This document shows, piece after piece, positions 1-64,000 of a stretch of 64,000 nucleotides of DNA. The position numbers and the translations under genes were made by a program. Source of the DNA: a virus; IMG/VR virus record IMGVR_UViG_3300017963_000011, positions 32,001-96,000 of that record, one strand, 5' to 3'. The notes beneath the pieces are model-generated. The model searched no databases, was not told where the DNA came from, and saw nothing but the letters and a program-made list of their open reading frames with translations. Within the stretch, counting starts at the first letter, position 1, and every line of letters begins with the position of its first letter.

Positions 1-20
1 AACTGGCGCTTGGTTGGAGA

Positions 21-2132
21 TTGGCGACAGCGGCTGGTAAGGCCATGAGTAAACAGGGGTTCATTCTTTCAATGATCATGGGCAATGCCGAAGATCGCGC
101 ATTGGCCATGGCCGATGCGGTTGGTGATGAAAAAGGTCTGACACTTCAAATCACAAATTTCTTAGCTTCTCTTGCTGGATTGAAGGTACGTATAAACGAG
201 TCGTTCGATACTGGACAGATTGAACGATTGCGTAAAGAAGCTAAAGAGATGATTGAGCAGATGAATGCCAGCGGCGCTGGCATCAAAAATAACATGGACA
301 AGGCGAACATAGCCATGGTCAAGTTGACCAAAACGGCCGGTACATTGCTCATAGATCTCAAGAAGGCGTCTTCCGAAGGGTTTGGTTCCTTTATTAAAAA
401 GGTAAACGAGATTCGACAGAAGTTCGGCCCTGCCCTCGCAGGCATGTTCAGAGAAGCGGGCGAAGCGTTTGCTCGTGGAGAAAACATTAGCAAGATGATG
501 CAGGCCATTAGAGACAAGATGGCTCAGGAAGAGAGTGTCCTCGGGATCTTCTTCGGACAAGGGCCGGGCGAGAGGAATAAGATCATACGCGATGCTGTAA
601 GGCTTGGCGATGATGTTGTTGAACGTGTTGGTAAGACTTTGATCAATCGACCGAGTGTTCTTGTTGGTGCGCTCATCGGAAGTAAAAGGATCACGCCAGC
701 GCAGAGAAATCAAGTTGAACAGCTTGTCGGTCGCGTTCTTGATCCGTTCCTCCGGGCCGTGAAAGAAAGTGAAGAAGAGTATCTTGCGTCTCCAGCCGAG
801 GCCATTCAAGACGCACTGCCTCAACTCAAGGACGCTTTGCAGACTGTCATTCCAGAAGTCGATACACTGCTCAAGAGTTTCACCAAGATGGATACAGCAT
901 CGCAACAAGTCTTCGAGACATGGAGAAAGTTCAATAGCCAGATTGCGCTCGAACTCATCGATCATCTCGATGCACAGCGCAAGGCTTTGAAGCCAGATGA
1001 ATGGCTCAGGTACGCGCGCAATTTGAAACTTGCTGGTGGCGAAGTAGTGAAGGCCGAGGCAGCAATCAAGAAGCTCTCGGATGTGATGCGCGACAGGTAC
1101 ACTAAGGAACTCAGCAATGCTGTGAGTGAACTGAAGAAGCAGCCTGTTGAACTTCGCAACGTGACTAAGACGATTAACGAGAAAGCGGCGGCAGTGCTCA
1201 AGGCTGAACAAGCCTGGAAGTCTCTGGATCAGGGGTTGCGCACAGAGGTCTTGGCAACGTTCCGCGAGTTGACGGCTAAGATGACAGCCACTGAAATCAA
1301 GCTCTATTCGCAAGAGTTGGTTCAGGCAGCACAGGCCGAGAAGGAATGGGCCAAGGCTATGTCAAGCCGGCAGGCTGAGATTGACAAGGCCGCTGGTCAG
1401 TTCAAAACCACGTTCAAAAATCTCTACGGTCCTCTTTATGCGCAGCTTATTACAGATAAGCAACTCATGGATATGAAGGAGCACCAGGCGTGGATAGAGG
1501 ATCTTACAGAAAAGGAAAGGCTCTGGAACGAGTACGTAACCGAGAGTAAAGCTCTATACAGTGACTGGCTCTACAGTATGAGCGCAGAGATGCGCCTTGC
1601 TACGAATGCCATGTTCGGGGGACTCAAGAGAGCTATCTCGGCTGTAGCTAGAGCATTCGTGGATAGTTCATTCGATCTCAAGAAGAGTCTACGTCAAATC
1701 GCCAAGGACGTTCTCGCGATGCTTTTGGAGATCATTATCCAGGCCACGATTGTCAAAGCCTTGTTCAAAGGGATATTCGGGGCATCGCGCGGAGCCGACA
1801 TCTTCTTCGGTGTCTTTGGATTCCAGCGAGGGACAGCCCTGCGAGGGGCAGCAGGAAGCACTGACACGGTGCCAGCGCTTCTCACGCCAGGAGAGATCGT
1901 ACTCGATAAGAACGCGTCTGATGCGTTCCGTGAGATGATAGGTGGCGGTGGCCGCCCGGTTGGCAATACCAACATCTTCGAGATCCATGCGATGGACGGT
2001 GCCAGTGTCAAACGCGTGGTCAACAAGGAAGTCGTGCCGCTTCTCAATCGCCAGCTAAGAACGAACACCGGCATAGCGCCAGATGTGCGCATGCGATCTG
2101 CGAAGACATTGTATAAGAAGGGAATTCGCTAA
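21..2132 (+). CDS. Tail tape measure protein, C-terminal part (probably truncated by window start)
   Basis: Long Ala/Lys/Glu-rich helical ORF ending in GSTDTVPALLTPGEIVL, typical of TMP C-termini; followed by tail genes. Confidence 0.8.
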   Translation: MATAAGKAMSKQGFILSMIMGNAEDRALAMADAVGDEKGLTLQITNFLASLAGLKVRINESFDTGQIERLRKEAKEMIEQMNASGAGIKNNMDKANIAMVKLTKTAGTLLIDLKKASSEGFGSFIKKVNEIRQKFGPALAGMFREAGEAFARGENISKMMQAIRDKMAQEESVLGIFFGQGPGERNKIIRDAVRLGDDVVERVGKTLINRPSVLVGALIGSKRITPAQRNQVEQLVGRVLDPFLRAVKESEEEYLASPAEAIQDALPQLKDALQTVIPEVDTLLKSFTKMDTASQQVFETWRKFNSQIALELIDHLDAQRKALKPDEWLRYARNLKLAGGEVVKAEAAIKKLSDVMRDRYTKELSNAVSELKKQPVELRNVTKTINEKAAAVLKAEQAWKSLDQGLRTEVLATFRELTAKMTATEIKLYSQELVQAAQAEKEWAKAMSSRQAEIDKAAGQFKTTFKNLYGPLYAQLITDKQLMDMKEHQAWIEDLTEKERLWNEYVTESKALYSDWLYSMSAEMRLATNAMFGGLKRAISAVARAFVDSSFDLKKSLRQIAKDVLAMLLEIIIQATIVKALFKGIFGASRGADIFFGVFGFQRGTALRGAAGSTDTVPALLTPGEIVLDKNASDAFREMIGGGGRPVGNTNIFEIHAMDGASVKRVVNKEVVPLLNRQLRTNTGIAPDVRMRSAKTLYKKGIR

Positions 2133-2932
2133 TGGGCATCGGCTACATCATCGATACTCCAGGCATAGCCCAGGGCGAAAATTACATAGGGCTTGCTACA
2201 TTCACTGGTACGAATTTTTCAGCAGCCAACGCACTCAAGCTCTACAATCAGAGACAGTCTTCAATCGGGCAAGCGTCTGCCAAGACTGGCATCGTATTGA
2301 GCTATGACCTCGCTGCTGCTCGCGATGTGCAGATGTTTGCCATGCTGGGGCATGGGTTTTCCTCTGGGGCTACTCTCACACTTCAGGGAGACGATGATCC
2401 AGCCTTCGGTTCTCCCGGCGTGAACCTTTCTCTCACCTGGAATGAACACCAGATCGTAGTGTATTGGAGTGCAGCACAGACGTACAGATACTGGCGCTTG
2501 CTCGCATCTGACTCTGGGAATGCAAACCTTCCGTGGATTGGCGAACTCATCCTCGGCGAACCTGTCTTTTTCACGCACCCTTGTGCCTGGGATCTTGGAG
2601 AAACTTTCCTCTTTAATAATGCAGTCCATGACAGCGATTATGGAGTCTCGTGGCGCTTCAAGAAAACTGAGCAACGCGCCTATACAAACCTGAACTTCTC
2701 GCAGCGGCCGGATGCAGAGGTCGCAGAGCTTACCGACCTGATCAAAGTGACAGACGGATCTCTCATTCCGCTCATCATGTTTCTTGATGAGACCGAGCCG
2801 AACGAATCAATTTACGGACACTTGCAGGATGAGTTTACGCGGCAGTTTCACTTTCTTGAATGGAACAACTTCATGGGTCTTCAGCTTGTCGAACAACCGA
2901 GAGCCAACATGATCAAGGTGGCGAGCTTCTAA
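2132..2932 (+). CDS. Putative distal tail / tail tip protein
   Basis: Translationally coupled to the TMP; YRYWRL...IGELILG beta-sandwich-like motif. Confidence 0.55.
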   Translation: MGIGYIIDTPGIAQGENYIGLATFTGTNFSAANALKLYNQRQSSIGQASAKTGIVLSYDLAAARDVQMFAMLGHGFSSGATLTLQGDDDPAFGSPGVNLSLTWNEHQIVVYWSAAQTYRYWRLLASDSGNANLPWIGELILGEPVFFTHPCAWDLGETFLFNNAVHDSDYGVSWRFKKTEQRAYTNLNFSQRPDAEVAELTDLIKVTDGSLIPLIMFLDETEPNESIYGHLQDEFTRQFHFLEWNNFMGLQLVEQPRANMIKVASF

Positions 2933-5796
2933 TGGCCACTAAGCTACTCGACGGTTTCAGATACGCAGACCAGTACAGCGCCATAAATGGCGATACGTCT
3001 GGTCTCGTCATCGTTACCACGCCAACCGTCGATGGCAATGGATCATTGAGCTTCCAGCGTAGCGCTACCACGGAAGACTCGGCAGGCGTGAAGAAAGCCT
3101 TCACGCCATACCTGGATGTCTCTAAGTACGCCAATCTCAAAGTCTACGCCTACATTGAAGCGGCTGACTTGGCAGATATTGAGTATTTCGATATCATCGC
3201 TAACAGCGGTGGCCTGGAGCCTTACAAAGCCTATGAGGCTCAATATGAGGCGGCTGTTCTGCCGACTTCATTTCCGACGTATCCGTTCACGCGGGTGGCC
3301 AACGGGACATACACGGAGAACATCAACAGTGGCGTTCTCGAACTGACTACGGGCTCTGGCCTCTTCTCCGATCAGGTCTACTACACCAGGGACATGTCGG
3401 TCGACTGGCTTACACCATCGAGCGACAAGTGGCTCTATGTCAAGCATCGTTGCAAGATGCCTGTTGGAGCGCCTACGACTAGCGGTGCATCGTTTGCCAT
3501 GATCGAGGCAAACTATCGTGGCAAGCTCGTTGATCTTGAGCTTGGCGACGGCTTGATCCGTTGGAACTCTGGTGCCGGCAGTTATGGAGTCGACACGACA
3601 ACCGACTTCATCGACATAGAGATTTTCATCCATGAAACAACAGGCGATTTCATTCTCCTTGTGGATGGTGCAGTGGCCACCACTGGAACCGCAATCACTT
3701 CCGCCACAAGCTGGCTCCGGTTCGGAATTCAGTATCACAATCCTGGGTTCGCAGGGATGGCTGAGTGGGAGCATGTTCGTTGGGCAAGGCTAGACGACGC
3801 CGCTTCTTTCGCTGTCTATAGAATACCGAAGGCTGACTTTGTAGATGTCAACGGGGACGCGTTTGTTGGTGATGCCTGGGCGATGCTCGGGTTTTCTCCT
3901 CGTCTCCCGACGTTCCAGATAGGTACACCGGATCTCGAAGAGGTTGCTGAGTACGGCTACCGCATGATCTTTCCGGCACACACAGCCACTCCTACGATCA
4001 AGCTGGACTCTTTGGAAGCTGAGACTCCAATCCTCTATTATGAGGAACCCGTAGTCACTGGAACATGGGAAATTGACAACGAGATCATCGAGCCTTTCAC
4101 AGGAACCGTAATAGACAGCCTGAATGATCCTGGCGCGTGGACAGGTTCGGGCGGCGCTGGGACACTCGCGCTCGATGGCGCCTACACTCTGGTAGGCGGG
4201 AGCGCTTTGCTTGTTCCTAAGACGGCAGGATTTGACGCTGCGCTGATCAGTCGAGCGATCGATAGTCAGAACTTCGGCGATTACGATTTCGTTCAGCCGG
4301 AGTTCTACATTGAGGCGTCAGAAGTCAGTAAACTTCGTGGCATCTTCCTCTACTTGTGCAACGATGTCTCGAACTATGCCACGTACTACTTCGGAAACAA
4401 CATCTTCGATACGTTCGAGGCAATCACGCCATGGACACCGGACGTGAACGCTTCGGTGGCTCTGGACACCGTACATGTAATAGAAGGAAGCAAGTCGGTC
4501 AAGCTGACCAACGACTCTGCCGGCCCGGCTGTTTATACTGGCGCGTCGAGAACGTATGATCCGTTTGCGCTTTATGCGCCACTCTTCTATACGTTCTATC
4601 TTACGACGGCAGAGGCAGCGAATCTAACGAATTTCAAGATCACCTTTACCGATGGCGGTGGAACTACATATTGGGAGTTCAGTTCTTTCTCGGCGGGGTG
4701 GAACCGTTTTGAAATCAACTCTACCAATTTCACTGGCCAGACCGGGACTCCAACGCTCACAAACATCACGCAAGTTGACATTGAGATCAAGACTTCTACA
4801 ACTGGCATCTCGATATACCTCGATAACTCGCGTTTCAGCATTCCCTGGAACGATATCCAGGAAGGATGGAACAGAGGCTTCTTCAAAGTCAAAGATCCAG
4901 CGTACACACTTGGCACGGTTGACTATACGGCCATTGATCTAGTCTACCTCAAGTATGTGACTTTCCAGGAAGAGGCAATTTCAACATTCAGGTGGGACAG
5001 TCTCTCTCGCTTCAGCAATCTCGTGATTGACAATGCAGTCAAGGTCTTCCTTGACTATTCAGATTTCGTAGACAGCCCTAGCAGCCTCAAGTTTGATAAG
5101 CTGTTCGGGGAACTCTATGGTGGAGCGTTTCGCGATTATGCAGTGACGAGAGACTATAACGTATTCGACAAGCTCGCCGCACGCTTCAAGATTAGCCAGG
5201 ATGACGTTGACCGAGTTGACAAGTTCCAAGTAATCCTGGACGAGACGAACAAGTATGAGAAGTTCAGGGCGTTCACGCAATGGACCAAACGCTATGATGG
5301 ATCATACTTGCCAGCGTTTGTGTATGGCACCCTCATGGAGGACTTTGAGACAATAGGTGACTTCACTCCAGGTGCCGACACGGCTCTCTCAGCAAACACA
5401 ACGCAGTTCACAGAAGGCACACAATCTGTCAAGGCTGATTACTCGGGCGCTGGTGGTGAAGCTCTAACTGAGAAGAACTACACATCCGGTCTTGACTTCA
5501 CAGGACAGACCGCTGTTGATTTCTATATCCCAGCCGGGATGATAGGCAACATCAACTCGGTTAGCGTTCGTCTGTGGGAAGGCAGCGACTACAGCCAATA
5601 CGATTATCAGCTTTCGTTTATCGGAGGCTGGCAGACATTGAGTTTCAACCCGAACTTGCCAGATTACGAGAGCGCCTCTGGACTGACGCGTGAAAGCGTG
5701 ACAAAGGTTACTTGGCTTTACGATGCTACCACGGTTGTCACCGGATTTTCGTGGGATAATATGCGAATGTCCGATTGGGCATTGGTGTTTCCGTAG
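2932..5796 (+). CDS. Large tail protein with repeated carbohydrate-binding-like beta-sandwich modules
   Basis: ATG at 2932 overlaps the previous stop; internal repeats (EGSKSVK/EGTQSVK, GWNRF/GWNRG/GWQTL, IYLDN/FRWDS/FSWDN). Confidence 0.6.
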   Translation: MATKLLDGFRYADQYSAINGDTSGLVIVTTPTVDGNGSLSFQRSATTEDSAGVKKAFTPYLDVSKYANLKVYAYIEAADLADIEYFDIIANSGGLEPYKAYEAQYEAAVLPTSFPTYPFTRVANGTYTENINSGVLELTTGSGLFSDQVYYTRDMSVDWLTPSSDKWLYVKHRCKMPVGAPTTSGASFAMIEANYRGKLVDLELGDGLIRWNSGAGSYGVDTTTDFIDIEIFIHETTGDFILLVDGAVATTGTAITSATSWLRFGIQYHNPGFAGMAEWEHVRWARLDDAASFAVYRIPKADFVDVNGDAFVGDAWAMLGFSPRLPTFQIGTPDLEEVAEYGYRMIFPAHTATPTIKLDSLEAETPILYYEEPVVTGTWEIDNEIIEPFTGTVIDSLNDPGAWTGSGGAGTLALDGAYTLVGGSALLVPKTAGFDAALISRAIDSQNFGDYDFVQPEFYIEASEVSKLRGIFLYLCNDVSNYATYYFGNNIFDTFEAITPWTPDVNASVALDTVHVIEGSKSVKLTNDSAGPAVYTGASRTYDPFALYAPLFYTFYLTTAEAANLTNFKITFTDGGGTTYWEFSSFSAGWNRFEINSTNFTGQTGTPTLTNITQVDIEIKTSTTGISIYLDNSRFSIPWNDIQEGWNRGFFKVKDPAYTLGTVDYTAIDLVYLKYVTFQEEAISTFRWDSLSRFSNLVIDNAVKVFLDYSDFVDSPSSLKFDKLFGELYGGAFRDYAVTRDYNVFDKLAARFKISQDDVDRVDKFQVILDETNKYEKFRAFTQWTKRYDGSYLPAFVYGTLMEDFETIGDFTPGADTALSANTTQFTEGTQSVKADYSGAGGEALTEKNYTSGLDFTGQTAVDFYIPAGMIGNINSVSVRLWEGSDYSQYDYQLSFIGGWQTLSFNPNLPDYESASGLTRESVTKVTWLYDATTVVTGFSWDNMRMSDWALVFP

Positions 5797-5805
5797 GAGG
5801 TTGAG

Positions 5806-6054
5806 ATGGCATTCTGGTTTGTGACATACAACGGTCACAATGGAGAAATTCATTCCTGCGAAGCCAGGGATGGGGCTTTCGACGAAGAGACCCTCACGAG
5901 AGAGTTTGATACCAGCGGGCCGCCAAACTGGACGCCATCGTACATACCTCTTGAGATTGACGAGACGACGTACAACACGGTATCGGCCAATCCAGAGGGG
6001 TACAAGGTCGATTTCGGAGATACCGAAACTCTTCCATCGGTAGTCCCCGTATAG
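5806..6054 (+). CDS. Small hypothetical tail-module protein
   Basis: Strong SD (GGAGG) upstream; packed in the operon. Confidence 0.6.
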   Translation: MAFWFVTYNGHNGEIHSCEARDGAFDEETLTREFDTSGPPNWTPSYIPLEIDETTYNTVSANPEGYKVDFGDTETLPSVVPV

Positions 6055-6065
6055 GAGGTTAGAGA

Positions 6066-7589
6066 ATGGCAATTTGCTACTTGGATGGCGTTACGGGTGA
6101 CGATGCCAACGATGGTTCCAGTTTCGTTTTGGCCAAGAAGACTTACGCGGCTGCGTTGACAGTTGTTGCCGGCGCAGATCCGCAGATCATCGTTCTGGTG
6201 AGAGGCTACTTCAGAGAAGGTAACTTCGGCGCTCCCAACATTCAGAACGGAAAGTTCCAGCATAACATCTGTCTCGGTCAGGTCATCTTTGATGGCGAGG
6301 GAACGAAAACCAAGTTTTCCGATTACGCAACTCAGGATGGCGTGATTTGGACCGGAGCCATTTTCAAAGACTACACGACAGACTATTTCGTGTGGTCAAA
6401 CAACCTCGGCGGCGTCGGTCACATGTGGTTCGATTGTTCGTTCATCAATAACCTCGGAGGAAGCCCGGACGTTTACAGCTATCCGTGGACTCTCGCGAAG
6501 TTCTACAACTGCACGTTCATCGACATCAACTTCCAGTCCAACATAACGATCATGTCGTCGATCATGGATGCGAACTGCACGGGCGGAAACCCGATCGTCG
6601 CATACAACGCATCTGCCACGGCCAGTTGGCGAGGCACGGGTGGCTGGGACATCGCTACCTATCCGCCTCCATTCACGGATGCTGGCAATGGCGACTATTC
6701 GTTCGATTCCGGCCACGCCCAATTCACGCGATACAGGACATTGGGAATGGATGGTAGCCAGTGTGGCGCGTCCTTCCTTGGCGGGGTGTTCTACCATGAA
6801 CAAGGTCCGGGCATTGGCCTTGATGACCATGTGCTTGGCACATGGGCCAACGATCAGTCCTACTACGATGACTCTTTCGATCCCGTTACTGTCTCGTCAG
6901 GCGTGAACGACAAGATCGACTTCACAGATGACGACGGTACATTCGCTGCTACGGTGGCAGCGGCTTCCTATACGGATGGTGCCACGCTTGCGACGGCCAT
7001 CCAGACAGCGCTGAATGCTACGGCATCGACTCAGACATACACCTGTACGTTCTCGTCAAGTCTGATGCGCTATACGATCGCCAACACAACTGGCGCACTC
7101 CTGAGCCTTCTTTGGAATTCTGGCGCGAACAAGCTGATCACTATCGGCGGCGATATCGGCTTTGACACTACAGCCGATGACACCGGAGCCTTGAACTATC
7201 AATCGGACAACGCAGTCACGGTCGACTCCCTCAACGGGTACACAAGAGTTGTTGTTGTTGGCAGCACATTCGAGATGGACATGGGTCTTGAACCGGCTGC
7301 TACTTCTGCACGAGTGCTCGGCCCTGTAAGTGACTACGGAAGGGCCATCGTTCCGAAAGGTCTGTTCTGGGCGGCGGCCGAGAGCAGCACGGATGTGGTT
7401 GACAATTCGCAGGCCACGTCAACGAGAGAAATCGAAGTGCGTGGACACTCGGCCGTCTTCAATAACACAGACGCGGGAGGTACTACAGACATCGACTGGA
7501 CGATGGTTGCGCGTGGCACGAACATGAGCTTCCTCGCGAAGCAGTGGTGGAACATGAGAGCGGTTCTTAGAAACAACGGGACACCCTAA
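6066..7589 (+). CDS. Virion appendage protein with beta-helix-like N-terminus
   Basis: Starts YLDGVTGDDANDG...AKKT (beta-helix cap motif); CSFINN/NCTFID repeats; SD GGAGG. Confidence 0.55.
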   Translation: MAICYLDGVTGDDANDGSSFVLAKKTYAAALTVVAGADPQIIVLVRGYFREGNFGAPNIQNGKFQHNICLGQVIFDGEGTKTKFSDYATQDGVIWTGAIFKDYTTDYFVWSNNLGGVGHMWFDCSFINNLGGSPDVYSYPWTLAKFYNCTFIDINFQSNITIMSSIMDANCTGGNPIVAYNASATASWRGTGGWDIATYPPPFTDAGNGDYSFDSGHAQFTRYRTLGMDGSQCGASFLGGVFYHEQGPGIGLDDHVLGTWANDQSYYDDSFDPVTVSSGVNDKIDFTDDDGTFAATVAAASYTDGATLATAIQTALNATASTQTYTCTFSSSLMRYTIANTTGALLSLLWNSGANKLITIGGDIGFDTTADDTGALNYQSDNAVTVDSLNGYTRVVVVGSTFEMDMGLEPAATSARVLGPVSDYGRAIVPKGLFWAAAESSTDVVDNSQATSTREIEVRGHSAVFNNTDAGGTTDIDWTMVARGTNMSFLAKQWWNMRAVLRNNGTP

Positions 7590-10500
7590 TGGCTAATCCT
7601 GTTTTCAAAGGTCTAGGTTTCAATAACGGAGCCCCTACGTCGCCCCAGGTCATTTTCAGGGGGTTGGGCTTCAACAACTCTTATAAGATTCCTTTTCCTT
7701 TGAAATTCGATGGTCTTGGTTTCAACAACGCTTACAAGGTTCCGTTTCCTGTAGCCTACAGAGGCTCACATTTCGAGTCTGAGGAACTTCCACCGTTTGA
7801 GCCGAACCACTGGCGCATTCTCTACAACGATGTTCATCAAGTCGATCTTGACAATGCAGATCAGTCGTATTTCGAGCACAGTTCTTGGTCGAGCATGAGC
7901 ACGATCTGGTTCCAGCTTGAGATACTTGCTGAAGGCTTCACAACTCCGAGAGCGTTCTTTGAATTCGTGACAAAGCAAAGACGCTATACCTTCAAGGTTT
8001 CGGCTACACAACTGGTCATACCTGGACCTTCTGATACAACGATTACTCAGAATTTCTCTGCGGCAATTGTTCCTATAAAGGTAAGGGTTGATGGAGCAGA
8101 CGGTAGCCTTACCGTATGGGTTGATGAAGAAGAAGTTCACACGGGTTTCCGCCCCAACGTTCTCGATTTCGATGGCAATCGTCTGGCATACGGAAAACTC
8201 GACACAACCCCGGTGACAGGTGGCACGATCGCTTTCGATTACGTTCGAGAGTATTATGATCTCAACGATGTGTCTGCGCCGTGGGACAACACCTACGAAG
8301 CCAATTTTGACCCGGATGACATGCGAGCCGATCCAGCATGGAGTTACAAACTCTTCATTATTTACTACCTCTGGTGGAGTGCTCACGATCGACGGAAACC
8401 AAGCCGGTATCTATTACATGGAGATGGATACCAGTATCCGTGGTCATTGGGATGCTGACTCCGTTGGTGTCATAGAAATGGAGTCTCAACTTGCGGCCAA
8501 CGCCGGGCTCTACAAGTGGGGCATGGAGTTCCGCGTAGGCACCCAGCACGTACTCCTTTTCATGGGATATAACGGGACTACCGAAGTCATCCAGACCCGC
8601 AGTTCTCTCGGCGGTGCTGTAACAGAGTATGTTACTCCCGTCAGCGACAGCTACCACGTGTGGCGCTTCATCTGCGATTACTTGCACGACAAGTTCACGG
8701 TTGAGAAGGATGGCGATGAGCTATTCTCCATTCCATTCTACACGGATAGCAATAGTGGAGAAGTCATAAGGATCGGGTGCCCGGTCGGTGGTAGCGCTAC
8801 GCCGGGGAAGAATTGGAATATCAAGAACGTTCGATGGATGAAAGTTACCCCGATCTACAGCGTTTACGACTCGGCTATTTCCATTGAGCCAGGATGGAAC
8901 AAGATGTCGTTCGATCCTGACTATCCAGATTTGGAAGTCAACAATCCAACACGCACAGCGATCGGGCGCGTTGGCTGGCGTGTTTGTACGAACTCCGTTC
9001 TCGATGTGCTCGTTGATCCGGCAGTCGACCAGTTCGGCACCGACGAGACAGAGCATATTGCCAAGATCGACACATATCTCAACGACGGAACACTGGAATT
9101 CGAGCCTCGCGTAATTTCCTATGGAGATATCAGTAAGGCTCTCAGCGGTCGGGTTGGTAGTTACGAGCTTGCAGACTTTGAAGTCAAGATCGAAAACGTT
9201 ACCGGGTGGGGATCAAAGGTCTTCACGGATCACAACATCTCGTTGATCAATACACCATACGAGGTGAACTACGGACTCAAGGACGAGTTCTGGGAAGATT
9301 TCCACACCTTGTTCCGTGGTGTTGTTTCTGACATTCAGTTTGATGGCTTCACGATGGGTCTCAAGTTTACTGATCCAATGCCTCGTTACTTCAATCGCTT
9401 GCCGAACCAGTATGTTACATCTGATTCTTTCCCGAGCGTTGCAGATGATTTCGCTGGTTCCGTAGCAGCAATTATCGCGGGCACCGTAGAAACCGATACC
9501 GGCGCTCTCAAGGTGACGCCGGTTGATTGGGCTGTTGAAATCACCGATGGTTCTGGTAGTAAGCCGCAGAATGATAAGATCGATTTCAAGTACAAGCCAT
9601 TCGGCGGTAGCTTGACGACATACGCTGTTACTCTGACAAGCGGTGTCTACACAGATCCTGCGGCGCTCGCCGCCGAAGTCGAAACCAGAATGAACGCGGC
9701 GATGGGTTCTCCTCCTGGCGATCCTGGTTTTGATGTCACTTTTGATACAACAGAACGCAAGTTGCAGATCGAGGTCATCAAGGGTGGAGAGCTTACGCTG
9801 CAATGGTCAGAAGGTGCAAACGCCAGCATCAACGCTGCCGATGCTCTTGGTTTTGACAAAGATCAAGACAAGTCAGGTTCCAAGAAGGTCAAGTCAGACC
9901 GCAAGTATTGGAACAAGTTCGTTGTCGCAAGGCACTGGTGCAAAGAAGATTCCAATGCCAAGCTCTGGATCGAAGAAGATTATATTGGAGACAAGGATAG
10001 CCAGCAAGTCAATTTCACATTTGACCATGTAACGGCTGACAGTCTCAAGTGGACTCTGGTTCACACGCCATACAAGACGGTTGGCGATAGTGAGGCCAGG
10101 GTCAATATCTCTGGCGTGACTGATGATGAGTCCCCGAGCGGTACGCTCGTCACCGATCCTGTCGACTTCCTTGAGATCGTGCTTTCCAGGTTTGTCGAGT
10201 TGCCAGACAGTCTCTTAGACAATGACTCGTTTGTCACAGCCAAAGTCTTTACTGTTCGCAATAGCTATCAAGTCGCTGGCGCCGTGACACAAGACGTTGA
10301 GTGGACCACGTTCATCGAAGAGTATTGCTACAACTTCCGCATGGATGTGTGGCTAAAGAACAACGGCAAGATTGCTTGTGGGTTCTTTGAAACAACAGTC
10401 AATGATCCTGATGCTCGGCATATCACAGACATCGTTGACATCTTGGATGGGTCTTACAAGTATAGCACTGAGTTCACAAGCATCATCAATAAGATAAGGT

Positions 10501-11057
10501 ACGAATTCAAGAGGGATTACGTCACAGACACGTACCTTCTTTCGAGTTTTGAAGATGATCAGTCATCGATACAGAGGACGAAGCAGGTTTATGAATGGCC
10601 AGAGGGCACGCTGCAACTTAACTGGATACGTGACATTGTTACAGCACAGCGTGTCGTAGCTGCTACGATCAATCTCTTTTCCGAGGCCAATCCAATCGTC
10701 ACGATGGAGATCCCTTTTACAGGGCAGTTCGAGCCTGTGGATCTAACGGACAAGTTGAACATTACGACTGCACAGGGTCCGTTCTATGATGCAGCTACTA
10801 ATATTCGTGGATATACTAATCGTTTACATCGAGTTATCGAGGTAGCGGTTGATATTAACGATTACAAGATGGACATCAAGCTCCAGGACATGTTTAGGCT
10901 TTCGTATAACTGTTTCTTTCTCGGAGATGACACCTGGGATACGGACGAGCTTGACTGGCTCACTGCCAGCGAGGAGAATCAGCAGACTTACGGATACCTC
11001 TGTGATGAAACAAGTGGCCAATTCTCAAATGGCGATCCTGGAAAGAGACTTTGTTAA
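7589..11057 (+). CDS. Tail hub/baseplate-like protein interrupted by an apparent +1 frameshift near 8343 (ORFs 7589-8458 and 8220-11057)
   Basis: The two ORFs overlap by 239 nt; the sequence looks protein-like in frame 1 up to ...ADPAW and in frame 2 from VTNSSLF; LFRGVVSDI resembles tail hub motifs. Confidence 0.55.
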
Positions 11058-11068
11058 GGAGATAGCCG

Positions 11069-12127
11069 ATGGGCGCTGTCGGAAGCGATGCAATTTTTGT
11101 TGATGGGACAGAGTTTGTTCTGAATCAGCTTTTCGGCTATCAGAGCGCAGAGGCTGGGCGCGAGCGGGGCATTCGCCTGCGCGACGGTTTCGAGTATCAG
11201 CACGCATGGGATGATACTTCAACAGATGACCCTGGCGGCGGCTGGTCGCATGATTGGCCCCTTGGTGCTCATGTGGGGACGATCGGCTGGCCAGCAGATC
11301 CTTCGCAGACACAGTTCTACGGTGATGGCGCTGGTATCACTAACATTGGTTCCAATGGTGGTCTCAAAGATCTCTCGCAGTCATTTTCTAGTGCCCAACA
11401 GTGTCTTAGCGCAACTGAATATCCACTTGCTCCGGGAAACCAGATAAGTCCGTTTCGAGCGATTATTCTGGCAACTTGGTATGACGCCACTGGTATCACT
11501 CCTGGAGTCTGGTATGCCAATACCGCAGTGCCGGGTGGTAGCCGTGTTGCTTATGATTTAACAGCAGCGTCGGGGGGACCATGGCCCACCATTGGAGACA
11601 TGCCAGTACAAACTTGTATTTGGCTTTCTGGCGATTTCACGTTGCATCTTCACTTTATGGTTGTTGCCAAGAATACGAATGGGTTTCAATGGGGCTCTGG
11701 CGATTCCATGCTCATTCGTCCCTTGTTCATCGGCCAGAATGGAACTACTTACTCATATCCATCGGATGATATCTCCATCACTACGGGGAACAATTTCCCA
11801 GACAGAGTTCAAACTTGGCACTGGCACTGCCATTGGGTTGGAAATATCACTTCCATGCCAGCTCAATTCTACTCAATCTTGTGGCAGATACAGGGCTCAT
11901 GGATAGACTTCTTTAGCGGTGGTGGCGGTCCAGTTTGGGTTCAATTCTACTGCATGTCCAGAGGGCAGGTTTCCAACATAAACAGTTATGCGCCATCGGC
12001 AGGAGGGGCGCTTTTGAACAAAGCACAGCTTGGCGTTGGGGCATACTCGACTTTCAATGGTCTCGGTCAGACGTACCAATGTCAGGGCATCGACTCCTTC
12101 AACATGTTTCCGATTTTCGCTACCTAG
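11069..12127 (+). CDS. Putative tail fibre / receptor-binding protein
   Basis: Gly/Trp/Gln-rich ORF after the hub gene; SD AAGGAG. Confidence 0.45.
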   Translation: MGAVGSDAIFVDGTEFVLNQLFGYQSAEAGRERGIRLRDGFEYQHAWDDTSTDDPGGGWSHDWPLGAHVGTIGWPADPSQTQFYGDGAGITNIGSNGGLKDLSQSFSSAQQCLSATEYPLAPGNQISPFRAIILATWYDATGITPGVWYANTAVPGGSRVAYDLTAASGGPWPTIGDMPVQTCIWLSGDFTLHLHFMVVAKNTNGFQWGSGDSMLIRPLFIGQNGTTYSYPSDDISITTGNNFPDRVQTWHWHCHWVGNITSMPAQFYSILWQIQGSWIDFFSGGGGPVWVQFYCMSRGQVSNINSYAPSAGGALLNKAQLGVGAYSTFNGLGQTYQCQGIDSFNMFPIFAT

Positions 12128-12157
12128 TGGTAGCGCTACCATACGAGAGGAAAACCT

Positions 12158-12562
12158 ATGCCTCGACCGGAACTCGATAGTGACAGGTCACATCTTCTCA
12201 AGATCTATATCGGAAACGAGAAGAAGTACAAATTCGTCCTACGTGACGAGAACAACGATCCGATACCGCTCACCGTGAGTGATATCTTGTATCTCGCAGT
12301 CAAGAAGAATCCCAAAACAGAAGATGACGCCGATGCCATTTTCAAAAAGACGATCGCACTCACTGGCCAGCCGCCGGCTGATCTCTCAAACGGCATTGTC
12401 CGTTTTACAATTACGCCAGCAGAGTCAGGAGCCATCACGGTAGTTGGCAGGTTCCGCTGGGATTGCATGGTGTGGAGATCCGCAGGTTCTTCCATTAAGA
12501 ACGTGCCCGATCCGGCGGGCCATGTCGTTATCGCATATCCAGTACGTCGATCCACGACCTAG
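12158..12562 (+). CDS. BppU-like baseplate upper / Ig-like protein
   Basis: FVLRDENNDPIPLT...GIVRFTITPAES...FRWD pattern typical of BppU N-terminal domains. Confidence 0.5.
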   Translation: MPRPELDSDRSHLLKIYIGNEKKYKFVLRDENNDPIPLTVSDILYLAVKKNPKTEDDADAIFKKTIALTGQPPADLSNGIVRFTITPAESGAITVVGRFRWDCMVWRSAGSSIKNVPDPAGHVVIAYPVRRSTT

Positions 12563-12592
12563 AGCCACGGGCTAGAGAGGAGGTCGCCCCAA

Positions 12593-12862
12593 ATGGTGGT
12601 CTCGGTAGATTTCGGAGCGTTTGAAGGTGGGGCGCCTGTCTGGCGTGACGTTTCTGCTTTGACAGAACTCGTTACCAGGCAGCGGTATCAGACCCCGGAA
12701 AAATTTATCGAGACGAGTCTGGCCGTTTACTTCAACGGTCAAGTCCTAGACCGAGAGTCCGACAATGGCTTTACGGTCATCGATGATGAAACGTTTGAGT
12801 TGAAAACAGCGATCCCGGCAGGACGCGTATTTACACTCTTCGTCAGCTACGCCGAACTATAA
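12593..12862 (+). CDS. Small virion protein (single beta module)
   Basis: SLAVYFNGQVL motif shared with 17741-18670 and the C-terminus of 12880-14247. Confidence 0.5.
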   Translation: MVVSVDFGAFEGGAPVWRDVSALTELVTRQRYQTPEKFIETSLAVYFNGQVLDRESDNGFTVIDDETFELKTAIPAGRVFTLFVSYAEL

Positions 12863-12879
12863 GATAGAAAGGAAGAGAG

Positions 12880-14247
12880 ATGGGCCAGAAATCCCTTCTC
12901 GACCAGGATCTACAAATCCGAGCGTCGACCACCTACGATGACGCTATCGCGAGTGCCCAGACTGTTGGTGTTGCCGAGGGACAGACGAACTTGCTCGGCG
13001 ACCTCAACGTGATGCGCACTCTTCTCAAGCTACAGATGGGCGTGACCAACTGGTATGACGCACCCGACCAAACGCTGGCCGACATCTATGGCAGGTTCTT
13101 CATCAACCTGCTTCAGCAGTCGGGCTTCATCGATGTGGCCAGTGGTACGGGCGGATCGACAAACGCCTTCGATACTGCGATCAAGACCATCACCAATCAC
13201 AATAGCGGTGGAGGTAACAGCACGACAGAGGGTGTCGTCGTAGACACCACAAAGGTGCATCGCCTGTCGATCCGTAACCACGATACGCAGGACGCCATCG
13301 ATGATGGATCTGGCAATGAAGTCTACGGTCGTCTGTCGTGGTCTGGCACCGAGTACATCATCACATGGTACTCGATGGTGTCGGGCACGGAGACCGCTTA
13401 CAGCTTCACGTCTTCGGTCGATATCGATCTCGCCTGTGTTCTCGTGTCGCGCGAGTACCAGGATCTGGAATGGGATCGCTTCATCGACCCGTCATTCCAC
13501 GACATGGCCGGTTTCACCGGGTCCATCTCCGACGACAACGTTGTTGTCGATGGCATGCTCTACCTGTACAACGGTCTGACAACTCAGGCTCAGGTCAACG
13601 CGCAGGGTGACAAGCTCGGCCACGGCGACACCGCAGCCGAGGGCGCTCACCTCGTCAAGATCAACGACTCGGCCACGGGTGGCGGCTCCAACGGCTACTT
13701 CACCGGGGATGACGTGCAGGACGCTTTCACGGAACTGAAGACGCAGATCGGCGGCACGACGTCGACGACCTACAACTTCACCGAGAACAACGTCCTGACC
13801 GACAACGACTACATCTACCCCGCGCTGGAGAAGCTCGATCTCAAGTGGGGAGATCTCGCGAGTGTGGCCACGGGCGAGGGCGCCAGCCTCGTCGGTGTCG
13901 AAGACACAGGCGGGTATTTCACGGGCACCGACGTCGAGGCTGTTCTCCAGGAGATCGGTCAGGAACTCGACGATCAGGGAGTCCAGAAGTACCAGCATAC
14001 GGAAACCAGCGTCATCACGGGTGGCACCCCATGGACCCTCCCCGGCTCGCTCCAGTACACCCCGGACTCCGGTGGTCACGCCCAGAACATGGACGTGTAC
14101 CTGGAAGGCCAGTTGCAGCACGGCGGTATCCTCACGGACACCACGACCGACTACCAGGAAGCCGCAACGGGTGCTCTGCGCACGCAGATCACTTGGAACA
14201 AGACCATCCCGGCCAACCGCAATTTCACGTTCATGGTTCGCAAGTAG
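12880..14247 (+). CDS. Virion structural protein, probably abundant
   Basis: Strong C-ending codon bias; duplicated EGA.LV..D..GYFTG.DV..A..E motif; followed by a GC hairpin. Confidence 0.6.
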   Translation: MGQKSLLDQDLQIRASTTYDDAIASAQTVGVAEGQTNLLGDLNVMRTLLKLQMGVTNWYDAPDQTLADIYGRFFINLLQQSGFIDVASGTGGSTNAFDTAIKTITNHNSGGGNSTTEGVVVDTTKVHRLSIRNHDTQDAIDDGSGNEVYGRLSWSGTEYIITWYSMVSGTETAYSFTSSVDIDLACVLVSREYQDLEWDRFIDPSFHDMAGFTGSISDDNVVVDGMLYLYNGLTTQAQVNAQGDKLGHGDTAAEGAHLVKINDSATGGGSNGYFTGDDVQDAFTELKTQIGGTTSTTYNFTENNVLTDNDYIYPALEKLDLKWGDLASVATGEGASLVGVEDTGGYFTGTDVEAVLQEIGQELDDQGVQKYQHTETSVITGGTPWTLPGSLQYTPDSGGHAQNMDVYLEGQLQHGGILTDTTTDYQEAATGALRTQITWNKTIPANRNFTFMVRK

Positions 14248-14254
14248 TCTGAAT

Positions 14255-14282
14255 GGCCTCCCCCTGGAGTCAGGGGGAGGCC
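14255..14282. terminator. Perfect 12-bp GC hairpin (terminator or mRNA stabiliser)
   Basis: GGCCTCCCCCTG-GAGT-CAGGGGGAGGCC directly after the stop; no U tract. Confidence 0.5.
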
Positions 14283-14308
14283 CCTACTCCTAGAAAGGCT
14301 TGGATACT

Positions 14309-14788
14309 ATGCCTGACAAGCAAGATACCAAAGCCCCCGAGTCTCTCGACGACATCAAAACGGAAGTCTTCAACAAGGTGACTGGCCCGAGAGGGGCACA
14401 CGCTGTTCTCGAAGCCGCGAAGCAGAAGAAGAAACGTCTCCTGGATGAGAAGGAGAGACTGAAGCAGAGAGGGGCCTTCATCGAGGGCCAGCTTGCATCG
14501 ACAGATGAAATCATCGCCACTCTGGAGTTGATGATCAAGGAGTGTGGCCTCAGCAATGTGGTCACGTTTGCCACCGGAACGGTCGGAGAGCCGATCGCAA
14601 AAGAAGAAACCGTTGTCGCCGACGAGGAGATGGAGAAGCACAGGGCCGCCGGGCGATGCCTCTACGTCCACTTCGTTCAGGTGAAGGGCGGCAGGAAGAG
14701 GAAGTTCTGCAATCGCAAGGGCTCCAAGAAATACGGGGGCTACTGCAAGATGCACTGGGATCGAGTGAACGGTGGGAAAGAAAACTGA
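14309..14788 (+). CDS. Basic coiled-coil protein with C-terminal C/C/CxxH zinc finger
   Basis: GRC...KFC...GYCKMH motif; N-terminal coiled coil. Confidence 0.55.
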   Translation: MPDKQDTKAPESLDDIKTEVFNKVTGPRGAHAVLEAAKQKKKRLLDEKERLKQRGAFIEGQLASTDEIIATLELMIKECGLSNVVTFATGTVGEPIAKEETVVADEEMEKHRAAGRCLYVHFVQVKGGRKRKFCNRKGSKKYGGYCKMHWDRVNGGKEN

Positions 14789-15581
14789 GATTCTCGGTCA
14801 GCAGGCAGATGGGGAATTTCTCCTAGAAGAGGAGTTCCCCATCTCGAAGACCGTGACTCCAGATCACGGTGATGCTCCGGTCTACAATGAAGTCACCGGG
14901 AAGTACGAGCCTGCCCCGGTGGCTGGTGGTCACGCACGCCTTCATGAGATCGAGAGTCCTCTCGATCACAATGTCCAGGGAACCTTGTTGGATCGCCAAA
15001 CGATCCAGTACAACCTCGCTGATGAGAAATGGGAATTCACTGATTTCCCAGACGCGAATGCCACTCTTTTACCTGGCGTGACGATGTTAGGCACTGTGCT
15101 GAACTATCCTAAATCAGCATCTTTCGGTGCAGCTTCCGATATTCAGTATGTCCGTGTTTTCTTGGTTGAGGATGCGGAATACGACTCGTTCGTTGTCTTT
15201 GTCACGAATCGAGTTGCCTCTGTCGATATCCGTTTGGGCATCTATTCCCAGACTGATCCGAGTGATATTGATTTAGATCCCAATTCTAAGGTTGCAGAAA
15301 CAAATGTGCGAACGATCCTCGCGGCAGATGAGGGCACATTTGTCGAGGTAGCTCTAACATCAAGCTACACTGTCCCAACAAGCGGCTACTATTGGTTCGC
15401 TATGATCTACGACGGAACCCCAAACTCAGTGTCATTTGCTACGAGTGAGACTTTCCCTGCCGACTATCTTCCAAGAAGAGAAGAGAGCGGTTCTGGAGAT
15501 ACGCTTCCTGCAACAGCGTCCGGTCTTACTAATCCAGCAAGCGCGGTCATTCTCGTGGCAGCTAAGAAAGCGGTGACGTAA
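14772..15581 (+). CDS. Hypothetical virion protein
   Basis: IRLGIYS...SGYYWFA beta-sandwich pattern; overlaps neighbours. Confidence 0.55.
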   Translation: MGKKTEILGQQADGEFLLEEEFPISKTVTPDHGDAPVYNEVTGKYEPAPVAGGHARLHEIESPLDHNVQGTLLDRQTIQYNLADEKWEFTDFPDANATLLPGVTMLGTVLNYPKSASFGAASDIQYVRVFLVEDAEYDSFVVFVTNRVASVDIRLGIYSQTDPSDIDLDPNSKVAETNVRTILAADEGTFVEVALTSSYTVPTSGYYWFAMIYDGTPNSVSFATSETFPADYLPRREESGSGDTLPATASGLTNPASAVILVAAKKAVT

Positions 15582-16240
15582 TGCCCGTTATTCCTTGCGA
15601 TCTTATGGAGCAAGAGTTCAGAGAGCACAAGCTAGGCATGCTCATCGACGGGGTTTCCTTCGAGCAGGAAGCTAATCTCTGGAGTAACACTCCTCTGCAA
15701 ATTGCACAAGATTTGCACATCCAAGAAGCGTGGATCGAGTGGGAGAGTTGCAAGATAGGAGATTACGGTTTCATTGTGGCCATTCATCCTGAAGGAGAAA
15801 CCAATCTCAAGGCAAGTGCGTCTCAGGGCGCAACCTCTGTGAATGTTGGCGCGGCCTATGCGCCATATTACAATCCGGCGAATGGAAAGCGCTCCATAGA
15901 ATTCTGGAACGCTGCCGAAACCGAGCTTCTCGAAGTTCGTACCGTTACTGGTATCTCAAGCCCGAATGTGAACTTCACACCTGGGCTTGCTGCCGCTCGC
16001 GATACGACGGTAAAGGTCAAGCCGGTTTACGGTCGCTACGGTCCAATTCGCGGATCGAATGGAAACCTCGGCGGTTACAGGATGATCGCTTCGGGGGTAG
16101 CCCATATCGAGAATCCATTCTCGATTTCAGCGAGGCTTCCTTCTGGTTTCATCATTGGCGTTCGTGTGAAGACTGTTAGCACCTCTGGCACTCGACAGTT
16201 TGCCATCAACTTCTTATTCAGATCACCAGAAGATGAATAA
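15581..16240 (+). CDS. Hypothetical virion protein
   Basis: Coupled ORF (TAATG junction). Confidence 0.55.
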   Translation: MPVIPCDLMEQEFREHKLGMLIDGVSFEQEANLWSNTPLQIAQDLHIQEAWIEWESCKIGDYGFIVAIHPEGETNLKASASQGATSVNVGAAYAPYYNPANGKRSIEFWNAAETELLEVRTVTGISSPNVNFTPGLAAARDTTVKVKPVYGRYGPIRGSNGNLGGYRMIASGVAHIENPFSISARLPSGFIIGVRVKTVSTSGTRQFAINFLFRSPEDE

Positions 16241-16787
16241 ACGTGCTGGCGACATAGTGCTGTTCAAGGTGAAAGCCAAGCACCTCTGGAAGAGTCCTCT
16301 TTCGTTTTTAATAGGACTCTTTCAGGGAAGTCGCTGTACGCATACTGCCATTTTGTCAGAGCCGTCTAATAGCGTAGTTGTAGAAGCGTGGTGGCCCCTC
16401 TGCCGCGCTCATGCTATCGACTACGATCTCTACGAGATTGCTTTCATTCGACCTAAACTCATCACTGAAGGTGAGCAGATCTCGGCTGCAATGACAGCCC
16501 GACGCATGATCGGGACTAAATGTGCTTATGATGAGCCGGCCTTAATTGGCTTGGCCAAGTTCTTCCTGATCGAGCGCTTTCTTGGCATCCCGATACGTAA
16601 GGCGTTCTATAATACAGACAGTCCAGACAAGTATTTCTGCTCCGAACTCGTGGCGGTTTGCTATATGATGGCTGGCTTCTCACTTGCGAGTCTCCTCGGC
16701 TTCAAGGACTATTCGCAGATCACCCCGTCCGACTTCGAGCGACAGATCGACAAGTTTACGATTATAGAAAGAACCGAAGGCTGGTAA
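16233..16787 (+). CDS. Permuted papain-like NlpC/P60 amidase (YiiX/YaeF family)
   Basis: GDIVLF...THTAI...YFCSELV, with His before Cys (circularly permuted order). Confidence 0.8.
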   Translation: MNKRAGDIVLFKVKAKHLWKSPLSFLIGLFQGSRCTHTAILSEPSNSVVVEAWWPLCRAHAIDYDLYEIAFIRPKLITEGEQISAAMTARRMIGTKCAYDEPALIGLAKFFLIERFLGIPIRKAFYNTDSPDKYFCSELVAVCYMMAGFSLASLLGFKDYSQITPSDFERQIDKFTIIERTEGW

Positions 16788-16791
16788 GCCA

Positions 16792-17457
16792 ATGGCCGAG
16801 ACGCACATCAAATTCGTCAACGACACCGTTACTCTCGGCGTCATGATGACGCGCAGGGGCACTCCGGTCACTGGCGAAACCCCCACAGTCGAGATGCGCA
16901 GAATGAGCGATGGCCGTTATTGGGATTGGAACACGCTCGTCTGGAGCACATCACCGACTGGTACAAAAGAGGCAACCCTCGTTGAGAAAACCTGGCTTGG
17001 TGGTTTCTATACAAAGACTTGGGATCATGGAACTACCGATCCTGATGCTCAGGGTGAATACACAGCCATCTATCGCAACGTCGGCGCTCCCAATGATTTC
17101 ACCTCAATCGAGATCTTCTACTTCAGGTTTGACTGGAGCGAGGGAGCCGGTGTTATCGCTGATCAGGTTTGGGAAGAGGCCCTCGCTGACCATCTCGGTA
17201 CAGCCGGCAGTGCGGCCGAGCAGCTTGCCATCGTCCGTGGCATGTGTCAGCAGAACTACATTCTTGACAACACAGTCCACAACTCCCTCGGGCTTCTCCT
17301 TGAGGGACGTATTAGAATTTTCGACACCGCTGCAAACGTGCCTGCTACTGGCGGCGGTAGCGAAACAACCGGGCTCATCGCAACTTACAACATCGAAACA
17401 ACACCTGAGTCCGGTGATCAGGATCTCGTAGACACCTATAGGGTGGTGAAAGCATAG
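16792..17457 (+). CDS. Hypothetical virion protein
   Basis: IADQVWEEALADH.TAGS motif seen in phage structural proteins. Confidence 0.55.
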   Translation: MAETHIKFVNDTVTLGVMMTRRGTPVTGETPTVEMRRMSDGRYWDWNTLVWSTSPTGTKEATLVEKTWLGGFYTKTWDHGTTDPDAQGEYTAIYRNVGAPNDFTSIEIFYFRFDWSEGAGVIADQVWEEALADHLGTAGSAAEQLAIVRGMCQQNYILDNTVHNSLGLLLEGRIRIFDTAANVPATGGGSETTGLIATYNIETTPESGDQDLVDTYRVVKA

Positions 17458-17714
17458 TGTCGATTTGCCTTGCAACAAAAGGCGTCATCTGCGGTAGGAA
17501 GGAAAGGTATCTTACCTACTTTGAGGAGCCGCTTAACCTTACCGTGGTCGAGGAAGAAACCGTCGACCTTGAGGTCGTTGCCGAGGAAGAGATCGATATT
17601 GCTATTACAGAAGAGGAAGAGATCGATCTTCAAGTTACAGAGGAAGAAACGATAGAGCTTACTATCGATGAAGAGGAAGAGATTATTCTAATCGTTACCT
17701 GCTATGAAGACTGA
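17457..17714 (+). CDS. Small very acidic protein with a 10-aa tandem repeat
   Basis: EEETVDLEVV/EEEIDIAITE/EEEIDLQVTE/EETIELTIDE; 30-nt periodicity in the DNA. Confidence 0.55.
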   Translation: MSICLATKGVICGRKERYLTYFEEPLNLTVVEEETVDLEVVAEEEIDIAITEEEEIDLQVTEEETIELTIDEEEEIILIVTCYED

Positions 17715-17740
17715 TGGTAGCGCTACAACGGGAGTAGATT

Positions 17741-18670
17741 ATGGCGAACAAGACCGCGCTAGTAGGAACGAACCGGGTCAATAGTTCTGGCGATCCAGCA
17801 GTTCAGAACTGGAACACGGGGGATACTCTCACTGACCCTGATGGCAATGTCATCCAGACAGGGGCTAATGCGCCATCTCCTTCTGACGCGACTCCTCAAC
17901 AGGTTGGCACTGGCACTGGTCAGCCTGGAACAAGCAACGACTACTCGCGAGCCGACCATGTTCACCAGACGAACGCGCAGCCCGGCACTGCTACTCCACA
18001 AGACGTGGGCTTGACAGGTGTTGTCGGGACAGCTACAGCTTATGCCCGCGAAGATCACGTTCACGGTGGCGCTGTCGTAGGCACTGCGGGCTATCTGGAA
18101 CAGGCAGCTACGGCAGCGGTGGCCACTTACACGGTGAACAACTACTCTGTCGGTGCTGATAACTTGCTCGTGTTCGTGAATGGCGCCTACGTGCCGAAGG
18201 ATCAGTATACCGAGGACAATCCAACGCAGATCACTTTCACAACCTATCCTGGTCTTCCTTTTGTTGGTAGCGAAAAGATTGTCACATTCGTACCCAAGGG
18301 TGGTCTGGGATTGACAAATCAGCTTTGGGAAAAACAAGTTGCTGGAGCAAGTCAAGCAGTCTTCAATCTGGCGGGTTCTTACGATGTCGGCACTCACAGT
18401 CTTCTCGTGTTTGTCGATGGGACTCTCAATCTCGTAGGCGCCAGCGAGGACTACCAAGAGACGGGTACGCAGCAAGTCACGTTCAACACTCCTCTTTCTG
18501 GTGGAGAAGAAGTCCTCTTTCTCGTTCCGCGAGGATCTACAACCGAGAACTCTGGAGCGTACAGCGCTGGAACCCCCGGCGACTGGAATGGTGCTCCGAC
18601 AACGATCGGCGATGCGCTTGATAGGCTCGCCGCAGAGCTTTCGAGACTCATCGGATATCCGATTCCGTAA
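17741..18670 (+). CDS. Tail fibre-like protein 1
   Basis: YSRADHVH/YAREDHVH repeats; two LLVFV(N/D)G modules. Confidence 0.65.
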   Translation: MANKTALVGTNRVNSSGDPAVQNWNTGDTLTDPDGNVIQTGANAPSPSDATPQQVGTGTGQPGTSNDYSRADHVHQTNAQPGTATPQDVGLTGVVGTATAYAREDHVHGGAVVGTAGYLEQAATAAVATYTVNNYSVGADNLLVFVNGAYVPKDQYTEDNPTQITFTTYPGLPFVGSEKIVTFVPKGGLGLTNQLWEKQVAGASQAVFNLAGSYDVGTHSLLVFVDGTLNLVGASEDYQETGTQQVTFNTPLSGGEEVLFLVPRGSTTENSGAYSAGTPGDWNGAPTTIGDALDRLAAELSRLIGYPIP

Positions 18671-18679
18671 GGAGATGGC

Positions 18680-19444
18680 ATGGCAAACGTAATAGCGATG
18701 ACTGGCAAGCCAAGCATCAACGCATCCAACGACCCTGAGCTTCGTAACTGGAACACAGGGGATACGCTGGTCACTCCTGATGGAAACGTGATCATGGTCG
18801 GTACTCCATCGAGCGCCGAATTGGCAATTCCAGATGGGGATGCCACGCCAGATATCAGTGGTGGCGAGAACTTCAAGACTGTGAATACAGTTTTGACGAC
18901 GATCACGAACTTCATCAATGGTGTCGCCGGAACCAGAATTCGCGTTAGAATCACAGACACAAATACCATCATCTCCGGTACGCTCACAAAGACGGGACGG
19001 ACGATCGTATGTCTCGTCGGCGACGTCTTTGAGTGGGTTTATGATGGTGCTAGTTGGATTCAGGTCGGTGGCAATGTAGGCATGGGTGCCTACATTCGGT
19101 ATCAGACTCCTATTGATGTTACTGCCGGCACCTGGATTGGCAATACTGTTATCGTTTACACAACGATTCCAATGGCTTCTTGGCTTCCTCGTCTTGGAGT
19201 GGATATGGTGCATGTGTCTTGCAAGGTGAATGCGTCGGCCGGCACACCTACTCTTTTAGCGAGAGCCGTTGGCGATACGGATAATACCCTGGCCCGCGTT
19301 GTAGCCAATTACACTACGGGTTTCTTTGGAGGCGAAGACTTCTTTGTCAAGCTGAATGATGCTGGCAATTTCGAGGCTAGATGGTGGACGGCTTTCACAC
19401 CGGCTGGCTGGAACAACCTATATCTTGAAGGCATCACACTCTAG
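18680..19444 (+). CDS. Tail fibre-like protein 2
   Basis: N-terminus RNWNTGDTLVTPDGNVI paralogous to the previous gene. Confidence 0.6.
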   Translation: MANVIAMTGKPSINASNDPELRNWNTGDTLVTPDGNVIMVGTPSSAELAIPDGDATPDISGGENFKTVNTVLTTITNFINGVAGTRIRVRITDTNTIISGTLTKTGRTIVCLVGDVFEWVYDGASWIQVGGNVGMGAYIRYQTPIDVTAGTWIGNTVIVYTTIPMASWLPRLGVDMVHVSCKVNASAGTPTLLARAVGDTDNTLARVVANYTTGFFGGEDFFVKLNDAGNFEARWWTAFTPAGWNNLYLEGITL

Positions 19445-19453
19445 GAGGACGAC

Positions 19454-20047
19454 ATGGCAAATATTCCTGCGCTTGCGGGCTATCAAACAGCTAACGGAGA
19501 AGCTGCTCCTGCCAAGTTCGGCGGCAGTGATGTCCTTACAGATCCTAACGGGAATGTCCTCCTGACCGCTGTCGGTGGTGCTGGTTCTATCGTGCCATTC
19601 GATACTCCAGTCATTGTCATGGCATATAACAACACGCTCTATAGTGGAGCTACAACTGGCTCTCCATGGAACTACTCTAGCCAACACGCATTCAATGGTG
19701 TGATCGATCTTAGTGGCTTGACACCGGCAATTCCTTCTGGCGCTAAAGCTGTGATTCTGGTAACACTGGCCAATCTGTACAATACAGTGGGGGGTGCAGC
19801 GCGAGTCATTAACATGTACGCTGCCAAGCTGCATGCTTCTCTCCCAACCGCAGCGCAATACGTCATGAGTAGCGCATACCATGTCGGTGGCGTTGCCGCT
19901 GGTGCTGAAGGAGTAGAATACGATGCCAATCCGGGTTACGGTATTGTGAATTTCAATGGTGACAGGACCGTGGCTATAGCCGCCTATTCTAACAACAGTC
20001 CAAACAATGCGTACTGGTACTGGAACGTAGCCGGGTACACGATCTAG
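19454..20047 (+). CDS. Tail fibre-like protein 3
   Basis: N-terminus DVLTDPNGNVL paralogous to the previous two genes. Confidence 0.55.
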   Translation: MANIPALAGYQTANGEAAPAKFGGSDVLTDPNGNVLLTAVGGAGSIVPFDTPVIVMAYNNTLYSGATTGSPWNYSSQHAFNGVIDLSGLTPAIPSGAKAVILVTLANLYNTVGGAARVINMYAAKLHASLPTAAQYVMSSAYHVGGVAAGAEGVEYDANPGYGIVNFNGDRTVAIAAYSNNSPNNAYWYWNVAGYTI

Positions 20048-20049
20048 GA

Positions 20050-20580
20050 GTGAACATGCTACCAGTTTTCAAATTGATTTATGATGAGTCAACATATGAA
20101 ATCGTCGACTCGGTGCCGGCGCAACCCGACAATCCTCCGTCAACTCTTGTCGACAAACCCGATGGCTTTACCTGGGACGAGCGCACTCTCTGGAAATACG
20201 ACCCTACAGAAGAAGAAGTCGTCCAGAAAACCGGCCAGGAGTATGACGATGCTCTCGCGTTAATCAAAGCGAAGATCGCCTCTGATCTCGCCTTGGAGTA
20301 TACCCGCAAGAACCTCGAAGACATTTTCACGGTCATGGGCTCGATGGAGGCTATGCTCGACTGCACAAATCAGATCGTGCAGAAAGTCATGAATGAGGAT
20401 ACGATCACACAGGCTGAGAAGGACGCCTTCAATCTTCTCGTAAATACTTGTTCGTCCAAGTTCAAGCTAACGCTGACCAACGTTACACAAGCCATCGCCG
20501 ATGGTATGAAGGCGAAGAAAGAAAAGGCCCGTGATACCGAGACAGACATGAAGAACGATCCTAGGTGGCCGTATTCATAG
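20050..20580 (+). CDS. Possible tail fibre assembly chaperone
   Basis: Follows the fibre genes; WKYD motif followed by a helical region. Confidence 0.4.
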   Translation: MNMLPVFKLIYDESTYEIVDSVPAQPDNPPSTLVDKPDGFTWDERTLWKYDPTEEEVVQKTGQEYDDALALIKAKIASDLALEYTRKNLEDIFTVMGSMEAMLDCTNQIVQKVMNEDTITQAEKDAFNLLVNTCSSKFKLTLTNVTQAIADGMKAKKEKARDTETDMKNDPRWPYS

Positions 20581-20609
20581 AGTGTAGCGCTACAACGAGG
20601 GGGTATTAA

Positions 20610-21599
20610 ATGGGAAGGGATGGGGCAGTGGCCGATCAGATTAGAATTCTGGTCGTCGATAATGACGAAACATCTATCCAGTCTCTTCGAGACATGCTTG
20701 GTGAATATGATTTCGAGGTCGAGGACGTTCGGGATTCTCGCAAAGTCCTAGATCATCTTCGACAAACCAATGACTATTCTCTTCTCATTCTTGACATCAA
20801 CATGCCTCACAAGGATGGCGTGACGCTGGCGTCTCAGGTCAGAAATACTCTTCACTACGACACGCCTATCTTGTTCGTATCGGCTGATATCAGCAAGACC
20901 AACCTATCGCGCATTCGTAGAATGAGTCTCGGTGGCCACACCGTAGAGTTTCTGAAGAAGGGTAGCTTCAATTCAGAGATCCTCTTCAACGTAGCTATGG
21001 CCTTGATCAAGGAACGCATCTCCACAAACAACGTTTCTGAGATCAAAGGACGCGTTTCCAAGATGCAGAAATCCCAGGATGAGATCAAAGAAACAATATC
21101 TGATTTCATCCTGAAGCTGGAAGACAAGCCACTCGTGTCCATTGATCATTGCAAGGCTCAATCCGAGGAACTTGTGAAGTCCCTTCGCAAGGAGGTCATT
21201 GGCATCACCCTCGGGGAAGCTAGTAAGAAACTAGATGAGGCACTGAAGCCTGAGCCTCTCGCTGTGAGGATTGGCGCCGCGCTCACGGAGAAGCCCCAAG
21301 CTATCGAGCCTGCTCTTGAACCAAATCTCATGTTTGCAAAGACACGCCAAGCCGCCGCATGGAAGATGGCCGTCTATTTCTTGCTCGTTATCTTTGCTGG
21401 GCTCTGCATTTTCTGGGGAAACATGTGGACCAAAGCTGATCATGCCGACGATGGGGTTCGTAAGCTAGAGATCCAGCAAAAGCAAGTTATCGATACGATG
21501 CAACAACAAACGACTGCGATGAAATCTCATTTCAGGCGTCTTCAGAAAATGTTCAAGTCCAACCCAAGCATGTGGGTTACAACCAAAACGCACCCGTAA
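20610..21599 (+). CDS. Response-regulator receiver domain fused to coiled coil, one TM helix and a C-terminal coil
   Basis: ILVVDND, LLILDINMPHKDG (phospho-acceptor Asp), PILFVSA, FLKK; TM segment MAVYFLLVIFAGLCIFW. Confidence 0.8.
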   Translation: MGRDGAVADQIRILVVDNDETSIQSLRDMLGEYDFEVEDVRDSRKVLDHLRQTNDYSLLILDINMPHKDGVTLASQVRNTLHYDTPILFVSADISKTNLSRIRRMSLGGHTVEFLKKGSFNSEILFNVAMALIKERISTNNVSEIKGRVSKMQKSQDEIKETISDFILKLEDKPLVSIDHCKAQSEELVKSLRKEVIGITLGEASKKLDEALKPEPLAVRIGAALTEKPQAIEPALEPNLMFAKTRQAAAWKMAVYFLLVIFAGLCIFWGNMWTKADHADDGVRKLEIQQKQVIDTMQQQTTAMKSHFRRLQKMFKSNPSMWVTTKTHP

Positions 21600-21608
21600 G
21601 GAGGTAGC

Positions 21609-22103
21609 ATGGCACTGGTGACGAAGAACGATATCAGGAGTACGGAGACCCATTCATACGCATTGAAAGGGCTCGGTGAAATCCGATACGTCGATCTCCC
21701 CCGTGGCTACATCAAGATCATCAACGACTTCCCACAGAAGTGCCTCATCAGAGAGACCTTTCCCATCATCGGCACGAAGTACGTCCACAAGGTGATGGCT
21801 CCAATGCTGATGAAGGTGATGGAGTTCATCCGCCACAAGGTCGAGTACGATGCGGAATGGGAGTACATCCTTCACGGGAGCATCTTCAATCCGAGGCACA
21901 TGTGGTATCACAAGAACAAGCCGATCTCGATGCATGCTTTCGCGGCTGCGGTCGACATCAATCCATGGGAGAACCAGCCCGGAACGCCCGGCACCATCCC
22001 CCAACATATCATCCACCTGTTCGAGTCCAATGGTTTCAAGTGGCTCGGGCACATGGATCGACCCGACCCGATGCACTTCGAGGTGGACATCGATAAGCTC
22101 TAA
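21609..22103 (+). CDS. M15-family peptidase endolysin
   Basis: NPR...SMHAFAAAVDINP...GFKWLG...DPMHFE zinc-peptidase motifs. Confidence 0.85.
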   Translation: MALVTKNDIRSTETHSYALKGLGEIRYVDLPRGYIKIINDFPQKCLIRETFPIIGTKYVHKVMAPMLMKVMEFIRHKVEYDAEWEYILHGSIFNPRHMWYHKNKPISMHAFAAAVDINPWENQPGTPGTIPQHIIHLFESNGFKWLGHMDRPDPMHFEVDIDKL

Positions 22104-22125
22104 ATCAAAAGTTCCAACATTTATC

Positions 22126-22154
22126 TTGCAACATCCTCCGGGGTGTTGTATCTT
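22126..22154 (+). promoter_or_regulatory. Sigma70-like promoter with an internal inverted repeat
   Basis: TTGCAA-N17-TATCTT; overlapping inverted repeat CAACATCC...GGGTGTTG. Confidence 0.45.
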
Positions 22155-22176
22155 TTACGGCAGAAAGGGGGTGAGC

Positions 22177-22563
22177 ATGGCAGAGGAGAAAAAGTACAGT
22201 CCGTGGGAGAGCGTGATCTGGCATTTTCGTTCTCGGAAATCCAGGCTTGCCATGGCAGCGGTGATCGCGATAATCCTTGCCAACAGTAAGTGGGTTCAGA
22301 GCAAACTCAGCCTCGATCCCTCCACCATCCCGGCACTGTCCCAGAACATCGTGATCTGTCTCGGCATCATCATCGCTGCCGTCTCAGGAGAGAAGATCAT
22401 GATGAACGGTAACGGAAATGGGAAGACGCCCGATCCCAAAGAGGGAGTCACACTCAGCGTGGAATCCGTTGTCGACTTGAAGCTCAAGGAGAAGTTACAC
22501 GAGGAACTCGAAAAGGGCCTCGACAAACTGACTGACAAGATCAAGGAGAAACTCAACAAATGA
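22177..22563 (+). CDS. Putative holin (two TM helices)
   Basis: SRK motif followed by two hydrophobic segments and a charged tail; next to the endolysin. Confidence 0.6.
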   Translation: MAEEKKYSPWESVIWHFRSRKSRLAMAAVIAIILANSKWVQSKLSLDPSTIPALSQNIVICLGIIIAAVSGEKIMMNGNGNGKTPDPKEGVTLSVESVVDLKLKEKLHEELEKGLDKLTDKIKEKLNK

Positions 22564-22943
22564 TGACCCTGAAGGCCGCAGAAAAGAAGGGCTACGTTCC
22601 GACCAAGATCCAGATCGAGGTGCTCATGCACCCCGAGACAGGCAACATCCTCTATCCCTGCGACGGCTGCGTGACCAAGGCGTATGACACCTACGCCATC
22701 ATCTCCGACCCCCTCTACAACGACGACGGCAAGAAGGAAGACAAGGTGGTCAACCTCGTCTGCAAGAAGCACAAGAAGCGCTACCAGAAACCCTCGGCTC
22801 CGACGTTCGAGGGCATGGTTCGCCTCAACCTTCAGATGCTCGTCGGCAAGAAGTGGGAGAAGATCTCCCAGGCCATGGTCAAGCGCATGCGCAAAAGCCA
22901 GGGCTGGTTCGACTGGCTCTACCCGGAGGACGACGACGAATGA
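22560..22943 (+). CDS. Hypothetical protein (CxxC...CxxH)
   Basis: Coupled ORF with good codon bias. Confidence 0.55.
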   Translation: MMTLKAAEKKGYVPTKIQIEVLMHPETGNILYPCDGCVTKAYDTYAIISDPLYNDDGKKEDKVVNLVCKKHKKRYQKPSAPTFEGMVRLNLQMLVGKKWEKISQAMVKRMRKSQGWFDWLYPEDDDE

Positions 22944-22979
22944 CTGGCCAGATTTGAGATCAAGGTCAGGTTCTAGGAA

Positions 22980-23008
22980 GCCGGGGCGCAAGGCCCCGGC
23001 TCTTTCTT
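22980..23008. terminator. Terminator between the convergent gene blocks
   Basis: GCCGGGGC-GCAAG-GCCCCGGC followed by TCTTTCTT. Confidence 0.7.
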
Positions 23009-23615
23009 ATCCCATCTTCTTTTGGATTTCTGCGATCTCAGCCGCGACTTGTTGGTCGCTCTTAGCAGCTTTGGCCTTGAAGATCTCAGATGGGCTCATC
23101 GGTTCGCCACACTCGCCTACGACTACGCACTTGGCGTAGTACATCTTAGCCTGCTTCGAGATGTGTTCGAGGTTGGTCTCATACATGTCCTGGATCTTCT
23201 TCCAACCATCGTAATCCATACCGAGAATGTGGCAGTATTCTAGCATGGGTATGTGCTCTTGTGTGAGCTTGTTCATCGCTTTGACGAAGTTGCCCAGGAC
23301 TTCTATGAAACGCATGATCGACTTGACGGTGAAACGCTCGGCGGCCAGTGTAATCTTGGCGTCATCCGTGATGCGCAGATTGCACTTGACGCACTTGAGC
23401 TTGCCCTTCTTGATCTGTTCATCGGTGTATGTTCTAGGCTTGTAGCCACGGTGGTAGATCAATGCTCCCACGAGCAGACGCCCTTTCTCGGGCTTCTTGG
23501 CGTAGCAGAAGGCTTCCTCTTTACATTGGCTGCATTCGGCATAGAACTTCATGCGTTTCATCATCTGTTCTGCAATTTGTTGGACTTGGGGACCGAGGTT
23601 GGGAGGAATTGCCAT
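23007..23615 (-). CDS. Hypothetical zinc-binding protein
   Basis: CSQC and CVKC motifs. Confidence 0.55.
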   Translation of the reverse strand: MAIPPNLGPQVQQIAEQMMKRMKFYAECSQCKEEAFCYAKKPEKGRLLVGALIYHRGYKPRTYTDEQIKKGKLKCVKCNLRITDDAKITLAAERFTVKSIMRFIEVLGNFVKAMNKLTQEHIPMLEYCHILGMDYDGWKKIQDMYETNLEHISKQAKMYYAKCVVVGECGEPMSPSEIFKAKAAKSDQQVAAEIAEIQKKMG

Positions 23616-23622
23616 GGTAGCG

Positions 23623-24633
23623 CTACCACTCTTTCAGTAGTGAGTCCCAATCACTTGAGGCTCGTCTCTTGTTTACGATATGGACGGAATTCTTGACACA
23701 GCGCAAGAATTCTTGCGCTGTTTTCAGATCATCGGCATCTTTGCCATCCGGGAAGATTATTCTTGTGATACTCTCGACTTCCCCCGAGAGTTCTTTGATC
23801 ATATCCGCAGCACCATCGTTACCTGCCTCGTCGTTATCGAGGGCTATGAAGACGCTGCTCCAGTTCTCTAGGATAAGAGCAAGGTGGTCGTCCGACGCCA
23901 CTGCTCCGAAAATGGCAATGGCCGACTTGAAACCGAATACCGAAAGACGGATGACATCGAGAGGGCCTTCGCAGACAATAACGTATGGAGATCCTTTTGC
24001 GCGGTCGAAGTTGTATAGGATGCGGTTGCGGGGCAGACCCGGCTGGTGATCCCACTTGCCCAGATACGCTTCCTTTCGTATGTCTCGGGCTGTAAAGCCT
24101 CTAAGCTCTCCATCAAAGTGAACAGGAAAGAAAACGTAATCCGGCCGAGTTCGATCGTAGGAGACGCCAAAGGGACGAAGATCTTTGTTTCGATAACGTC
24201 GAGTTTTGGGCCACGGATGATTCCTCGGCATGGGCTCCAGTGTTCGCGGCCACTCGAAAACGGGAAGGGGTCCATCATCATCCTCTTCTGATACGTCAGG
24301 AATGTTCTTGATAATCTGAGCCCACGAGAGTTGCTCTTTTTGGAAATTGGCTAGGATCTCCAGAGCATGTTCTCGTGAACAGTCAATGCCAGTGAGCTTC
24401 TTCTCCATCAACTGAATGAACCGTATGAATTTGCCACCACCGCACTTCGGCTTGCCTCTCTCTTTAGCAAAACATTTCCATTTGCCATTGTGGCGATTGA
24501 TCGAGAAGTTGAGGGGCGTCTTGCCACTACTCTCATGGAGGGGACACTTGCAGTAGATGTTCTTGTTTGACGTGTTGTCCTTGAGGACGTCAACGAAGTA
24601 ATGATCGAGGATCTCACGTACAGGCTGGCTCAT
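23623..24633 (-). CDS. dnaG: DNA primase (zinc finger plus TOPRIM)
   Basis: CPLH...WKCF zinc domain; CEGPLD; IALDNDEAG; KDADD. Confidence 0.9.
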   Translation of the reverse strand: MSQPVREILDHYFVDVLKDNTSNKNIYCKCPLHESSGKTPLNFSINRHNGKWKCFAKERGKPKCGGGKFIRFIQLMEKKLTGIDCSREHALEILANFQKEQLSWAQIIKNIPDVSEEDDDGPLPVFEWPRTLEPMPRNHPWPKTRRYRNKDLRPFGVSYDRTRPDYVFFPVHFDGELRGFTARDIRKEAYLGKWDHQPGLPRNRILYNFDRAKGSPYVIVCEGPLDVIRLSVFGFKSAIAIFGAVASDDHLALILENWSSVFIALDNDEAGNDGAADMIKELSGEVESITRIIFPDGKDADDLKTAQEFLRCVKNSVHIVNKRRASSDWDSLLKEW

Positions 24634-25253
24634 CTCCAGTCCTTCCTCAGATCGGATTTCTTTATTTCATTCGGCTTCTTGAACTTGCGCTTCAAGCCAC
24701 GGCGCACAAGAGCCGGATAGATGTTCCAGTAGATGCCTGGACGCTCCTCTGCTTGTATTAGCTGGGCGTATGTGGCATCGCTTGTCATGATCTCGTCCAG
24801 TTTAGCACAGAAGTCTTTCCCACTGTACTCGTAAAGCCTGGCAATCTCTGTACGCTTCCAGGGGCGGCACACTAGATCGAATGCAGTGCCAAATACGAGG
24901 AAGACGTCCTGGCAGCAGTAGGGCTTCAGTAGCGTGGCTTTCCATCTGGAGATCTTCCACCCGCTCGGTGGTAGTTGCCCTATACGCTTGCAAGCCCTGT
25001 TGATCACGTCGTTCTTGCCGCGTAAGCCAGAGCCAAGTTCTTCGCGCAGGGAGATGTACAGATCGTAAGACAAGAGTTGTGGCAAGCTCAGGTAGATCCT
25101 GGCAGTTGTATGATGGTCACGTCTGAACTCCCGGCCAAGGTTTACCCACTCAAGGCCGGGCATCTTGCGTATCGTCTCGCCAACGTTCTTAGACCAGAGT
25201 GCTTGATCGTGCCAGAAGAACGCGACGAGATGTCTTGAAAAATAATGGATCAC
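24630..25253 (-). CDS. Hypothetical protein
   Basis: ATGA overlaps with both neighbours. Confidence 0.55.
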   Translation of the reverse strand: MIHYFSRHLVAFFWHDQALWSKNVGETIRKMPGLEWVNLGREFRRDHHTTARIYLSLPQLLSYDLYISLREELGSGLRGKNDVINRACKRIGQLPPSGWKISRWKATLLKPYCCQDVFLVFGTAFDLVCRPWKRTEIARLYEYSGKDFCAKLDEIMTSDATYAQLIQAEERPGIYWNIYPALVRRGLKRKFKKPNEIKKSDLRKDWR

Positions 25254-25591
25254 ATCTCGCCGTTCAGACGTCTAATGAAGTGTGGGTTAACCTCACAAGA
25301 GATGAAGGTCTTCTTGCCCTTCATGCCCGCGAAGAGGCCAGTCTTGGTCCCTTGGCGGGCTCTCTTTTTGAGCCTGATAGTGCAGAAACCACGGAACCAC
25401 ATGTAGCCCTTGTTGCCAACACACTTGGACATCGCCCGGATGATGGCCGAAGCGATCAGTCTGTGATTGAGCGTACTGATTGAGATGTCCTTGATGATCC
25501 CCTTCCGGCTCAGTGTTCGTAGGATCTCGGCGTAATCCTCGACACCGAAGAAGTTCTTACTCGTTCCCGTTATTCTCTTGAACCCTGGCAC
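25250..25591 (-). CDS. HU/IHF-like DNA-binding protein
   Basis: FRGFCTIRLKKRARQG resembles the HU beta-arm motif. Confidence 0.55.
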   Translation of the reverse strand: MPGFKRITGTSKNFFGVEDYAEILRTLSRKGIIKDISISTLNHRLIASAIIRAMSKCVGNKGYMWFRGFCTIRLKKRARQGTKTGLFAGMKGKKTFISCEVNPHFIRRLNGEM

Positions 25592-26300
25592 GTGTCACAT
25601 CTCCTTCTAGTGTAAACCTGATTGCGAGGCCAGCGCGGGCTGCGTATTCGTCCTCGTTAGTCACCATGATGAGTTGAATATCGAACTCGTCTACTATCTT
25701 ATGCAGCAGATCCATGAAGTAGTCACGTCGATCTGGAGAAAGATTGGTTACTGGCTCGTCAGCAAACAAGATACGATCTGGATCGGTCGGGTGGTTCACG
25801 AGCAAGATGATGCGAAGAATGAAGAATGCCACATCGGCTGCTCCACCACCAGTACATTCGAGGATGGGTTGCTCGATGGTAGCGCTACCATACTGACGAG
25901 TGACTGTGAAATAGGTTTCTAGTTGGTTCCTTTTCTCTATGGTCTTAATGTTGAAAGATACGATGTTGTCGTTGACCAGTTTCTGCAAGATGTCTGTGAT
26001 GACAGCCTGGATCGCCTTTGTTGGATCGTGTTCGAGAAGATAGTCAGATGTTGCTACGAGTAGCTTGTGAACGTTCTCCTCGATCTTGAGCGTCACCTTC
26101 TTTTCTTTTATAGTCCCTTGGATCTTTTTGGATTGCTCGATCAAGAGCGCAGCGTTGGCCGCTCTCGCGAGTTGCTCCCGCGACACCTTCTTCGAGATCT
26201 CTCTGGCGAACTTGCGCTGCTCGGCCGCCGTCTTGGTTCCGAGCTTGGAGTCCTGTAACTGATACAAGACCGTTTTCATTTGTATCAAGTCAGCGATCAT
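25557..26300 (-). CDS. SbcC/Rad50-like ATPase, C-terminal half
   Basis: Coiled coil, then signature-like TGGG, Walker B ILFADEP, IMVTN. Confidence 0.75.
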   Translation of the reverse strand: MIADLIQMKTVLYQLQDSKLGTKTAAEQRKFAREISKKVSREQLARAANAALLIEQSKKIQGTIKEKKVTLKIEENVHKLLVATSDYLLEHDPTKAIQAVITDILQKLVNDNIVSFNIKTIEKRNQLETYFTVTRQYGSATIEQPILECTGGGAADVAFFILRIILLVNHPTDPDRILFADEPVTNLSPDRRDYFMDLLHKIVDEFDIQLIMVTNEDEYAARAGLAIRFTLEGDVTRARVQENNGNE

Positions 26301-26692
26301 ACGTCGACTTCCTCGTTGAGGATCTTGTAAACCATGCGAGACGCCCGAAAGTAGCCTTGCTGGTACGGATCTTGGAATTCTTCCGGGCCTTCTGGCATGT
26401 GTATGCCTTCTACCCATCTGAAGAGGCGAGCGATGGTTTCGTACTTGGCCTGATTCATCAAGGCCATGATGATTGCCCAATCCTTGAGCATCCCACATGT
26501 TTCCATGCTGTCTGCGGCTTTTCTAGCCTCGATTACGTCGGCCGGCGGTTTGTAATACACTTCAAGCGTGTCAATGACGGCTTTGAGATGTCTCGCCTCA
26601 ATCTCTATGTCATAGGTAAAGCCTTCAGTGTGCTCCGCTAGTGCCTGCTTGATCGCATCAATGGCTTCTCCAAACTCTTTCTCTTTGTTCAT
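26297..26692 (-). CDS. Hypothetical protein
   Basis: Coupled ORF. Confidence 0.55.
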   Translation of the reverse strand: MNKEKEFGEAIDAIKQALAEHTEGFTYDIEIEARHLKAVIDTLEVYYKPPADVIEARKAADSMETCGMLKDWAIIMALMNQAKYETIARLFRWVEGIHMPEGPEEFQDPYQQGYFRASRMVYKILNEEVDV

Positions 26693-26973
26693 TCTTCACC
26701 TTCCAGCTTGTCCAGAGCAGCCTCAACCTCGGAGATCTTCTTGTCCAAAGCCTTGTTGAGCTTCTTCTTACGAATGACGATGTGCTTCTTCAACTTGTCA
26801 TGATCTTCCGGTTTCTTCACACCAAGCTCGCGTAGGCGCTCATAGCAACCCTCTCGCTCCTTGGCGAGAGCCTTTAACTGACCATCAAGTTCGGCACAGC
26901 CCTTGGCCAGCTTGTCGACCTTCTCTGTCAGGTCGTTGAACTTGTCTCTCAGCGTCGGAGTCTCTTCAGACAT
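26689..26973 (-). CDS. Small coiled-coil protein
   Basis: Heptad pattern; lies between the sbcD-like and sbcC-C-like genes. Confidence 0.55.
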   Translation of the reverse strand: MSEETPTLRDKFNDLTEKVDKLAKGCAELDGQLKALAKEREGCYERLRELGVKKPEDHDKLKKHIVIRKKKLNKALDKKISEVEAALDKLEGEE

Positions 26974-27830
26974 AGTTCCACCTCGATCTCACTGTATGTT
27001 GAATTCTTGGCCAGAGTTCTCACCACATCCTCGATACGGAACGCGCCCATCTCCTTCGATAGCGACTTGAGTGCCGATACCGCGTCATCGAGTCTTTGCT
27101 GGCGCACCACATCTTTCTGGCTTGCCTTCTCAGGTACGGAAATGACATCCTCGGCAGGCTTTGCTGACTGAAGGGCTCTGAAGTAGGCATCGACTTCTCC
27201 TCGCTTGGAGATCTCGATAATTGCAACGCTTGGAACTTTGCAAATGTCCTCGCTGGATCTTCCGATACGGGCAATAGCCCCAGGTGCGACAAAGTGAACT
27301 CTCTTACCACCTCTTGTTTTGATGACGTGATAACCTTGACCTGGATGATAATCGCTGACGAGGAAGATGTCGCCTGGGCCTTCGTAGTCGGTCCAAAGGT
27401 GATGGGGCCACATGACTGGTTTTCTGACGAATTGCTCATGGCGACTGTGTACCTTCATCCCGTTGACAGGTATCAATAGATAGCCCTCATGGAGTATGAT
27501 CAAGTTCATCTCCATGAGGGTCTTGAGAGCAGATTTCTCTCGCCAGTCTTCCCAGCGCCCACGCCATTCGTGGTTTCCGAGAACAACGTGAATAGGCAAT
27601 AGGCGTTTTGGAATTTTATCGAAGAACTCCAGTACCCGATTGAGGAGATACACAGACTGGTGGGCTTGATCGAAGAAGTCGCCACCATGGATGATGTAGT
27701 CGACTGACAACTCAGTGGCGATCTCGGCTACCTCAATCAGTTTGAGCATCAACGAATCAAGGTAGTTGTCGATCCGCGAAACCGGGTTCTTCTCCTTGAG
27801 ATGAGTGTCTGTTAGGTAGAGGATCTTCAT
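26949..27830 (-). CDS. sbcD: SbcD/Mre11-like metallophosphoesterase nuclease
   Basis: LTDTH, HGGDFFD, LGNHE, SDYH, APGAIAR. Confidence 0.85.
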   Translation of the reverse strand: MKILYLTDTHLKEKNPVSRIDNYLDSLMLKLIEVAEIATELSVDYIIHGGDFFDQAHQSVYLLNRVLEFFDKIPKRLLPIHVVLGNHEWRGRWEDWREKSALKTLMEMNLIILHEGYLLIPVNGMKVHSRHEQFVRKPVMWPHHLWTDYEGPGDIFLVSDYHPGQGYHVIKTRGGKRVHFVAPGAIARIGRSSEDICKVPSVAIIEISKRGEVDAYFRALQSAKPAEDVISVPEKASQKDVVRQQRLDDAVSALKSLSKEMGAFRIEDVVRTLAKNSTYSEIEVELCLKRLRR

Positions 27831-28387
27831 AGCGCGTCCACCCAACAGAACTTTTCTGCCAAGTCTGGATAGCGCTCGTCTATTGGTACTTTACGTTTGT
27901 CACCTGGAGTGCGCTTCAGCACCAACAAACCATGATGTTTGGCTGAGTCCTCTGGATCGAGCGCTGCGAACCCTTCCAAGTTCTCCCTGAACGGAGGGTA
28001 GAGGATGGCATTTTGACCGACACGAGTTAGTACAGCATAGACTACCTCGCGACTGATGTGGATGAACGTAGCCTGCAAACCTATACCAGTGCCAGCGTTG
28101 ATACGCTTGCCCATTGTGAGTTGATGGTCCTCTAGCTGTTTGTCGAAATGAATGGCGAAACCCTTGCGCTTGGGAATCTTCTTGGTTGGGATGTATTTTG
28201 CTTCGATGCCAAGAAAGCTAGAGGCCAAGAGAGTGTTGTCTACGCAGTAGACGTAATCCGGCATTCCCTTCTTTTGGAAGATGCTGCCATGGATCTTGGT
28301 GCCGATCGCTATGAATTCTCGGTACACCCACATCAACGCCGCATGGAATTGGCCGGCGTATTCGTTTTCCTTTTTCTTTTTACTCAT
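27827..28387 (-). CDS. PD-(D/E)xK nuclease / Holliday junction resolvase-like
   Basis: KIHGS..KKGMPD...GIEAK. Confidence 0.7.
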   Translation of the reverse strand: MSKKKKENEYAGQFHAALMWVYREFIAIGTKIHGSIFQKKGMPDYVYCVDNTLLASSFLGIEAKYIPTKKIPKRKGFAIHFDKQLEDHQLTMGKRINAGTGIGLQATFIHISREVVYAVLTRVGQNAILYPPFRENLEGFAALDPEDSAKHHGLLVLKRTPGDKRKVPIDERYPDLAEKFCWVDAL

Positions 28388-29909
28388 CGAAGAAGTCATC
28401 CTCCTCGTCTTCATCTTCACTGTCATCTACCAGATCGTCTTGAGGCTCTGATCTCTTGAACTCCGAGAAACCCATCTTCCAGAGTTCCTTGCGGAGATAG
28501 AAGTCGCGTGGTTGAAAGTACCTGCCCTTGACGCATTGAAGCCTGAGTAGTTGATCTGAAAGAGGCAGAAGGCCCCACATGCCGTCGAGATTGTCCATGA
28601 TTTTATCGGCATCTCTCAGGTGCTTGGCCGTGAGTCGCTTGACACCCTCGGCCGATCGGTTCAACTGGAGCGCGGAGAGGATCGGTATTTCACGGGCTCT
28701 GGCAAAACCGTGTAACTGTTCGGCGAGTTGACCCCAATACAGATCGGGCCTTTGAACGTTCGGGGGTACGTAGAGTAGGTTGAAGTAGTCAATGATAACA
28801 AGGACATCTTTCCTACCATGCTTGGCAAGGAAGTTGTCAACCATTCGGAAGATGGTTGTGAGCTTTGTCTGGAGCGGGATGTCGACGATTTGATAGTTCT
28901 CGTTGTCTTCGATCGTATTGATCCAAGCATCGACACCCTCCTGTACTTGAGCAATCGTCTCGTCTGAGACTTGCTTGGTCATTAAAGCCTCGAAGCTCAC
29001 GCCACAAAGATAGGCCATAATGCGATAGCGAAGTTCTTCAAGGACTGGCATTTCAAGATTGAACTCCAGCACGAGATGGCCTGCCGTAGCAGCCACGTTA
29101 CCGCACTGGAGAAGTAGTGCAGACTTACCTATACCAGAACGGGAGGCGAACATGTAGAGGCGTTTGTCCATCCACCCGCCGATATTCTCTGTGAGTTTGG
29201 GAAAGGGAGTAGGCAATCCTTTGACGATGCGGTTGCCATCCTCATCGACGTCTAGCTTGTCAATGCGGAGCTGCTCAACGCCATCTGGGAGGATCTCCGT
29301 GACGTTATAGATACGCACAGAGGTGCCCATCGTATCGAGCTTGATCTGCTCGGTCTTGGTTGCAACATGGTCTAGGGTGAAGATGCTACGATCTCGTTCA
29401 CCCGACTTGATCATGAGCTTGCACTCTTCTTTGTAATCGCAAGTGCGGCACTTCTCTTCCTTCTTGTCATAGTTGCCCATGCATCTAAGGGTATAGAAGG
29501 CCGCCATCTCCCGAGTCAGCACCTTGTGTCTGAACTCCCGATACTCGAAGATGAGATCGTCAAGCCGTTCTTTCCACTCCCCTAGCTTGATCTTCCTGTG
29601 CTTGCGTAGCTCGTTCCACTTCTTCTTGTAAGATGCGATCCTGGCACGGCCTGCCCGTCTAGTTAGGAGCATCTTCTTCACATAGGAGAACGTCACAAGC
29701 TCCGCATGTTTCTCGTAGTATTCTAGCGCGCAGTGTGCAATGAAGATGTTTTCTTTCTTGCCATGCGTCATCTCCGTGCGCTCCGAGAACTCATAGAAGA
29801 GATCCTCGCTATAATCTGCACGGGCATAGTGCTCGACGGCCTTTGTATTGCTAACTAATCCAGCAACCACGAGCGTATGCGTGTCTGGCGCCTTCGAAGC
29901 CATACTCAC
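28380..29909 (-). CDS. dnaB: Replicative DnaB-like helicase
   Basis: ASRSGIGKS, FNLEMP, IIDYFNL, SALQLNR, KGRY. Confidence 0.9.
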   Translation of the reverse strand: MSMASKAPDTHTLVVAGLVSNTKAVEHYARADYSEDLFYEFSERTEMTHGKKENIFIAHCALEYYEKHAELVTFSYVKKMLLTRRAGRARIASYKKKWNELRKHRKIKLGEWKERLDDLIFEYREFRHKVLTREMAAFYTLRCMGNYDKKEEKCRTCDYKEECKLMIKSGERDRSIFTLDHVATKTEQIKLDTMGTSVRIYNVTEILPDGVEQLRIDKLDVDEDGNRIVKGLPTPFPKLTENIGGWMDKRLYMFASRSGIGKSALLLQCGNVAATAGHLVLEFNLEMPVLEELRYRIMAYLCGVSFEALMTKQVSDETIAQVQEGVDAWINTIEDNENYQIVDIPLQTKLTTIFRMVDNFLAKHGRKDVLVIIDYFNLLYVPPNVQRPDLYWGQLAEQLHGFARAREIPILSALQLNRSAEGVKRLTAKHLRDADKIMDNLDGMWGLLPLSDQLLRLQCVKGRYFQPRDFYLRKELWKMGFSEFKRSEPQDDLVDDSEDEDEEDDFFDE

Positions 29910-30349
29910 ACCGTTTCATACTCGATCGTGACAAAGCAAAAATAGATCAGTTCTTCTTCCTCATTCTTGAAGAATTCCAGGCGTGTGAGCCTGACCTCCA
30001 GAATGAGTTTGTGTTTCACCAGGACATTCACGATGTCCTTGAGCTTGGCTTTCTTCTTGCCTTTGCCAAGAGTTGTCTTGGCTGGTACGTAGCCGATGTT
30101 GAGCCACCCTCTGGAACCAGAGTAGACGTCGATCGCCACAGCCTTGTCATCGTGTTCGTTCTCTGGTTCAAGCCTGAGTCTTGTTCTGATCGATGCCAGC
30201 CCTTGCTTATATTTCAGGCGAGACAAGGCGTCCTTGAGCTTTCCCCCGGCTCTCTTCTTGAGAACCCTCCGTAGCTTCTTCAGGATAGCCTGACGGCCAT
30301 CCATTGTGACGCCGGCAACCCTGAATGTATAGACTTGTTCCATCCTCAC
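29906..30349 (-). CDS. HIRAN domain protein
   Basis: FRVAGVT...EPENEHDDKAVAI...IGYVP. Confidence 0.85.
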   Translation of the reverse strand: MRMEQVYTFRVAGVTMDGRQAILKKLRRVLKKRAGGKLKDALSRLKYKQGLASIRTRLRLEPENEHDDKAVAIDVYSGSRGWLNIGYVPAKTTLGKGKKKAKLKDIVNVLVKHKLILEVRLTRLEFFKNEEEELIYFCFVTIEYETV

Positions 30350-31506
30350 CCCTCATCATTCTCGGCGCCGCGAATGGTAGCGCTACCACCAAGCGATAGC
30401 TTCTTGGCGCATGCTTCCGGGAGCGGTTCAAGAGTAAATGGACAGATCTCGTGTTCTTGTAGGAAGAGATAGAGATCGTATTGAGCTTCTTCAAGCTCGT
30501 CACGTTTTTCATGAAGATTGTGGTCGACATCTAGCAAGTATTGCTCGACAACTTCTATACGCTTTGCCTGATCCACCACTTGTAAGTACGCACTGTAGAG
30601 TGCCTCGATATCTTCGACACCTTCCCCGGCGGCGAGTAATTCAGAAGGTTCGAGGTCTGGGATCTCAGGAATGCGATTAGTGATTTCTATGATCGAACCA
30701 AGGGAACTGATCTCCTCGACTATAGCAGTAGAATCAATAACCTCAAGGCTTGCGCGCAAGTCTGCAAGTTCTTCCTTGACGGCCGCGCTTTCAGCATTGA
30801 TCTGTTTGAGCTTCTTACTCTTGAGGATCACCTTAGACAAACGTTGGTGCTCGGCTAAGAGTTCATCACAACATAGATCATCATCCGGGATTGTGGCTTG
30901 GATGTTCTCGATCTCTACCTTTTTATTCTCTAACTCTTCCTGAGCCGATGTGATGTCTTGTTTGATGTTGCGGATCTGTGCGTTGGTTTCTTTGAGCGCA
31001 CTATCCACAGCGTTACGGCCAGACATAGAACCAAGAAGTTTCGATATCTTCGATGGCTTGAGAGCCAGTGGCAAGATGCGATCGAACTGGCCTATGAAGT
31101 TGAGCGAGACCTTCTCGTTGACGTCTTCGATGTCAAGGTTGGCGATGCGTGTGCGCTTAATCAAACCCTCTGGGATCTGCTTCTTGTACTTGCGCCAGGG
31201 CTCTTTCTCACCGGAGACTTTGATGTAGTCGTCGAGGACTCTTCCGGTTGCTGAAATATCAGTGTGCCGCTTCAGCTTGTAGTCGGTGTGATCGACAAGA
31301 ACTGCCATGTCAGTTTCGCCGCACCGTATCCACGCCTTGCCCAGAAGATAGGCGTAACGGGTTCCTCGTATGAACGAGGACTTACCAGAGTCAGTCGATC
31401 CGTGAATTGCGACTAGCCTTATAGGTTCTCCGTCGCTACCAGTCAAGGTCAATGTCGTCGTCTTGTGACTCTGAAAGTTCCGAAACTTCGTCTTCCTGAT
31501 CGGCAT
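30346..31506 (-). CDS. SbcC/Rad50-like ATPase, N-terminal half
   Basis: FRNFQSH, Walker A GSTDSGKS, coiled coil, hook-like CPF near the C-terminus. Confidence 0.8.
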   Translation of the reverse strand: MPIRKTKFRNFQSHKTTTLTLTGSDGEPIRLVAIHGSTDSGKSSFIRGTRYAYLLGKAWIRCGETDMAVLVDHTDYKLKRHTDISATGRVLDDYIKVSGEKEPWRKYKKQIPEGLIKRTRIANLDIEDVNEKVSLNFIGQFDRILPLALKPSKISKLLGSMSGRNAVDSALKETNAQIRNIKQDITSAQEELENKKVEIENIQATIPDDDLCCDELLAEHQRLSKVILKSKKLKQINAESAAVKEELADLRASLEVIDSTAIVEEISSLGSIIEITNRIPEIPDLEPSELLAAGEGVEDIEALYSAYLQVVDQAKRIEVVEQYLLDVDHNLHEKRDELEEAQYDLYLFLQEHEICPFTLEPLPEACAKKLSLGGSATIRGAENDEG

Positions 31507-32605
31507 CTTCGTCTTCTTCCTTCTTGAGCGTTTCGACCTGATCTCTGAGCTTGTTGAAGGTCGTTGGGTAGTTCGCACACCACTCGCGCACTGCACGCAT
31601 TCCCTGGCCGATGGTCTTCTCCTTGTAGCTGAACCACCCGTTGCTGGCCTTCTCGATCAGATCGAATGAGATAGCATCCTCGATGATGAGTGTGTACGGG
31701 CAAAAGCCCTCACCGTAGTAGAAGGGGATCTCTACCTCTTTGCCGAGACAGGGGCCGACCTGATCCTTCTTGATGACAACCCGGATCACATGGCCGACAG
31801 TCTCACCCTTCTCCTTGAGGTTGCGCAACTTGTTCATGAAGATCCGCATGGCCGCGAAGTGGCGAAATGCCTTGGCGCCGGGCGAGTCCCAATAGACGTA
31901 GTTCGAGCCCTTCTGCTGAACGAGGCGAGCCTGATTGAGCCATACTACGCAGCAACGGCTTTTGCCAACAGGACCAGAGATCTTGCGGCAATGCTGGGAC
32001 ATGATCCTCGCCTGGAGAGCATAGTGTTGCTTGCCCACAGCGTTTTCCTCTTCCTCTTTGGGAAGGATCGCTGCGGCTGAGTCACCGACGATCAGATCGA
32101 AGGCATGGGACTTGACCAACTGTTCCATCTTGTTCGTGCCTTCTTCTGCCGTGTCGGGCTGGTAGAAGCGGAAGCCGTTGTCTTCGAGCACCTTCTTCTT
32201 TTTGCCTTTGATCTTGATGTACTCGGGATGGACGAGGCCGTATGTGTTCTCGGCATAGAAGGCGTCATGCTTTGTCTCGAAATCAACAAAGGCTCCCCGG
32301 CCGGGAGCCTTTGGATTGGCAGCGTCAAGCGTTGGAAGATCGTTCTCCTTTGCGATCAGGAACTTCTCCTGGATGACCGACAGGGCTTTGTATGCCTTAG
32401 AAGTCTTGCCCACATTCTCTGGAGCAAAGATCTCGACGATGCGGCCACGGGGGAGGCCACCACCACTGGCTCGATCGAATTCTGGAATGCCCGTAGGAAT
32501 GCGCTCGATCTTCTTGATGCCGTCGCTGAACGTTGTCGCCTTGCATAGCTGCTCATCGAGCCGGTTGAGTTCAGCTTGCATGTCGAAGGCTTTCTTCTTT
32601 GCCAT
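31436..32605 (-). CDS. recA: RecA recombinase
   Basis: IPTG..FD..GGGLPRGRIVEIFAPENVGKT, DSAAA, LQARIMSQ, WLNQ. Confidence 0.95.
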   Translation of the reverse strand: MAKKKAFDMQAELNRLDEQLCKATTFSDGIKKIERIPTGIPEFDRASGGGLPRGRIVEIFAPENVGKTSKAYKALSVIQEKFLIAKENDLPTLDAANPKAPGRGAFVDFETKHDAFYAENTYGLVHPEYIKIKGKKKKVLEDNGFRFYQPDTAEEGTNKMEQLVKSHAFDLIVGDSAAAILPKEEEENAVGKQHYALQARIMSQHCRKISGPVGKSRCCVVWLNQARLVQQKGSNYVYWDSPGAKAFRHFAAMRIFMNKLRNLKEKGETVGHVIRVVIKKDQVGPCLGKEVEIPFYYGEGFCPYTLIIEDAISFDLIEKASNGWFSYKEKTIGQGMRAVREWCANYPTTFNKLRDQVETLKKEEDEDADQEDEVSELSESQDDDIDLDW

Positions 32606-32687
32606 ATCAACTCCGAATTAGGGCAGAGCCGCCCACACAAATCCTTCCAGGTACGGAAAGGAGCGCGAACGGCTCTGCCACAGCGTG

Positions 32688-34115
32688 CTAGAACGGAATG
32701 TCTTTCTTCTTGACTCTGCCCTTCTTGGCGGCCGGCTTCTTCTTGGCCGGGGCCTTCTTCTTCGGAGCGGCCTTCTTGGCAGGCGCCTTCTTTTTCGCAG
32801 GCGCCTTCTTCTTGGCCGGGGTCTTCTTCTTCCTGGACTTTTTGGCCGCTGCGATTGCCGCAGCCTCGGCCTCCTCGTCCTCTTCTTCCTCGTCGTCGGA
32901 CTCGTCCTCGTCTTCTTCTACTTCTTCTTCGGAGTCGTCCTCCTCCCCGTCTTCATCTTCCTCTTCGTCTTCTTCCTCGCTGTCCTCGTCGTCCTCGTCT
33001 TCTTCCTCATCTCCTTCTTCTTCGTCATCGTCTCCGTCGTCTTCATCCTCCTCGTCGTCCTCTTCTCCGTCCTCTTCCTCTTCTTCCTCTTCGTCGCTCT
33101 CGTCGTCGTCGTCTTCCTCGGAGTCCTCGCTTTCTTCGTCTTCGTCATCGTCATCTTCTTCCTCGTTGTCGGCCTCATCGTCTTCACCTTCTTCCTCGGG
33201 CTCGTCGAAGTCGTCCTCGACGTCCTCATCTTCATCGCTGGAGGAGCCGACGAAGAGGGGGTTGATGGGACCGATGGCCTTGTCGAGCTTCTTGAAGCTC
33301 ATCTTGGCCGTGAGGGCTTCGAGATCGGGGAAGGTGCCGTCGTCGATGGCTTCCTTGATCGCGTTGTACTCGTCGGTGCCCTTCTTGATGGGAACGAATT
33401 CCTCGAAGTCGAACTTGTACTCCGTGTCGATTCCCTTGCCCGACTTGGAGCAGAAGATCTTGTAGCCACCCTTGAGGTCGCCGGGGAGGTCGCGCTTCGG
33501 TGGGCAGTTGTCGAGCCAGTGAGCTTCCTGGTCGACGCTCTTGAGCTTCTTGATCTCGGGATGCTTCTTCTTCCACTGATTGAGCGTGTACTTCTTCTCC
33601 GTGATCAGGGGGAGGAGTTTCTCGCGGAAGTAGTAAGCCTGGAGCCTGTAGGGTTCGATGCCCACGACGTCGCCATCGTCGTTGTACGTGATCGAGACCC
33701 AATAGACCCACTCCTTGGCCTTGGTCCCGTTGTACATGCGGGCGATCTCCTTGGCGTGCTTCCTCTTGCCTCTCTCGTCGAGCTTGTCGGCGAATGCCGA
33801 AACGGGGTCGAGCTTCTTGCAGACGGGGCATGTGTCGGTGCCCGAGCCGATGCAGACAGCCTCGTAGAGATCGGACTTGGGGAACATGGACTGCGCCGAG
33901 TTCTTGCCCTTCAAGAACCTGTGAAGCCAGATGAAGATGAACGTCGAGATCGTCTTCTTCCTTGACTTGACAGGACGCAACATCGAGTGCGTGGTTTTGC
34001 CGCTCTGGCCCCAATCGTGGAACTTTGCCGTGTTCCTTTCTCGGGCCTTCTCCTCCATGATGATGCCTACTAGCGCGGCTTCTTCGGCATTCATCTTCCG
34101 TTCTTTGGTCGCCAC
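32688..34115 (-). CDS. Probable single-stranded DNA-binding protein (gp32-like) with long acidic tract and basic tail
   Basis: DTCPVC, KSGKGIDTEY; roughly 120-aa D/E tract, PAKKK repeats, terminal DIPF; lies between the polymerase and recA. Confidence 0.65.
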   Translation of the reverse strand: MATKERKMNAEEAALVGIIMEEKARERNTAKFHDWGQSGKTTHSMLRPVKSRKKTISTFIFIWLHRFLKGKNSAQSMFPKSDLYEAVCIGSGTDTCPVCKKLDPVSAFADKLDERGKRKHAKEIARMYNGTKAKEWVYWVSITYNDDGDVVGIEPYRLQAYYFREKLLPLITEKKYTLNQWKKKHPEIKKLKSVDQEAHWLDNCPPKRDLPGDLKGGYKIFCSKSGKGIDTEYKFDFEEFVPIKKGTDEYNAIKEAIDDGTFPDLEALTAKMSFKKLDKAIGPINPLFVGSSSDEDEDVEDDFDEPEEEGEDDEADNEEEDDDDEDEESEDSEEDDDDESDEEEEEEEDGEEDDEEDEDDGDDDEEEGDEEEDEDDEDSEEEDEEEDEDGEEDDSEEEVEEDEDESDDEEEEDEEAEAAAIAAAKKSRKKKTPAKKKAPAKKKAPAKKAAPKKKAPAKKKPAAKKGRVKKKDIPF

Positions 34116-34126
34116 TAGGACTCCTT

Positions 34127-34636
34127 TCAGTCTGGGCTTCCACGGTTGATAGTTTTCTTCATCGACATGATCATCATTGACTTGGTTGCAAATGGTTCAA
34201 CAAGGGCTTTCACAGCGGAGTCGAATACGTACTGAAATCTCAGGATCGCCTCCCTCCTAAGTCGATAGCCCTTCGTCACCATGATCTCGTCGTCAACTTC
34301 TCGTTCTTTGACTTCTCCTGGCCTCGGCCCTCTCAATCTTGTCGCAGTGCCGTAATAGACACTCAGTTGATGCTTCCTTTCTTCGTGTATCTTCACCCGG
34401 ACGGCGCGCCTTCTTCGAGCCATCCAGATCTTGAACTCTTCTTGCGCTGATTCGAGCTTCCCTTTCACCTCGGCCCAGAAGAGGCCGATATCTGCCATCG
34501 TGTCGGCTGCCTTCTCTCCGTCCTTTATCAGTCCAACGGCATCGCGAGAGATTGGGAGTTGTTTGCGTAACTTCCCGATCTCTTTAGTCTTCTCCTGAGC
34601 CCACTTCTTCGAGCCCTTCCAAGAGTCCTTTATCAC
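34127..34636 (-). CDS. Helical protein, possibly UvsY-like recombination mediator
   Basis: Position and helical pattern only. Confidence 0.35.
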   Translation of the reverse strand: MIKDSWKGSKKWAQEKTKEIGKLRKQLPISRDAVGLIKDGEKAADTMADIGLFWAEVKGKLESAQEEFKIWMARRRRAVRVKIHEERKHQLSVYYGTATRLRGPRPGEVKEREVDDEIMVTKGYRLRREAILRFQYVFDSAVKALVEPFATKSMMIMSMKKTINRGSPD

Positions 34637-37313
34637 GAGCCCACTCCGTCACTGCTTTCTTGTCTGAGACGTGCATAGACTTCATTCCCCACATGAGAGT
34701 ATATGCACGATCACGTCGTTTTGGATCACTCAGTCCTTTCTTAAATCTCTCTATTCTCTTCTGTCTTTTAGCCTCGTCGTCAGGGTTGCACGACTCCCAT
34801 GGGATGTCGGGTTGTACAGCGTCGAGTACCCTCTTCAACTTGGAAAAGATGAGTTTCGACCAGTAGTGATTGCGGTCGAGTTTGAGATCCCTTTGGAGGA
34901 AACGCTCGATCTGCTCACCTTGTTGTAGCTTCTCGTCAGACTCGATGATGACGTATCGCAACACATCGCCGATGAAGAACTGATCTTTGTCGGTCCACAT
35001 CTTGCGAACAATCCTGGCGTGGACAGGTTCATTAGCGTAGTCATCCGGCGCCTTCAAGACCCTCGTATGGATCACGAACTGCTCGATGATGTCTGTATCG
35101 TCAATCGCCATCTCGAAGAACTTGTCGGCTTCTTTGAGAACCCACCTACGCAACTTCTCTGGGTCGTTGAATGAACGCTTCAGGATCAACTTGCGCACCA
35201 GCTTTTTCTGGAGCTTGGCGGCATAGGGGATCGTGTTACGCTTTACGTAGTCGATGCCCATCGCCTCCCACTCTTTGGAGTGGCGGTTCCAGCCAATGTA
35301 GTTCTTCTTGCCGATCAGGAGAAACCGATGATACATCAACTTCGGTTCGATGCCGTACTTATGCTCGTCAATGTTGAAGTAGTATTTGAGGTTCTCATCC
35401 ATGAACGATCTGAACCAGCGATTGAATGCACGATCGAACTTGCGCAGAGCCTTGCGAGTTCCAAGACGTAGCAAGAAGAAGATCGAGTCCGTGTCACCGT
35501 AGATAGCCGGCGTGCCGAACTTCTCCATGGCGCCTGTGCGGATCATGTTGATGATGACCTGGCACCCTAGTGTGATCGTGCAAGCGATGGCGTGAGAGTA
35601 GCAGCGATTCTTGTGACTCGACATGTAGCCGAACACCACGTTACCCATCAACTTGTAGGCGAGGTTGTACTGCTTGGCGATTTTATACTCGCGGCTCTCC
35701 CTGTACAAGAGATCGGTGTCTTCGGCGTGTTCGATGTCAATGCGCTTCATCTCATCTTTATAGACGCTGCGCTCTTGAACGAAGGTCTCTAACATCTCAT
35801 GGACGAGCGATGTTGGCTCCTTGAGAAAGAAGACTTGCTTCTTGTAGACAAACACCAGATCGCCGCCGCAATGCTCCGTCTTGACGAATGGCTTCAGGAT
35901 GTTTAGAGACTTGAGCGTGATGTGTTTCTGGATCTCGACAGTGAGCCACGAGTGTAGCGCTACCACGGCTTCTTCATCAATATCCTTGATCCGTATGCGC
36001 CACCAGTCTTTAGAATGCTTGACTCTGTAGCCAGTCTTCTCACACCACTCTTCGATCAACTTGTACATCAACTTGATGACGATGTAGATAGGAGAGACGA
36101 TCATCTCTGAGGTGTCATGTTTGTGAAGATCTTGCTCGTCGATGATCCTGAGAGTTTCAGGCGAGATGTTGAAGGCCCGCATGGTTGTCGAGTAATACTG
36201 GTTCAAGTCCCACACGTATGCGTTGTCATAGATGCCAGTGTCTTCTCGGATGACTCGGCCCCCCGGCATCTGGATCTTCAGACGCTCGTGCTTGGTTGGC
36301 AGCGCCACCTTCCTCCCGTGAGCCAGCCGCAGAAGATACATGTCAGTGAGACGAGTATTCCAGAAGCGGTTGATGAAGTTGCCACAGAGCTTGCACTGGA
36401 GCACCATCGTGTCGATGGCTTCGAGATGCTCGTCGAGCTTCTTGAGGAGCACAACGTCCTTGATGTTGTATTGCTTGTGGACTTCTGGATATTTCTTCCA
36501 CGTCTCGTAGAACCCTGCCGGCATCACCATCTTTCTTTCGTTGAGGAAGTGTTCAGACAGGGCGTCCAGGGAGAAACGGCTCGGGCCTTCCTTGTCAAAC
36601 TTGAACAGGTCTACAATCCGCTCGTGGAGATCGATGTGGATCATGTCGCTAAGATCGAATTCGATGCCGTGGTAGCGGCACCTTGCCTTGATGTACGGAA
36701 GGTCAAACTCTCGACTGTAGAAGCCGACGATCATCGTGTAGCGACGTAGCGTCTGGACCATTTTGCGCAGGAGCCGTCCCTCGTTACCGGAGGTGAGGTA
36801 ACGAACTTCCCCGTAGTTGTCGACCACAGCCATCGAAAGGATACGTGTGGCACCGATCTCGATCTCCTTGTTGCGGTCGTCGGTCTCGATGTCGAAGTAG
36901 CCCTTGTAGTAATCGTCCTCGATCTCTGGGCGTAGGTCGATGAGTAGTCGGTCCAGGGATGTCAGGTCTGACTCGAAATCCTCGATGCCAAGCGCTGCTA
37001 GTCGATCGAGGAGTTCGAGCTTCTGATCTGTTTCGCCATCCTCGATCTTGAATTCCGGGAGGTTTTTGTTCTTGACGTAGATCCGCACGAAGTCATCACC
37101 ATAGGGGGCGTAACCCTGGATTTCTTTGTCTCTCTTCATGCACTTGAACATGTCCTTGTGTTGAAGAAAGTCTGTCTTCTTGATCAAGAAGTAGTAGCGA
37201 TGGCGACTTTGCGGGACGTCGATGAACTTGCGAACATGGCCGACCTGATAAAAAAGACGCACGGTACTGCCTAAGCAGATACCGTGCGTAAATTTTCTAT
37301 TCGGAAGTTCCAT
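34584..37313 (-). CDS. Family B DNA polymerase
   Basis: Exonuclease motifs FDIETD, FDLPYI, YNIKD; polymerase motifs WDLNQYYST, KLMGNVVFG, YGDTDS, KKNY. Confidence 0.92.
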   Translation of the reverse strand: MELPNRKFTHGICLGSTVRLFYQVGHVRKFIDVPQSRHRYYFLIKKTDFLQHKDMFKCMKRDKEIQGYAPYGDDFVRIYVKNKNLPEFKIEDGETDQKLELLDRLAALGIEDFESDLTSLDRLLIDLRPEIEDDYYKGYFDIETDDRNKEIEIGATRILSMAVVDNYGEVRYLTSGNEGRLLRKMVQTLRRYTMIVGFYSREFDLPYIKARCRYHGIEFDLSDMIHIDLHERIVDLFKFDKEGPSRFSLDALSEHFLNERKMVMPAGFYETWKKYPEVHKQYNIKDVVLLKKLDEHLEAIDTMVLQCKLCGNFINRFWNTRLTDMYLLRLAHGRKVALPTKHERLKIQMPGGRVIREDTGIYDNAYVWDLNQYYSTTMRAFNISPETLRIIDEQDLHKHDTSEMIVSPIYIVIKLMYKLIEEWCEKTGYRVKHSKDWWRIRIKDIDEEAVVALHSWLTVEIQKHITLKSLNILKPFVKTEHCGGDLVFVYKKQVFFLKEPTSLVHEMLETFVQERSVYKDEMKRIDIEHAEDTDLLYRESREYKIAKQYNLAYKLMGNVVFGYMSSHKNRCYSHAIACTITLGCQVIINMIRTGAMEKFGTPAIYGDTDSIFFLLRLGTRKALRKFDRAFNRWFRSFMDENLKYYFNIDEHKYGIEPKLMYHRFLLIGKKNYIGWNRHSKEWEAMGIDYVKRNTIPYAAKLQKKLVRKLILKRSFNDPEKLRRWVLKEADKFFEMAIDDTDIIEQFVIHTRVLKAPDDYANEPVHARIVRKMWTDKDQFFIGDVLRYVIIESDEKLQQGEQIERFLQRDLKLDRNHYWSKLIFSKLKRVLDAVQPDIPWESCNPDDEAKRQKRIERFKKGLSDPKRRDRAYTLMWGMKSMHVSDKKAVTEWARDKGLLEGLEEVGSGED

Positions 37314-37578
37314 TGGGCATCTTCTTCCCAAACATCTCGATGAGCTTCTGTGCGATCACAAGCCGCTGACTGTCGCAGAACTGGAATGCCTCCGGGTCGT
37401 TCTGCCAGAGATGGGCTGCCGCTGCGCCGCCAGCGATGTCCAGCCTTTCTCCGAGCTTCTCAAGAGCACCACATGCGCCACTGTACTCGTCGGTCACGCG
37501 CAAGTCGAGTTCTGGGATGCGGGCTTCTCCGTAACCGCTGTCTTCGCCTTCCACGATGATGTGGAATGTCTTCATCAT
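37297..37578 (-). CDS. HicB-like protein
   Basis: KTFHIIVEGEDSGYGEARIPEL resembles the HicB N-terminal fold. Confidence 0.45.
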   Translation of the reverse strand: MMKTFHIIVEGEDSGYGEARIPELDLRVTDEYSGACGALEKLGERLDIAGGAAAAHLWQNDPEAFQFCDSQRLVIAQKLIEMFGKKMPNGTSE

Positions 37579-37579
37579 G

Positions 37580-37843
37580 TCAAGCCTCACTCTCTGTTAA
37601 TTCTGCGAAACCATCGCCATGCCTGCTCTTGATAACCTTGATCGTGAGAGCCCTAGCGCCATCTGGCAACAAAGCCATTACGCTTGAGCAGTGATCGGCT
37701 ACTCTGGTGCTCTCTGTGAGTGCTGACAATGGAGGGCGGCGTGAGTTGAGAGGCGCAACATAGATGGCCAAGCCGTTCTTGCCATACTTCAATGCATGTA
37801 GCAGTTCTTGAAAGATCCGTTCCCTAATCAGTTCGTATGCCAT
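37580..37843 (-). CDS. Hypothetical protein
   Basis: SD GGAG before MAYELIRE. Confidence 0.45.
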   Translation of the reverse strand: MAYELIRERIFQELLHALKYGKNGLAIYVAPLNSRRPPLSALTESTRVADHCSSVMALLPDGARALTIKVIKSRHGDGFAELTESEA

Positions 37844-37859
37844 TGTCTTCTCCGTCCTG

Positions 37860-38033
37860 TTATAGAACCCCAATGTAGTCCACAAACTGGATGTCGTTAT
37901 CTTCTGGAAACCACCCGAGATAAATGAGCCTGTCTTTTGGAATTTGCTTGGCGTAGAAAAAATAGTTATCGTTTTCTTCTAATATACTCAGCTTATTTAC
38001 TGTTTCTTGTATCTCTTCCCAGGATGGTTTCAT
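37860..38033 (-). CDS. AT-rich 57-aa hypothetical protein (not in ORF track)
   Basis: MKPSWEEIQETVNKLSILEENDNYFFYAKQIPKDRLIYLGWFPEDNDIQFVDYIGVL; SD AAAGGA right after palindrome A. Confidence 0.55.
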   Translation of the reverse strand: MKPSWEEIQETVNKLSILEENDNYFFYAKQIPKDRLIYLGWFPEDNDIQFVDYIGVL

Positions 38034-38063
38034 GATCCGTCCTTTCTAGTCTCGGCGCCGAGA

Positions 38064-38200
38064 CTGATTGCGGTAGCGGGAGATGGAATTCTACCACCCG
38101 ATCATCCTTTGGTTCACGGGAACGCTAGGCATATAGGCTCCATCCTTCCCTAGCCAGCCGCAGGGGGCCTATTCCTGCGAGCCCCGCTACCGTCAATCAG
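38064..38200 (-). ncRNA. Unknown multi-hairpin structured RNA
   Basis: 17-bp closing stem around four hairpins; loop-loop complementarity ATAGGC/GCCTAT. Confidence 0.55.
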
Positions 38201-38209
38201 AATTCTCAT

Positions 38210-38284
38210 TGGGGCTGGTGACAGGAATCGAACCCGCAACCACCTCATTACAAGTGAGGCGCTCTACCATTGAGCCACACCAGC
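38210..38284 (-). tRNA. trnT: tRNA-Thr(UGU)
   Basis: Canonical cloverleaf GCTGGTG/CACCAGC, anticodon loop CTTGTAA, TTCGATT T-loop, encoded CCA. Confidence 0.95.
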
Positions 38285-38373
38285 CCGTCAATAGGCCGAG
38301 GGGCGACTATCCGCTTAGGCGCAGACCGGGACCGCCCTAAGTTTCAGAGGTCGCCTTTCTCCTCGATGATCTT

Positions 38374-38479
38374 TGGTGGAGGGGGCAGGATTCGAACCTG
38401 CAACTGAGACACGGGCGTATGGCGCCTTAAACCCGCGCTCACCGCTTAACGGCGCGTCTGCCACTTCCGCCACCCCTCC
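38374..38479 (-). ncRNA. Non-canonical tRNA-like RNA (Tyr/Leu-type shell, aberrant anticodon and variable region)
   Basis: GGAGGGG/CCCCTCC-ACCA, normal D and T arms; middle is a mini-hairpin with TTAAG loop plus a roughly 37-nt hairpin. Confidence 0.7.
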
Positions 38480-38491
38480 TTGTTCTATACG

Positions 38492-38583
38492 TGCCGGTGC
38501 GCGGGAGTCGAACCCACCACTCCGAGTCTAGTGCCCCGGCGATCATGAGGAGTCGAACCTCACCGTTTCCGAAGGACACCGGC
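38492..38583 (-). ncRNA. tRNA-like RNA with two T-arms
   Basis: GCCGGTG/CACCGGC stem enclosing two GGTTCGACTCC hairpins. Confidence 0.6.
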
Positions 38584-38590
38584 AACTTAG

Positions 38591-38681
38591 CGGGAGAGTG
38601 AGGGATTTCAACCCTCGGGTGACATGCGCCGGCCCCGGAGGTTCAAACCGGGGACCACTCCGTCACGGAGCCCGCTCTCCC
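38591..38681 (-). ncRNA. Non-canonical tRNA-Ser(UGA)-like RNA
   Basis: GGGAGAG/CTCTCCC with discriminator G, 6-bp D-like stem, 9-nt loop TTTGAACCT, T-like arm GAGGG-TTGAAAT-CCCTC. Confidence 0.55.
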
Positions 38682-38690
38682 TGTGATCAC

Positions 38691-38906
38691 CTATTCCTGA
38701 TTGCGGGCCAGCGCTGCGTTGGCCCACATGATGCCTTCCTCGATCTTCCTGATCGCGAGCGTTTGCTCGGCGCACTGCGGCGTGTACTTGAGGATCGCCT
38801 CAGCCGTGATCTTGCCCATGTTGCGGAGACTCTCGAACTTGTGGATGTTCTCTTCCTGCGGTTTGTGGTACGTGAAGATCCTCTTGATGTCGGCTTCCGT
38901 GATCAT
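38691..38906 (-). CDS. Acb2/Tad1-like helical-hairpin protein (candidate immune-signal sponge)
   Basis: 71 aa; FTYHKP...TLAIRKIEEGIMWANAALARN pattern; SD GAGG. Confidence 0.65.
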   Translation of the reverse strand: MITEADIKRIFTYHKPQEENIHKFESLRNMGKITAEAILKYTPQCAEQTLAIRKIEEGIMWANAALARNQE

Positions 38907-39146
38907 TTCTGTCCTCTCAGTATGCACCCTCGGGAGCGCGCCACGGGGACAGGATGGCATCTCTCCCGAGAGCGACTTTCAGTCCCCTGAGCCAGCCATG
39001 GCTATCGGCCTATCGTGCGCTAAGTATTCTACCCTAGCGCAAGGTAACGGAGCGCTACCACCGGCTGATCCTGGGAAGTATATCCTGCCCCTTTCCCAGG
39101 CCACCGTGTCAGGTCACTTTTTCAACACGGTGGTAGCGCTACCACT

Positions 39147-40112
39147 TTACTTCTTCTTGCCCTTGCCAGCAGCGAGCACGTCCTTGATGACGGAGCGCCA
39201 CTCGTTGATCTCTTCCAGGTTGAGCTTGAGGGCTTCCTGCGCGCCAGCGTCGAGGACGAGGCTCTTGCGCTTGGCGAGCTTCTTGGCGTCCTGGAACTTG
39301 CCCTGGAGATTGGTGGTCGTGTTCTTGACGAACTTGATGAACAGTTCCACCGGGTCTTTCCGGCCGGGATCTTCGTCACCGAGCAGCTTGGCCCGGTCCT
39401 TCATCACGCTCTCGCGGAACTCGCGGCTCGTCTGGTCGGCGATCTTCTTTTGGTTCTTCTCTAGGTACTTGACCGGGTTCGGGTGGGCCAGGACGGCGAA
39501 CAGCTTGTACTGGCCATCGACCGAATCGAGGAGTTCGGGCTTGTCCTTGAAGGTCTTGTACGCTTTGATGTACCGGATGCAGACGGAGCGCTCGTAGTTG
39601 ATCTTCTCGCGGCACCACTTGTCGAAGTCGTCGGGTGTGAGGATCTCCTGGACCTCTTGCATGAGGGGTGCCGACTTCATCACGAGATTGACGAAGGCCG
39701 TGCGGGTCTTGTCCTTGAGGTCGTTGATCTTGACCGCTGCCTCGGCGGCCCTCTTCTTGGCCTCCTTCGCCGAGACTGCCTTCTTCTCGGGCTTGGCGAG
39801 CTTCTTGCCGACCTTCTTCTTGACCTTCTCCTTCGGCTTCTCGGCCTTGATCTTGAGGGGCTTCTTGACCTTCTTCTTCTTGCTGGCGAGCTTCTTGACG
39901 GCCGCCTTCTTCTGCTCGGCCGTGGGCTTTTTCTTGACTACCTTCTTCTTGACCACCTTCTTCTTGGCAGCGGCCTTCTTGACCACCTTCTTCTTGGCAG
40001 CGGCCTTCTTCTTCGGGCTGGACCCCTTGCACTTCTCGGCCTGATCGCAGAGTTCGCACTCGAAGTCGTTCTCGTCGTAATTTCCGAATCGGTCGCACTT
40101 GTCCTTTGCCAT
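39147..40112 (-). CDS. Lys/Ala-rich histone H1-like protein with N-terminal Cys cluster and a C-terminal helical DNA-binding-like domain
   Basis: KKAAAKKKVV repeats; four N-terminal Cys; FDKWC...RYIK resembles DUF3102-like domains; SD GGAGGT. Confidence 0.65.
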   Translation of the reverse strand: MAKDKCDRFGNYDENDFECELCDQAEKCKGSSPKKKAAAKKKVVKKAAAKKKVVKKKVVKKKPTAEQKKAAVKKLASKKKKVKKPLKIKAEKPKEKVKKKVGKKLAKPEKKAVSAKEAKKRAAEAAVKINDLKDKTRTAFVNLVMKSAPLMQEVQEILTPDDFDKWCREKINYERSVCIRYIKAYKTFKDKPELLDSVDGQYKLFAVLAHPNPVKYLEKNQKKIADQTSREFRESVMKDRAKLLGDEDPGRKDPVELFIKFVKNTTTNLQGKFQDAKKLAKRKSLVLDAGAQEALKLNLEEINEWRSVIKDVLAAGKGKKK

Positions 40113-40113
40113 C

Positions 40114-40677
40114 CTATACCTCCGTGGTAACGGCTCTGGTCGCCTTTCGGATCTGTTTGAGTATGGGTTTCACCTGATGCGTTTCCAGGTAGAGTTCCTC
40201 GCCTATTTCACGCTTGGACATCCCCGCCAAGCGCCCGATGAACACGCGTTTCTGGATCGGACTCAGCCTCTCCATCACTTCCTCGATTATGTCGTGAACG
40301 ACTCCCTTCAATCCAACCATGCTCGGCAAGAGTGGTACGGTAGTTAGGTTCTTACGTCTCAGAAATCTATGCCGAAGGATCATCTTGATCCTATTGTGCG
40401 CTGCATCCCAGAAATACTTGAAGAATGAAAAGCTCTCGTAGCACTCTTGGCATCGTCGGGCGCACTGCCAGAGAACTTCGTCGAGCAACACCGCGACTTC
40501 CTCACCTTCCTCCCAAACGACTCGGCCATACTGTTTGCCGATCTTGTAGTATACTCCGAGCACCCGACTTCTCAAACTATTAAATGCACGATCACGTTCA
40601 ATCGGACACGCGCCTGCACGATTAATAGCCCGGACCTCGAATTTCCATTCATCCCCTTCCAGTCTTTTCCGCTCCAT
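40114..40677 (-). CDS. Phage sigma factor-like protein
   Basis: Region 2-like FFKYFWDAAHNRIK and region 4 HTH LSPIQKRVFIGRLAGMSKREIGEEL. Confidence 0.65.
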   Translation of the reverse strand: MERKRLEGDEWKFEVRAINRAGACPIERDRAFNSLRSRVLGVYYKIGKQYGRVVWEEGEEVAVLLDEVLWQCARRCQECYESFSFFKYFWDAAHNRIKMILRHRFLRRKNLTTVPLLPSMVGLKGVVHDIIEEVMERLSPIQKRVFIGRLAGMSKREIGEELYLETHQVKPILKQIRKATRAVTTEV

Positions 40678-42455
40678 TAGCGCCTTAGACCTTTCGCGAT
40701 CTGGCGAAGAGTTTTTGAGTTGATGAACTTCAAAAAATTCTTTCGCTCCCTAAGACACTTCCTCACCGGCATGTCGATTGACGACATAGCCAGAAGATCG
40801 TACACTACCACCTTTCCCCCGTGTAGCTGCTTGGCCTTGTTGTCGTAGTTGCGGGCCTCTGCCTGTTCACGCTCGGCGAGTAAGTGCCGATTCTCGTAGA
40901 AGACCATGTACTTGGCCTGCGAGAGGCTCAGTCCCATACTCAGCATCGTTGGGTTGGCAACCATCACCGAACAGTTGTCGTCGTTCTGGAACTTGTACTT
41001 CTGCTCGTGCCGCTCCCTGTCCGTCATTGTGCCATCGACACCGGACACCAGAGCGTAGTTAATCCCTTCCTTTATTAACATGTTCCTGATCATGTCCATC
41101 GTCTCGTGGTGGAAGCCCCAGACCACGATCTTACGACCCTTGCGGATCACTTGATCGAGGATCTCTCGGAGCTTCTTCAGCTTTGGATTGTTCGGGAACA
41201 AGTAGCGAGTACCGTCTGGCAAATACATGAAGCCGGATGTGATCTGAACCATCTTCATGGTCTTGGTCAGGATCGTGGCCTCGATGATCTGCCCATCTAT
41301 CTCGGTTGCAAGTTCTTCGCAGAGTTCTCGATGTGCTTTCTTCTGCTCCTTTGTTAGCTCGACCTTGCCTGTAGTGTAGAGCCGGTCGGGCATGTCATGA
41401 CATTCCTCGATGCGCACCTTGTGAGAGAACTTGTTGATGCGGCGCCATAGTTCTTTTTGGTTCTCGCGCCTTGGTCTGTCGTAGATCTGGTGGCCACCGA
41501 TGGTCTTGAAGATGCAATACTGCGCTCCGAAGCCATCCTCATCTTCCGGGAAGATGTAGTTGTTAATGATCTTCATCTGCTGGTAGGCGTCCAGCGGCGA
41601 CTTCGTGATGATGGTCCCTGTGAGCCCCACCCTGCGTGGTATCCAGCGGCGTAGCTCCAGCATTCCTTGCGTGCGTGCTGACGTCCTGTGCTTGAACAGA
41701 TGGATCTCATCCACGCAGAGCATGTCGAAGTTGAATTCCTTGAAAGCCTTAACGAGTTCTTGATTGCGTAGCGAGTCCGTGTTTGTGATGTAGAGATCAG
41801 CGTGGCCTGGCACACGGCGAACGTATGGACCATCTACCACCGTGATCTGATCGTCTCGTTGTAGCGCTACCATCTGTTGCTTTGTGCCGGTCCCGAGGAT
41901 GAGACACTTGAGGTCTGTGAAGTCAGAACACTCCTGAACCCAATTAATGCGAATGTCCTTGGGGCACACTACCAGACCGCGTTTCACGATCCCCTGCTGT
42001 TTCAGAAACTCGAACGCTGAAGCGAATGCATAGGTCTTCCCCGTGCGCATGTCCCAGAGAAGCATCACCCCGGAGCAGTTGATGATGAGGCGGAAACCGA
42101 TTAGCTGATTGTTCCACGGCTTGACCTTGAACTTGTAGAAATCGATCTCCTGATTCGGCATCCTCTTGATCTTGCGAATGCGATCGGCGATCTCCTTCGT
42201 TTCGTCGAATTCTCTCTCTGCTGCTTTGAAATCCCGTATCAGATCCGGGTGGATCTCGATCTTCCTGAAGCGGTCCTGGAGCGTCTCTATCACCTGTACG
42301 TTACACGGTAGCATGAAGCCGTTCCAGGACTCGTGAAACTTGGCCTCCCTCTTGAAGATGCGCAGGATCTTGAAGTATTGCTTCTCCGAGAAACCCTTGA
42401 GTAGCAGACAGTGCGGGCTGCGCACGCGCTTGATCGTCATAGCCATGGATCGCAC
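40677..42455 (-). CDS. SNF2-like superfamily 2 helicase
   Basis: DMRTGKT, VDEIH, LTGT, MGLSL, QAEAR. Confidence 0.9.
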   Translation of the reverse strand: MRSMAMTIKRVRSPHCLLLKGFSEKQYFKILRIFKREAKFHESWNGFMLPCNVQVIETLQDRFRKIEIHPDLIRDFKAAEREFDETKEIADRIRKIKRMPNQEIDFYKFKVKPWNNQLIGFRLIINCSGVMLLWDMRTGKTYAFASAFEFLKQQGIVKRGLVVCPKDIRINWVQECSDFTDLKCLILGTGTKQQMVALQRDDQITVVDGPYVRRVPGHADLYITNTDSLRNQELVKAFKEFNFDMLCVDEIHLFKHRTSARTQGMLELRRWIPRRVGLTGTIITKSPLDAYQQMKIINNYIFPEDEDGFGAQYCIFKTIGGHQIYDRPRRENQKELWRRINKFSHKVRIEECHDMPDRLYTTGKVELTKEQKKAHRELCEELATEIDGQIIEATILTKTMKMVQITSGFMYLPDGTRYLFPNNPKLKKLREILDQVIRKGRKIVVWGFHHETMDMIRNMLIKEGINYALVSGVDGTMTDRERHEQKYKFQNDDNCSVMVANPTMLSMGLSLSQAKYMVFYENRHLLAEREQAEARNYDNKAKQLHGGKVVVYDLLAMSSIDMPVRKCLRERKNFLKFINSKTLRQIAKGLRR

Positions 42456-42910
42456 TCTCCAAACTTGAGCTTCAGCCCGTTCTTGAAGATCACAAGCCCT
42501 GACTTTGCAGCAACTAAGTTGCGAGCTTCTAACCAGATCCGCCCGTGGTAGGCTTCTAGTGCGTATTCTATGGCCTTGTACTCTCGTGAAAGAGGTGACG
42601 CGAGGCCGCCGTGGAATAGGACGATCTCTTCCTTGCCGAGCTTGGAAAGATTGAACAACATATTCCTAACCGTGCATCGTAGATCGGTCAGGATCAGTCC
42701 GGGCGACCCTACCTCCACGACGACCTCGCATCGAAATAGAGTGATACAGTATTGGAGCAGTTCCATGACGTGCTTGTTGGCTTTCTTGAGTGAGCAGTAA
42801 TCCTCGGCGCGTTTCAGTTCGATCTGAAGGCCAACCGGCAGCGTACGGCCGGCCAGAATTTTCCTTATCATCTTCTTTATGCGGGCCGCACGTCGCTCGG
42901 CTGCGTTCAC
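42437..42910 (-). CDS. Hypothetical protein
   Basis: Packed ORF. Confidence 0.5.
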   Translation of the reverse strand: MNAAERRAARIKKMIRKILAGRTLPVGLQIELKRAEDYCSLKKANKHVMELLQYCITLFRCEVVVEVGSPGLILTDLRCTVRNMLFNLSKLGKEEIVLFHGGLASPLSREYKAIEYALEAYHGRIWLEARNLVAAKSGLVIFKNGLKLKFGECDPWL

Positions 42911-43285
42911 TCAGATCACCTTGACCTTGTGGACCTGCTTCGTGTTCTCCTCCTTGAGCTTCTTTTCAAGCTCGTCGAAGTCCTTGCCGAACTCCTCGCA
43001 GAGTTCTTGTGCCACGGTCTTCCAGGAGATGGAGGTCTTGGGGCCTTCGGTCACGATGAGTTGCAGCTTGCCCTCACCTTTGGCGCTGCGTTTTCCATCC
43101 TTGTGCGCCTCGATAAAGAGGTTTTCCAGGTCTTCCTTGCGCGACTTCTCGAACTTGAGTTTTGCAGCCCACTTGGCCATTGTGCGCACGATGTTCTGGA
43201 ATTCCTTGAGAGCTTCTTGCGTGACGAACTTCCCCTTCGTCACCTTGATCTCGTCCTCGAACATGAGACCGTTTTGCTTTGCCAT
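42911..43285 (-). CDS. Hypothetical protein
   Basis: SD AAAGGAG before MAKQNG; good codon bias. Confidence 0.55.
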   Translation of the reverse strand: MAKQNGLMFEDEIKVTKGKFVTQEALKEFQNIVRTMAKWAAKLKFEKSRKEDLENLFIEAHKDGKRSAKGEGKLQLIVTEGPKTSISWKTVAQELCEEFGKDFDELEKKLKEENTKQVHKVKVI

Positions 43286-43408
43286 TGTCAACGCTCCTTT
43301 CCGTACCTGTGTACGATTGTAACCATGCAGCGCCACCTTGTCAATCTCTTTTTTCCAGTCTGACTCGGCAGTTTTCACCGGGCCAGTGGTAGCGCTACCA
43401 TCCTCTAC

Positions 43409-43504
43409 TTAGTAGTTGCCACGAATGGCGAGCCACTTTTCGATCAGTTTGTACAGCACCAGCACCACCAGCACGACTAGCGGCGGCACGAAGATCTCGA
43501 CCAA
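43409..43504 (-). CDS. 31-aa membrane peptide (not in ORF track)
   Basis: AAGGAG SD, TTG start, MVEIFVPPLVVLVVLVLYKLIEKWLAIRGNY. Confidence 0.5.
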   Translation of the reverse strand: MVEIFVPPLVVLVVLVLYKLIEKWLAIRGNY

Positions 43505-43654
43505 GGAAGACTCCTTCTCTTTGTATACATATATACCCGTAGCCTAGCTCAGGAGAATCTATCTCCTACTCCGTAGGAGTAGGGATAGATAATCATGATA
43601 GATAGAGAGTAAGAAAGAGAGGGGGTGTGGGGGAGAGAAAGGGAGAGAGAAAGA

Positions 43655-43876
43655 TCACTCCCTTTTCACACCGTCTCCACACCATTCCGCTCGGACTGTT
43701 TGAGGCCACCTCTTGGTGACGACATCGAATCCTGAGTTTGGATTGCGGTATTTCACCACCACCGGGGCGTGCCGGCGGCACTCTCCGTCGATTGGATCAT
43801 CGTCGGGCTCGGTTGCACCGTCGATGATGGGCGACCAGAACTTGCAGTCGTCACAGTGGACGCATTCACTCGCCAT
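43655..43876 (-). CDS. Small Cys-rich protein
   Basis: CDDCKFW...GECRRHAP...WP...WCG motif common in phage small proteins. Confidence 0.6.
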   Translation of the reverse strand: MASECVHCDDCKFWSPIIDGATEPDDDPIDGECRRHAPVVVKYRNPNSGFDVVTKRWPQTVRAEWCGDGVKRE

Positions 43877-44038
43877 CCTTCACCTCCCGCTTGTAGCAGT
43901 TCTCGTATTTCCTGATCCGTTTCTTCTCTGCTTGGATCATATCGCAGATGAGAGTCCTTGGCATGTTCTGGCTCAAGTCATAGTCATCCAGGTCATTGGT
44001 CACTGTGAAGACTTCACCCCCGCAGATGATAGCTAGTT

Positions 44039-44386
44039 TCATCGAAGCTCCTTTTCGGTCAGTTCTTTGTTCTTGCGCAGTTCGGGGAAATACTGGTCGA
44101 CCAGTTGTTTGGCATGCCAGTTGGCTTGCTCGAACATCTCGGGCTCGCCGTCCCAATCGTACATGGTCACGTGTGCGCTGTCGAATTCGAGTTCGCGCCT
44201 CATCTTCTTCAGGATCGAGGTGCGGTTCCACTTGAACGCCTCACGCTCGATCTCGTGTACGGTGAGGCAAGATTGGAATTCTCTGAGCAGCACATTGATG
44301 ATCTTGTACCTGCCGACTCGATGCTTCACCGAGATCGAGAGCCTTGGCACACCGTCCTTGCTCACTGTCGCTTTCATTCTTGCCAT
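44039..44386 (-). CDS. Hypothetical protein
   Basis: Starts MARMK after palindrome A and SD. Confidence 0.5.
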   Translation of the reverse strand: MARMKATVSKDGVPRLSISVKHRVGRYKIINVLLREFQSCLTVHEIEREAFKWNRTSILKKMRRELEFDSAHVTMYDWDGEPEMFEQANWHAKQLVDQYFPELRKNKELTEKELR

Positions 44387-44656
44387 GTCAACCTTCCTAA
44401 TCTCGGCGCCGAGAATGCCACCACTCGGGAGGCTGGCCGACACCGCCATCGAAGAGATCGCACTTTGGTTGATCCCCGGAGTTCTTGAGGTCAGGGTTGT
44501 TTCCGTAGGGGCACTTCTTGCCCCACCAGAGCTTGCACTGTTTGCACTGCATTGTAGCGCTACCACCATTCCGCTGTTACGAGAAGAAGTGTAAGTACGA
44601 AGCCGACGATCAGGCCGGCGGCGATCGGGCCGGGCGGGATCTCCCACCACGGTGCT

Positions 44657-45055
44657 TCATCCAAGTGCTTCCTCGGTCGAGAAGGCGATGCGGCTCCGGT
44701 CAGTGAGGAAAGAGACGTAGCAGTTAACGAGGGCCTGGTGCCACGTGTTCGCCCAGCCACGGTAGGTCGTTTCGTATTCGGAGTATTCACCCCGCTCGAT
44801 GAACTCGCATTGGATGCGGTACATCTTCTTGGCTTTCGAGAAGCCGTGACTTCTCCCGCCGACTCCAGCATGGCCGAAGTACCATGCGGTTGCTCGGGTG
44901 AGGAGATCCCAGAAGGCGATCTTTTCAGCGAGGTTGCCGGCGTGGTATTCCTTGCCCCCGTTGTCATATTCTTTCGGCCGGCGCATCTCTCCGTAAAGGC
45001 TGCTCGCTTCGATTTTTTCCGGCGCTTTGCTCTCGCTCGTTTTCTTCCCATTCAT
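44657..45055 (-). CDS. Hypothetical protein
   Basis: SD AAAGGA. Confidence 0.55.
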   Translation of the reverse strand: MNGKKTSESKAPEKIEASSLYGEMRRPKEYDNGGKEYHAGNLAEKIAFWDLLTRATAWYFGHAGVGGRSHGFSKAKKMYRIQCEFIERGEYSEYETTYRGWANTWHQALVNCYVSFLTDRSRIAFSTEEALG

Positions 45056-45236
45056 CCGGTTCCTTTCTGACTCTACAGATCCGAAAGTTGTACTTGCGCT
45101 GATCGGGCCGGTCGATTATACTACGGACTGAAGCTGGCGTCGGGGGCGAACCCCCCAGCCCCCGGTGCTTGCTCCGTTCAAGACTCACCACCTTTCCGAG
45201 CCCCCTGAACCACCAGACAGGGGGCTCGAACTTTAT

Positions 45237-45265
45237 TTGACATCTTTCATCCCAGGATGTATACT
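45237..45265 (+). promoter_or_regulatory. Near-consensus sigma70 promoter
   Basis: TTGACA-N17-TATACT. Confidence 0.7.
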
Positions 45266-45376
45266 CTTGTTAACCGGCTTGTCCGGTTCTTTGGCTCCCG
45301 TCCGGTGCGTTAGCATCGGCCCCTAGCGGTTCTTGGCAGATCTGTTGGGACGGGGGCCAAAAATCTTTATTAGCAC

Positions 45377-45405
45377 TTGACTTATGTGCGACTCTGGTGC
45401 ATAGT
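45377..45405 (+). promoter_or_regulatory. Second sigma70-like promoter
   Basis: TTGACT-N17-CATAGT upstream of the AAGGAG SD of 45440. Confidence 0.5.
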
Positions 45406-45439
45406 ATAGCACTGCCAAGAACAAGGCTAAGGAGTCAAG

Positions 45440-46438
45440 ATGCTAACCGAGACACTCAGAAAGTTCCACCGCTCGCAGAGCGGTTCGCCCGTATTCTCAC
45501 TCCCTTCCGGGAAGCGCGTTGATCTGCGAGAGAAGCGCTCTCGGCAGGATCTTGCCAAGTGGATCGCCGAGCAGTTCAACGGCGATCTTGATGCGGCCGA
45601 CGACGCAGTGAGTTCTGTCATGGCAAGGGCATTGAGGGAAGCCCGAGCCCCTTGGCCATACCTCCTATCGGCTCTCCGTGGTATCGCCGAAGAAGCTGAC
45701 ACGAGAGAGCCTCTTTCTCGCCAATGCACGAATGCCATGTTCTCCTCTCGCATCGGCAAGTGCCACTACCGCATCGCTCGCAATGTGCTCGGCGACCTTA
45801 CCGACCCCCTCACCCTTAGTGGCCGAGAATACAACCTGTCAAATTCCGACGACTACTCGCTGGCCGTTCAAGAACTTCTAGGCGATGACCCTTTCCCGCT
45901 GTTCATGGCCACTGCCCCTCAGTTCGCCAAGTTCATTACGAGCCGGCGCCTCGTCGATGACTTGATCCAGTACCGTGCCATCACCAACGACGTGAGCGAG
46001 GCAAAGGAAGCTCAGGCTACCTTTCTCGGCTTTGTCGGGCAGGCACTTGCACAGTGTGTTTTGACGAATGAGTTCCGTGAATGTCTCAAGGTCATCAAGA
46101 GCTTCTATTCCCGGTTCTTCCACCCGGCTATCCTCGGGGTGAGGGTGCCGGGTATCGGAGTCATGCGCTGTCTTAGCAACGCAGGCTATCGTGAGTTTCT
46201 CCACGCCCTCTTCAGGCACCGGCAGGATCACGAACTCCTACGCTCCGATTGGTTGCGGCAGGCGTTGCACCTGGGCATCGTAACGAACCCTATTTCGTGG
46301 CTCGTGTTCATACTCACCCGGAACGTTGATACCGCCGAGGACTGGATGGATGTCCAGTGGTATGATACAATTAAGATGACGCAGGAGTTTGGACTCAGGC
46401 GTGTAACTGAGCTTTTCCCGAATCTGGTGGCGGTATGA
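45440..46438 (+). CDS. Hypothetical protein (opposite strand to its neighbours)
   Basis: 332-aa ORF with SD AAGGAG and its own promoters. Confidence 0.7.
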   Translation: MLTETLRKFHRSQSGSPVFSLPSGKRVDLREKRSRQDLAKWIAEQFNGDLDAADDAVSSVMARALREARAPWPYLLSALRGIAEEADTREPLSRQCTNAMFSSRIGKCHYRIARNVLGDLTDPLTLSGREYNLSNSDDYSLAVQELLGDDPFPLFMATAPQFAKFITSRRLVDDLIQYRAITNDVSEAKEAQATFLGFVGQALAQCVLTNEFRECLKVIKSFYSRFFHPAILGVRVPGIGVMRCLSNAGYREFLHALFRHRQDHELLRSDWLRQALHLGIVTNPISWLVFILTRNVDTAEDWMDVQWYDTIKMTQEFGLRRVTELFPNLVAV

Positions 46439-47001
46439 GTAAAGATCCAGCAGTCGAGGTCTATGACGACGATGATGAGTTCTTCGATACCGAGGAAGAC
46501 GAGGAACTCACTAGCGTTCAGAAGGTTTGGAGAGCCCGGCAAGTAGCCGTGTTCTTCTGCACCGGCAAGAACTTCGAGGACATCGCTCAAGAACTTGAAG
46601 TGACCGCTGACACGGTGCGTCGATGGTTCAACACGCCCGAGTGTCAGAAGGTCATCAACAAGATCCAGCACAGCGACATCAAGCTGGCTCGGAATAGTCT
46701 CCGTGAAGTTCTCCCTGATTTCTGCGATCGGCTCAAGACCGACATCCAGAACGAGGGCGATAACACGTACCAAGCGATGAAGCTGTACGCCAAGGTGATG
46801 GGCCTTGATGAGCGGCAGAAGGGCACGGACGCTGCGCTCTCGAACTACGAGGAAGTCATGCGCATGGTCTTTGGCGATGACGATGAGGATGACATCACCG
46901 AAATCGCGCATCCTAGTCAACTCCTTTCTGAGACAACAGAAACCAACTCTCACGATGATGACGATGAAGAGGAGGCTTCTAGCGAGGTAGACGACACATA
47001 A
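46435..47001 (+). CDS. HTH protein, terminase-small-subunit-like
   Basis: FEDIAQELEVTADTVRRWF HTH followed by helices; acidic termini. Confidence 0.55.
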   Translation: MSKDPAVEVYDDDDEFFDTEEDEELTSVQKVWRARQVAVFFCTGKNFEDIAQELEVTADTVRRWFNTPECQKVINKIQHSDIKLARNSLREVLPDFCDRLKTDIQNEGDNTYQAMKLYAKVMGLDERQKGTDAALSNYEEVMRMVFGDDDEDDITEIAHPSQLLSETTETNSHDDDDEEEASSEVDDT

Positions 47002-47048
47002 CTGAGATGCACGCAATCGAGCGAACGATGCGTCTCTACATACTGAGC

Positions 47049-47543
47049 TTATCTGAACCCTGCCAGAGTGGCGGGGTTTAGTGTTAGTAGCCTCCTTTTC
47101 CTGGGCGACTCCTTGAAGCTGTAGTAGTCATCCTCTCCGATGATGATGTGGTCGAGCACCTCGATCTTGAGGAAGGCGCAGAGCATCACCACTGCCTTAG
47201 TGAGCATCACATCCGGCATACTGGGCTCAGGCCCACAGCCGGGGTGGTTGTGGAAGATGACGATCTTCTTGCCGCCCACCATGATGATGTGGCGTAGCAG
47301 GGCAGTGATATCTACCACTGACATGTCAGAGTCTCCAGCGTTGATCTGAGACTCGCCGATGTACCTCTTCTCCAGGTCCAGCGCTACCACCAGGAAGCGC
47401 TCGTTGGTGTACTTGCCGATGGCCTTCCTGCCGTGCTCGGCGATGTCGCAGACGTACTCGAAATTGATGTGGTCGATGCGTCGGTCAGTCGTCTTCCAGA
47501 CGACCTCGAATTCTTTGGCGAATCTAGGCGTCTCCTCCTCCAT
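47049..47543 (-). CDS. radC: RadC-like JAB/MPN domain protein
   Basis: NERFLVVALD, IFHNHPG..PEPS.PD, EVLDHIIIG. Confidence 0.9.
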   Translation of the reverse strand: MEEETPRFAKEFEVVWKTTDRRIDHINFEYVCDIAEHGRKAIGKYTNERFLVVALDLEKRYIGESQINAGDSDMSVVDITALLRHIIMVGGKKIVIFHNHPGCGPEPSMPDVMLTKAVVMLCAFLKIEVLDHIIIGEDDYYSFKESPRKRRLLTLNPATLAGFR

Positions 47544-48210
47544 CGTCGTCCACCTCCAGTGCTCGACCATCGCTGGTGTGCATGAGTGCGCAGGCCATGC
47601 AGACGTAGATCCTGCGGCCATATTTCTCGCTTTCTTGTGGATCGTATTCGAGGATCTCCCCGCACTCGGAGCATTCGATCGGATCATTGTACTCGTCATA
47701 GATTGCCAGGACCAGATCGTCATCCACAGTACACGTTTCCTTTCGGGTAGGGGTAGGCGATGGTCTTGCCGTCTTCGGTCTTGATCTCTCCGTGCTTGAT
47801 CTTGTCCGTCTTGCCCAGGAAGAAATCGTGACGGATGTTGTGATCGGGGCACTCGATCGTGCCATCCTGATTGAAGATGAAGACTAGCTTCTCGGGCTTA
47901 TCCACATCGTTGTCCACAGTATCCACACCCTCTCATTCTCGGCGCCGAGATTAGTTGACCTCTGGGTGGCTGCTTGCGTAGAGGTTGATCTCGGCCCACC
48001 ATACGAGGTAGTCGTCGTCCTTTGACCAGAGCCAGTTCCAGTAGTGGTGCTCCCCCGGCCAGTTAGGCCGGTCCCGCATTAGATAGTGGAAGGACTCAGG
48101 GTCATCCTCGAATAGCAGGAACAGCCTCTGGCGCAAGAGGCGGAACTCCAGCTTCTTCTTGTACTGGTAGAACAGAACCCTCTTGCGCCTGACCGGATCG
48201 AAGACCCAAC

Positions 48211-48432
48211 TCAGGTCGTCATCTTGACCTTCGGCTTCGGTTTCACCTTGTCGTCGTCGTAGTACGTCTCCTTCTTCGTCTCGTCCAGGGTCACGAAGCC
48301 GTCTGTCAGCCATTTCGTCTTCTCACATGCCTTCCCTTTGAAGCCTTGCATGTCGATGTTGATCTTGCCGTCTTTCCAGGTCACGATGATGCGCTTGCCA
48401 TCGTACTCGCTTACGAAGCCGTCACCTGCCAT
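48211..48432 (-). CDS. DUF2997-like protein
   Basis: KDGKINIDMQGFKGKAC; downstream of the AAA ATPase and DUF1257-like gene. Confidence 0.7.
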   Translation of the reverse strand: MAGDGFVSEYDGKRIIVTWKDGKINIDMQGFKGKACEKTKWLTDGFVTLDETKKETYYDDDKVKPKPKVKMTT

Positions 48433-48433
48433 G

Positions 48434-48901
48434 TTACCACCCCGCGCTCACTTTCTGCTTGCCCTTGGGGCGAAGCTCCATGTAGTTCGTGCCGTCCGGG
48501 AGCACCTTGCGCTCGAACGTCATCCATTCCTGGCCTTCCATTGTTTCGGCCAGTTTCTTGCGCACCTGACCCTCGGGATAGATCTGCTCGATCTTCTCCT
48601 GGAAGCCGAGGTTGAGGTTCACGTCGTTGACCTTCAGGGCGTAGGTGCCATCGTCTTGCAGCTTGAAGCCGATGTCCTTGTGGTAGTGCCGCCGCCCCTG
48701 GATCTCCGTAGTTCCCCCGAGGATCGTGATGTCGGCGAATTCGTCGCCATGATCAAAGCCGGCATAACCGACCATCTTGCGGTTCGGGGTCAGGTCGATC
48801 TTCTCCTTGGGGATGCCCAGGCCCCACTCCTTGTTGGTCAGGCACTCGATCAGTAGCTCTCGATCCGTGAACGGGAGAGCCGATTGCAGGAACTTACTCA
48901 T
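48434..48901 (-). CDS. DUF1257-like protein
   Basis: MSKF...DRELLIECL...DIGFK..DGTY...Y pattern. Confidence 0.65.
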   Translation of the reverse strand: MSKFLQSALPFTDRELLIECLTNKEWGLGIPKEKIDLTPNRKMVGYAGFDHGDEFADITILGGTTEIQGRRHYHKDIGFKLQDDGTYALKVNDVNLNLGFQEKIEQIYPEGQVRKKLAETMEGQEWMTFERKVLPDGTNYMELRPKGKQKVSAGW

Positions 48902-48923
48902 CTCGTCTCCTCTCGTGGTAGCG

Positions 48924-50744
48924 CTACAACCTGACTTTCTTCTTCACGCGCTTCTTGCCGTTTCCTTTGGCACGGTGCTTGTCGGGATCGTAGGCGAGCG
49001 GGATGTTGCCGTCCAGTGCCCACTGCCTGTACTGCTCGGTCCTCTCTGGGTGAGTCACGCTTGCCGGCGTGGTATTCTTGATCGTCTCCAGGAACATAGC
49101 CGTTGTGGCCTTCTGGTCTGGAGCCCGGTAGGCTTTCTTGAGCACGGCCTTCGCCAAGCTCTCGATTTCGGAACCGGACCACCCTTCCAGGTCCACAGCG
49201 ATGCGGCAGATCTCGAAGTCCTCGGAGTTGTAGTTGTTCATCTCGTTCCGTCGCTTGTCGATGTGATATCGCAGGATCTGCTCGCGAGCCTCTGGCTCGG
49301 TCGGGAGATCCATGAACCACTTGCCATCGGTGTCGATGCGGTGGCCACCGAACAACTCGGGCGGCAGCTTGCTTGGGTCGTTGCTGGTGAAGATGAAGTA
49401 GACGCCCTCCCGCTTCTTATGATCCGAGAGAAAGCTCAGGAACGTTCCGAAGAAGCGCTTGGTCGTGCCGGCGTCCACTTTGTCGGAACTGTCCGACCCG
49501 CCCAGCCCCTTCTCCACCTCGTCGATCACCACGAACACCGGGCTCAGTGCCACACAGGTGTCCAGCGCCCGCCTGAGCTTGGCGTTCGTTTCACCGATGT
49601 GCGAGGAGAAGCATTTCTCCAGGCGCAGGATCAGCGTGGGCTTCTTCGCCTTGCTCCCGAGCCTCTTGGCTACGGCCGTTTTGCCGGTCCCGGAGGGGCC
49701 GACGAGCAGACAACCGAGAGGCCACGAGCCGATGAACTCTTTGGCTTTTTTGGTGAAGGCATCGACCAGTTCGTCGAAATACGCCATCAAGTCATCGCAG
49801 CCTTTGATGCCTTCGAGTGGTTCGTCCGGGTCACAGAACTCCATGATGCCATCCTTGGCGAGGATCTCGGCCTTCATCCGTCCGACCACGAGAGGATCGA
49901 GCACGCCATCCCGACTCAGCGAGAGAGCCGTGATATTCATTGCCTCCTGACGAGTCAGACCTCGGAGCCCTTCGGCGATCTCCGAAACGGTGAACTCGCC
50001 AAGGATCTCGGCTCGTTCCTCGTCCGTTTCTGCGTTCTCAAGGATGACCTCGACAACCTTCTCCAGGTCAGGCTGCGTAGGCAGTGGCAGATGGAACTTG
50101 CGGAAGCATCGGCTCAAGCGCTCGGGCACCTCATCGTTGCCGGTGAGGATGATGATGAGCGAGCCTGTGCTCTCGTATTCCATCTTGCGAAGTCGCAGCA
50201 TGTCGGCCACGCCTTCACGATCGAAGTAGCGGTCGAAGTCTTTGAGGACAACGCAGACCGGCTCATCCTCGGTGGAAGGGACATTCACGGCATCGTCCAG
50301 GGCAGCGCCGAATTGCCGGAAGAAGTTGCGTAGCGAGAGGAAGCGCTCGTTCGGGGCCGGCTCGATGCTGATGCCGCTCTTGAAACGTTGCTTCAACTCG
50401 GGTCGGCTGGAGATCATCTCGCGGATCGTGAACAGCTTGTTGTCCACCGGGCGAGTGACCATCATCTGGCGAATGGGAGCGACGATGTTGCCGTCCTCAT
50501 CGACCTCGTTGTCCTCGTAGTCGGCCAGACCACGGGATGCGTCCCACTCATACACATGCAGCGGCGGGTAGTATTCGTCCTCTCCCTCTTTCGGCCGCTT
50601 GCGTTTGACCTTCTTGTGGACCGCTTCCGCGATCAGTTCCATGGCTTCCTCGTAGTCGTGGGACACCAGCCATGCGGCGCCCCCTCCCGACGAGGCGAAG
50701 TGGTGCAAGTCCTTGACGATGGGCTTGCTGAACTCCTGATCCAT
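48924..50744 (-). CDS. Ycf46-like AAA+ ATPase
   Basis: Degenerate first domain (LKDFD); GPSGTGKT, IDEVEKG, TSNDPSKLPPE. Confidence 0.85.
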   Translation of the reverse strand: MDQEFSKPIVKDLHHFASSGGGAAWLVSHDYEEAMELIAEAVHKKVKRKRPKEGEDEYYPPLHVYEWDASRGLADYEDNEVDEDGNIVAPIRQMMVTRPVDNKLFTIREMISSRPELKQRFKSGISIEPAPNERFLSLRNFFRQFGAALDDAVNVPSTEDEPVCVVLKDFDRYFDREGVADMLRLRKMEYESTGSLIIILTGNDEVPERLSRCFRKFHLPLPTQPDLEKVVEVILENAETDEERAEILGEFTVSEIAEGLRGLTRQEAMNITALSLSRDGVLDPLVVGRMKAEILAKDGIMEFCDPDEPLEGIKGCDDLMAYFDELVDAFTKKAKEFIGSWPLGCLLVGPSGTGKTAVAKRLGSKAKKPTLILRLEKCFSSHIGETNAKLRRALDTCVALSPVFVVIDEVEKGLGGSDSSDKVDAGTTKRFFGTFLSFLSDHKKREGVYFIFTSNDPSKLPPELFGGHRIDTDGKWFMDLPTEPEAREQILRYHIDKRRNEMNNYNSEDFEICRIAVDLEGWSGSEIESLAKAVLKKAYRAPDQKATTAMFLETIKNTTPASVTHPERTEQYRQWALDGNIPLAYDPDKHRAKGNGKKRVKKKVRL

Positions 50745-50776
50745 TGTATTCCGTCCTCTCATTCTCGGCGCCGAGA

Positions 50777-51799
50777 TTAGAAGCGAACCATCCGGCGCTT
50801 GCGCTTGGCGAGAGTGTTGAGCTTCTTGTTGGTCTTGTTCTCCTCGGTCCCTATCTTCCTCTCGATTTGCACGATCTTGTTGTAGATGTCCTGCGGGGTA
50901 CTCCCCTCGTTGGCCGATGCGTAGTCGGACTCTGGCAGAATGTCGATCAACTCCTGCATGAGCCCGATGATCTTGTCATCGCCGAAGTAGTTGGAGAGGA
51001 TGTGGTCACGCAGGAAGAAGCGAGCATTCTTGATCTGGTGCCCCTTGATTTTGATGGGCTTGCCTTTCTCGTCCTCGCCGCCTTCGGCCACCTTCTTCAG
51101 GGCTGAGAGGCGATCGACGAGCAGCTTGCACCATGTGATCTTGTGGGCGAGTTCGATCTCGGCTTCGTCGAGCTTGGCGAGACGGATCAGCTTGTTCCTG
51201 GCCTCGGCTCCCTTCTTGTCGAGTTCGGTCAGGAACTCCTCGCCCTCTCGCGTCGGCAGGAGAGCCATTGTCTTGCTCGGGAGAAGGCGTGCCTTCAGCC
51301 TTTCCGGGAGGGACTCCTTTGCCGGATAGGCGGCCTTGAACTCGCGGATCAGTTCGTTGATGATGGCCCGGTCGATGTCCGGGTTCTTTGCAATCAGATC
51401 CTCCTTGATCTCCTTGAGTTGCTGACGCATGATCGAGTCGTAGTTCTCCTGAAGCTCGGCGATGACTGCGTTGTAGTCGGCCAGCTTCTGCTCCCATCCC
51501 TTCTTGCCGGCCTCCTCGTCACCGTACATGAACTTGTTCCACAGTGCGTCCGGGATCAGAAAGACCGACGAGGTGGACTCCAGTTTGAAGCCGCCTGCGT
51601 GCTTCGGGTGATCCCGTAGCGCCTGACTCTTGGCGTGGATCTTCTTGCTGTGCTCTTTCGGGAGTAGCTTGACGCCACCCTTGCGGAAGTATTCCGCACT
51701 CAGCTTGGCGCCTCCGAGGCGAGTCTGGTCGAACGAATGGTCGCCGCCCCATGCATCAATCTCAACGCAGATGGCGACTCCTTTGTGGAAAACGGACAT
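50777..51799 (-). CDS. Helical protein, possibly DUF3150-like
   Basis: GGVKLLP...FLIP motif; upstream of the AAA module. Confidence 0.45.
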   Translation of the reverse strand: MSVFHKGVAICVEIDAWGGDHSFDQTRLGGAKLSAEYFRKGGVKLLPKEHSKKIHAKSQALRDHPKHAGGFKLESTSSVFLIPDALWNKFMYGDEEAGKKGWEQKLADYNAVIAELQENYDSIMRQQLKEIKEDLIAKNPDIDRAIINELIREFKAAYPAKESLPERLKARLLPSKTMALLPTREGEEFLTELDKKGAEARNKLIRLAKLDEAEIELAHKITWCKLLVDRLSALKKVAEGGEDEKGKPIKIKGHQIKNARFFLRDHILSNYFGDDKIIGLMQELIDILPESDYASANEGSTPQDIYNKIVQIERKIGTEENKTNKKLNTLAKRKRRMVRF

Positions 51800-51800
51800 G

Positions 51801-52550
51801 TTACCTCCTTGACAGCCGGTACAAGACCGGCTTCTGTTTGAACCAGGGGCGCAGCGCATTCTTGTGTAGCGCTACCACCTCGTCAATGTCGAACAGGTTC
51901 GTGATGGCTCGGGTGTTCCTGCGCTTGGCTTTCTTGGAGAAGAAGCCCTTGGGCAGCACCACCACCGCGCGTGCTTTCTCGTAGAGCTTGGCGACTCGCA
52001 GTAGCATCGTCATTGCTATGTCAGCCACGCCTTGCTGTTTCCCGGTCGGTGGGTTGAGCAGCACCACGTTGGGTTGGAACGTAGGACGTGTCAGTGAGAA
52101 ATTCTTATACTCGACATGTTCGTATCTCGGGTATTCGAGAAAGTCCCGGCACATGATGTGTAGCTTCGGGTCCAGTTCCTTTGATACCTCGACGAGCCAC
52201 TTGTCGATCTCGTAGCCGATGGTTTTGCCACCCGCAGCTTGTGCTACCTTGAGCAGCACACCGATGCCGGCGCAAGGGTCCATGACTGTCTCACCTTCTT
52301 CGATCTCGGCAAGCTCGACCATCTTGATCGCCACCTTCTTCGGCGTGAACCATGCCGACTTGGGCGCACCCTTGATGTTGATGAGGTGATCCCACAACTC
52401 GATCGCCAGGGCGAATGGTGTGTCCTCGTATTCGAGTTCAGTGAGATGCCCTAACTTGCTGAAGCCGAAAATGGATCGAGCATAGCGCTCTCGCCAGTTG
52501 CTAGAGTTAGAGATAAACTCGGCGTACTCGACCACCGATAGCTTGCTCAT
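51801..52550 (-). CDS. SAM-dependent (probably N6-adenine DNA) methyltransferase
   Basis: WFTP, MDPCAGIG, GYEID, LLNPP. Confidence 0.8.
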   Translation of the reverse strand: MSKLSVVEYAEFISNSSNWRERYARSIFGFSKLGHLTELEYEDTPFALAIELWDHLINIKGAPKSAWFTPKKVAIKMVELAEIEEGETVMDPCAGIGVLLKVAQAAGGKTIGYEIDKWLVEVSKELDPKLHIMCRDFLEYPRYEHVEYKNFSLTRPTFQPNVVLLNPPTGKQQGVADIAMTMLLRVAKLYEKARAVVVLPKGFFSKKAKRRNTRAITNLFDIDEVVALHKNALRPWFKQKPVLYRLSRR

Positions 52551-52737
52551 ACGCCTCCATCTCCTTTGCGATCATCCAGAGGACGAGCCCAGGTTCTTCC
52601 GAGTCCCATAGGTCGCCCTCGCCTTCCTCCGGTGACATGTCAGAGTTGAAGCACCGGATGGCAGCACGTTTCGCGGCTGCGTTGTCACAGAGCCCTACCC
52701 AGACGGGCTCAGTAGTTCCTTCGTTTCGCTTCTTCAT
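52507..52737 (-). CDS. Hypothetical protein
   Basis: Packed ORF. Confidence 0.45.
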   Translation of the reverse strand: MKKRNEGTTEPVWVGLCDNAAAKRAAIRCFNSDMSPEEGEGDLWDSEEPGLVLWMIAKEMEAYEQAIGGRVRRVYL

Positions 52738-53080
52738 GCCTGTCCTTCTCGTGTTGTAGGACTAGGCGTATGGCTCTCACGAGTCCGGGTTTCTTCTCCA
52801 GAGTATTCACGCACCAGTCGAGGTAGTCCGGGTCCATCTGAAAGACCTCGTTGATTGGGAAGCCCTTGTACTTGCCGAACATGAACCGCGTACTGAGCGC
52901 TTCGTCCAGAGTCAACGTATCGTTGAGTAGGATTTCGCCACGCTCGTAAGCTGTGAGGAGCCTCTCGAATGTGACTCGGGCGCTGCCGGCGAGATACTTC
53001 CAGTCGATTTCACTCCCGCCGGCAGCGGCCTTGTTGTAGTCGGCGAGCCAGACGCGCAGTCCATTGAGCGTGTCTTTCAT
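52709..53080 (-). CDS. Protein with ExoX C-terminal/DUF3820-like motif
   Basis: FMFGKYKG......DPDYLDWC. Confidence 0.65.
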   Translation of the reverse strand: MKDTLNGLRVWLADYNKAAAGGSEIDWKYLAGSARVTFERLLTAYERGEILLNDTLTLDEALSTRFMFGKYKGFPINEVFQMDPDYLDWCVNTLEKKPGLVRAIRLVLQHEKDRHEEAKRRNY

Positions 53081-53083
53081 GGC

Positions 53084-53368
53084 TCACCTCTTGAACTTGA
53101 GCTTGATCTCCTGTTCCTTGCCATCCTTAATGGCCTGCGGGCCGACAACGTACACGTGGCAGAAGATTTCCTTCTCACCCTCCTTCCCGTTGGGCATGTC
53201 GCTCACGCGCACCTCGATCCTGAGTTCGGTGGGGCTGATGTCGCCTTCCTCCCGGAAGAGGACGCGTTCGTAGCTGCCACCGTTGCCGTTCTTCGGGCCA
53301 GTCTCTACCTTGCTCGTGCGGCCGTCCACTTCGAGCATGTGCCAGACGTTTCTTACGTTTCGAGGCAT
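53084..53368 (-). CDS. Hypothetical early protein
   Basis: Starts after palindrome A and SD AAAGGA. Confidence 0.6.
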   Translation of the reverse strand: MPRNVRNVWHMLEVDGRTSKVETGPKNGNGGSYERVLFREEGDISPTELRIEVRVSDMPNGKEGEKEIFCHVYVVGPQAIKDGKEQEIKLKFKR

Positions 53369-53399
53369 GGTTTCAGTCCTTTCATTCTCGGCGCCGAGA

Positions 53400-53912
53400 T
53401 TAGCTGATGTTGATTTCTTCTCCGCTGAGAAACTCGTGGCTATCGTCGTCATCGGAATTCTTGCCGGTGTCGTTGCTCGACGAGCAACCCGGCAGAAGAT
53501 CCTTGGGGTCGCTCTCGTCATCGAGGTCGCTCTCGAAGACCAGGGCGTCGTCCCAGCCCATGTTGAACACTGTCCAGGCGTCTTTCTCCAAGCGGAGCAC
53601 GGCCTCGTCGAAGACTTCTCGGATGATCTTGAGCACATCCGGTAAAGACACAGGCAGTGAGCGCCGCCGGTTGTAGGTTTTCACCCGCAACTCCCTGCCT
53701 TCGATTCCATGGGCCGCCCAGATGTGAACCTTCTGGCACCGACAGAAGGTGTCGTGGTTCTTGCTGTCATCTACGTGTTCGAGGTAGATGTTGAACAGCT
53801 TGGGCACCTTCCAGACCATGCGCTCCATCTCGGGCTCGTTCCAGTCGAAGATACCCGTGGACTGGAGGAAGCTGGTCAACTGCCCCCAGTATACTTTCTT
53901 CACTTTCGCCAT
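53400..53912 (-). CDS. Hypothetical early protein with acidic tail
   Basis: Between motif B and palindrome A. Confidence 0.6.
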   Translation of the reverse strand: MAKVKKVYWGQLTSFLQSTGIFDWNEPEMERMVWKVPKLFNIYLEHVDDSKNHDTFCRCQKVHIWAAHGIEGRELRVKTYNRRRSLPVSLPDVLKIIREVFDEAVLRLEKDAWTVFNMGWDDALVFESDLDDESDPKDLLPGCSSSNDTGKNSDDDDSHEFLSGEEINIS

Positions 53913-53954
53913 TGTGTTTCTCCCTTCACCCTATAGGGCCGCGATTGGCAAGCC

Positions 53955-54374
53955 CTAGATTGAGCCGTAGTGCATTCTGATCCAGGGATCTGGCTCGAAC
54001 TGCTTCTGATCCTTGAAGCGGTGCATGGTCGTGACCCACCCTTTGGTTCGGGCAGCGCCGTACCACCAGACACCGTGGACGTCCTTGGCGTGCCACCATA
54101 CGCAGCTTCCACAGAAGCCGCGCCTTGTTGTGTAGGTGCTCGTCACCGTGGCCAGCTTTCCCCCGCTCCATGTGGTGATGAGCTTGCCGTCGCTGGAGAG
54201 GTAAGCCTGGAACTTGGTGGCCGTCTTGAGTTCCTTGCGCTGGGCTTTGTTGGCGCAAGCATAGCACATGGTCTTTCCAGTCTCCCGGTCGTGGCACACG
54301 CCAGTAGCGCAGCTACCTTTCTTGCGCCTTGTGGGGAGGTGCCCACAGTCGAGCAGTGTTCCAGTTTTTGCCAT
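53955..54374 (-). CDS. Hypothetical Cys-containing early protein
   Basis: Starts after palindrome A and SD. Confidence 0.6.
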   Translation of the reverse strand: MAKTGTLLDCGHLPTRRKKGSCATGVCHDRETGKTMCYACANKAQRKELKTATKFQAYLSSDGKLITTWSGGKLATVTSTYTTRRGFCGSCVWWHAKDVHGVWWYGAARTKGWVTTMHRFKDQKQFEPDPWIRMHYGSI

Positions 54375-54412
54375 GTCAGAGTCCTTTCAGTCTCGGCGCC
54401 GAGACTAGGCGT

Positions 54413-56200
54413 CTAGTAGCGGTAGCTGATCTTGCGGGCGACGACGCGCCGGAACCCGTTGCGGTAGATGAAGACGAGCCGGCCACGGTAGCCGCGCCCG
54501 ATGTTCAGACTCGCCCAGTAGAGGCCAACCAGCCCTGACTTTCTCTTGTCGAACGTCCAGCGGCGCTCGTAGGCGCTGCGTTCGGTCGGGCGCTTGGTCG
54601 ACTCGATGGCGATCTTCACGACGTTCTTGGGGATCTCGATAGTGCGTTGCTGGTTCACGTTCAGTCCTCCTCATAGTATCCGCGCTTCTCGCGCATGGTG
54701 GTGAGACGGTCGAGGGTCTTCTCGAAGCCGTGCTTGTTGAAGTAGTCCTGGGCTTCGACCTGCGCCTCCCAGGACACGGAGATGTAGTCGATCCCTCTAG
54801 GGTTCGTTGCAATCTCGATTTCCTCGGCAAGCTCATGGGCGAGCTTCTCGTGCAGACTCAGGTAGGAACCGGGTCGTTTCAGGTCTGAGAAGTCAACCTT
54901 GCTCTCCATCAACTTCTGAACTCCCTTGGATACTGCCATCTAGTCCTCCTCCGTATCTTCCCCGTCCTCGGTCAGGCCGAAGAATTCTGTGTCGGAACCA
55001 TGTTCGCCAAGCAGACGAGCGGCTGTTCTTGCGCAGATGACCTCATCCTTCTGATTGCGGGTGATGCCGGAAGCATAGCTGTTATCGCCGAAGCAAGCCG
55101 CATCGACTTCTTCGAGGGTCATGTCTACCGGCAGTTCGCTCTCGCTCAGGATCTCGAACGTGATTGTGCGCTTGTAGAACTTGCGCTGGCTCTTGGCCGC
55201 CTCTTTCCTACACTCTTCCGAGCAGACGTAGGTGAACGCCTTCTTTCCGCAGAGGCCGCCCTCGATCAAGCGGCCGTTTCGAGTAGTAAGTCTGAGCCGC
55301 TTGTTGCACGCCGCACAGTGCGAGAAGAACGTCTTGTCCATTACTCCTCCTTCAACGTAGCGCTACCATCCTTGACAGCCTGCTGCGCATCTTCGAGGCT
55401 CTCGGGCAAGCCGTGCATCTTGCGAGTGAGCTTCTTTTCGTCGCTGTCGCTCTCGCTGTAGCGGTACAGCCCGGCGAGCACGTCACCCTTGAGCATGTCC
55501 CACCCGGTCGAGCCGATCTTGTTCTGGCCACGATCCATCTCGAAACCGAACGTGATGCCGAGTATGGCCAGATCCTTGTGCATCTTTCGCCAGAGCTTCT
55601 TGATGTTGTTGCCGTTCTCCTGCCACACGATGGCGCCGAAGCCATAGTCGGATAGGATCTGCACACGGAAGTTCGGATCGTCCAGAGGCATCTGGGCCAG
55701 GTCTTCCTCTGTCCAGCCGCAGGAGTCGACCGCTTCTTTCCAGCCCTTCTCGCCGGCCTCGCTTGGCGAGATGGCCTTGACTTCCACTCCGTAGGTTGCG
55801 CCGACCTCTTCCTTGCAACCGTGTTCCTCCCACGGGATGATTTCCGCGACGAGCCAGAAGTAGAACTCGCCATTGCACATGCGCTGGGAGATGAACTTCC
55901 CCCCGTAGGTGAGGTAGTTTACGTCTCCCGTGAGGAATTTGAAGATGGGCTTTGCGATGTGGATGCGGGCGCACTCGCTGATCGGATTCTTACGCGGCGG
56001 TTTCCAGCCTAGCATTTGTCACCGTCCTTTTCATAGAGCCAGTGCAGTTCTTTGTACGGACACTTCGAGCAGTCGACCTCGAATGCGTTGCGCCCGATGA
56101 TCGACGGGTGCTTGCAGGAGAAGTCCCATGCGCTGCGCCACTTGCATGTGTGGTCAGAGGCTGCCGGGCCATCCGGTAGCCAGAACCTCGGTCTTGCCAT
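54413..56200 (-). other. Run of coupled hypothetical genes (54413-54658, 54661-54939, 54940-55341, 55341-56015, 56009-56200)
   Basis: Abutting or overlapping ORFs with SD sequences, bounded by palindrome A at both ends. Confidence 0.6.
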
Positions 56201-56227
56201 AGCAGCCTCCATTCTCGGCGCCGAGAC

Positions 56228-57153
56228 TCAGTAGTTTACAGCGTGGACCAACGTGTCGAGACAGTTGATGCCATCGGGCCATGTGAAGCAGTCGATGTCT
56301 TCGATCTCCTCGACCCACACGCCATCTTTCAGGACGCCGGGATCGGCTGCGCGGTTCACCACGCAGCCGCCCTCGACGACATACCAGTCACCGTACACGA
56401 GCACCATGCAAGGGGTGCCTTCGGAACCGTAGGTTCCCCGGATCGTTCGTCTCATTCCCATTCTCCCGTCACGTTGCCGTCGTCGTCGATCTTGCGGGTC
56501 ATGTAGGGCTTTTTCTCGAACCATTCGGTGTCGATGGCGAAGCAGCACACGCCGCTCGTCGGGCTCCAGTAGCTCTCGCGGCCAGTCATGTACTCCTCGA
56601 AGCTGGATGGAGTGCCCAGGTCGCCGGCATTGGGCACGCACGGCGAACAGCGATGGGCGAAGGTCACGATGGGAGCATCGAGGACGAAGATGATCTCCGC
56701 CCCGCCGAGGTAGGACATCTCGTAGATGAAACCGCCCTCTTCCAGCCGGTACGTCGGCTCGTCGCACTCCCACTGTTCCATGTAGGCGTCGATGAGTTCG
56801 GTTTCACCGTCGAATTCGACATCGACAGACACATTGGTAGTGATGATGTCTCCGTCGTCATCGTCGATGATTTCGTCGAAATCGTGGATGAGATCGGCGC
56901 AGACTTGCTCGCGGATCGTGTCGATCATGTTGTCGGCCCTGCGCTTGGCTTCTTCCAGAGCCTTGCGGATTTGCTGCTTGATCTCTTCTCGTTTCTGCTC
57001 GACGGTCACGTTGGTGCCGTGCTCGAAGATGTGCTCCATGAGTTCGGGTACCCTGTTCCCGTAGATTGTGCCGTAGGCGATGCCCTTCTTCGGATGCACG
57101 TTGGCGATCTGCCCATCGTGAGGCAGGTTCGGATTGATGGTCGATCTTGCCAT
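56228..57153 (-). other. Two hypothetical genes (56228 to about 56455; 56452-57153, acidic)
   Basis: Bounded by palindrome A at both ends. Confidence 0.6.
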
Positions 57154-57183
57154 GTCAGAGTCCTTTCATTCTCGGCGCCGAGA

Positions 57184-57636
57184 TTAGGCGGCGTTGTTCA
57201 ACTCTTTCTCGAATCTGCAAGCCGGGCAGCAACCGGCCTTTGTGGGCTCGCGCTTGTCACGGCCGCACTTCTCGCACTTGTATTTCTCTTCGATCTCCTC
57301 GATAGTGGTGACGTACACGAAGCCCTGATCGCTCTCCTCCAGATGAACTTCCCTGACCCCCTCCAACTCCGGGAACATGGCGACATCTTCTTCCGTGACC
57401 TGGAAGATGTCGATGGGCTTGTGCGGGCACTCGTCGGCCTCGCAGCCGTCCTCACCGTAAGCCTCGCACTTCTCTTCGTCGCACGGGTACTCTCGCTCGC
57501 CGCCCCCTTCCATCATGATGTCGTAGAAGTAGGGAGCGTAGAGCATTTCTGCCTCGAACTTGCCGGGCGAGCGGATCACGCCATGCTCGTCCACCTTGTA
57601 GTCTCTGAGGATTTTTTCTCTGGTCATCCCGACCAC
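57184..57636 (-). CDS. Hypothetical acidic, Cys-rich protein
   Basis: SPGKFEAE motif; flanked by palindrome A on both sides. Confidence 0.6.
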   Translation of the reverse strand: MVGMTREKILRDYKVDEHGVIRSPGKFEAEMLYAPYFYDIMMEGGGEREYPCDEEKCEAYGEDGCEADECPHKPIDIFQVTEEDVAMFPELEGVREVHLEESDQGFVYVTTIEEIEEKYKCEKCGRDKREPTKAGCCPACRFEKELNNAA

Positions 57637-57731
57637 CTTTCAGTCTCGGCGCCGAGATTGCTCGGCGCCGGCTAGTTCCATGTACCCTCACCCTATAGGG
57701 CCGAGAATGGCAACCGTGGTAGCGCTATCCC

Positions 57732-58328
57732 CTAGTCTTTGTACTCATCAGTCTTGAGCCAGTTCAGGAACCACTCGCTCTCCTTGAACTCTGAAACGCA
57801 GACAGGCCAGGAACCATCCCAGGTTCCATCGTGAGTGTGTTCGTCGTGGAAGTCCTGCACGTAGTCATCGTAGGCACGGAGAACTTGTTTGTCGTCTGCT
57901 TCACTCGGGTCGAGGAAGATTACGTCGTCGAAGTGACCGAAGCCCCGAGCCCCCTCGTCGAGCTTGTCGGTCAAGATCCCCCACACTTCCGTGCGTGACC
58001 AGAAACCAGAACCATGCCCTTGTCGAGAGAGCCAGAAGTCGCACGCTGCTTTCTCGATACGATGCGGGCCTATCATGCGCCCGAATCTTTGAAGGAATCG
58101 GGCGCAGTCTTCGCGCATCTTCTTGAGCGTGTCTTTCCCTAACTCTTCCCGTAGATTCTCCGTGCTTGAATTCGTGCGGCTGTCCGGGCACTCGGCCCAG
58201 CACGCGGAGTCCACGTAGGTTTCATAGAAGCGGTCCAGGTCTTTGTACGGGCACTTGAGCCCGCAGTTTTCTTGTTGAGATGCGCTTGCATCACACTCGA
58301 TCCTGCCTTCTTTGCAGAACATAGGCAT
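57732..58328 (-). CDS. Phage hypothetical protein
   Basis: DFWLSRQGHGSGFW motif recalled from phage early proteins. Confidence 0.6.
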   Translation of the reverse strand: MPMFCKEGRIECDASASQQENCGLKCPYKDLDRFYETYVDSACWAECPDSRTNSSTENLREELGKDTLKKMREDCARFLQRFGRMIGPHRIEKAACDFWLSRQGHGSGFWSRTEVWGILTDKLDEGARGFGHFDDVIFLDPSEADDKQVLRAYDDYVQDFHDEHTHDGTWDGSWPVCVSEFKESEWFLNWLKTDEYKD

Positions 58329-58350
58329 CCTTTCATTCTCGGCGCCGAGA

Positions 58351-61300
58351 TTAGAAGTCGATGTAATCGAGAATCTTCTTGAGCAGATTGATAGGCGCAA
58401 GGTCATCCCACTTGGTCTTGCGCTTCTCGTTGAGAGACTCGTCGGCGTTGCTGTAGAATGCCCCCGTTTCGATCCTGTCAATGGCGAAGATCTCTACCCC
58501 GCAGTAGCCGTGCCTGCGATTGATTGTGAGCACGTAGGTGTACGGCACCTTCACGCCCCACTGGTCGCGAATCAACTCGCGGAAGACATGGATCTCATCT
58601 GACTCTCCAGCCTGGAGAGTGACCGTGTGCCTGCCCACTTTGTCTCGGTACGTGAGCGTGAGAGCACGGTTGTAGCGCTGGGCTTCCCGCGCCTCGTCCC
58701 ACGTTTCGTGCTTGATCTCGTAGTTGCGCACCGTTCTGATCATTCGATACCCTCTCCGTCACCGATGAATTCGGCGCTCTTGCCTTCCTCGAAGGTGTTC
58801 TGGATGTCGTCCCAGTTGTCGTACCCACAGCCCTCACAGGCGAAGGTATCCTCTCCAGGTTCCCCCACCTTGAAGTCTCTTCCGCAGTTGTAGCACGTGA
58901 AGCGGCCGTCCCAGTTTCCACGCTTGAGCATGCAGTACAGGCGCTGGAACTGTGTTGAGATGTTGAAGCTCGACGCTCCCCACGGGTCATGCTTGTCGCC
59001 TGACACATCAGGAAGCTCCGGCCAGCCCAGGCCAAGGGCTTGCTTGATCTCGACATAGCCGGCGGCCATGCTGAGAGCTTGCGAGATACGTGCGATGATC
59101 TTGTCACGGAGTTCGTTGCTGATCTGGCGGTATAGCTTGCCCTTCATTTTGCACCAGAAGAATTGCGGGATACCGCCTTCGTTCAAGTCGTGCTCGATGA
59201 TGAGCGCCTTGCCATCCTCACGTGGCTCGAAACCGATGCTTCCACACTGATACTGTACCAGTTTCACGCGGTCCTCCTTGCACTTGCGTAGTGATTGCAC
59301 TTGTTCGTGCGCATTGCCTCGTTGAACTCGTCCTTCGTCACGTAGCGATTGTCACAAGCGGCCTCATCCTTTGGACAGGTGGGCGTACACTTGCATCCCT
59401 TGTAGAAGAAGAGACATCCCGAGCACAGGTCGCCGATGTGATCCTCTTCTGTCTCGCCGTACCACGGCATCCTCTTAGGCTTTCGCATTGCCCTCCTTAG
59501 TCTCGGCGCCGAGACTGGGCTCGATGAGCCCGAGCCTCGTGTTCACCTCGTTACGCAGGCGTTTGTACTCGACGAGCATCTTGTCCCACACGGCTTGCAT
59601 GCCATGCTTGACGTAGGTGCAAGCGAGCGAGATACCATCCCCGCTGGAGCTATCCGTGCGTGCCGGTCGTCCGTTGATGAGCCAACAGCCCGGCCTCCCG
59701 TTCTTTTCGTCATACGCATGCCAGGAGACGCACCTGCCTCGCACCGCTTTCTGGCACCCCGTTTTGACGATGGAGCCGTTTTCCTCGATCCGTTCTACGA
59801 TGCCCGTATATAGATCGAAACGCACCGCAGCATACATGTTGTCCGTCACTACGAAGATGTAATCGCGCTCGAAAACATCACCAGGTACGTAGCCTTCGCC
59901 GTTGTTTCTCCCGCTCACATAGAGCTTGAACTCGATCTCAGGCATGTCATTCTCCAATCAATGCGTAGAGTTCCCCCACGGCTTTTGCCATGAGACTACG
60001 TAGTTTCCGTCCGATTCGAGACGACTCTTCAACGCTGATACCAGTGGGCTGCACCACTCCCGAACCTACTGTGCGAGGGATATGCAGTCCACCGCCCTGG
60101 CGCCAGATCGCATGCGCCTGTCCGAAGGCGACCAGCGCATGCTCTAGTTCATCCCGCCCGATACGCGCCAGGCATTTGGCGATAGCGCTCTCCATAGAGC
60201 GCACGAGCTTGTCTTCGTCCAGGCAGTAGTAGACCTTGCGCTGGAATGCGAGATCCGCGTCATGCGCTTTCGGTTGCGTCATGATCTTGAGCACGAGTCC
60301 GTTGAACTCATTGATGACCGACATCTCACTCCCATTCATTCTCGGCGCCGAGAATGGGCTCGATCTCTTGCCAAGCCCATCCCATGCGCTTCCAGAAATT
60401 GTCGAGCACAGGGCTGGAGATGTGCAGCCACCACATGATCCCGAGCGTAATCCCGAGATTGATCTGTGCGCTTTTCACGTTGTCCTCGTCGAGAGCCGCA
60501 GTGACTTTCTTGAGAGTCTCTCGCATGCGCAAGGCCAGTTCGCGCGGGGTCTGTGTACGGAAGAAGTCATCGTAGATGACCTTCATGCGGAGCCGAGCCA
60601 CGCATGGATGCTTCTCGATGATCTTGTCGACGAGCCTCTGAAGTTCCATCATCCTGTCACGCTTCACACCATCCCCCTCGCGTGGAGTTCGTCTTGCAGG
60701 CGGATCTTGAGCTTGGCCAGCTTCTGAAACTGCGTGACGAGATCGCCGCAATACGCCTTCTGCACGATCTTGTTGTCCTGCGCCGTCTTGAATGAGTCTA
60801 CGGCTGCCTTGATCCGAACCCATGCGCTTCGCAGGCAGCCGATGCGCCTGTCCTTGTGCATGCAGTCGACGAAGTTCTGGACTGCGAGCGAGGCATCGGC
60901 TACGCTCTCCTTCAGATGGTTGACGAGCCCTAGCCCTACCTTCTCCGCAGGATTGATCCCAGACATAGTTGCCTCCATTCTCGGTGCCGAGATTACTTGC
61001 TCATCAGCGTGCGCCACACGCTGCCTTCACCCTTGAGAACGACCCGACTCGTGGGCTCACCGTTGACGAGATCCACGACGAGCATGAGAGCCGTGACCCA
61101 TGCTTGCTTGGCGAGTTCTCTGTACTTGGCGAGCGCTCTCCCGTAGTTCGTAAACGGCTCTGGCTTAGTCTTGCCGAATTGCGGGTTCACGATGACGAAG
61201 TACATTCGGGCTCCTCTCATTCTCGGCGCCGAGATTGATCGGCACCGAATTCGTACTTGGCTTCTCAGGGGCGATGTGCATGCCCCTCTACCCTATAGGG

Positions 61301-61815
61301 CCGAGAATGGCAAGGTTGTACGCAAAAAAAAAAGCCAGCCCGAAGGCTGGCGTGGAGAGTTCAACGCGATTGGAGCATTGTCGTTGTGGGGCGTGCCCCT
61401 ACCCCGGACGCATCTCAATCACCTCCCGATCAAGGGAACACATTGTTCAACCTATAGTGCCGAGAATGGCAACGTGGTAGCGCTACGCTCTGGGATCTCC
61501 GATGTAGGTGCCATCGGCTCTGAAGTCGCCGCCCTTGTGGCCAACGATCCGAGCCATCTTTCCCTCGCCAGCGTACCATAGATCACCGAGCCAGTCACAG
61601 ATGTTGCACGCGGCCCAATAAGCAAACTTCTCGCCATTGCCGCAACCAAAGTCTTCGTACTTAGGCCACGCCTGATTGGGGAAGCGTACCTCGATCCGGC
61701 GCATGCGCTTGTAGAGCGGGCAGGCTTTGCCACCGTGTCTGTCTTCGAGGAAGCAATGCCAGGCAATGAAGAGGTCCATTCGAGTGAAGGTGCCATCCCA
61801 ATGACCCTTGAACAT
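58351..61815 (-). other. Series of short hypothetical genes (58351-58743, 58740-59300, 59264-59488, 59475-59957, 59947-60324, 60326-60667, 60664-60966, 60993-61205, 61483-61815)
   Basis: Tightly packed - strand ORFs punctuated by palindrome A. Confidence 0.6.
61324..61351 (-). terminator. Intrinsic terminator
   Basis: GCCAGCC-TTCG-GGCTGGC-T10. Confidence 0.9.
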
Positions 61816-61997
61816 TCAGCCTCCATTCTCGGCGCCGAGAATGAGCGCCGATCCGATCCGATGCGATTCGCAAATGCTCTCACCCTATAGGGCCGAGAAT
61901 GGCAACGTTGATCCGGCGCGATTGATCCCATGCGATTCGCTCATGATCCGACGCGATTCGCCTTGATCCGACGCATGATCCCATGCGATTCGCGTAT

Positions 61998-62029
61998 AAA
62001 AAAAAAAGCCCCGCACATTGTGCGGGGCT
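61998..62029 (-). terminator. Intrinsic terminator
   Basis: GCCCCGCAC-AAT-GTGCGGGGC-T10. Confidence 0.9.
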
Positions 62030-63221
62030 CGTCTCCGTCGCCTCTTGCGGCCGATAGAATGTTGGGTATATGTTGTGTCAATGATCGGGATGCATGACTA
62101 CCTCCAGAGTAAGAGCGCGCCCCCCTGTTTTATTAGACGGCGGGGGGCTAGTTAGTACCGTCATCCTCTTGATCGTTGGATGTACGCCGGGCGGCTCAAC
62201 TGCTCACGAGTTATGCCTTGCAATTATCACGACTTGTGCCGTGTGCGTGGGGCCTCGGTCACAGGAGCCTTGTGCCCGTAAAACGAAACCCGGCTAGGGA
62301 GGATGGGAAGTGTCGTAGTTGTTACGGAGCACTGATCCTCATTCCATTCTCGGCGCCGAGAATGCCGGTCACTCTCGGCCGCCCTTCGGCTTTGGGCTTG
62401 CTGCCCGTCACCCTATAGTGCCGAGAATGGCAAGCCTCTGCCGGGACGCGTTTCTACATCTATTATATAGCATGTTTCCAGGTCGTATTCCACTACCCTC
62501 TCGCGCGCGTGCGCACGCACCACTACCCTCTCGCATGTGTGTTCTCGTTTTCACCACCTTACCCGTCACCACCCTCTCATGCGCGTTATCACCACCTTAC
62601 CCCCCACCACCTTATCGACGCGTATCACCCCCGTGCGTCATGGTTGACGCCTCGACGGGTCTACGCGCGGGCGGGCGCGGGTTGACGGGTCTACGCGGGC
62701 GGGCGCGCGTATAGTATATATAGACACGAGAGACGCGCGCGGGCGCCCGCGCCCGCGAAGAAAGGAATCGCACGCGCGCATGCGGGCGCGCGTCCTATAG
62801 ACGGGCGGGCGCGTCTATCGGGCCGGCTCGCTTCCTTTTCTTCGGGCGTGCGGGCGGGCGCATGCGTGCGCGCGTCCTATAGACGGCGCGCGAATCCATT
62901 GAATCAGCGGGCGCCGCCCATGCTACGTCTCATGGCGTAGCGCTACCACGGGCGGGCGCCGGCCGCCGGCTCGGGCCGGCGGCCCGAGCGGCCCGCAAGG
63001 CGGCGCCAGATTCGCCACGAGAGCGCCGGAATCGGCCCGAATTGGGCCGCAAGCCAGCCGGCCCGAGTATCGGCCCGGCTCGGCCCCTTGCGGCCGTTAG
63101 ACGGCGAATCTGCTAGACGCTACGCACGCGCCCGCGTCTATATAGTACATGACGCACGGGCACGGGCGCGCGAAGAAAAGGAAAGGGCCGGCCCTTTCAA
63201 TGCGTAGACGGGCGCGCGTAT

Positions 63222-63251
63222 AAAGAAAGCCGCCGGGCACGGCCCGGCGGC
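63222..63251 (-). terminator. Intrinsic terminator
   Basis: GCCGCCGGGC-CGT-GCCCGGCGGC-TTTCTTT. Confidence 0.7.
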
Positions 63252-63266
63252 GCTGGCGCTCGGCTG

Positions 63267-63446
63267 TCAGCCGAGCCATGCGAGCATACGCACGAGAGCG
63301 AGCCCGCCGGCCGTGCCGATCGCCATGGCGAAGGCGGCCCCTAGCAGAATCACGCGCGCCCGCATTCGACGGGCGGCGCGCTCGGCTCGTATGTCTTCGA
63401 TACGAGACGGAATCACTCGAAATGAAACGCACATGGCTTGTCTCAT
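63267..63446 (-). CDS. 59-aa basic peptide with C-terminal TM helix (not in ORF track)
   Basis: MRQAMCVSFRVIPSRIEDIRAERAARRMRARVILLGAAFAMAIGTAGGLALVRMLAWLG; ATGA overlap with the 63443-63625 ORF. Confidence 0.45.
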   Translation of the reverse strand: MRQAMCVSFRVIPSRIEDIRAERAARRMRARVILLGAAFAMAIGTAGGLALVRMLAWLG

Positions 63447-63742
63447 GGCGTCTCGATTCCAGCCACGCTATATACGTCTTCGATAACGTAATACGTGGCG
63501 CCGCGCCGCCCGATATAGACAACGCGGCCCGGCTTGAAAAACGAGCCGCCCGAGCAAGACGCTTGCACGTCTTCGAAGCGGCCCATGTGTACTGTCGCCG
63601 TCTCGCCGTCTCGTGCGCGTATCACGCCGATTCGGTTATCAAGCTCGTATACATGGAATTCGGCGCCCGTACCACGGGCGGCCGGCGCTACGGTCGCCGA
63701 GCCCGGCGCAATGCCGAGCCCGGCGCCGTTTGCCGCGCCGTT

Positions 63743-63907
63743 TCATCCTACAAGCGAGACGAGCACGAGCACGAGCATGACGAGCCCGAGCACGGCCGAG
63801 CCGGCCCGCTTCGCCAGCCGCAAGCGGCGGGCGTCTCGCTCGGCGAGAATGGCGCGGGCGGCGCGCCGCGTTTCCTTGCGAATCTTCTTCGCCACGATAC
63901 CTCGCAT
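63743..63907 (-). CDS. 54-aa basic peptide with C-terminal TM helix (not in ORF track)
   Basis: MRGIVAKKIRKETRRAARAILAERDARRLRLAKRAGSAVLGLVMLVLVLVSLVG; SD AAGGGG downstream of the motif B variant. Confidence 0.5.
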   Translation of the reverse strand: MRGIVAKKIRKETRRAARAILAERDARRLRLAKRAGSAVLGLVMLVLVLVSLVG

Positions 63908-64000
63908 GTGTGTTCCCCTTTCGGGAGTCTCGGCCGGCCGCTCGGCTCGGCGGCTCGGGCCGTCTAACCTATGTCGCCGAGAATGGCAAGCAAGGGCCGT

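Follow-up and report, generated by a model that had tools for sequence, protein, structure and literature searches.

A receiver domain fused to a single-pass membrane module at the head of a phage lysis cassette: a plausible regulator of lysis timing

Results

The lysis cassette of an uncultured phage begins with a gene for a 329-residue protein, here called REC-TM, in which a receiver (REC) domain is joined through cytoplasmic helices to a single transmembrane (TM) helix and a short external tail. It is plausible that REC-TM plays a role in lysis timing as a phosphorylation-responsive regulator of hole formation; we put the probability of this reading at roughly 0.45. Proteins with the order REC, stalk, TM and tail constitute a very small and unnamed family, and receivers in phage lysis regions are already present in cultured genomes. 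All positions given below refer to the window, i.e. the whole analysed stretch of 64,000 nucleotides, which corresponds to bases 32001-96000 of a complete virus record of 105,134 bp with direct terminal repeats.

Genome setting

The rightward genes of the window, which extend to about position 23,000, are structural; their ending consists of three paralogous fibre-like genes (17741-20047) and a gene in the position of a tail-fibre chaperone. The latter is found in the ORF list directly upstream of the REC-TM gene (20050..20580, plus strand) and encodes a protein of 176 residues with no Pfam or PHROG match. Its position equals that of ORF27, the DUF4376 chaperone of Alteromonas phage V22; the BLAST similarity of the two is not significant. 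The leftward block, which starts at 23,007, comprises a primase, a DnaB-type helicase, an SbcCD-like pair, RecA and a family-B polymerase. Integrases of the tyrosine or serine type are absent from the phage, which is therefore probably virulent; for the same reason, a role of REC-TM in lysogenic conversion is unlikely. Metagenomes from sediment and seawater contain near-identical DNA, and one from soil contains a diverged strain. None of the cultured phages searched is close to the 105-kb phage, and the sequencing runs listed with its DNA include no RNA data set.

Receiver domain and membrane module

The REC-TM gene (20610..21599, plus strand) is documented by the ORF list, Pfam, relatives, an AlphaFold2 (AF2) model, the family alignment and a strain variant; the Shine-Dalgarno sequence GAGGGGG (20597..20603, plus strand) was read 6 nt before its ATG. 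Between the strain variant and REC-TM, 63 substitutions and no indels were counted in 589 nt, which lie where the gene is least conserved. Since most of the changes are at third codon positions (31 of the 39 substitutions listed) and the frame is free of indels, the reading frame is, judged by this substitution pattern, translated and under purifying selection.

The receiver domain comprises residues ~10-129 (20637..20996, plus strand) and was delimited by means of Pfam, NCBIfam, a PDB alignment, AF2 and Foldseek. Residues 13-101 match Pfam Response_reg (PF00072) with an E-value of 8.5e-16 and 58.5 bits, the cut-off being 30.2 bits; response-regulator models of NCBIfam cover residues 10-137. 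The AF2 model, for which six family members served as input, shows a confident (beta-alpha)5 fold of the domain (pLDDT ~87) with the elements E12-16, H20-31, E36-40, H43-52, E58-62, H70-81, E87-91, H96-107, E112-116 and H122-. According to Foldseek, it superposes on CheY4 (4h60) with a TMt value of 0.86 and an rmsd of 2.1. D62, which is located at the end of beta3 within the motif DINMPHKDG, aligns with D57 of CheY, the phospho-acceptor position, and is kept in every family member covering the site. S91 (within PILFVSAD) occupies the Thr/Ser position after beta4 and is invariant in the family; K117 occupies the Lys position after beta5, aligns with the KP lysine of ARR1 and is nearly invariant. 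At the acidic pair, which is related to Mg2+ and corresponds to D12/D13 of CheY, the phage copy possesses D17-N18 (followed by D19), and all seven relatives covering the site possess two aspartates. As known from CheY D13 mutants, an asparagine replacing the second Mg-binding aspartate could weaken phosphorylation.

Helix alpha5 runs unbroken into a stalk, which reaches residue ~172 in the AF2 model; the pLDDT is low after residue 140. The entire cytoplasmic helical region, as deduced from AF2 secondary structure and the family alignment, spans residues 130-249 (20997..21356, plus strand). Its helices past the stalk, which were modelled with low confidence, carry the nearly invariant residues G147, C181 and P238. 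The single TM helix (residues ~250-272; 21357..21425, plus strand) is the sole hydrophobic segment of the protein and has a Kyte-Doolittle value of 2.13. The net charge of its flanks is +1 on the N-terminal and -1 on the C-terminal side, which fits an N-in/C-out topology. Based on AF2, the alignment, charge and hydropathy, the last 57 residues (21426..21596, plus strand) are predicted to form a helical tail outside the cytoplasm, the end of which is basic. G264, W273 and several positions of this tail are nearly invariant in the family alignment. An ESM Atlas look-up with the 200 C-terminal residues gave nothing beyond chance. An internal start at M152, which would generate a short form without REC comparable to the family member P0006, found no support: the sole AGGA is located 13 nt upstream.

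A first-pass annotation of this DNA had proposed a receiver with an acidic pocket, a phospho-acceptor Asp, a Ser and a Lys, followed by one TM helix and a C-terminal coil of about 60 residues. Asp, Ser and Lys were recovered as D62, S91 and K117 in a domain recognised by Pfam and modelled with a CheY fold, and the structure prediction, with its confident REC fold (pLDDT ~87, TMt 0.86 to 4h60), as well as the TM helix and the 57-residue helical tail agree with that description. The acidic pocket was found only in part, its pair being D17-N18 in the phage copy and DD in the relatives. The statement that no histidine kinase is present in the window can be extended to the whole phage: HisKA, HATPase_c and a second REC are all absent across the entire 105,134 bp. 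As the phage encodes no kinase, any phosphoryl donor for the receiver must be the host's.

Organisation of the lysis cassette

The REC-TM gene is the first one after the tail-fibre module, and no terminator lies ahead of it. Its stop codon is separated by 9 nt from the start of an M15 endolysin gene and overlaps the Shine-Dalgarno sequence of the latter (AAGGAGG, read from the sequence); both genes are probably co-translated. The endolysin (164 residues; 21609..22103, plus strand) is of the VanY/L-Ala-D-Glu peptidase type, as indicated by Pfam M15_4 (E-value 2.2e-10) and PDB profile matches. The profile matches the catalytic domain of Ply500 (2vo9), a Listeria phage endolysin with L-Ala-D-Glu peptidase activity, and LysB4; the matched region spans the metal-binding motif SxHxxGxAxD...H. 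Neither a signal sequence nor a TM segment is present in the endolysin, which, lacking an export signal, needs a holin.

A weak stem-loop detected by a hairpin scan (22127..22150, plus strand) separates the endolysin gene from that of a holin-like protein (128 residues; 22177..22563, plus strand), which was identified by ORF and hydropathy analysis. Of the two TM segments of this protein, that at 24-42 is weak and that at 51-76 strong; it further has an NGNGNG linker and a helical, highly charged C-terminus, and no family match in Pfam, PHROG or NCBIfam. A longer ORF beginning at 21850 was also considered as the holin-like gene and rejected; the real gene is 22177-22563. Its stop is overlapped by the start of the last gene of the rightward operon, which encodes a soluble, Cys-containing protein of 127 residues (22560..22943, plus strand). 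The cassette closes at the convergent junction with a strong hairpin resembling an intrinsic terminator (22979..23001, plus strand; 9-bp stem with 8 GC pairs). Apart from REC-TM and the 2-TM holin-like protein, the cassette encodes no membrane protein. A complex prediction for residues 225-329 of REC-TM and the holin-like protein gave a score of 0.00, which carries no weight either way.

Comparison with families of lysis proteins

Pfam, PHROG and NCBIfam assigned no family member to the holins, antiholins or spanins. REC-TM has one TM helix and the right position for a holin, yet its length is 329 residues and no holin family matches; we do not class it as a holin. Family scans also gave no homology to the antiholins RI, RIII, LydB and S107. 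PHROG 312 (Rz-like spanin) matches the TM helix and tail marginally, with E-values of 0.041 (for the 200 C-terminal residues) and 0.0017; this is the only PHROG 312 match in the six-frame translation of the genome, and the other members of the REC-TM family have none. An assignment as Rz-like i-spanin was rejected: the hhalign comparison with an alignment of seven Rz proteins, which range from lambda to Pseudomonas and Acidovorax phages, resulted in a probability of 5.7% over 24 columns confined to the TM helix. The architecture is not that of an i-spanin either, as the TM helix is located at 250-272 of 329 residues and not N-terminally, and the external part has 57 residues. An ORF with an o-spanin lipobox was found in none of the frames between 15000 and 25000.

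Family and gene context

A word-indexed search of ~5.8 billion clusters yielded four relatives of REC-TM. When the 200 non-REC residues were searched exhaustively by HMMER against 1.84 billion representatives, only P0002, P0003, P0006 and P0007 were returned; a cluster look-up added P0008 and P0009, and a metagenome contig (L005) carries a further member. In total, the family has about 10 members with 31-47% identity among 15 billion sequences. D62, S91, K117 and the loop DxNMPxKDG are conserved in the family, and the conservation reaches beyond the receiver. P0006 (185 residues) is homologous to the membrane module and lacks a REC domain; it originates from a short contig and is possibly partial. 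With this reservation, it suggests that the membrane module can stand alone.

The gene context could be followed for two family members, the phage copy and the one on contig L005, which are related to each other. On L005, the order REC-TM, M15, holin-like is the same, with 45-47% identity to the phage over the cassette (M15 45%, holin-like 45%). This shared order may be due to inheritance rather than to functional linkage. Scans of IMG/VR with the family, M15, the holin-like protein, P0006, P0007 and the primase detected no relative of the cassette; their only match (L022) belongs to an unrelated phage. A scan of genome contigs found generic receivers only. Likewise, tblastn of REC-TM against cultured phages gave generic REC matches only, several of them in host-contaminated records. 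One such record, 'Pseudomonas phage Y1', contains the Wsp operon.

The first-pass annotation had also placed the gene 9 nt upstream of an M15 endolysin, which is the exact distance, followed by a holin-like gene, and it had likened this position to that of known lysis proteins. The positional part of the claim stands: REC-TM heads an endolysin/holin-like cassette, and in the one relative with visible neighbours (L005) it is linked to the same two genes. The comparison with lysis proteins does not extend to homology with holins, antiholins or spanins.

Receivers beside endolysins in Alteromonas phages

In V22 (MN877442), the order of genes is tail fibre, chaperone, papain-like amidase, ORF29, ORF30, ORF31 and ORF32. 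ORF29 has an N-terminal hydrophobic segment and a coil, ORF30 is an intact REC of 149 residues, ORF31 consists of a TM and a coil, and ORF32 is a 2-TM protein. The siphovirus R9Y3 (OM732337) encodes, with 4-nt overlaps, gp13 (N-terminal TM plus helices), gp12 (REC) and gp11 (lysozyme). In XX1924 (MN592896), the gene of a coiled protein of 101 residues with a C-terminal TM overlaps a REC gene annotated as 'response regulator' just past the tail fibre. V22 gp30 and A5 gp11 have been described as a CheY-like AMG that moves with the host-recognition module, and no function was given (PMC7289586, PMC10579305).

The three cassettes have in common with that of REC-TM an intact orphan REC without a phage kinase, located after fibre or chaperone genes and beside an endolysin, a small bitopic helical protein adjoining or overlapping the REC, and a 2-TM holin-like gene. 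An orphan REC with a bitopic helical part beside an endolysin is likewise what REC-TM presents, in fused form. In contrast, receiver and membrane protein are separate genes in the Alteromonas phages, including A5 (gp10/gp11), and one polypeptide in REC-TM, which moreover carries its TM close to the C-terminal end, followed by an external tail. The endolysin types differ as well: papain-like amidase, lysozyme and M15. The REC domains are related at ~24% identity, which corresponds to generic kinship. For the membrane module and the Alteromonas partners, hhalign probabilities of 0.1-4.5% and hmmsearch scores below 7 bits gave no homology. A patch C-x-x-Q-x-x-E can be aligned with R9Y3 gp13, V22 ORF29/31, the XX1924 partners and a 121-residue protein of L022; it is not significant, and homology was rejected. 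As far as can be read from these genomes, the recurrence is one of architecture and position only, with three endolysin types. Because architecture and position recur across these three types, a functional tie to lysis is favoured over chance insertion.

Discussion

Proposed mechanism

REC-TM would be expressed late, from the lysis cassette, as an inner-membrane protein of type II (N-in/C-out). Its small helical membrane module may influence hole formation, by restraining it in the manner of an antiholin or by assisting the 2-TM holin-like protein as a co-factor. Control of this module would fall to the receiver in the cytoplasm: once a host histidine kinase or acetyl-phosphate had phosphorylated D62, the alpha4-beta5-alpha5 face would be altered, and with it the pairing or the register of the alpha5 stalk. 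Transmitted to the TM helix and the external tail, such a change could modify self-association or the contact with the holin, and lysis would be advanced or delayed by the signalling or energy state of the host. Here, we infer phosphorylation, partner and lysis effect, and build on the observed architecture, topology signals, gene order, conservation and absence of a kinase.

A more far-reaching idea is that of a phosphorylation-gated lysis clock, in which receiver and lysis helix reside in one polypeptide, a host kinase or acetyl-phosphate times the holin of a virulent phage, and the arrangement has arisen repeatedly, both split and fused, in unrelated lineages. We advance it tentatively and with some doubt.

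Alternative explanations

REC-TM might not take part in lysis directly and serve instead as an accessory decoy of host signalling. Late in infection, its tethered receiver would drain or block the phosphoryl flow of neighbouring host membrane histidine kinases and thereby re-tune envelope, motility or stress responses; adjacency to the endolysin would then be an accident at a module boundary. The phage has no kinase of its own, so the donor is the host's, and the tether sets the REC at the membrane. Moreover, the boundary between tail-fibre and lysis modules is a usual site of accessory genes, which counts against a lysis role, and REC-TM is not homologous to lysis proteins; V22 gp30 and A5 gp11 were published as a CheY-like auxiliary gene (PMC7289586, PMC10579305). 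However, expression coupled to the late genes and the endolysin leaves little time for reprogramming the host. That the cytoplasmic helices are conserved as well as the external tail, and that a REC-less homologue exists, indicates a module that exceeds a tether, and receivers adjoin endolysins of three different enzyme types. On balance, we regard a decoy as rather unlikely.

The other two explanations retain a connection to lysis and assign a lesser role to phosphorylation or to the receiver. If the REC fold merely provided constitutive dimerisation or a scaffold for a holin, an antiholin or another lysis protein, phosphorylation would not be involved. Many receivers do function without phosphorylation (atypical response regulators), N18 replaces the second acidic residue in the phage copy, and no kinase is encoded. 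A pure scaffold would not be expected to keep D62, S91, K117 and the DxNMPxKDG loop at 31-47% identity, nor the DD pair that is found in the other members, and we consider this explanation improbable. Still less credit is given to REC-TM as the structural effector itself, i.e. a true single-TM holin similar to class III or a spanin-like inner-membrane component engaged in the final step, which the receiver only modulates. The bitopic N-in/C-out topology, the external helix, the adjoining endolysin and the PHROG 312 match on TM and tail are in line with such a function, and no spanin pair was recognisable elsewhere. Against it stand the Rz profile probability of 5.7%, which concerns the TM only, the missing PHROG 312 match in the other members, the external part of just 57 residues and the lack of a lipobox ORF in or near the cassette; furthermore, the cassette already contains a good 2-TM holin candidate. 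We thus judge an effector function of this kind very unlikely.

Significance

The timing of lysis is known to be controlled by holin concentration, membrane potential, dual-start antiholins and lysis inhibition of the T4 type. To our knowledge, no case of two-component phosphorylation control of phage lysis timing has been described; the literature searched contained no antiholin or other phage lysis protein under phosphorylation control and no relevant membrane-anchored response regulator. If REC-TM acted as proposed, phages could couple the timing of their burst to envelope stress, nutrient or energy state of the host, with a bearing on burst size, on the ecology of sediment and seawater phages and on the design of programmable lysis cassettes. 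As the fused form is one protein, the partnership of sensor and effector need not be deduced. The cultured Alteromonas phages, which carry the split form, make the idea testable now.

Comparison with known systems

REC-TM shares with the Rz-like i-spanins (PHROG 312) the type-II topology, an external helix and a gene adjoining the endolysin. In contrast, these i-spanins have an N-terminal TM and an external domain of ~130 residues, whereas the external part of REC-TM has 57 residues and an o-spanin is lacking. Membrane or membrane-associated timing proteins encoded with lysis genes are also found in T4 (holin T with RI/RIII) and lambda (S107/S105), where these regulators respond to a signal and thereby time the formation of holes. 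T4 holin T has one TM in N-in/C-out orientation as well, and its large domain is periplasmic; the large domain of REC-TM is cytoplasmic and a phospho-receiver, and the two proteins are not homologous.

With regard to the receiver and its stalk, parallels in the Foldseek comparison are WspR (REC-stalk-GGDEF, 3bre) and RssB of P. aeruginosa (3f7a), each with a canonical REC, in which alpha5 likewise runs into a long helical stalk. This stalk carries the phosphorylation signal through changed oligomerisation. The output of REC-TM differs, being a module that spans the membrane once and belongs to no known family, and the protein is encoded by a phage without a cognate kinase. Among the phages in public genomes, the split cassettes of V22, R9Y3 and XX1924 are the counterpart, and REC-TM is a fused variant of this recurrent, uncharacterised module of receiver plus membrane protein.

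Genes upstream of and closing the lysis cassette

Upstream of the cassette, which opens with the receiver-domain membrane protein, three consecutive fibre-like genes (window 17741-20047; 309, 254 and 197 aa) encode proteins with a common N-terminal motif, MAN..A..G...N...P...NWNTGDTL.DPDGNV, and differing C-termini. Judged from their sequences, they look like paralogous tail fibres or receptor-binding proteins whose tips have been swapped. An ORF of 85 aa (window 17457-17714), consisting mostly of the acidic repeat EEE-I/T-I/V-D-L-x-V/I, has structural genes on both sides.

The final gene of the cassette (window 22560-22943), whose start overlaps the stop of the holin-like gene, encodes a soluble protein of 127 aa with paired cysteines (PCDGC ... 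VCKKH). A family match was not found for this protein, which could be an additional lysis accessory. In two runs, a stretch of 35 nt within the gene (window 22710-22744) gave copies with 4 mismatches on unrelated contigs of 2.2 kb and 5.5 kb, the flanks of which are unlike the phage; the match is probably a short motif in common, or due to chance.

Receiver domains and related gene orders in other phage records

The receiver match in OQ572403.1 ('UNVERIFIED Pseudomonas phage Y1') is a host Wsp chemosensory operon with WspE-, WspF- and WspR-like ORFs; this record contains bacterial DNA. Several further receiver matches in the phage collection look similar to this case, for instance those in the numerous small records of 'Listeria phage LM' and of 'Staphylococcus phage SA'. 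Burkholderia phage vB_E427 (PQ789820.1, 46 kb) carries a full two-component pair at 24440-26520, namely a complete OmpR-type response regulator of 229 aa followed by a membrane histidine kinase of 464 aa, both annotated as 'hypothetical' in the record.

In an unrelated low-GC phage (IMGVR_UViG_3300021963_000439), a set of genes is located 3' of the tail fibre (5350-6333). Here, the tail fibre is followed by a TM protein of 69 aa, a coiled protein of 121 aa with a C-terminal TM helix, and an M15 endolysin. Both phages possess a coil-plus-TM protein immediately 5' of the M15 gene; however, that of the low-GC phage, unlike its counterpart in the window, is devoid of a receiver domain.

Follow-up and report, generated by a model that had tools for sequence, protein, structure and literature searches.

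What function is served by a short palindrome that recurs in one arm of an uncultured tailed phage, most often where one gene ends and the next begins? We analyzed a 64,000-nt window of the 105,134-bp phage genome (genome 32001 to 96000; coordinates are those of the window unless given as genome positions) and gave the palindrome with core TCTCGGCGCCGAGA the working name P2. A first-pass annotation had counted 15 perfect copies and two with one mismatch. Our motif scan of the window yielded the same numbers (mismatched copies at 30360 and 60979; 17 copies in total), compared to an expectation of 0.02, and none of 100 dinucleotide-preserving shuffles attained 17. The reported concentration of 15 of these copies at 44.4 to 62.4 kb was also recovered (44401 to 62361). 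The genome-wide scan that the annotation had suggested found 25 copies (22 exact, 3 with one mismatch), each of them within genome 62.3 to 104.3 kb; a further copy with two mismatches lies at genome 97232. Of the 25 copies, 22 keep the 14-bp core unchanged. Seventeen copies are located at gene junctions of one arm and eight in a GC-rich control region, and none lies deep within a gene. Outside this arm, comparable short junctions carry an SD alone or the phage's other palindrome. Because such junctions do without P2, the element is arm specific and not a general requirement of gene junctions. A second palindrome of the phage follows the same 5+GCGC+5 plan as P2.

At the junctions, the usual order on the (-) strand is stop codon, P2 core, 3 to 8 nt, the GG of the SD, and start codon, as first described, with TAA directly adjoining the core in seven copies. 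The arrangement TAA-core-SD-start occurs at 47937 to 47950, 50763 to 50776 (start of an AAA+ ATPase gene), 53386 to 53399, 57170 to 57183, 58337 to 58350, and 60979 to 60992 (the mismatch here falling in the central GCGC). TAG replaces TAA at 54391 to 54404. Four cores lie within the final codons of the upstream ORF: the one-mismatch copy at 30360 to 30373 (SbcC-like gene; a P1 palindrome is 4 nt away), 44401 to 44414 (51-aa ORF), 59501 to 59514 (last ∼13 codons of a 156-aa ORF), and 60340 to 60353 (113-aa ORF; a perfect 20-bp palindrome), the second and third being followed by an SD and a start. The copy at 38050 to 38063 marks the end of a tRNA/non-coding stretch and precedes an SD and the start of a 57-aa gene. 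Four more copies are found in leaders 50 to 73 nt downstream of a promoter-like 24-mer, motif B, in agreement with the earlier description: 57644 to 57657 (50 nt), 61221 to 61234 (73 nt), 61827 to 61840 (59 nt), and 62348 to 62361 (66 nt), the latter two being perfect 20-bp palindromes. The copy at 62348 forms the 5' end of a non-coding unit of ∼400 nt, in which no ORF of ≥40 aa was found. The proposed division into cassette-like units of one to five genes is apt as a description of P2 spacing only.

The bases flanking the core obey a strict rule. Position -2 is A and position +2 is T in 17/17 window copies, whereas -1 is A, G, or T (8, 4, and 5 copies) but never C, and +1 is A, C, or T (12, 4, and 1 copies) but never G. 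The A-D-core-H-T pattern noted on first inspection therefore holds throughout the window, and it extends to the eight copies of the control region, which lie outside the window (8/8 have A at -2 and 7/8 have T at +2). Conservation reaches one base further, with Y at -3 and mostly G at +3, which makes the unit a 20-bp dyad, YAD-core-HTR. When the 50 half-sites of all 25 copies were compiled, -2 was A in 49, -3 was Y in 48, and C never occurred at -1. Positions ±2 and ±3 are also retained in those copies whose ±1 bases are unable to pair (A/A in seven, T/C in three). Base-specific protein contacts would profit from these outer positions; an RNA or DNA stem would not. At 56213 to 56226, the TGA stop is displaced by one base and A at -2 is preserved. 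In the control region, where the flanks are under no stop codon or SD constraint, the outer positions are conserved equally to those of the junction copies. This symmetry, kept regardless of pairing at ±1, supports the original preference for a dimeric DNA site over an RNA stem.

P2 sequence also reappears in putative promoters. The half-site CCATTCTCGGC constitutes the upstream part of motif B, which occurs in five close and two to three diverged copies, all those located here being on the (-) strand. The copy at 57690 to 57713 consists of TTGCCA, the half-site, and CTATAGGGT. Others lie directly 3' of an intrinsic terminator with a T10 run (61290 to 61313), beside a preceding P1 palindrome at the head of a ∼120-nt unit with a terminator at its end (61449 to 61472), after a terminator and about four direct repeats of ∼18 nt (61882 to 61905), and, in the CACTATAGGG form, at 62410 to 62433. 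Diverged copies precede a 170-aa gene (53928 to 53951; three half-site changes) and come immediately after a sigma-54-type promoter and a P2 copy, both situated just beyond the window (63966 to 63989). Motif B thus follows terminators and precedes leaders, as a promoter would, although the half-site within it could stem from common descent without a shared reader. Apart from the full sites, the 10.6-kb control region contains 25 occurrences of the 7-mer half-site, compared to 2.3 expected, and several of these directly adjoin the -24 box of a sigma-54-type promoter. The eight P2 copies beside such promoters in this region are absent from the first-pass annotation. At least six P2 copies are not directly followed by an SD or gene start. 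Besides the copy heading the non-coding unit at 62348, one is flanked by a stop codon and an intrinsic terminator (genome 96423), one lies 12 nt upstream of a sigma-54-type promoter (genome 96017), four lie 62 to 149 nt upstream of (-) strand sigma-54-type promoters (genome 97262, 100245, 101931, and 102961; three of them in shared divergent regions), and one has a flank devoid of SD-like sequence (genome 104266).

We propose, with a probability of about 0.45, that P2 is an array of binding sites for a dimeric DNA-binding regulator of the arm, acting as an operator and possibly as a roadblock. We infer the protein binding, its dimeric nature, and the sign of its effect from what the sequence shows directly, namely, copy number, symmetry rule, positions, and half-site sharing. 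The two-fold symmetric 20-bp site (half-site YAD-TCTCGGC) would be read by a dimeric, sequence-specific protein, probably phage encoded, and the 25 sites would form one regulon confined to the leftward accessory/replication arm and the GC-rich control region next to it. The bound protein may modulate initiation, most simply by repression, at motif B and at the sigma-54-type promoters, since a half-site lies inside the motif B core and further sites lie beside or upstream of the latter promoters. At the 17 junctions it could also impede elongating RNA polymerase, such that blocks of one to five genes would be shut down or insulated in the course of infection. The tight stop-site-SD-start phasing would then follow from the compactness of the genome: P2 would occupy the sole non-coding bases, with TAA or TAG and the following ATG or CTG furnishing the outer A..T. 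A candidate reader, offered as a lead only, is encoded within the arm on the opposite strand, namely, a 188-aa helix-turn-helix protein (46435 to 47001, + strand) whose gene pair (45440 to 47001) has upstream a near-consensus sigma-70 promoter (45237 to 45265, + strand; 11/12 positions). Counting against a regulator, almost all arm genes are ORFans that lack a Pfam DNA-binding domain.

Alternatively, the palindrome and its fixed-distance SD could be a gene-start module of polycistronic mRNA, read by an RNA-binding protein or endoribonuclease, of phage or host origin, that processes, stabilizes, or translationally controls the cistrons, reminiscent of T4 RegA/RegB logic and of Cluster K mycobacteriophage start-associated sequences. 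We consider this somewhat unlikely. All junction copies are transcribed and present in mRNA, where an RNA-binding protein or nuclease could be the reader; within the sense transcript, 17/17 arm copies are placed between stop and SD. The distance from core to SD is nearly fixed (GG at +3 to +8; +7 in 10/17 and +3 in 4/17) and steadier than that from SD to start. In addition, the leaders downstream of P2 fall into sub-families (ATGAAAGGAC, ATGGAGGC, and ATGAGAGG), with those of copies 54391 and 57170 agreeing at 22/24 nt, whereas the upstream flanks are unrelated. Given this spacing and these sub-families, site and SD may act or travel as one unit, which would suit an RNA-level or modular-recombination explanation; the presence of P2 in the leaders past motif B also speaks for the RNA-level one. 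However, the RNA hairpin is predicted to be weak (-4.7 kcal/mol for the core alone, -5.5 with TAA flanks, and -9.3 for the perfect 20-mer) and context dependent. In 89-nt contexts the stem probability exceeds 0.9 in some cases and is ≥0.8 in 9/25 copies, suggesting formation in about one-third of contexts, but it is ≤0.15 in the 12/25 where the stem is outcompeted. In two of the three one-mismatch copies, a stem pair is lost to a non-wobble mismatch, and no compensatory changes were seen. Furthermore, the outer A..U is kept beside an unpaired ±1, five of the copies are upstream of promoters, the motif B half-site, located 5' of the probable transcription start, would be missing from that RNA, and other arms are well translated without P2. 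Because the flanks are symmetric, the hairpin is weak, some copies have no SD or start just downstream, and a promoter-like motif incorporates a half-site, the operator or roadblock array put forward earlier stands as the best available reading, unproven and with a reader protein that is only a candidate.

P2 could instead be an upstream activating sequence, bound by an enhancer-binding activator (from the host or an unrecognized phage protein) that drives -24/-12 promoters, with the junction copies serving as a reservoir or as distant enhancers. The control region contains eight near-consensus TGGCAC-N5-TTGCW promoters; each of the five on the (-) strand has a P2 copy 12 to 149 nt upstream (estimated centers at about -45, -94, -95, -106, and -168), and each of three divergent pairs has one common P2 between its partners. 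We nevertheless judge this improbable: 17/25 copies lie in an arm without a sigma-54-type promoter, the sigma-54-type promoter ahead of the structural operon (genome 17855) lacks a P2 copy, some half-sites touch the -24 box and so occupy a repressor-like and not an enhancer position, and no phage protein passed the Sigma54_activat threshold, the sole hit being a generic AAA+ core (12.4 bits; E = 0.006).

Similarly improbable is that the repeats are selected mainly as short homologies for gain, loss, and exchange of ORFan blocks of one to five genes, as documented for PeSL-mediated shuffling (PMC2839356, PMC4122927), an idea to which the small ORFan blocks between copies, the resemblance of site plus leader to a portable 5' module with sub-families, and the phage-encoded RecA and SbcC-like nuclease lend some appeal. 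It is disfavored because 14 to 20 bp is short for homologous recombination, P2 includes no promoter or terminator and the 26- to 32-nt gaps are too small for one, no paralogous cassettes were found between copies and no integrase, resolvase, or Y1 transposase in the phage, and the strict symmetric flank rule would be left unexplained.

Several known phage systems resemble P2 in part. The Streptomyces phage phiC31 carries CIRs, multiple short and highly conserved inverted repeats that are bound by the phage repressor. Like P2, these are multicopy elements of the early region that lie close to early promoters and to gene starts; unlike our phage, which appears virulent, phiC31 is temperate, and the two systems differ in sequence, copy number, and host group. 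Stoperators of Cluster A mycobacteriophages (L5, TipsytheTRex), proposed to block initiation and elongation, share with P2 more than 20 near-identical sites per genome, short intergenic locations, and a related sequence at promoters (PMC9283540). They are, however, 13-bp asymmetric sites that function in a single orientation, bound by a monomeric two-domain immunity repressor and used in prophage silencing (PMC9283540), a role that does not apply to a phage that appears virulent. In contrast, P2 is a perfect dyad and, being symmetric, has no orientation, its promoter-like motif contains a half-site only, and no repressor homologue, integrase, or resolvase was found; the suggested kinship in the strict sense is thus lost, and P2 is ruled out as a true stoperator by site symmetry and the lack of an integrase. 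PeSL elements of T4-type phages likewise border ORFans, in an early region that is plastic and has cassette-like units, but they combine a strong sigma-70 promoter with a terminator stem-loop, features not present in P2, and their recombination was shown experimentally (PMC2839356, PMC4122927). In Cluster K mycobacteriophages, SAS and extended SAS (ESAS) resemble P2 as conserved elements that directly precede the starts of many genes, ESAS being an inverted repeat of unknown function just before an SD-containing motif (PMC3203893). There, SAS is an asymmetric 13-mer that includes the SD, and the ESAS arms are imperfect 17-mers with a 4- to 13-bp spacer (PMC3203893); P2 differs as a perfect unspaced dyad with a variable SD and with at least six copies that no start directly follows. 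Finally, the 17-bp dyad of Cluster O mycobacteriophages (TGTTCGG-N3-CCGAACA) has, like P2, invariant inverted-repeat arms and many copies between ORFs, and neither a meaningful orientation nor a known function (PMC4351075). Its >30 copies are spread genome-wide, about one-third of them well inside genes (PMC4351075), a pattern that recalls the other palindrome of the present phage, GTAGCGCTAC, whereas P2 is restricted to one arm and the control region and shares its half-site with a promoter-like motif.

P2, the palindrome under study, is real and strongly nonrandom: the first-pass count of 17 window copies of its 14-bp core (TCTCGGCGCCGAGA), 15 of them exact, was confirmed and compares with 0.02 expected, and a scan of the full genome returned 25 copies, all within genome 62.3 to 104.3 kb and never deep inside a coding sequence. 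The flanks described in that annotation, an outer A and T each separated from the core by one variable base (A-D-core-H-T), were exact in 17/17 window copies. When 50 half-sites were compiled, the dyad grew to 20 bp (YAD-TCTCGGC joined to GCCGAGA-HTR), with A at half-site position −2 in 49/50, Y at −3 in 48/50, and C never at −1. The ±2 and ±3 bases were kept regardless of pairing at ±1, which is A/A in 7 copies and T/C in 3; because isolated pairs past a mismatch add nothing to a stem, this conservation points to base-specific recognition. The eight copies in the control region, a GC-rich stretch next to the main minus-strand gene block, were equally strict, 8/8 having A at −2 and 7/8 having T at +2, and stop codons or ribosome sites cannot be the source of the rule there. 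Window copy 56213 has its TGA stop one base out of the usual place, and A at −2 is thereby kept. Two of the three one-mismatch copies carry an uncompensated, nonwobble disruption of the stem. The RNA hairpin is predicted to be weak (folding energy of −4.7 kcal/mol as the bare core, −5.5 when TAA-flanked, and −9.3 as a perfect 20-mer), with a probability in context of at least 0.8 in 9/25 copies and at most 0.15 in 12/25. Together, the flank rule, the noncoding control-region copies, and the weak hairpin point to a two-fold symmetric protein that reads specific bases in double-stranded DNA rather than to selection for helix stability. They strengthen the earlier preference for a DNA site over an RNA stem; the protein, a hypothetical dimeric regulator that we call the reader protein, is only postulated, and an RNA role keeps a smaller but appreciable share. 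We read the P2 array as a putative protein-binding operator or roadblock array, with a probability of roughly 0.45.

The 105,134-bp genome, an IMG/VR virus record of which the window covers positions 32001 to 96000, has a 123-bp terminal repeat and belongs to a siphovirus-like phage of an undescribed lineage. Gene coordinates derive from our own crude caller and an ORF listing; comparison of the large ORFs with PHROGs returned terminase, portal, protease-like, capsid, tape measure, and tail proteins, while several large plus-strand ORFs had no match. The terminase, portal, protease-like, major head, tail, and tape-measure genes lie on the plus strand (genome 17.9 to 55 kb). The arm, a minus-strand block of accessory and replication genes (genome 55 to 97 kb), encodes a DnaB-like helicase, an SbcC-like protein, RecA, a family-B polymerase (PolB), and an SNF2 helicase, with dozens of small ORFans coming after all of these, toward the arm start. 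The control region (genome 94.5 to 105 kb; 64% GC) is repeat dense and has few ORFs. A second minus-strand block (genome 0.6 to 17.7 kb) carries ThyX, a DNA methylase, and a sigma factor (genome 9929 to 10570, minus strand). This RpoS-like protein has sigma regions 2, 3, and 4, and RpoS is its nearest match (E = 3e-27 to PDB chains). Next to the SNF2 helicase lies another, weakly sigma-like protein of 187 amino acids (aa) (window 40114 to 40677, minus strand). Megablast against GenBank phages found no DNA-level match, and PolB was only ~22 to 26% identical to cyanophage polymerases. A PolB-based locus search returned nothing from IMG/VR and one irrelevant weak match from GTDB genomes; PolB relatives at 45 to 51% identity were found in metagenomes, one of them on a 103-kb contig. 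Exact scans of IMG/VR found neither the 18-mer palindrome nor motif B, a promoter-like 24-mer, and only single chance copies of the 14-mer. The 18-mer was absent from other viral contigs and occurred in 32 JGI metagenome contigs as single, unrelated chance copies.

In the arm, junction copies of P2 follow the minus-strand order stop codon, core, Shine-Dalgarno sequence (SD), and start codon that had been reported from the first reading, and the whole intergenic gap is 26 to 32 nucleotides (nt). All 17 arm copies occupy such junctions or the last codons of the upstream ORF (four copies), a short-gap placement like that of stoperators; four copies sit in leaders 50 to 73 nt downstream of motif B. 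An SD-like purine run abuts P2 in 17/17 window copies, and a gene start follows in 16 of them. Equally short junctions elsewhere in the genome have just an SD or a second palindrome, GTAGCGCTAC, so translation itself does not require P2. The phasing of P2 to stop codon and SD may be explained most simply by compaction, in which P2 would fill the sole free bases and recruit TAA or TAG for its Y-A-D flank, followed by H-T-G.

The core keeps a tighter spacing to the SD than the SD does to the start codon, and the leaders downstream of P2 form subfamilies, one pair being alike at 22/24 nt; these two features keep both an RNA-level and a modular-recombination role alive. Against the former, the hairpin is weak and the flank rule holds where there is no ribosome site, and we consider a role in RNA the less likely explanation. 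P2 and the SD may also be inherited, or even function, as one 5′ module, as would suit the exchange of cassettes at P2, which we regard as very improbable. Other readings were rejected: a restriction site (center GGCGCC/RGCGCY), because these hexamers show no depletion in the rest of the genome; a T7-type or N4-type polymerase promoter and a parS-like site, because no such polymerase (PF00940, searched with no positive control) and no ParB, respectively, were found in the phage; and an intrinsic terminator, because the stem is weak and lacks a T-tract, whereas real terminators with T-runs exist elsewhere. For REP/RAYT elements, a family of host-chromosome repeats that a Y1 (IS200-like) transposase mobilizes, a search of the phage found no Y1_Tnp gene.

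Two ORF-poor stretches border P2 copies. Copy 62348 stands at the head of a minus-strand unit of ~400 nt (window 62006 to 62347) flanked by motif B/P2 and a strong intrinsic terminator. This unit has no minus-strand ORF of at least 40 aa and no Rfam match, is predicted to be highly structured (z = −4.1 versus shuffles), and is a candidate phage noncoding RNA. On the same strand, ~630 nt without ORFs (window 38064 to 38690) end at a P2 copy; ARAGORN and Rfam found only one tRNA there (Thr, anticodon TGT, 38210 to 38284), the sole hit of the Rfam scan at the gathering threshold, with nothing meaningful at the E-value threshold.

Motif B (TTGCCATTCTCGGC[C/A]CTATAGG[G/T]T) has five close copies and two to three diverged ones, all on the minus strand. 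Copies are preceded by a terminator or gene end and followed by a leader or short terminated unit. This placement is as for a promoter, and from it we infer promoter activity. The upstream half of motif B is exactly one P2 half-site with its flank (CCATTCTCGGC), with the full site absent, and the downstream half, ending in CTATAGGGT, matches the −5 to +3 segment of T7-group promoters. A T7-group promoter reading was rejected, as no single-subunit RNA polymerase was found in the phage (PF00940, a search run with no positive control). Given this result and the RpoS-like and weaker sigma-like proteins that are encoded, the C-TATA-GG block may be a −10-like element. Under either reading, the half-site falls within the core promoter, ahead of the transcription start, a DNA-level position where repression by a P2-binding protein would be expected. 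A sigma-54 promoter on the strand opposite motif B was also rejected, since the −12 GC is absent. A minus-strand unit of ~120 nt (window 61330 to 61448) between motif B and a T10 intrinsic terminator, directly followed by the next motif B, has a sole ORF of 4 codons and is a small-RNA candidate. One motif B is immediately preceded by a minus-strand run of about four ~18-nt direct repeats of the GCGAATCGCATGGGATCA type (window 61906 to 61990), possibly an additional regulator-binding array.

In the control region, at least six of the eight P2 copies have neither an SD nor a gene start directly downstream. One (genome 96423) has a stop codon on one side and a textbook intrinsic terminator on the other, and another (genome 104266) has no SD-like flank. 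Five control-region sigma-54-type promoters have a P2 dyad upstream: the copies at genome 97262, 100245, 101931, and 102961 are 62 to 149 nt upstream of minus-strand promoters of this type (TGGCAC-N5-TTGCW), and the copy at genome 96017 is 12 nt upstream of one. In three divergent promoter pairs, a single P2 copy is common to both promoters. Half-site 7-mers outside full sites are enriched ~10-fold in the control region (25 versus 2.3 expected), several abutting a −24 box. Nine near-consensus sigma-54-type promoters were found, at genome 96004(−), 97200(−), 97569(+), 100182(−), 100502(+), 101857(−), 102825(−), 103273(+), and 17855(+), of which only 96004(−) touches the window (63989 to 64000). 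Eight of the nine head small control-region cassettes, most with a GAAAGGGG ribosome site, and one precedes the terminase/structural operon. To our knowledge, such promoters have rarely been reported in phages. No enhancer-binding protein was recognized among the phage proteins; the Sigma54_activat (PF00158) match, at 12.4 bits versus a cutoff of 20.2, falls on the generic AAA+ core of a 612-aa ATPase, and the activator could come from the host. A scan of the arm found no sigma-54-type promoters near its 17 P2 copies, and a pure enhancer reading thus covers only a third of P2 copies. A perfect sigma-70 promoter (TTGACA-17-TACAAT) stands before the 124-aa gene heading the SNF2/sigma-like operon (window 43286 to 43408, minus strand), indicating that host sigma-70 promoters are apparently in use beside motif B and the sigma-54-type promoters. 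At the boundary between arm and GC-rich stretch, iteron-like direct repeats of the GAGAGGGTAGTGG and GGTAAGGTGGTGA types (window 62500 to 62650, genome about 94500 to 94650, minus strand) mark a possible replication origin.

For the operator or roadblock array, one protein is a lead as the reader of P2. Nearly all arm proteins are without recognizable domains, and no repressor was recognized among the proteins scanned. The candidate is a 188-aa protein with weak HTH_23 similarity (window 46435 to 47001, plus strand), whose language-model neighbors are viral proteins of the GerE/HTH_23 type (scores of 0.94 to 0.95). Its gene and an upstream partner lie inside the arm behind an 11/12 sigma-70 promoter.

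The second palindrome, GTAGCGCTAC, has 35 genome copies (13 as TGGTAGCGCTACCA) at intervals of 0.5 to 5.7 kb (~3 kb) across the whole genome. In the window, 10-bp copies lie at 30377, 35954, 39133, 41861, 43389, 44554, 48918, 51866, 55357, 61477, and 62937, with more across 3059 to 25888. About ten copies are inside genes (PolB, SNF2, and large structural genes); others occupy stop/SD junctions or immediately precede motif B or sigma-54-type promoters. GTAGCGCTAC and P2 have one plan, T-N4-GCGC-N4-A (5+GCGC+5), and GTAGCGCTAC presumably has GGTAGCG in common with the Escherichia coli ops element. A motif scan with GTAGCGCTAC, aimed at relatives of the phage, gave chance copies only and no protein similarity. 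A broader scheme, which we think quite doubtful, is a two-word palindrome code: P2 in the arm and control region and GTAGCGCTAC genome-wide, including essential genes, would be read by related DNA-binding proteins and partition the genome into regulatory domains, with P2 coupling elongation roadblocks to the control both of host sigma-54 promoters and of phage-sigma promoters. We know of no description of these three together in a virulent phage.

The first-pass annotation had compared P2 to the stoperators of mycobacteriophages, and the Cluster A stoperator/operator system appears to be the closest to P2 in working logic: in both, short gaps between genes hold numerous sites, and related sequence turns up in promoter regions (PMC9283540). 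Strict membership fails on symmetry, orientation dependence, and lifestyle. Stoperators are 13 to 14 bp, asymmetric, and oriented with transcription, whereas P2, as a perfect 14-bp palindrome, has no orientation. The Cluster A site is also the operator at the early lytic promoter; here, only a half-site is found, in promoter-like motif B. Cluster A phages are temperate, with a helix-turn-helix plus stoperator-domain immunity repressor that silences the prophage; in this phage, searches found neither integrase nor resolvase, and no repressor was recognized among the proteins scanned. The 17-bp dyad repeats of Cluster O (function not known; PMC4351075), short inverted repeats that have no orientation, resemble P2 in form, and P2 fits them in invariance and copy number. 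They are, however, genome-wide, between and inside genes, a distribution that GTAGCGCTAC fits better than P2, limited to genome 62 to 104 kb. We also take the form of P2 to be akin to the phiC31 CIRs. The SAS/ESAS of Cluster K (PMC3203893) are like P2 in placement but always lie directly before a translation start, with the SD inside or beside them, and at least six of the eight control-region copies of P2 lack both start and SD. PeSLs (PMC2839356) have the ORFan-cassette context in common with P2; they consist of a sigma-70 early promoter plus a terminator-like stem-loop, whereas P2 junction gaps hold P2 and the SD alone, a sigma-70 scan at P2 sites finding nothing and no T-tract following the stem. 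Among related genomes, indels and replacements have their end points at PeSLs, and mini-circles arise. Sigma-54 upstream activating sequences are dyads ~80 to 150 bp upstream of −24/−12 promoters, a placement that P2 has at five control-region promoters (12 to 149 nt) but not in the arm. In T7-group phages, a phage-encoded single-subunit polymerase reads a ~23-bp promoter ending in CTATAGG; the sigma factor of the present phage is instead RpoS-like.

Beyond stoperators and phiC31, we know of no readers of such palindrome arrays. Should the reader protein be found, it could show how accessory genes are timed in a large virulent phage from an undescribed lineage, and with P2 it would form a compact, orthogonal operator/regulator pair. 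Invariant short palindrome arrays at gene junctions recur among phages, those of Cluster O mycobacteriophages being one example; new and unusually informative here are the confinement to one arm, the half-site in a promoter-like motif, the fixed relation to sigma-54-type promoters, and the companion palindrome.

Follow-up and report, generated by a model that had tools for sequence, protein, structure and literature searches.

Layout of the array and its genomic setting

The window, a stretch of 64,000 nt covering positions 32,001–96,000 of the viral record IMGVR_UViG_3300017963_000011, belongs to the 105,134-bp, lytic-type genome of an uncultured DTR phage. Between positions 38064 and 38690 of the window, the − strand carries one canonical tRNA-Thr(UGU), three tRNA-shaped RNAs (units A, B, and C), a hairpin (element D), and a further structured RNA (unit F). 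Read along this strand, these are unit A, a tRNA-Sec/Ser-like RNA (38591–38681; from sequence, fold, and Rfam); unit B, a tRNA-like RNA with two T arms (38492–38583; from fold, Rfam, and a T-arm scan); unit C, the shell of a class-II tRNA of Leu/Tyr type (38374–38479; from sequence, ARAGORN, and the X3 variant described below); element D, a long irregular hairpin lying between unit C and the tRNA-Thr (38290–38372; from fold); the tRNA-Thr itself, with an encoded CCA (38210–38284; from ARAGORN and Rfam RF00005); and unit F, a multi-hairpin RNA of 137 nt (38064–38200; from fold). The spacers between units measure 7–12 nt, as is the case for phage tRNA clusters. Open reading frames in the interior of the array are all ≤55 aa with weak starts, and no sigma-70-like promoter or intrinsic terminator was found within or beside it.

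Directly upstream on the same strand lies a gene of 71 aa (38691–38906) with an Acb2/Tad1 hairpin domain. Its match to Pfam Acb2_Tad1_hairpin (PF24729; 47.3 bits against a cut-off of 27, E = 2.3e-12), which aligns residues 12–68 with profile positions 1–58 of 58, confirms the predicted product as a member of the Acb2/Tad1 family; the gene also falls in PHROG 1454. At its 3′ end the array terminates on the 16-nt palindrome GTCTCGGCGCCGAGAC (38049–38064), the last of 22 copies of the core TCTCGGCGCCGAGA, all of which are situated between genome positions 70050 and 104266 (window position 38050 to window-relative position 72266, past the window's end). The array forms the edge of this palindrome-punctuated accessory-gene region, which also contains a DNA methylase and a RadC-like gene. 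Its other neighbors are small ORFs without assignment, a family-B DNA polymerase, a sigma-like protein, and a helicase. An earlier note on this DNA, made from the letters alone, had described six back-to-back RNAs on the − strand, one of them a normal tRNA, in DNA free of credible ORFs and running from an Acb2/Tad1-like gene to a palindrome. ARAGORN, Rfam, and folding place all six where it had put them, and the rest of that description agrees with what we observe.

The tRNA-Thr is the only tRNA that ARAGORN calls in the whole genome, and across the array the gathering score of RF00005 (29 bits) is passed only by 38213–38284, within this gene (71.3 bits). Its identity to tRNA-Thr genes of other phages, T4-like ones among them, is 80%–87%. 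Profile searches of the phage genome found no CCA-adding enzyme, RtcB, RNA ligase, Ro60/TROVE (PF05731), or Pth, and likewise no FemAB, L/F-transferase, Acetyltransf_6, or integrase. A match to AAA_33 proved to be the P-loop of an AAA ATPase only.

Architecture and decoding capacity of the tRNA-like units

Units A, B, and C are tRNA-like in architecture, each in a different way. Unit A has a 7-bp acceptor stem (GGGAGAG/CTCTCCC, or alternatively a 9/4 arrangement with one C·A mismatch) and a G discriminator. Its D stem has 6 bp and a loop of 3 nt; next come a 6-bp stem (CCCCGG/CCGGGG) capped by the 9-nt loop TTTGAACCT (in RNA form, UUUGAACCU), a weak variable arm, and a T arm (GAGGG-TTGAAAT-CCCTC) whose loop is UUGAAAU. 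An unpaired A lies between the T stem and the acceptor, G stands in place of C56, and the fold has an energy of −44.3 kcal/mol. The best Rfam match of unit A is tRNA-Sec (RF01852), at 23.9 bits against a gathering score of 47, and ARAGORN calls the unit only at a lowered threshold. Its 6-bp D stem with tiny loop, 6-bp "anticodon" stem, G73, and acceptor/T branch of 13 positions all resemble tRNA-Sec; however, it lacks the UCA anticodon, its loop has 9 nt, its variable arm is weak, and G replaces C56, and there is no sign of selenoprotein machinery.

Unit B has an acceptor stem of 7–8 bp (GCCGGTG(T)/(G)CACCGGC, with the core GCCGGTG/CACCGGC), an A discriminator, and two T loops of sequence GGTTCGACTCC. 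Its long arm consists of 6 bp, a 5 × 5 internal loop, and a further 6 bp under the cap GGUUCGACUCC; this arm is followed by a 4-bp hairpin with an 8-nt loop and then by a normal T arm stacked on the acceptor. It has neither a D arm nor an anticodon loop, and its centroid fold is identical to its MFE fold. The best Rfam match is again tRNA-Sec, at 24.3 bits and likewise below the gathering score of 47. A covariance model built from this single sequence scores other double-T-arm loci at ≤35 bits; most of that score comes from the T loops, and we claim no homology with those loci.

Unit C comes with the acceptor GGAGGGG/CCCCTCC followed by an encoded ACCA, i.e., A73 and CCA; no CCA is encoded by A, B, or F. 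Both its class-II D arm, with GG in the loop, and its T arm are intact, whereas the anticodon arm is cut down to a 3-bp hairpin with a 5-nt loop (CCG-TTAAG-CGG). An extra arm of 10 bp carries a 16-nt loop that contains GGCGCC. The 3′ half of the unit is identical to a phage tRNA-Tyr(GTA) (contig L056), and the 5′ half matches a Bacteroidales tRNA-Leu(GAG). ARAGORN can also read the unit as an ochre suppressor with a 16-nt intron; in the X3 variant that fold loses three of its five anticodon-stem pairs. A tmRNA assignment fares no better, with A3:U70 instead of G3:U70 and a beta_tmRNA match limited to a fragment of 72 positions (23.7 bits against a gathering score of 84). The permuted tmRNAs that ARAGORN predicts at -ps80 were rejected because they have no G3:U70 and their tags are implausible; at default settings no tmRNA is predicted.

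Element D folds at −32.9 kcal/mol (z = −1.79) and matches no Rfam family; jointly with the T arm of unit C it yields partial tmRNA and YrlA alignments at chance level. Unit F is more strongly structured (z = −4.07, with 0 of 200 shuffles folding as well). It is closed by a 10-bp stem (38183–38192 with 38071–38080, pair probabilities ∼1.0) that is lengthened by seven further pairs (38194–38200 with 38064–38070). A T-arm-like hairpin with the loop UAGAAUU adjoins this closing stem, and two loops are complementary over 6 nt (AUAGGC/GCCUAU).

None of units A, B, C, and F has an RF00005 match that survives clan competition, even at E ≤ 10; besides the tRNA-Thr, Rfam at that threshold returns over the array only sub-threshold alignments to tRNA-Sec, a tmRNA fragment, YrlA, and sX4. 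All three of A–C lack an anticodon arm in which a 5-bp stem bears a 7-nt loop with U33 and a purine at 37. Unit A has instead 9 nt on a 6-bp stem, unit B a T-loop or a 4-bp/8-nt hairpin, and unit C the 3-bp/5-nt hairpin, and ARAGORN reports these units only at -ps80, with 2-nt anticodons "(cc)" or "(cg)" or with a C·A-mismatched stem. At the opposite end of the molecule, a 7-bp acceptor on a 5-bp T arm with consensus T loop, plus discriminator, is exact in B and C, and is interrupted in A by the one unpaired junction A, the T loop there being UUGAAAU. We scanned the whole genome for T arms (5 bp, loop TTxxA) in which the 7 nt immediately after the arm are complementary to sequence 55–150 nt upstream: B and C are the only hits, where Markov shuffles give 0.55 hits per genome.

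The units also fall outside the described classes of irregular tRNA. Neither A nor B reaches 47 bits or has the UCA anticodon of tRNA-Sec. With its 7/5-plus-bulge or 9/4 branch (13 positions), A departs from the 12-bp branch (8/4 or 9/3) and normal anticodon loop of allo-tRNAs, as do B and C with an acceptor/T branch of 7/5. The YrlA model (RF02553) gives 18.5 bits (E = 0.53), with its gathering score at 69; the arms of the units are not in permuted order, and PF05731 is absent. Taken together, these data support the view that units A, B, and C are tRNA-derived, structured, and incapable of normal decoding.

Conservation in a soil variant

The only relative of the array that we found is a variant in a soil metagenome (run X3). 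This one variant, known solely through a list of differences, provides all of the comparative evidence. Most of the array is strongly conserved in it. Over 38203–38390 (the tRNA-Thr, element D, and the 3′ end of unit C), no change is listed and ≤2 unlisted differences occur, near piece ends; over 38481–38619 (unit B and the first 28 nt of unit A) there is one unlisted difference; and X3 contigs span all of unit A, for which no difference is listed. The adjoining Acb2 gene has 11 changes in 216 nt, with six codons changed synonymously only and three conservative replacements. Its synonymous divergence of ∼0.15 means that roughly 25–30 neutral changes would be expected per 200 nt. Recent recombination between mosaic phages could account in part for the near-identity of A, B, D, and the tRNA-Thr, which includes the spacers.

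Unit C has diverged by 11 substitutions and a 3-nt loop insertion, and its pairing has been maintained by compensatory evolution. Three pairs have changed on both sides (G30:C36 to C:G, C45:G68 to U:A, and G46:C67 to A:U), G44·U69 has become A:U, and the single pair lost is terminal. The probability of at least three double compensations is 8e-5 by permutation, or 2e-4 if the changes are confined to positions 27–70. Folded alone, unit C of X3 gives exactly the proposed five-arm structure. Covariation is seen in this unit only: A, B, and D are invariant and therefore uninformative on compensatory change.

Unit F evolves fast. In X3 its positions 38133–38202 are replaced by 72 unlike letters that cannot be aligned, and 38050–38132 differs by 12 substitutions and three indels. 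The variant also carries an extra element of 122 nt, located between B and C, and its DNA past the palindrome is unrelated, with a loose end at 38050.

Polymerase-guided locus searches of IMG/VR and JGI metagenomes found no related array; the protein collection held seven polymerase homologs (45%–51% identity), and the closest polymerases of GenBank phages are 22%–26% identical. When collections of viral, metagenome, and genome sequences were scanned with exact and degenerate DNA patterns from A, B, C, and D, no related array was recovered; the matches were unrelated double-T-arm elements, a normal tRNA-Tyr, tRNA-Leu genes, and two permuted YrlA-like loci. A blastn search of the whole array at "distant" settings against 50,697 GenBank phage records matched the tRNA-Thr part only.

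The near absence of change in A, B, and D, together with the compensatory changes in C, argues that the units are selected non-decoding tRNA mimics rather than pseudo-tRNAs. The earlier note had taken them for decoys or mimics, and had named covariation in homologs among its checks; the near-identity of A, B, D, and the tRNA-Thr and the compensatory pairs in unit C bear this out.

Relation to known RNAs and possible roles

In phage T4, the non-decoding small RNAs rnaC and rnaD (species 1 and 2) likewise lie back-to-back with phage tRNAs, including a tRNA-Thr that is 81% identical to the one described here. The strongly structured rnaC (z = −4.57) ends in a canonical T arm (CCGGGUUCGAAUCCCGG) and, behind it, a strand resembling that of an acceptor stem. 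In the blastn search, the T4 RNAs nevertheless show no sequence similarity to our array, which has four or five such RNAs per one tRNA and comprises three perfect 7-bp acceptor stems, one encoded CCA, and one RNA with two T arms.

Irregular tRNA polycistrons have been described from soil and sediment metagenomes as 7/5 and 8/4 tRNA-like arrays (Mukai et al. 2017, PMC5389517), and some irregular tRNAs are charged yet unused in translation, for which regulatory or toxin–antitoxin-linked roles have been proposed (PMC5389517; reviewed in PMC7609411). The allo-tRNAs among known forms are similar to our units in being tRNA-Sec-like and encoded in arrays, with long D and anticodon stems and a long variable arm, but they have recognizable 7-nt anticodon loops and 8/4 or 9/3 branches and are assigned to Acidobacteria. 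Here, the branch is 7/5 (in A, 7 plus bulge plus 5, or 9/4), anticodon loops are absent or of 9 nt, and the carrier is a DTR phage. YrlA RNAs, too, are derived from tRNA, of which they retain the T arm, the D arm, and a stem resembling the acceptor; TruB and DusA modify them, and in M. smegmatis RNase P cleaves the RNA and CCA is added to it (Chen et al. 2014, PMC4201824). Two phage contigs (L057 and L062) carry YrlA-like modules with halves 89%–100% identical to the halves of unit C. The tRNA-like domain of YrlA is, however, circularly permuted on a Ro60-binding stem, whereas the units in the window have the normal order and acceptor ends of their own.

We consider it rather probable that the tRNA-Thr is the sole decoder of this cluster and that A, B, C, and perhaps F are tRNA-derived mimics that, once processed, occupy a tRNA-reading protein. 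What such mimics would have kept is the "top half" of a tRNA, with acceptor stem and T arm coaxial (C has the D/T elbow and an encoded CCA as well), together with class-II features: in A, the D and anticodon stems of tRNA-Sec/Ser type and G73; in C, the Leu-type D arm, long extra arm, and A73. The anticodon domain would have been rebuilt, with loss of the 7-nt anticodon loop. Read-through from the Acb2 gene would make the array part of a leftward early or middle transcript, and co-transcription and processing of the array are plausible predictions. Cleavage by host RNase P, trimming at the 3′ end, and CCA addition by the host's own enzyme would then generate stable RNAs of ∼90–140 nt, like the T4 tRNAs and rnaC/rnaD. 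We infer the transcription, processing, and stability of the mimics, and likewise their target.

That target would recognize tRNA through the acceptor end, the elbow, or a long variable arm and not through the anticodon. The earlier note had suggested titration of anticodon nucleases of PrrC or PARIS type, which appears doubtful because these enzymes recognize anticodon stem-loops of a kind absent from the mimics; a protein that binds tRNA by its acceptor end, elbow, or long variable arm is a more likely target. The class that we prefer is a host tRNA-directed toxin or defense enzyme, such as nucleotidyltransferases of AbiEii/MenT type, CCA-end modifiers of toxSAS/CapRel type, or GNAT toxins, with class-II synthetases or processing enzymes as possible alternatives. 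The AbiEii-family toxin MenT3 selects tRNA via the 3′ end and long variable arm (PMC11541572). The anti-defense island that the same note proposed is doubtful as well: Acb2 is the only recognized counter-defense gene adjoining the array, and the variant DNA past the palindrome is unrelated. What stands of its interpretation is the tRNA-derived and selected nature of the units and the Acb2 assignment; the anticodon-nuclease target and the defense island are weakly supported or doubtful.

Phage RNA mimics are known to neutralize defense, as pseudo-ToxI repeats do against ToxIN and as RNA anti-CRISPRs do. Like these, the array may be a set of phage RNAs mimicking the host RNA ligand of a defense protein, except that there an antitoxin RNA or CRISPR repeats are mimicked, and not tRNA. 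An RNA counter-defense module in the strict sense, in which class-II "top-half" decoys matured by the host soak up abortive-infection toxins that read the acceptor end, elbow, or variable arm (candidates again being AbiEii/MenT nucleotidyltransferases, CapRel-type toxSAS, and GNAT toxins), is conceivable but unlikely. The fast-evolving core of C, unit F, and the extra 122-nt element of the variant would then track host toxin specificity. If true, this would be the first tRNA-mimic anti-defense RNA, beside the Acb2 nucleotide sponge on the same transcript.

Alternatively, the array could act in cis as punctuation, cut by RNase P at A, B, C, and the tRNA-Thr and by RNase III in the closing helix of F (17 bp). 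The cuts would part the Acb2 mRNA from that of the replication genes downstream and set the half-lives of both, while the released RNAs have no role of their own (compare mitochondrial tRNA punctuation and mascRNA). The array does sit between two same-strand coding blocks with no promoter or terminator signal, its terminus is one of 22 intergenic palindromes that resemble transcript punctuation, and RNase P requires a 7-bp acceptor plus T arm (PMC4201824). We nevertheless regard this explanation as unlikely. A single tRNA would be enough as a cut site, leaving five elaborate structures superfluous; RNase P cutting needs no compensatory upkeep of the non-acceptor arms of C; and the conservation of loops indicates that the RNAs, once released, have a function. 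Functionless dead or dying tRNA genes, the recombination scars of a once larger cluster, are highly improbable. Truncated or chimeric tRNA pieces are indeed common in phage arrays (for example, a tRNA followed by T-arm fragments in contigs L058–L060), a double-T-arm element adjoins an integrase in contig L010, and C is itself chimeric, its 5′ half being of Leu type and its 3′ half of Tyr type; yet the helices are all intact, C has its three double compensatory changes, A, B, and D have changed far less than synonymous sites nearby, and the phage has no integrase.

It is very unlikely that A, perhaps with B or C, is charged as an unusual real decoder that reads Ser, stop, or 4–5-base codons (a frameshift or suppressor tRNA). 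Unit A has SerRS-type features (G73 and tRNA-Sec-like stems) and UU-UGA-A in its 9-nt loop, and natural tRNAs with 8-nt loops (PMC7609411) and allo-tRNAs (PMC5389517) exist. Against this, a 5-bp stem topped by a 7- or 8-nt loop with U33 and R37 is found in none of the units, an anticodon-like loop at the proper position is lacking in B and C, and the X3 variant destroys the ochre-suppressor fold of C. Moreover, the phage genes are long ORFs under the standard code, and a scan for +1/+2 frame junctions at codons within the potential reading of A (UUCA, UCAA, GUUC, and GUUCA) was non-discriminating and gave no candidate. The units might also be RNP scaffolds, Y RNA-like partners of host Ro60/Rsr-PNPase or another RNA-repair or decay complex, or else aminoacyl carriers for a non-ribosomal transferase, which is distinctly unlikely. 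The nearest relatives of the halves of C are the circularly permuted YrlA-like modules of the two phage contigs (26.9 and 26.8 bits, E = 0.0014), one of which has a PNKP gene directly downstream, and the T arm of C plus D gives the weak YrlA alignment of 18.5 bits; for a carrier role, LeuRS and SerRS need no anticodon. But within the window YrlA scores no better than chance and far under the gathering score, the units are not permuted, and the TROVE, RtcB, RNA ligase, FemAB, L/F-transferase, and Acetyltransf_6 genes are absent from the phage.

Phage tRNA clusters are usually read as codon supply or as replacements for tRNAs destroyed by host defense. In this array the ratio is inverted, with one decoder and four or five conserved look-alikes unable to decode. 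For annotation this is a caution: every one of these look-alikes escapes Rfam and the standard tRNA finders. To our knowledge, the role of T4 rnaC and rnaD has been unexplained for 50 years. If tRNA mimics of the kind favored here are matured and stable, the array RNAs would be a tractable handle on the purpose of the non-tRNA RNAs in phage tRNA clusters and would bear on whether bacterial viruses, as eukaryotic RNA viruses do, use tRNA mimicry against host proteins.

Anatomy of the array

Between the Acb2/Tad1 hairpin-domain gene (38691-38906, - strand; Pfam 47.3 bits) and a 57-aa ORF at the other flank (37860-38033), about 630 nt of the - strand (38064-38690) hold no credible ORF. The earlier note had described this stretch as a tandem array of about six structured RNAs with one normal tRNA among them; every particular of that observation was confirmed, all the listed units being recovered together with one tRNA-Thr called by ARAGORN and Rfam. 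This tRNA-Thr(UGU) (38210-38284, 71.3 bits) is the sole gene that the two tools report in the array, and the genome has no other tRNA.

The remaining members lie on the same strand, and spacers of 7-12 nt separate the units. Unit A (38591-38681) has the acceptor stem GGGAGAG/CTCTCCC with G73, a 6-bp D stem with a 3-nt loop, a 6-bp stem with the 9-nt loop UUUGAACCU, and the T loop UUGAAAU. Unit B (38492-38583) combines the acceptor GCCGGTG/CACCGGC, A73, and a normal T arm with a long arm capped by a second T loop, GGUUCGACUCC, and has neither D arm nor anticodon loop. Unit C (38374-38479) has the acceptor GGAGGGG/CCCCTCC-A-CCA, a Leu-type D arm with G18G19, and a normal T arm; a 3-bp mini hairpin replaces the anticodon arm and is followed by a 10-bp arm with a 16-nt loop. 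Element D (38290-38372) is a long irregular hairpin, and unit F (38064-38200) is closed by 10+7 bp and is predicted on thermodynamic grounds to fold far better than its shuffles (z -4.07). The array is closed by GTCTCGGCGCCGAGAC at 38049-38064.

With the tRNA-Sec model of Rfam, whose gathering score is 47, units A and B reach ∼24 bits; the tRNA-Thr aside, nothing else in the array comes near any Rfam threshold. A scan of the entire genome for an acceptor stem plus T arm matches only units B and C, against 0.55 matches expected.

Six nucleotides (AUAGGC/GCCUAU) are complementary between the first-hairpin loop of unit F, AAUAGGCCC, and the loop region of its second hairpin, GAGCCUAUAUG (38157-38182 and 38120-38154), and UCCAUC of the T-like arm can also pair with GAUGGA (38139-38144). 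These complementarities suggest a kissing loop or alternative folds.

Uneven divergence and compensatory change in a soil variant

Logan contigs of four public runs were aligned on 37860-38910. Sediment and seawater metagenomes yielded identical DNA, and a soil metagenome (run X3, records 9 and 14) contains a diverged copy; this one variant, known only as a list of differences from the window, is the basis of the comparison. Its Acb2 gene has 11 substitutions in 216 nt, with six codons changed only synonymously and three conservative replacements (I21V, I55V, and G58A), a pattern that implies a synonymous divergence of ∼0.15. Unit B and the first 28 nt of unit A (38481-38619) show a single difference, and the remainder of unit A none listed. 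The aligned piece that spans the tRNA-Thr, element D, and the 3′ end of unit C (38203-38390) likewise has no listed differences and, close to its ends, two unlisted ones at most. Unit C has 11 listed substitutions and a 3-nt insertion, 10 of the substitutions falling within RNA positions 27-68. In unit F, the 3′ third has 12 substitutions and three indels, and 72 unalignable letters stand in place of the 5′ 70 nt. Record 9 also has ∼122 extra nt between units B and C (window 38480/38484; record positions 140-261 unaligned), which may be a further unit, so that array composition would vary between related phages.

Units A, B, and D and the tRNA-Thr offer no substitutions in this one variant with which to test covariation. 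Their near-identity, which extends to loops and spacers, beside a synonymous divergence of ∼0.15 argues for strong constraint, and may partly reflect recent recombination in mosaic phages.

We rebuilt the variant unit C from the difference list. Three pairs are doubly compensated: G30>C with C36>G, which turns the mini hairpin from CCG/CGG into CCC/GGG; C45>U with G68>A; and G46>A with C67>U. In addition, G44>A turns a G.U pair into A.U. Three further changes fall in loops: an AAA insertion (apical loop), G35>A (mini hairpin), and A89>G (T loop). That leaves G27>A and U39>C, of which U39>C breaks one terminal pair. Folded alone (ViennaRNA), the variant forms the acceptor, D arm, mini hairpin, long arm, and T arm. 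When 11 substitutions were placed at random, at least three double-compensated pairs arose in 8e-5 of trials, and in 2e-4 when placement was confined to positions 27-70. Because the compensatory changes keep the fold in the variant, unit C is a structure under selection, and its truncated "anticodon arm" is a maintained feature, not damage. Sequence matches reveal the origin of unit C: the 3′ 29 nt are identical to a phage tRNA-Tyr(GTA) (L056), and the acceptor and D arm of Bacteroidales tRNA-Leu(GAG) match its 5′ 26 nt.

Genomic setting, palindromes, and similar loci

The source record in IMG/VR (105,134 bp, direct terminal repeats), of which the window covers 32001-96000, is rated complete. 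The phage family-B DNA polymerase (34584-37331, - strand) is 22%-26% identical to the best GenBank phage polymerases and 45%-51% identical to seven metagenomic proteins; the lineage is uncultured. Upstream of the array lies an accessory region in which most remaining ORFs have no Pfam family; further upstream, a RadC-like JAB protein, a 612-aa AAA ATPase, and a DNA (N6/N4) methyltransferase (47049-47852, 48924-50762, and 51801-52550, - strand) and many small unknown ORFs are found amid palindrome copies. The anti-defence island proposed in the earlier note finds partial support: the Acb2 gene adjoins the array, but the immediate neighbors are replication and transcription genes, and the downstream one is not kept in the variant.

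The 14-nt palindrome TCTCGGCGCCGAGA has 22 copies, all within genome 70050-104266 (window 38050 to past the window end), the third of the genome that carries accessory/early genes transcribed leftward. Examples lie at 38049-38064, 44401, 47937, 50763, 53386, 54390, 56213, 57170, 57644, 58337, and 59500, and the array sits at the last copy. Since the variant becomes unrelated exactly past this copy (loose end at 38050), the repeated palindrome may separate modules or punctuate transcripts. Its core, GGCGCC, recurs in unit C, within the apical loop of the long arm.

In each of two unrelated phage contigs, L057 (IMGVR_UViG_3300047200_000176, 12830-13290, - strand) and L062 (IMGVR_UViG_3300033069_001798, 780-1300, - strand), two circularly permuted tRNA-like modules follow one another, ordered as T arm, 3′ acceptor strand, 7- to 62-nt loop, 5′ acceptor strand, and D arm. 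The halves of the first module are 89%-100% identical to halves of unit C. In the second, the acceptor strands covary between contigs (CCCGTGC/GCGCGGG vs. CCGCGCC/GGCGCGG), and Rfam YrlA, a bacterial Y RNA with a permuted tRNA-like domain, scores 26.9 and 26.8 bits (E 0.0014), below its gathering score. ARAGORN finds nothing at these modules; in L062, a polynucleotide kinase-phosphatase gene directly follows them.

In 54 IMG/VR viral contigs (L002-L055) there is a pair of exact GGTTCGACTCC T loops spaced 22-50 nt apart; in about 12 of these, as in unit B, a 7-bp acceptor stem closes the element and stacks on its second T arm (L010, L018, L029 with ACCA, L035, L037, L048, L049, and L052 among them). 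Such elements sit within phage tRNA arrays in L036, L038, L045, and L046, and adjoin an integrase in L010; one type is Rfam RAGATH-9 (L012, 97 bits). A common GGGGCTACG...CTAGGNAACGAGG motif is found in L018, L025, L037, and L015, with no Rfam family in L015 and L037, the two searched.

Candidate roles of the units

Several readings could be rejected. No unit has the 7-nt anticodon loop of an ordinary decoder. A tRNA-Sec or allo-tRNA identity is at odds with the scores, branch geometry, and loops; tmRNA is excluded by the lack of G3:U70; and YrlA scores 18.5 bits, the units are not permuted, and the phage has no TROVE gene. Integration scars are contradicted by intact helices and by a phage genome without an integrase. 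ARAGORN's reading of unit C as an ochre suppressor (16-nt intron, UUA anticodon) loses three out of five stem pairs in the variant.

The reading we favor, and consider rather likely, is that the units are functional, non-decoding tRNA mimics. They keep exactly the features read by RNase P, 3′ processing, the CCA-adding enzyme, EF-Tu, and TruB/TrmA, and also what the anticodon-independent synthetases SerRS and LeuRS recognize, and have lost those read by the ribosome and anticodon nucleases. Exotic decoders are one alternative. Dead genes are another; the earlier note had looked to decay without compensation as the mark of plain pseudo-tRNAs, and unit C shows three double compensatory pairs instead. 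Further candidates are cis-acting punctuation and a role as RNP scaffolds or aminoacyl carriers. The tRNA-handling and aminoacyl-transfer enzymes searched for are all absent from the phage, so any partner of the RNAs is probably a host protein.

The units would be expected to arise by read-through from the Acb2 gene, since no sigma-70-type promoter or intrinsic terminator was detected in 37200-39400 except one site further downstream. Read-through would be followed by tRNA-type maturation, as for T4 rnaC/rnaD and for M. smegmatis YrlA, a precedent for such maturation (PMC4201824). The most economical role would be the occupation of a tRNA-binding protein. Anticodon nucleases, the target named in the earlier note, fit the anatomy poorly because anticodon features are discarded; a toxin or enzyme reading the acceptor end, elbow, or long variable arm would fit better. 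An example is MenT3, a CCA-end-modifying toxin of the AbiEii abortive-infection family whose preference for tRNA-Ser works through the variable arm (PMC11541572). That the units are anti-toxin decoys specifically seems improbable.

The closest classical precedent is rnaC/rnaD, two stable RNAs encoded within the tRNA cluster of T4; rnaC folds strongly and has a canonical T arm, although there is no sequence relation. Irregular-tRNA polycistrons are known from soil metatranscriptomes, and some are charged and not used in translation (Mukai et al.; PMC5389517). What is new here is the combination: mimics that outnumber the decoder four or five to one, in three distinct architectures, one of them a two-T-arm form that Rfam lacks; compensatory changes that directly support one member; and hypervariable units alongside invariant ones.
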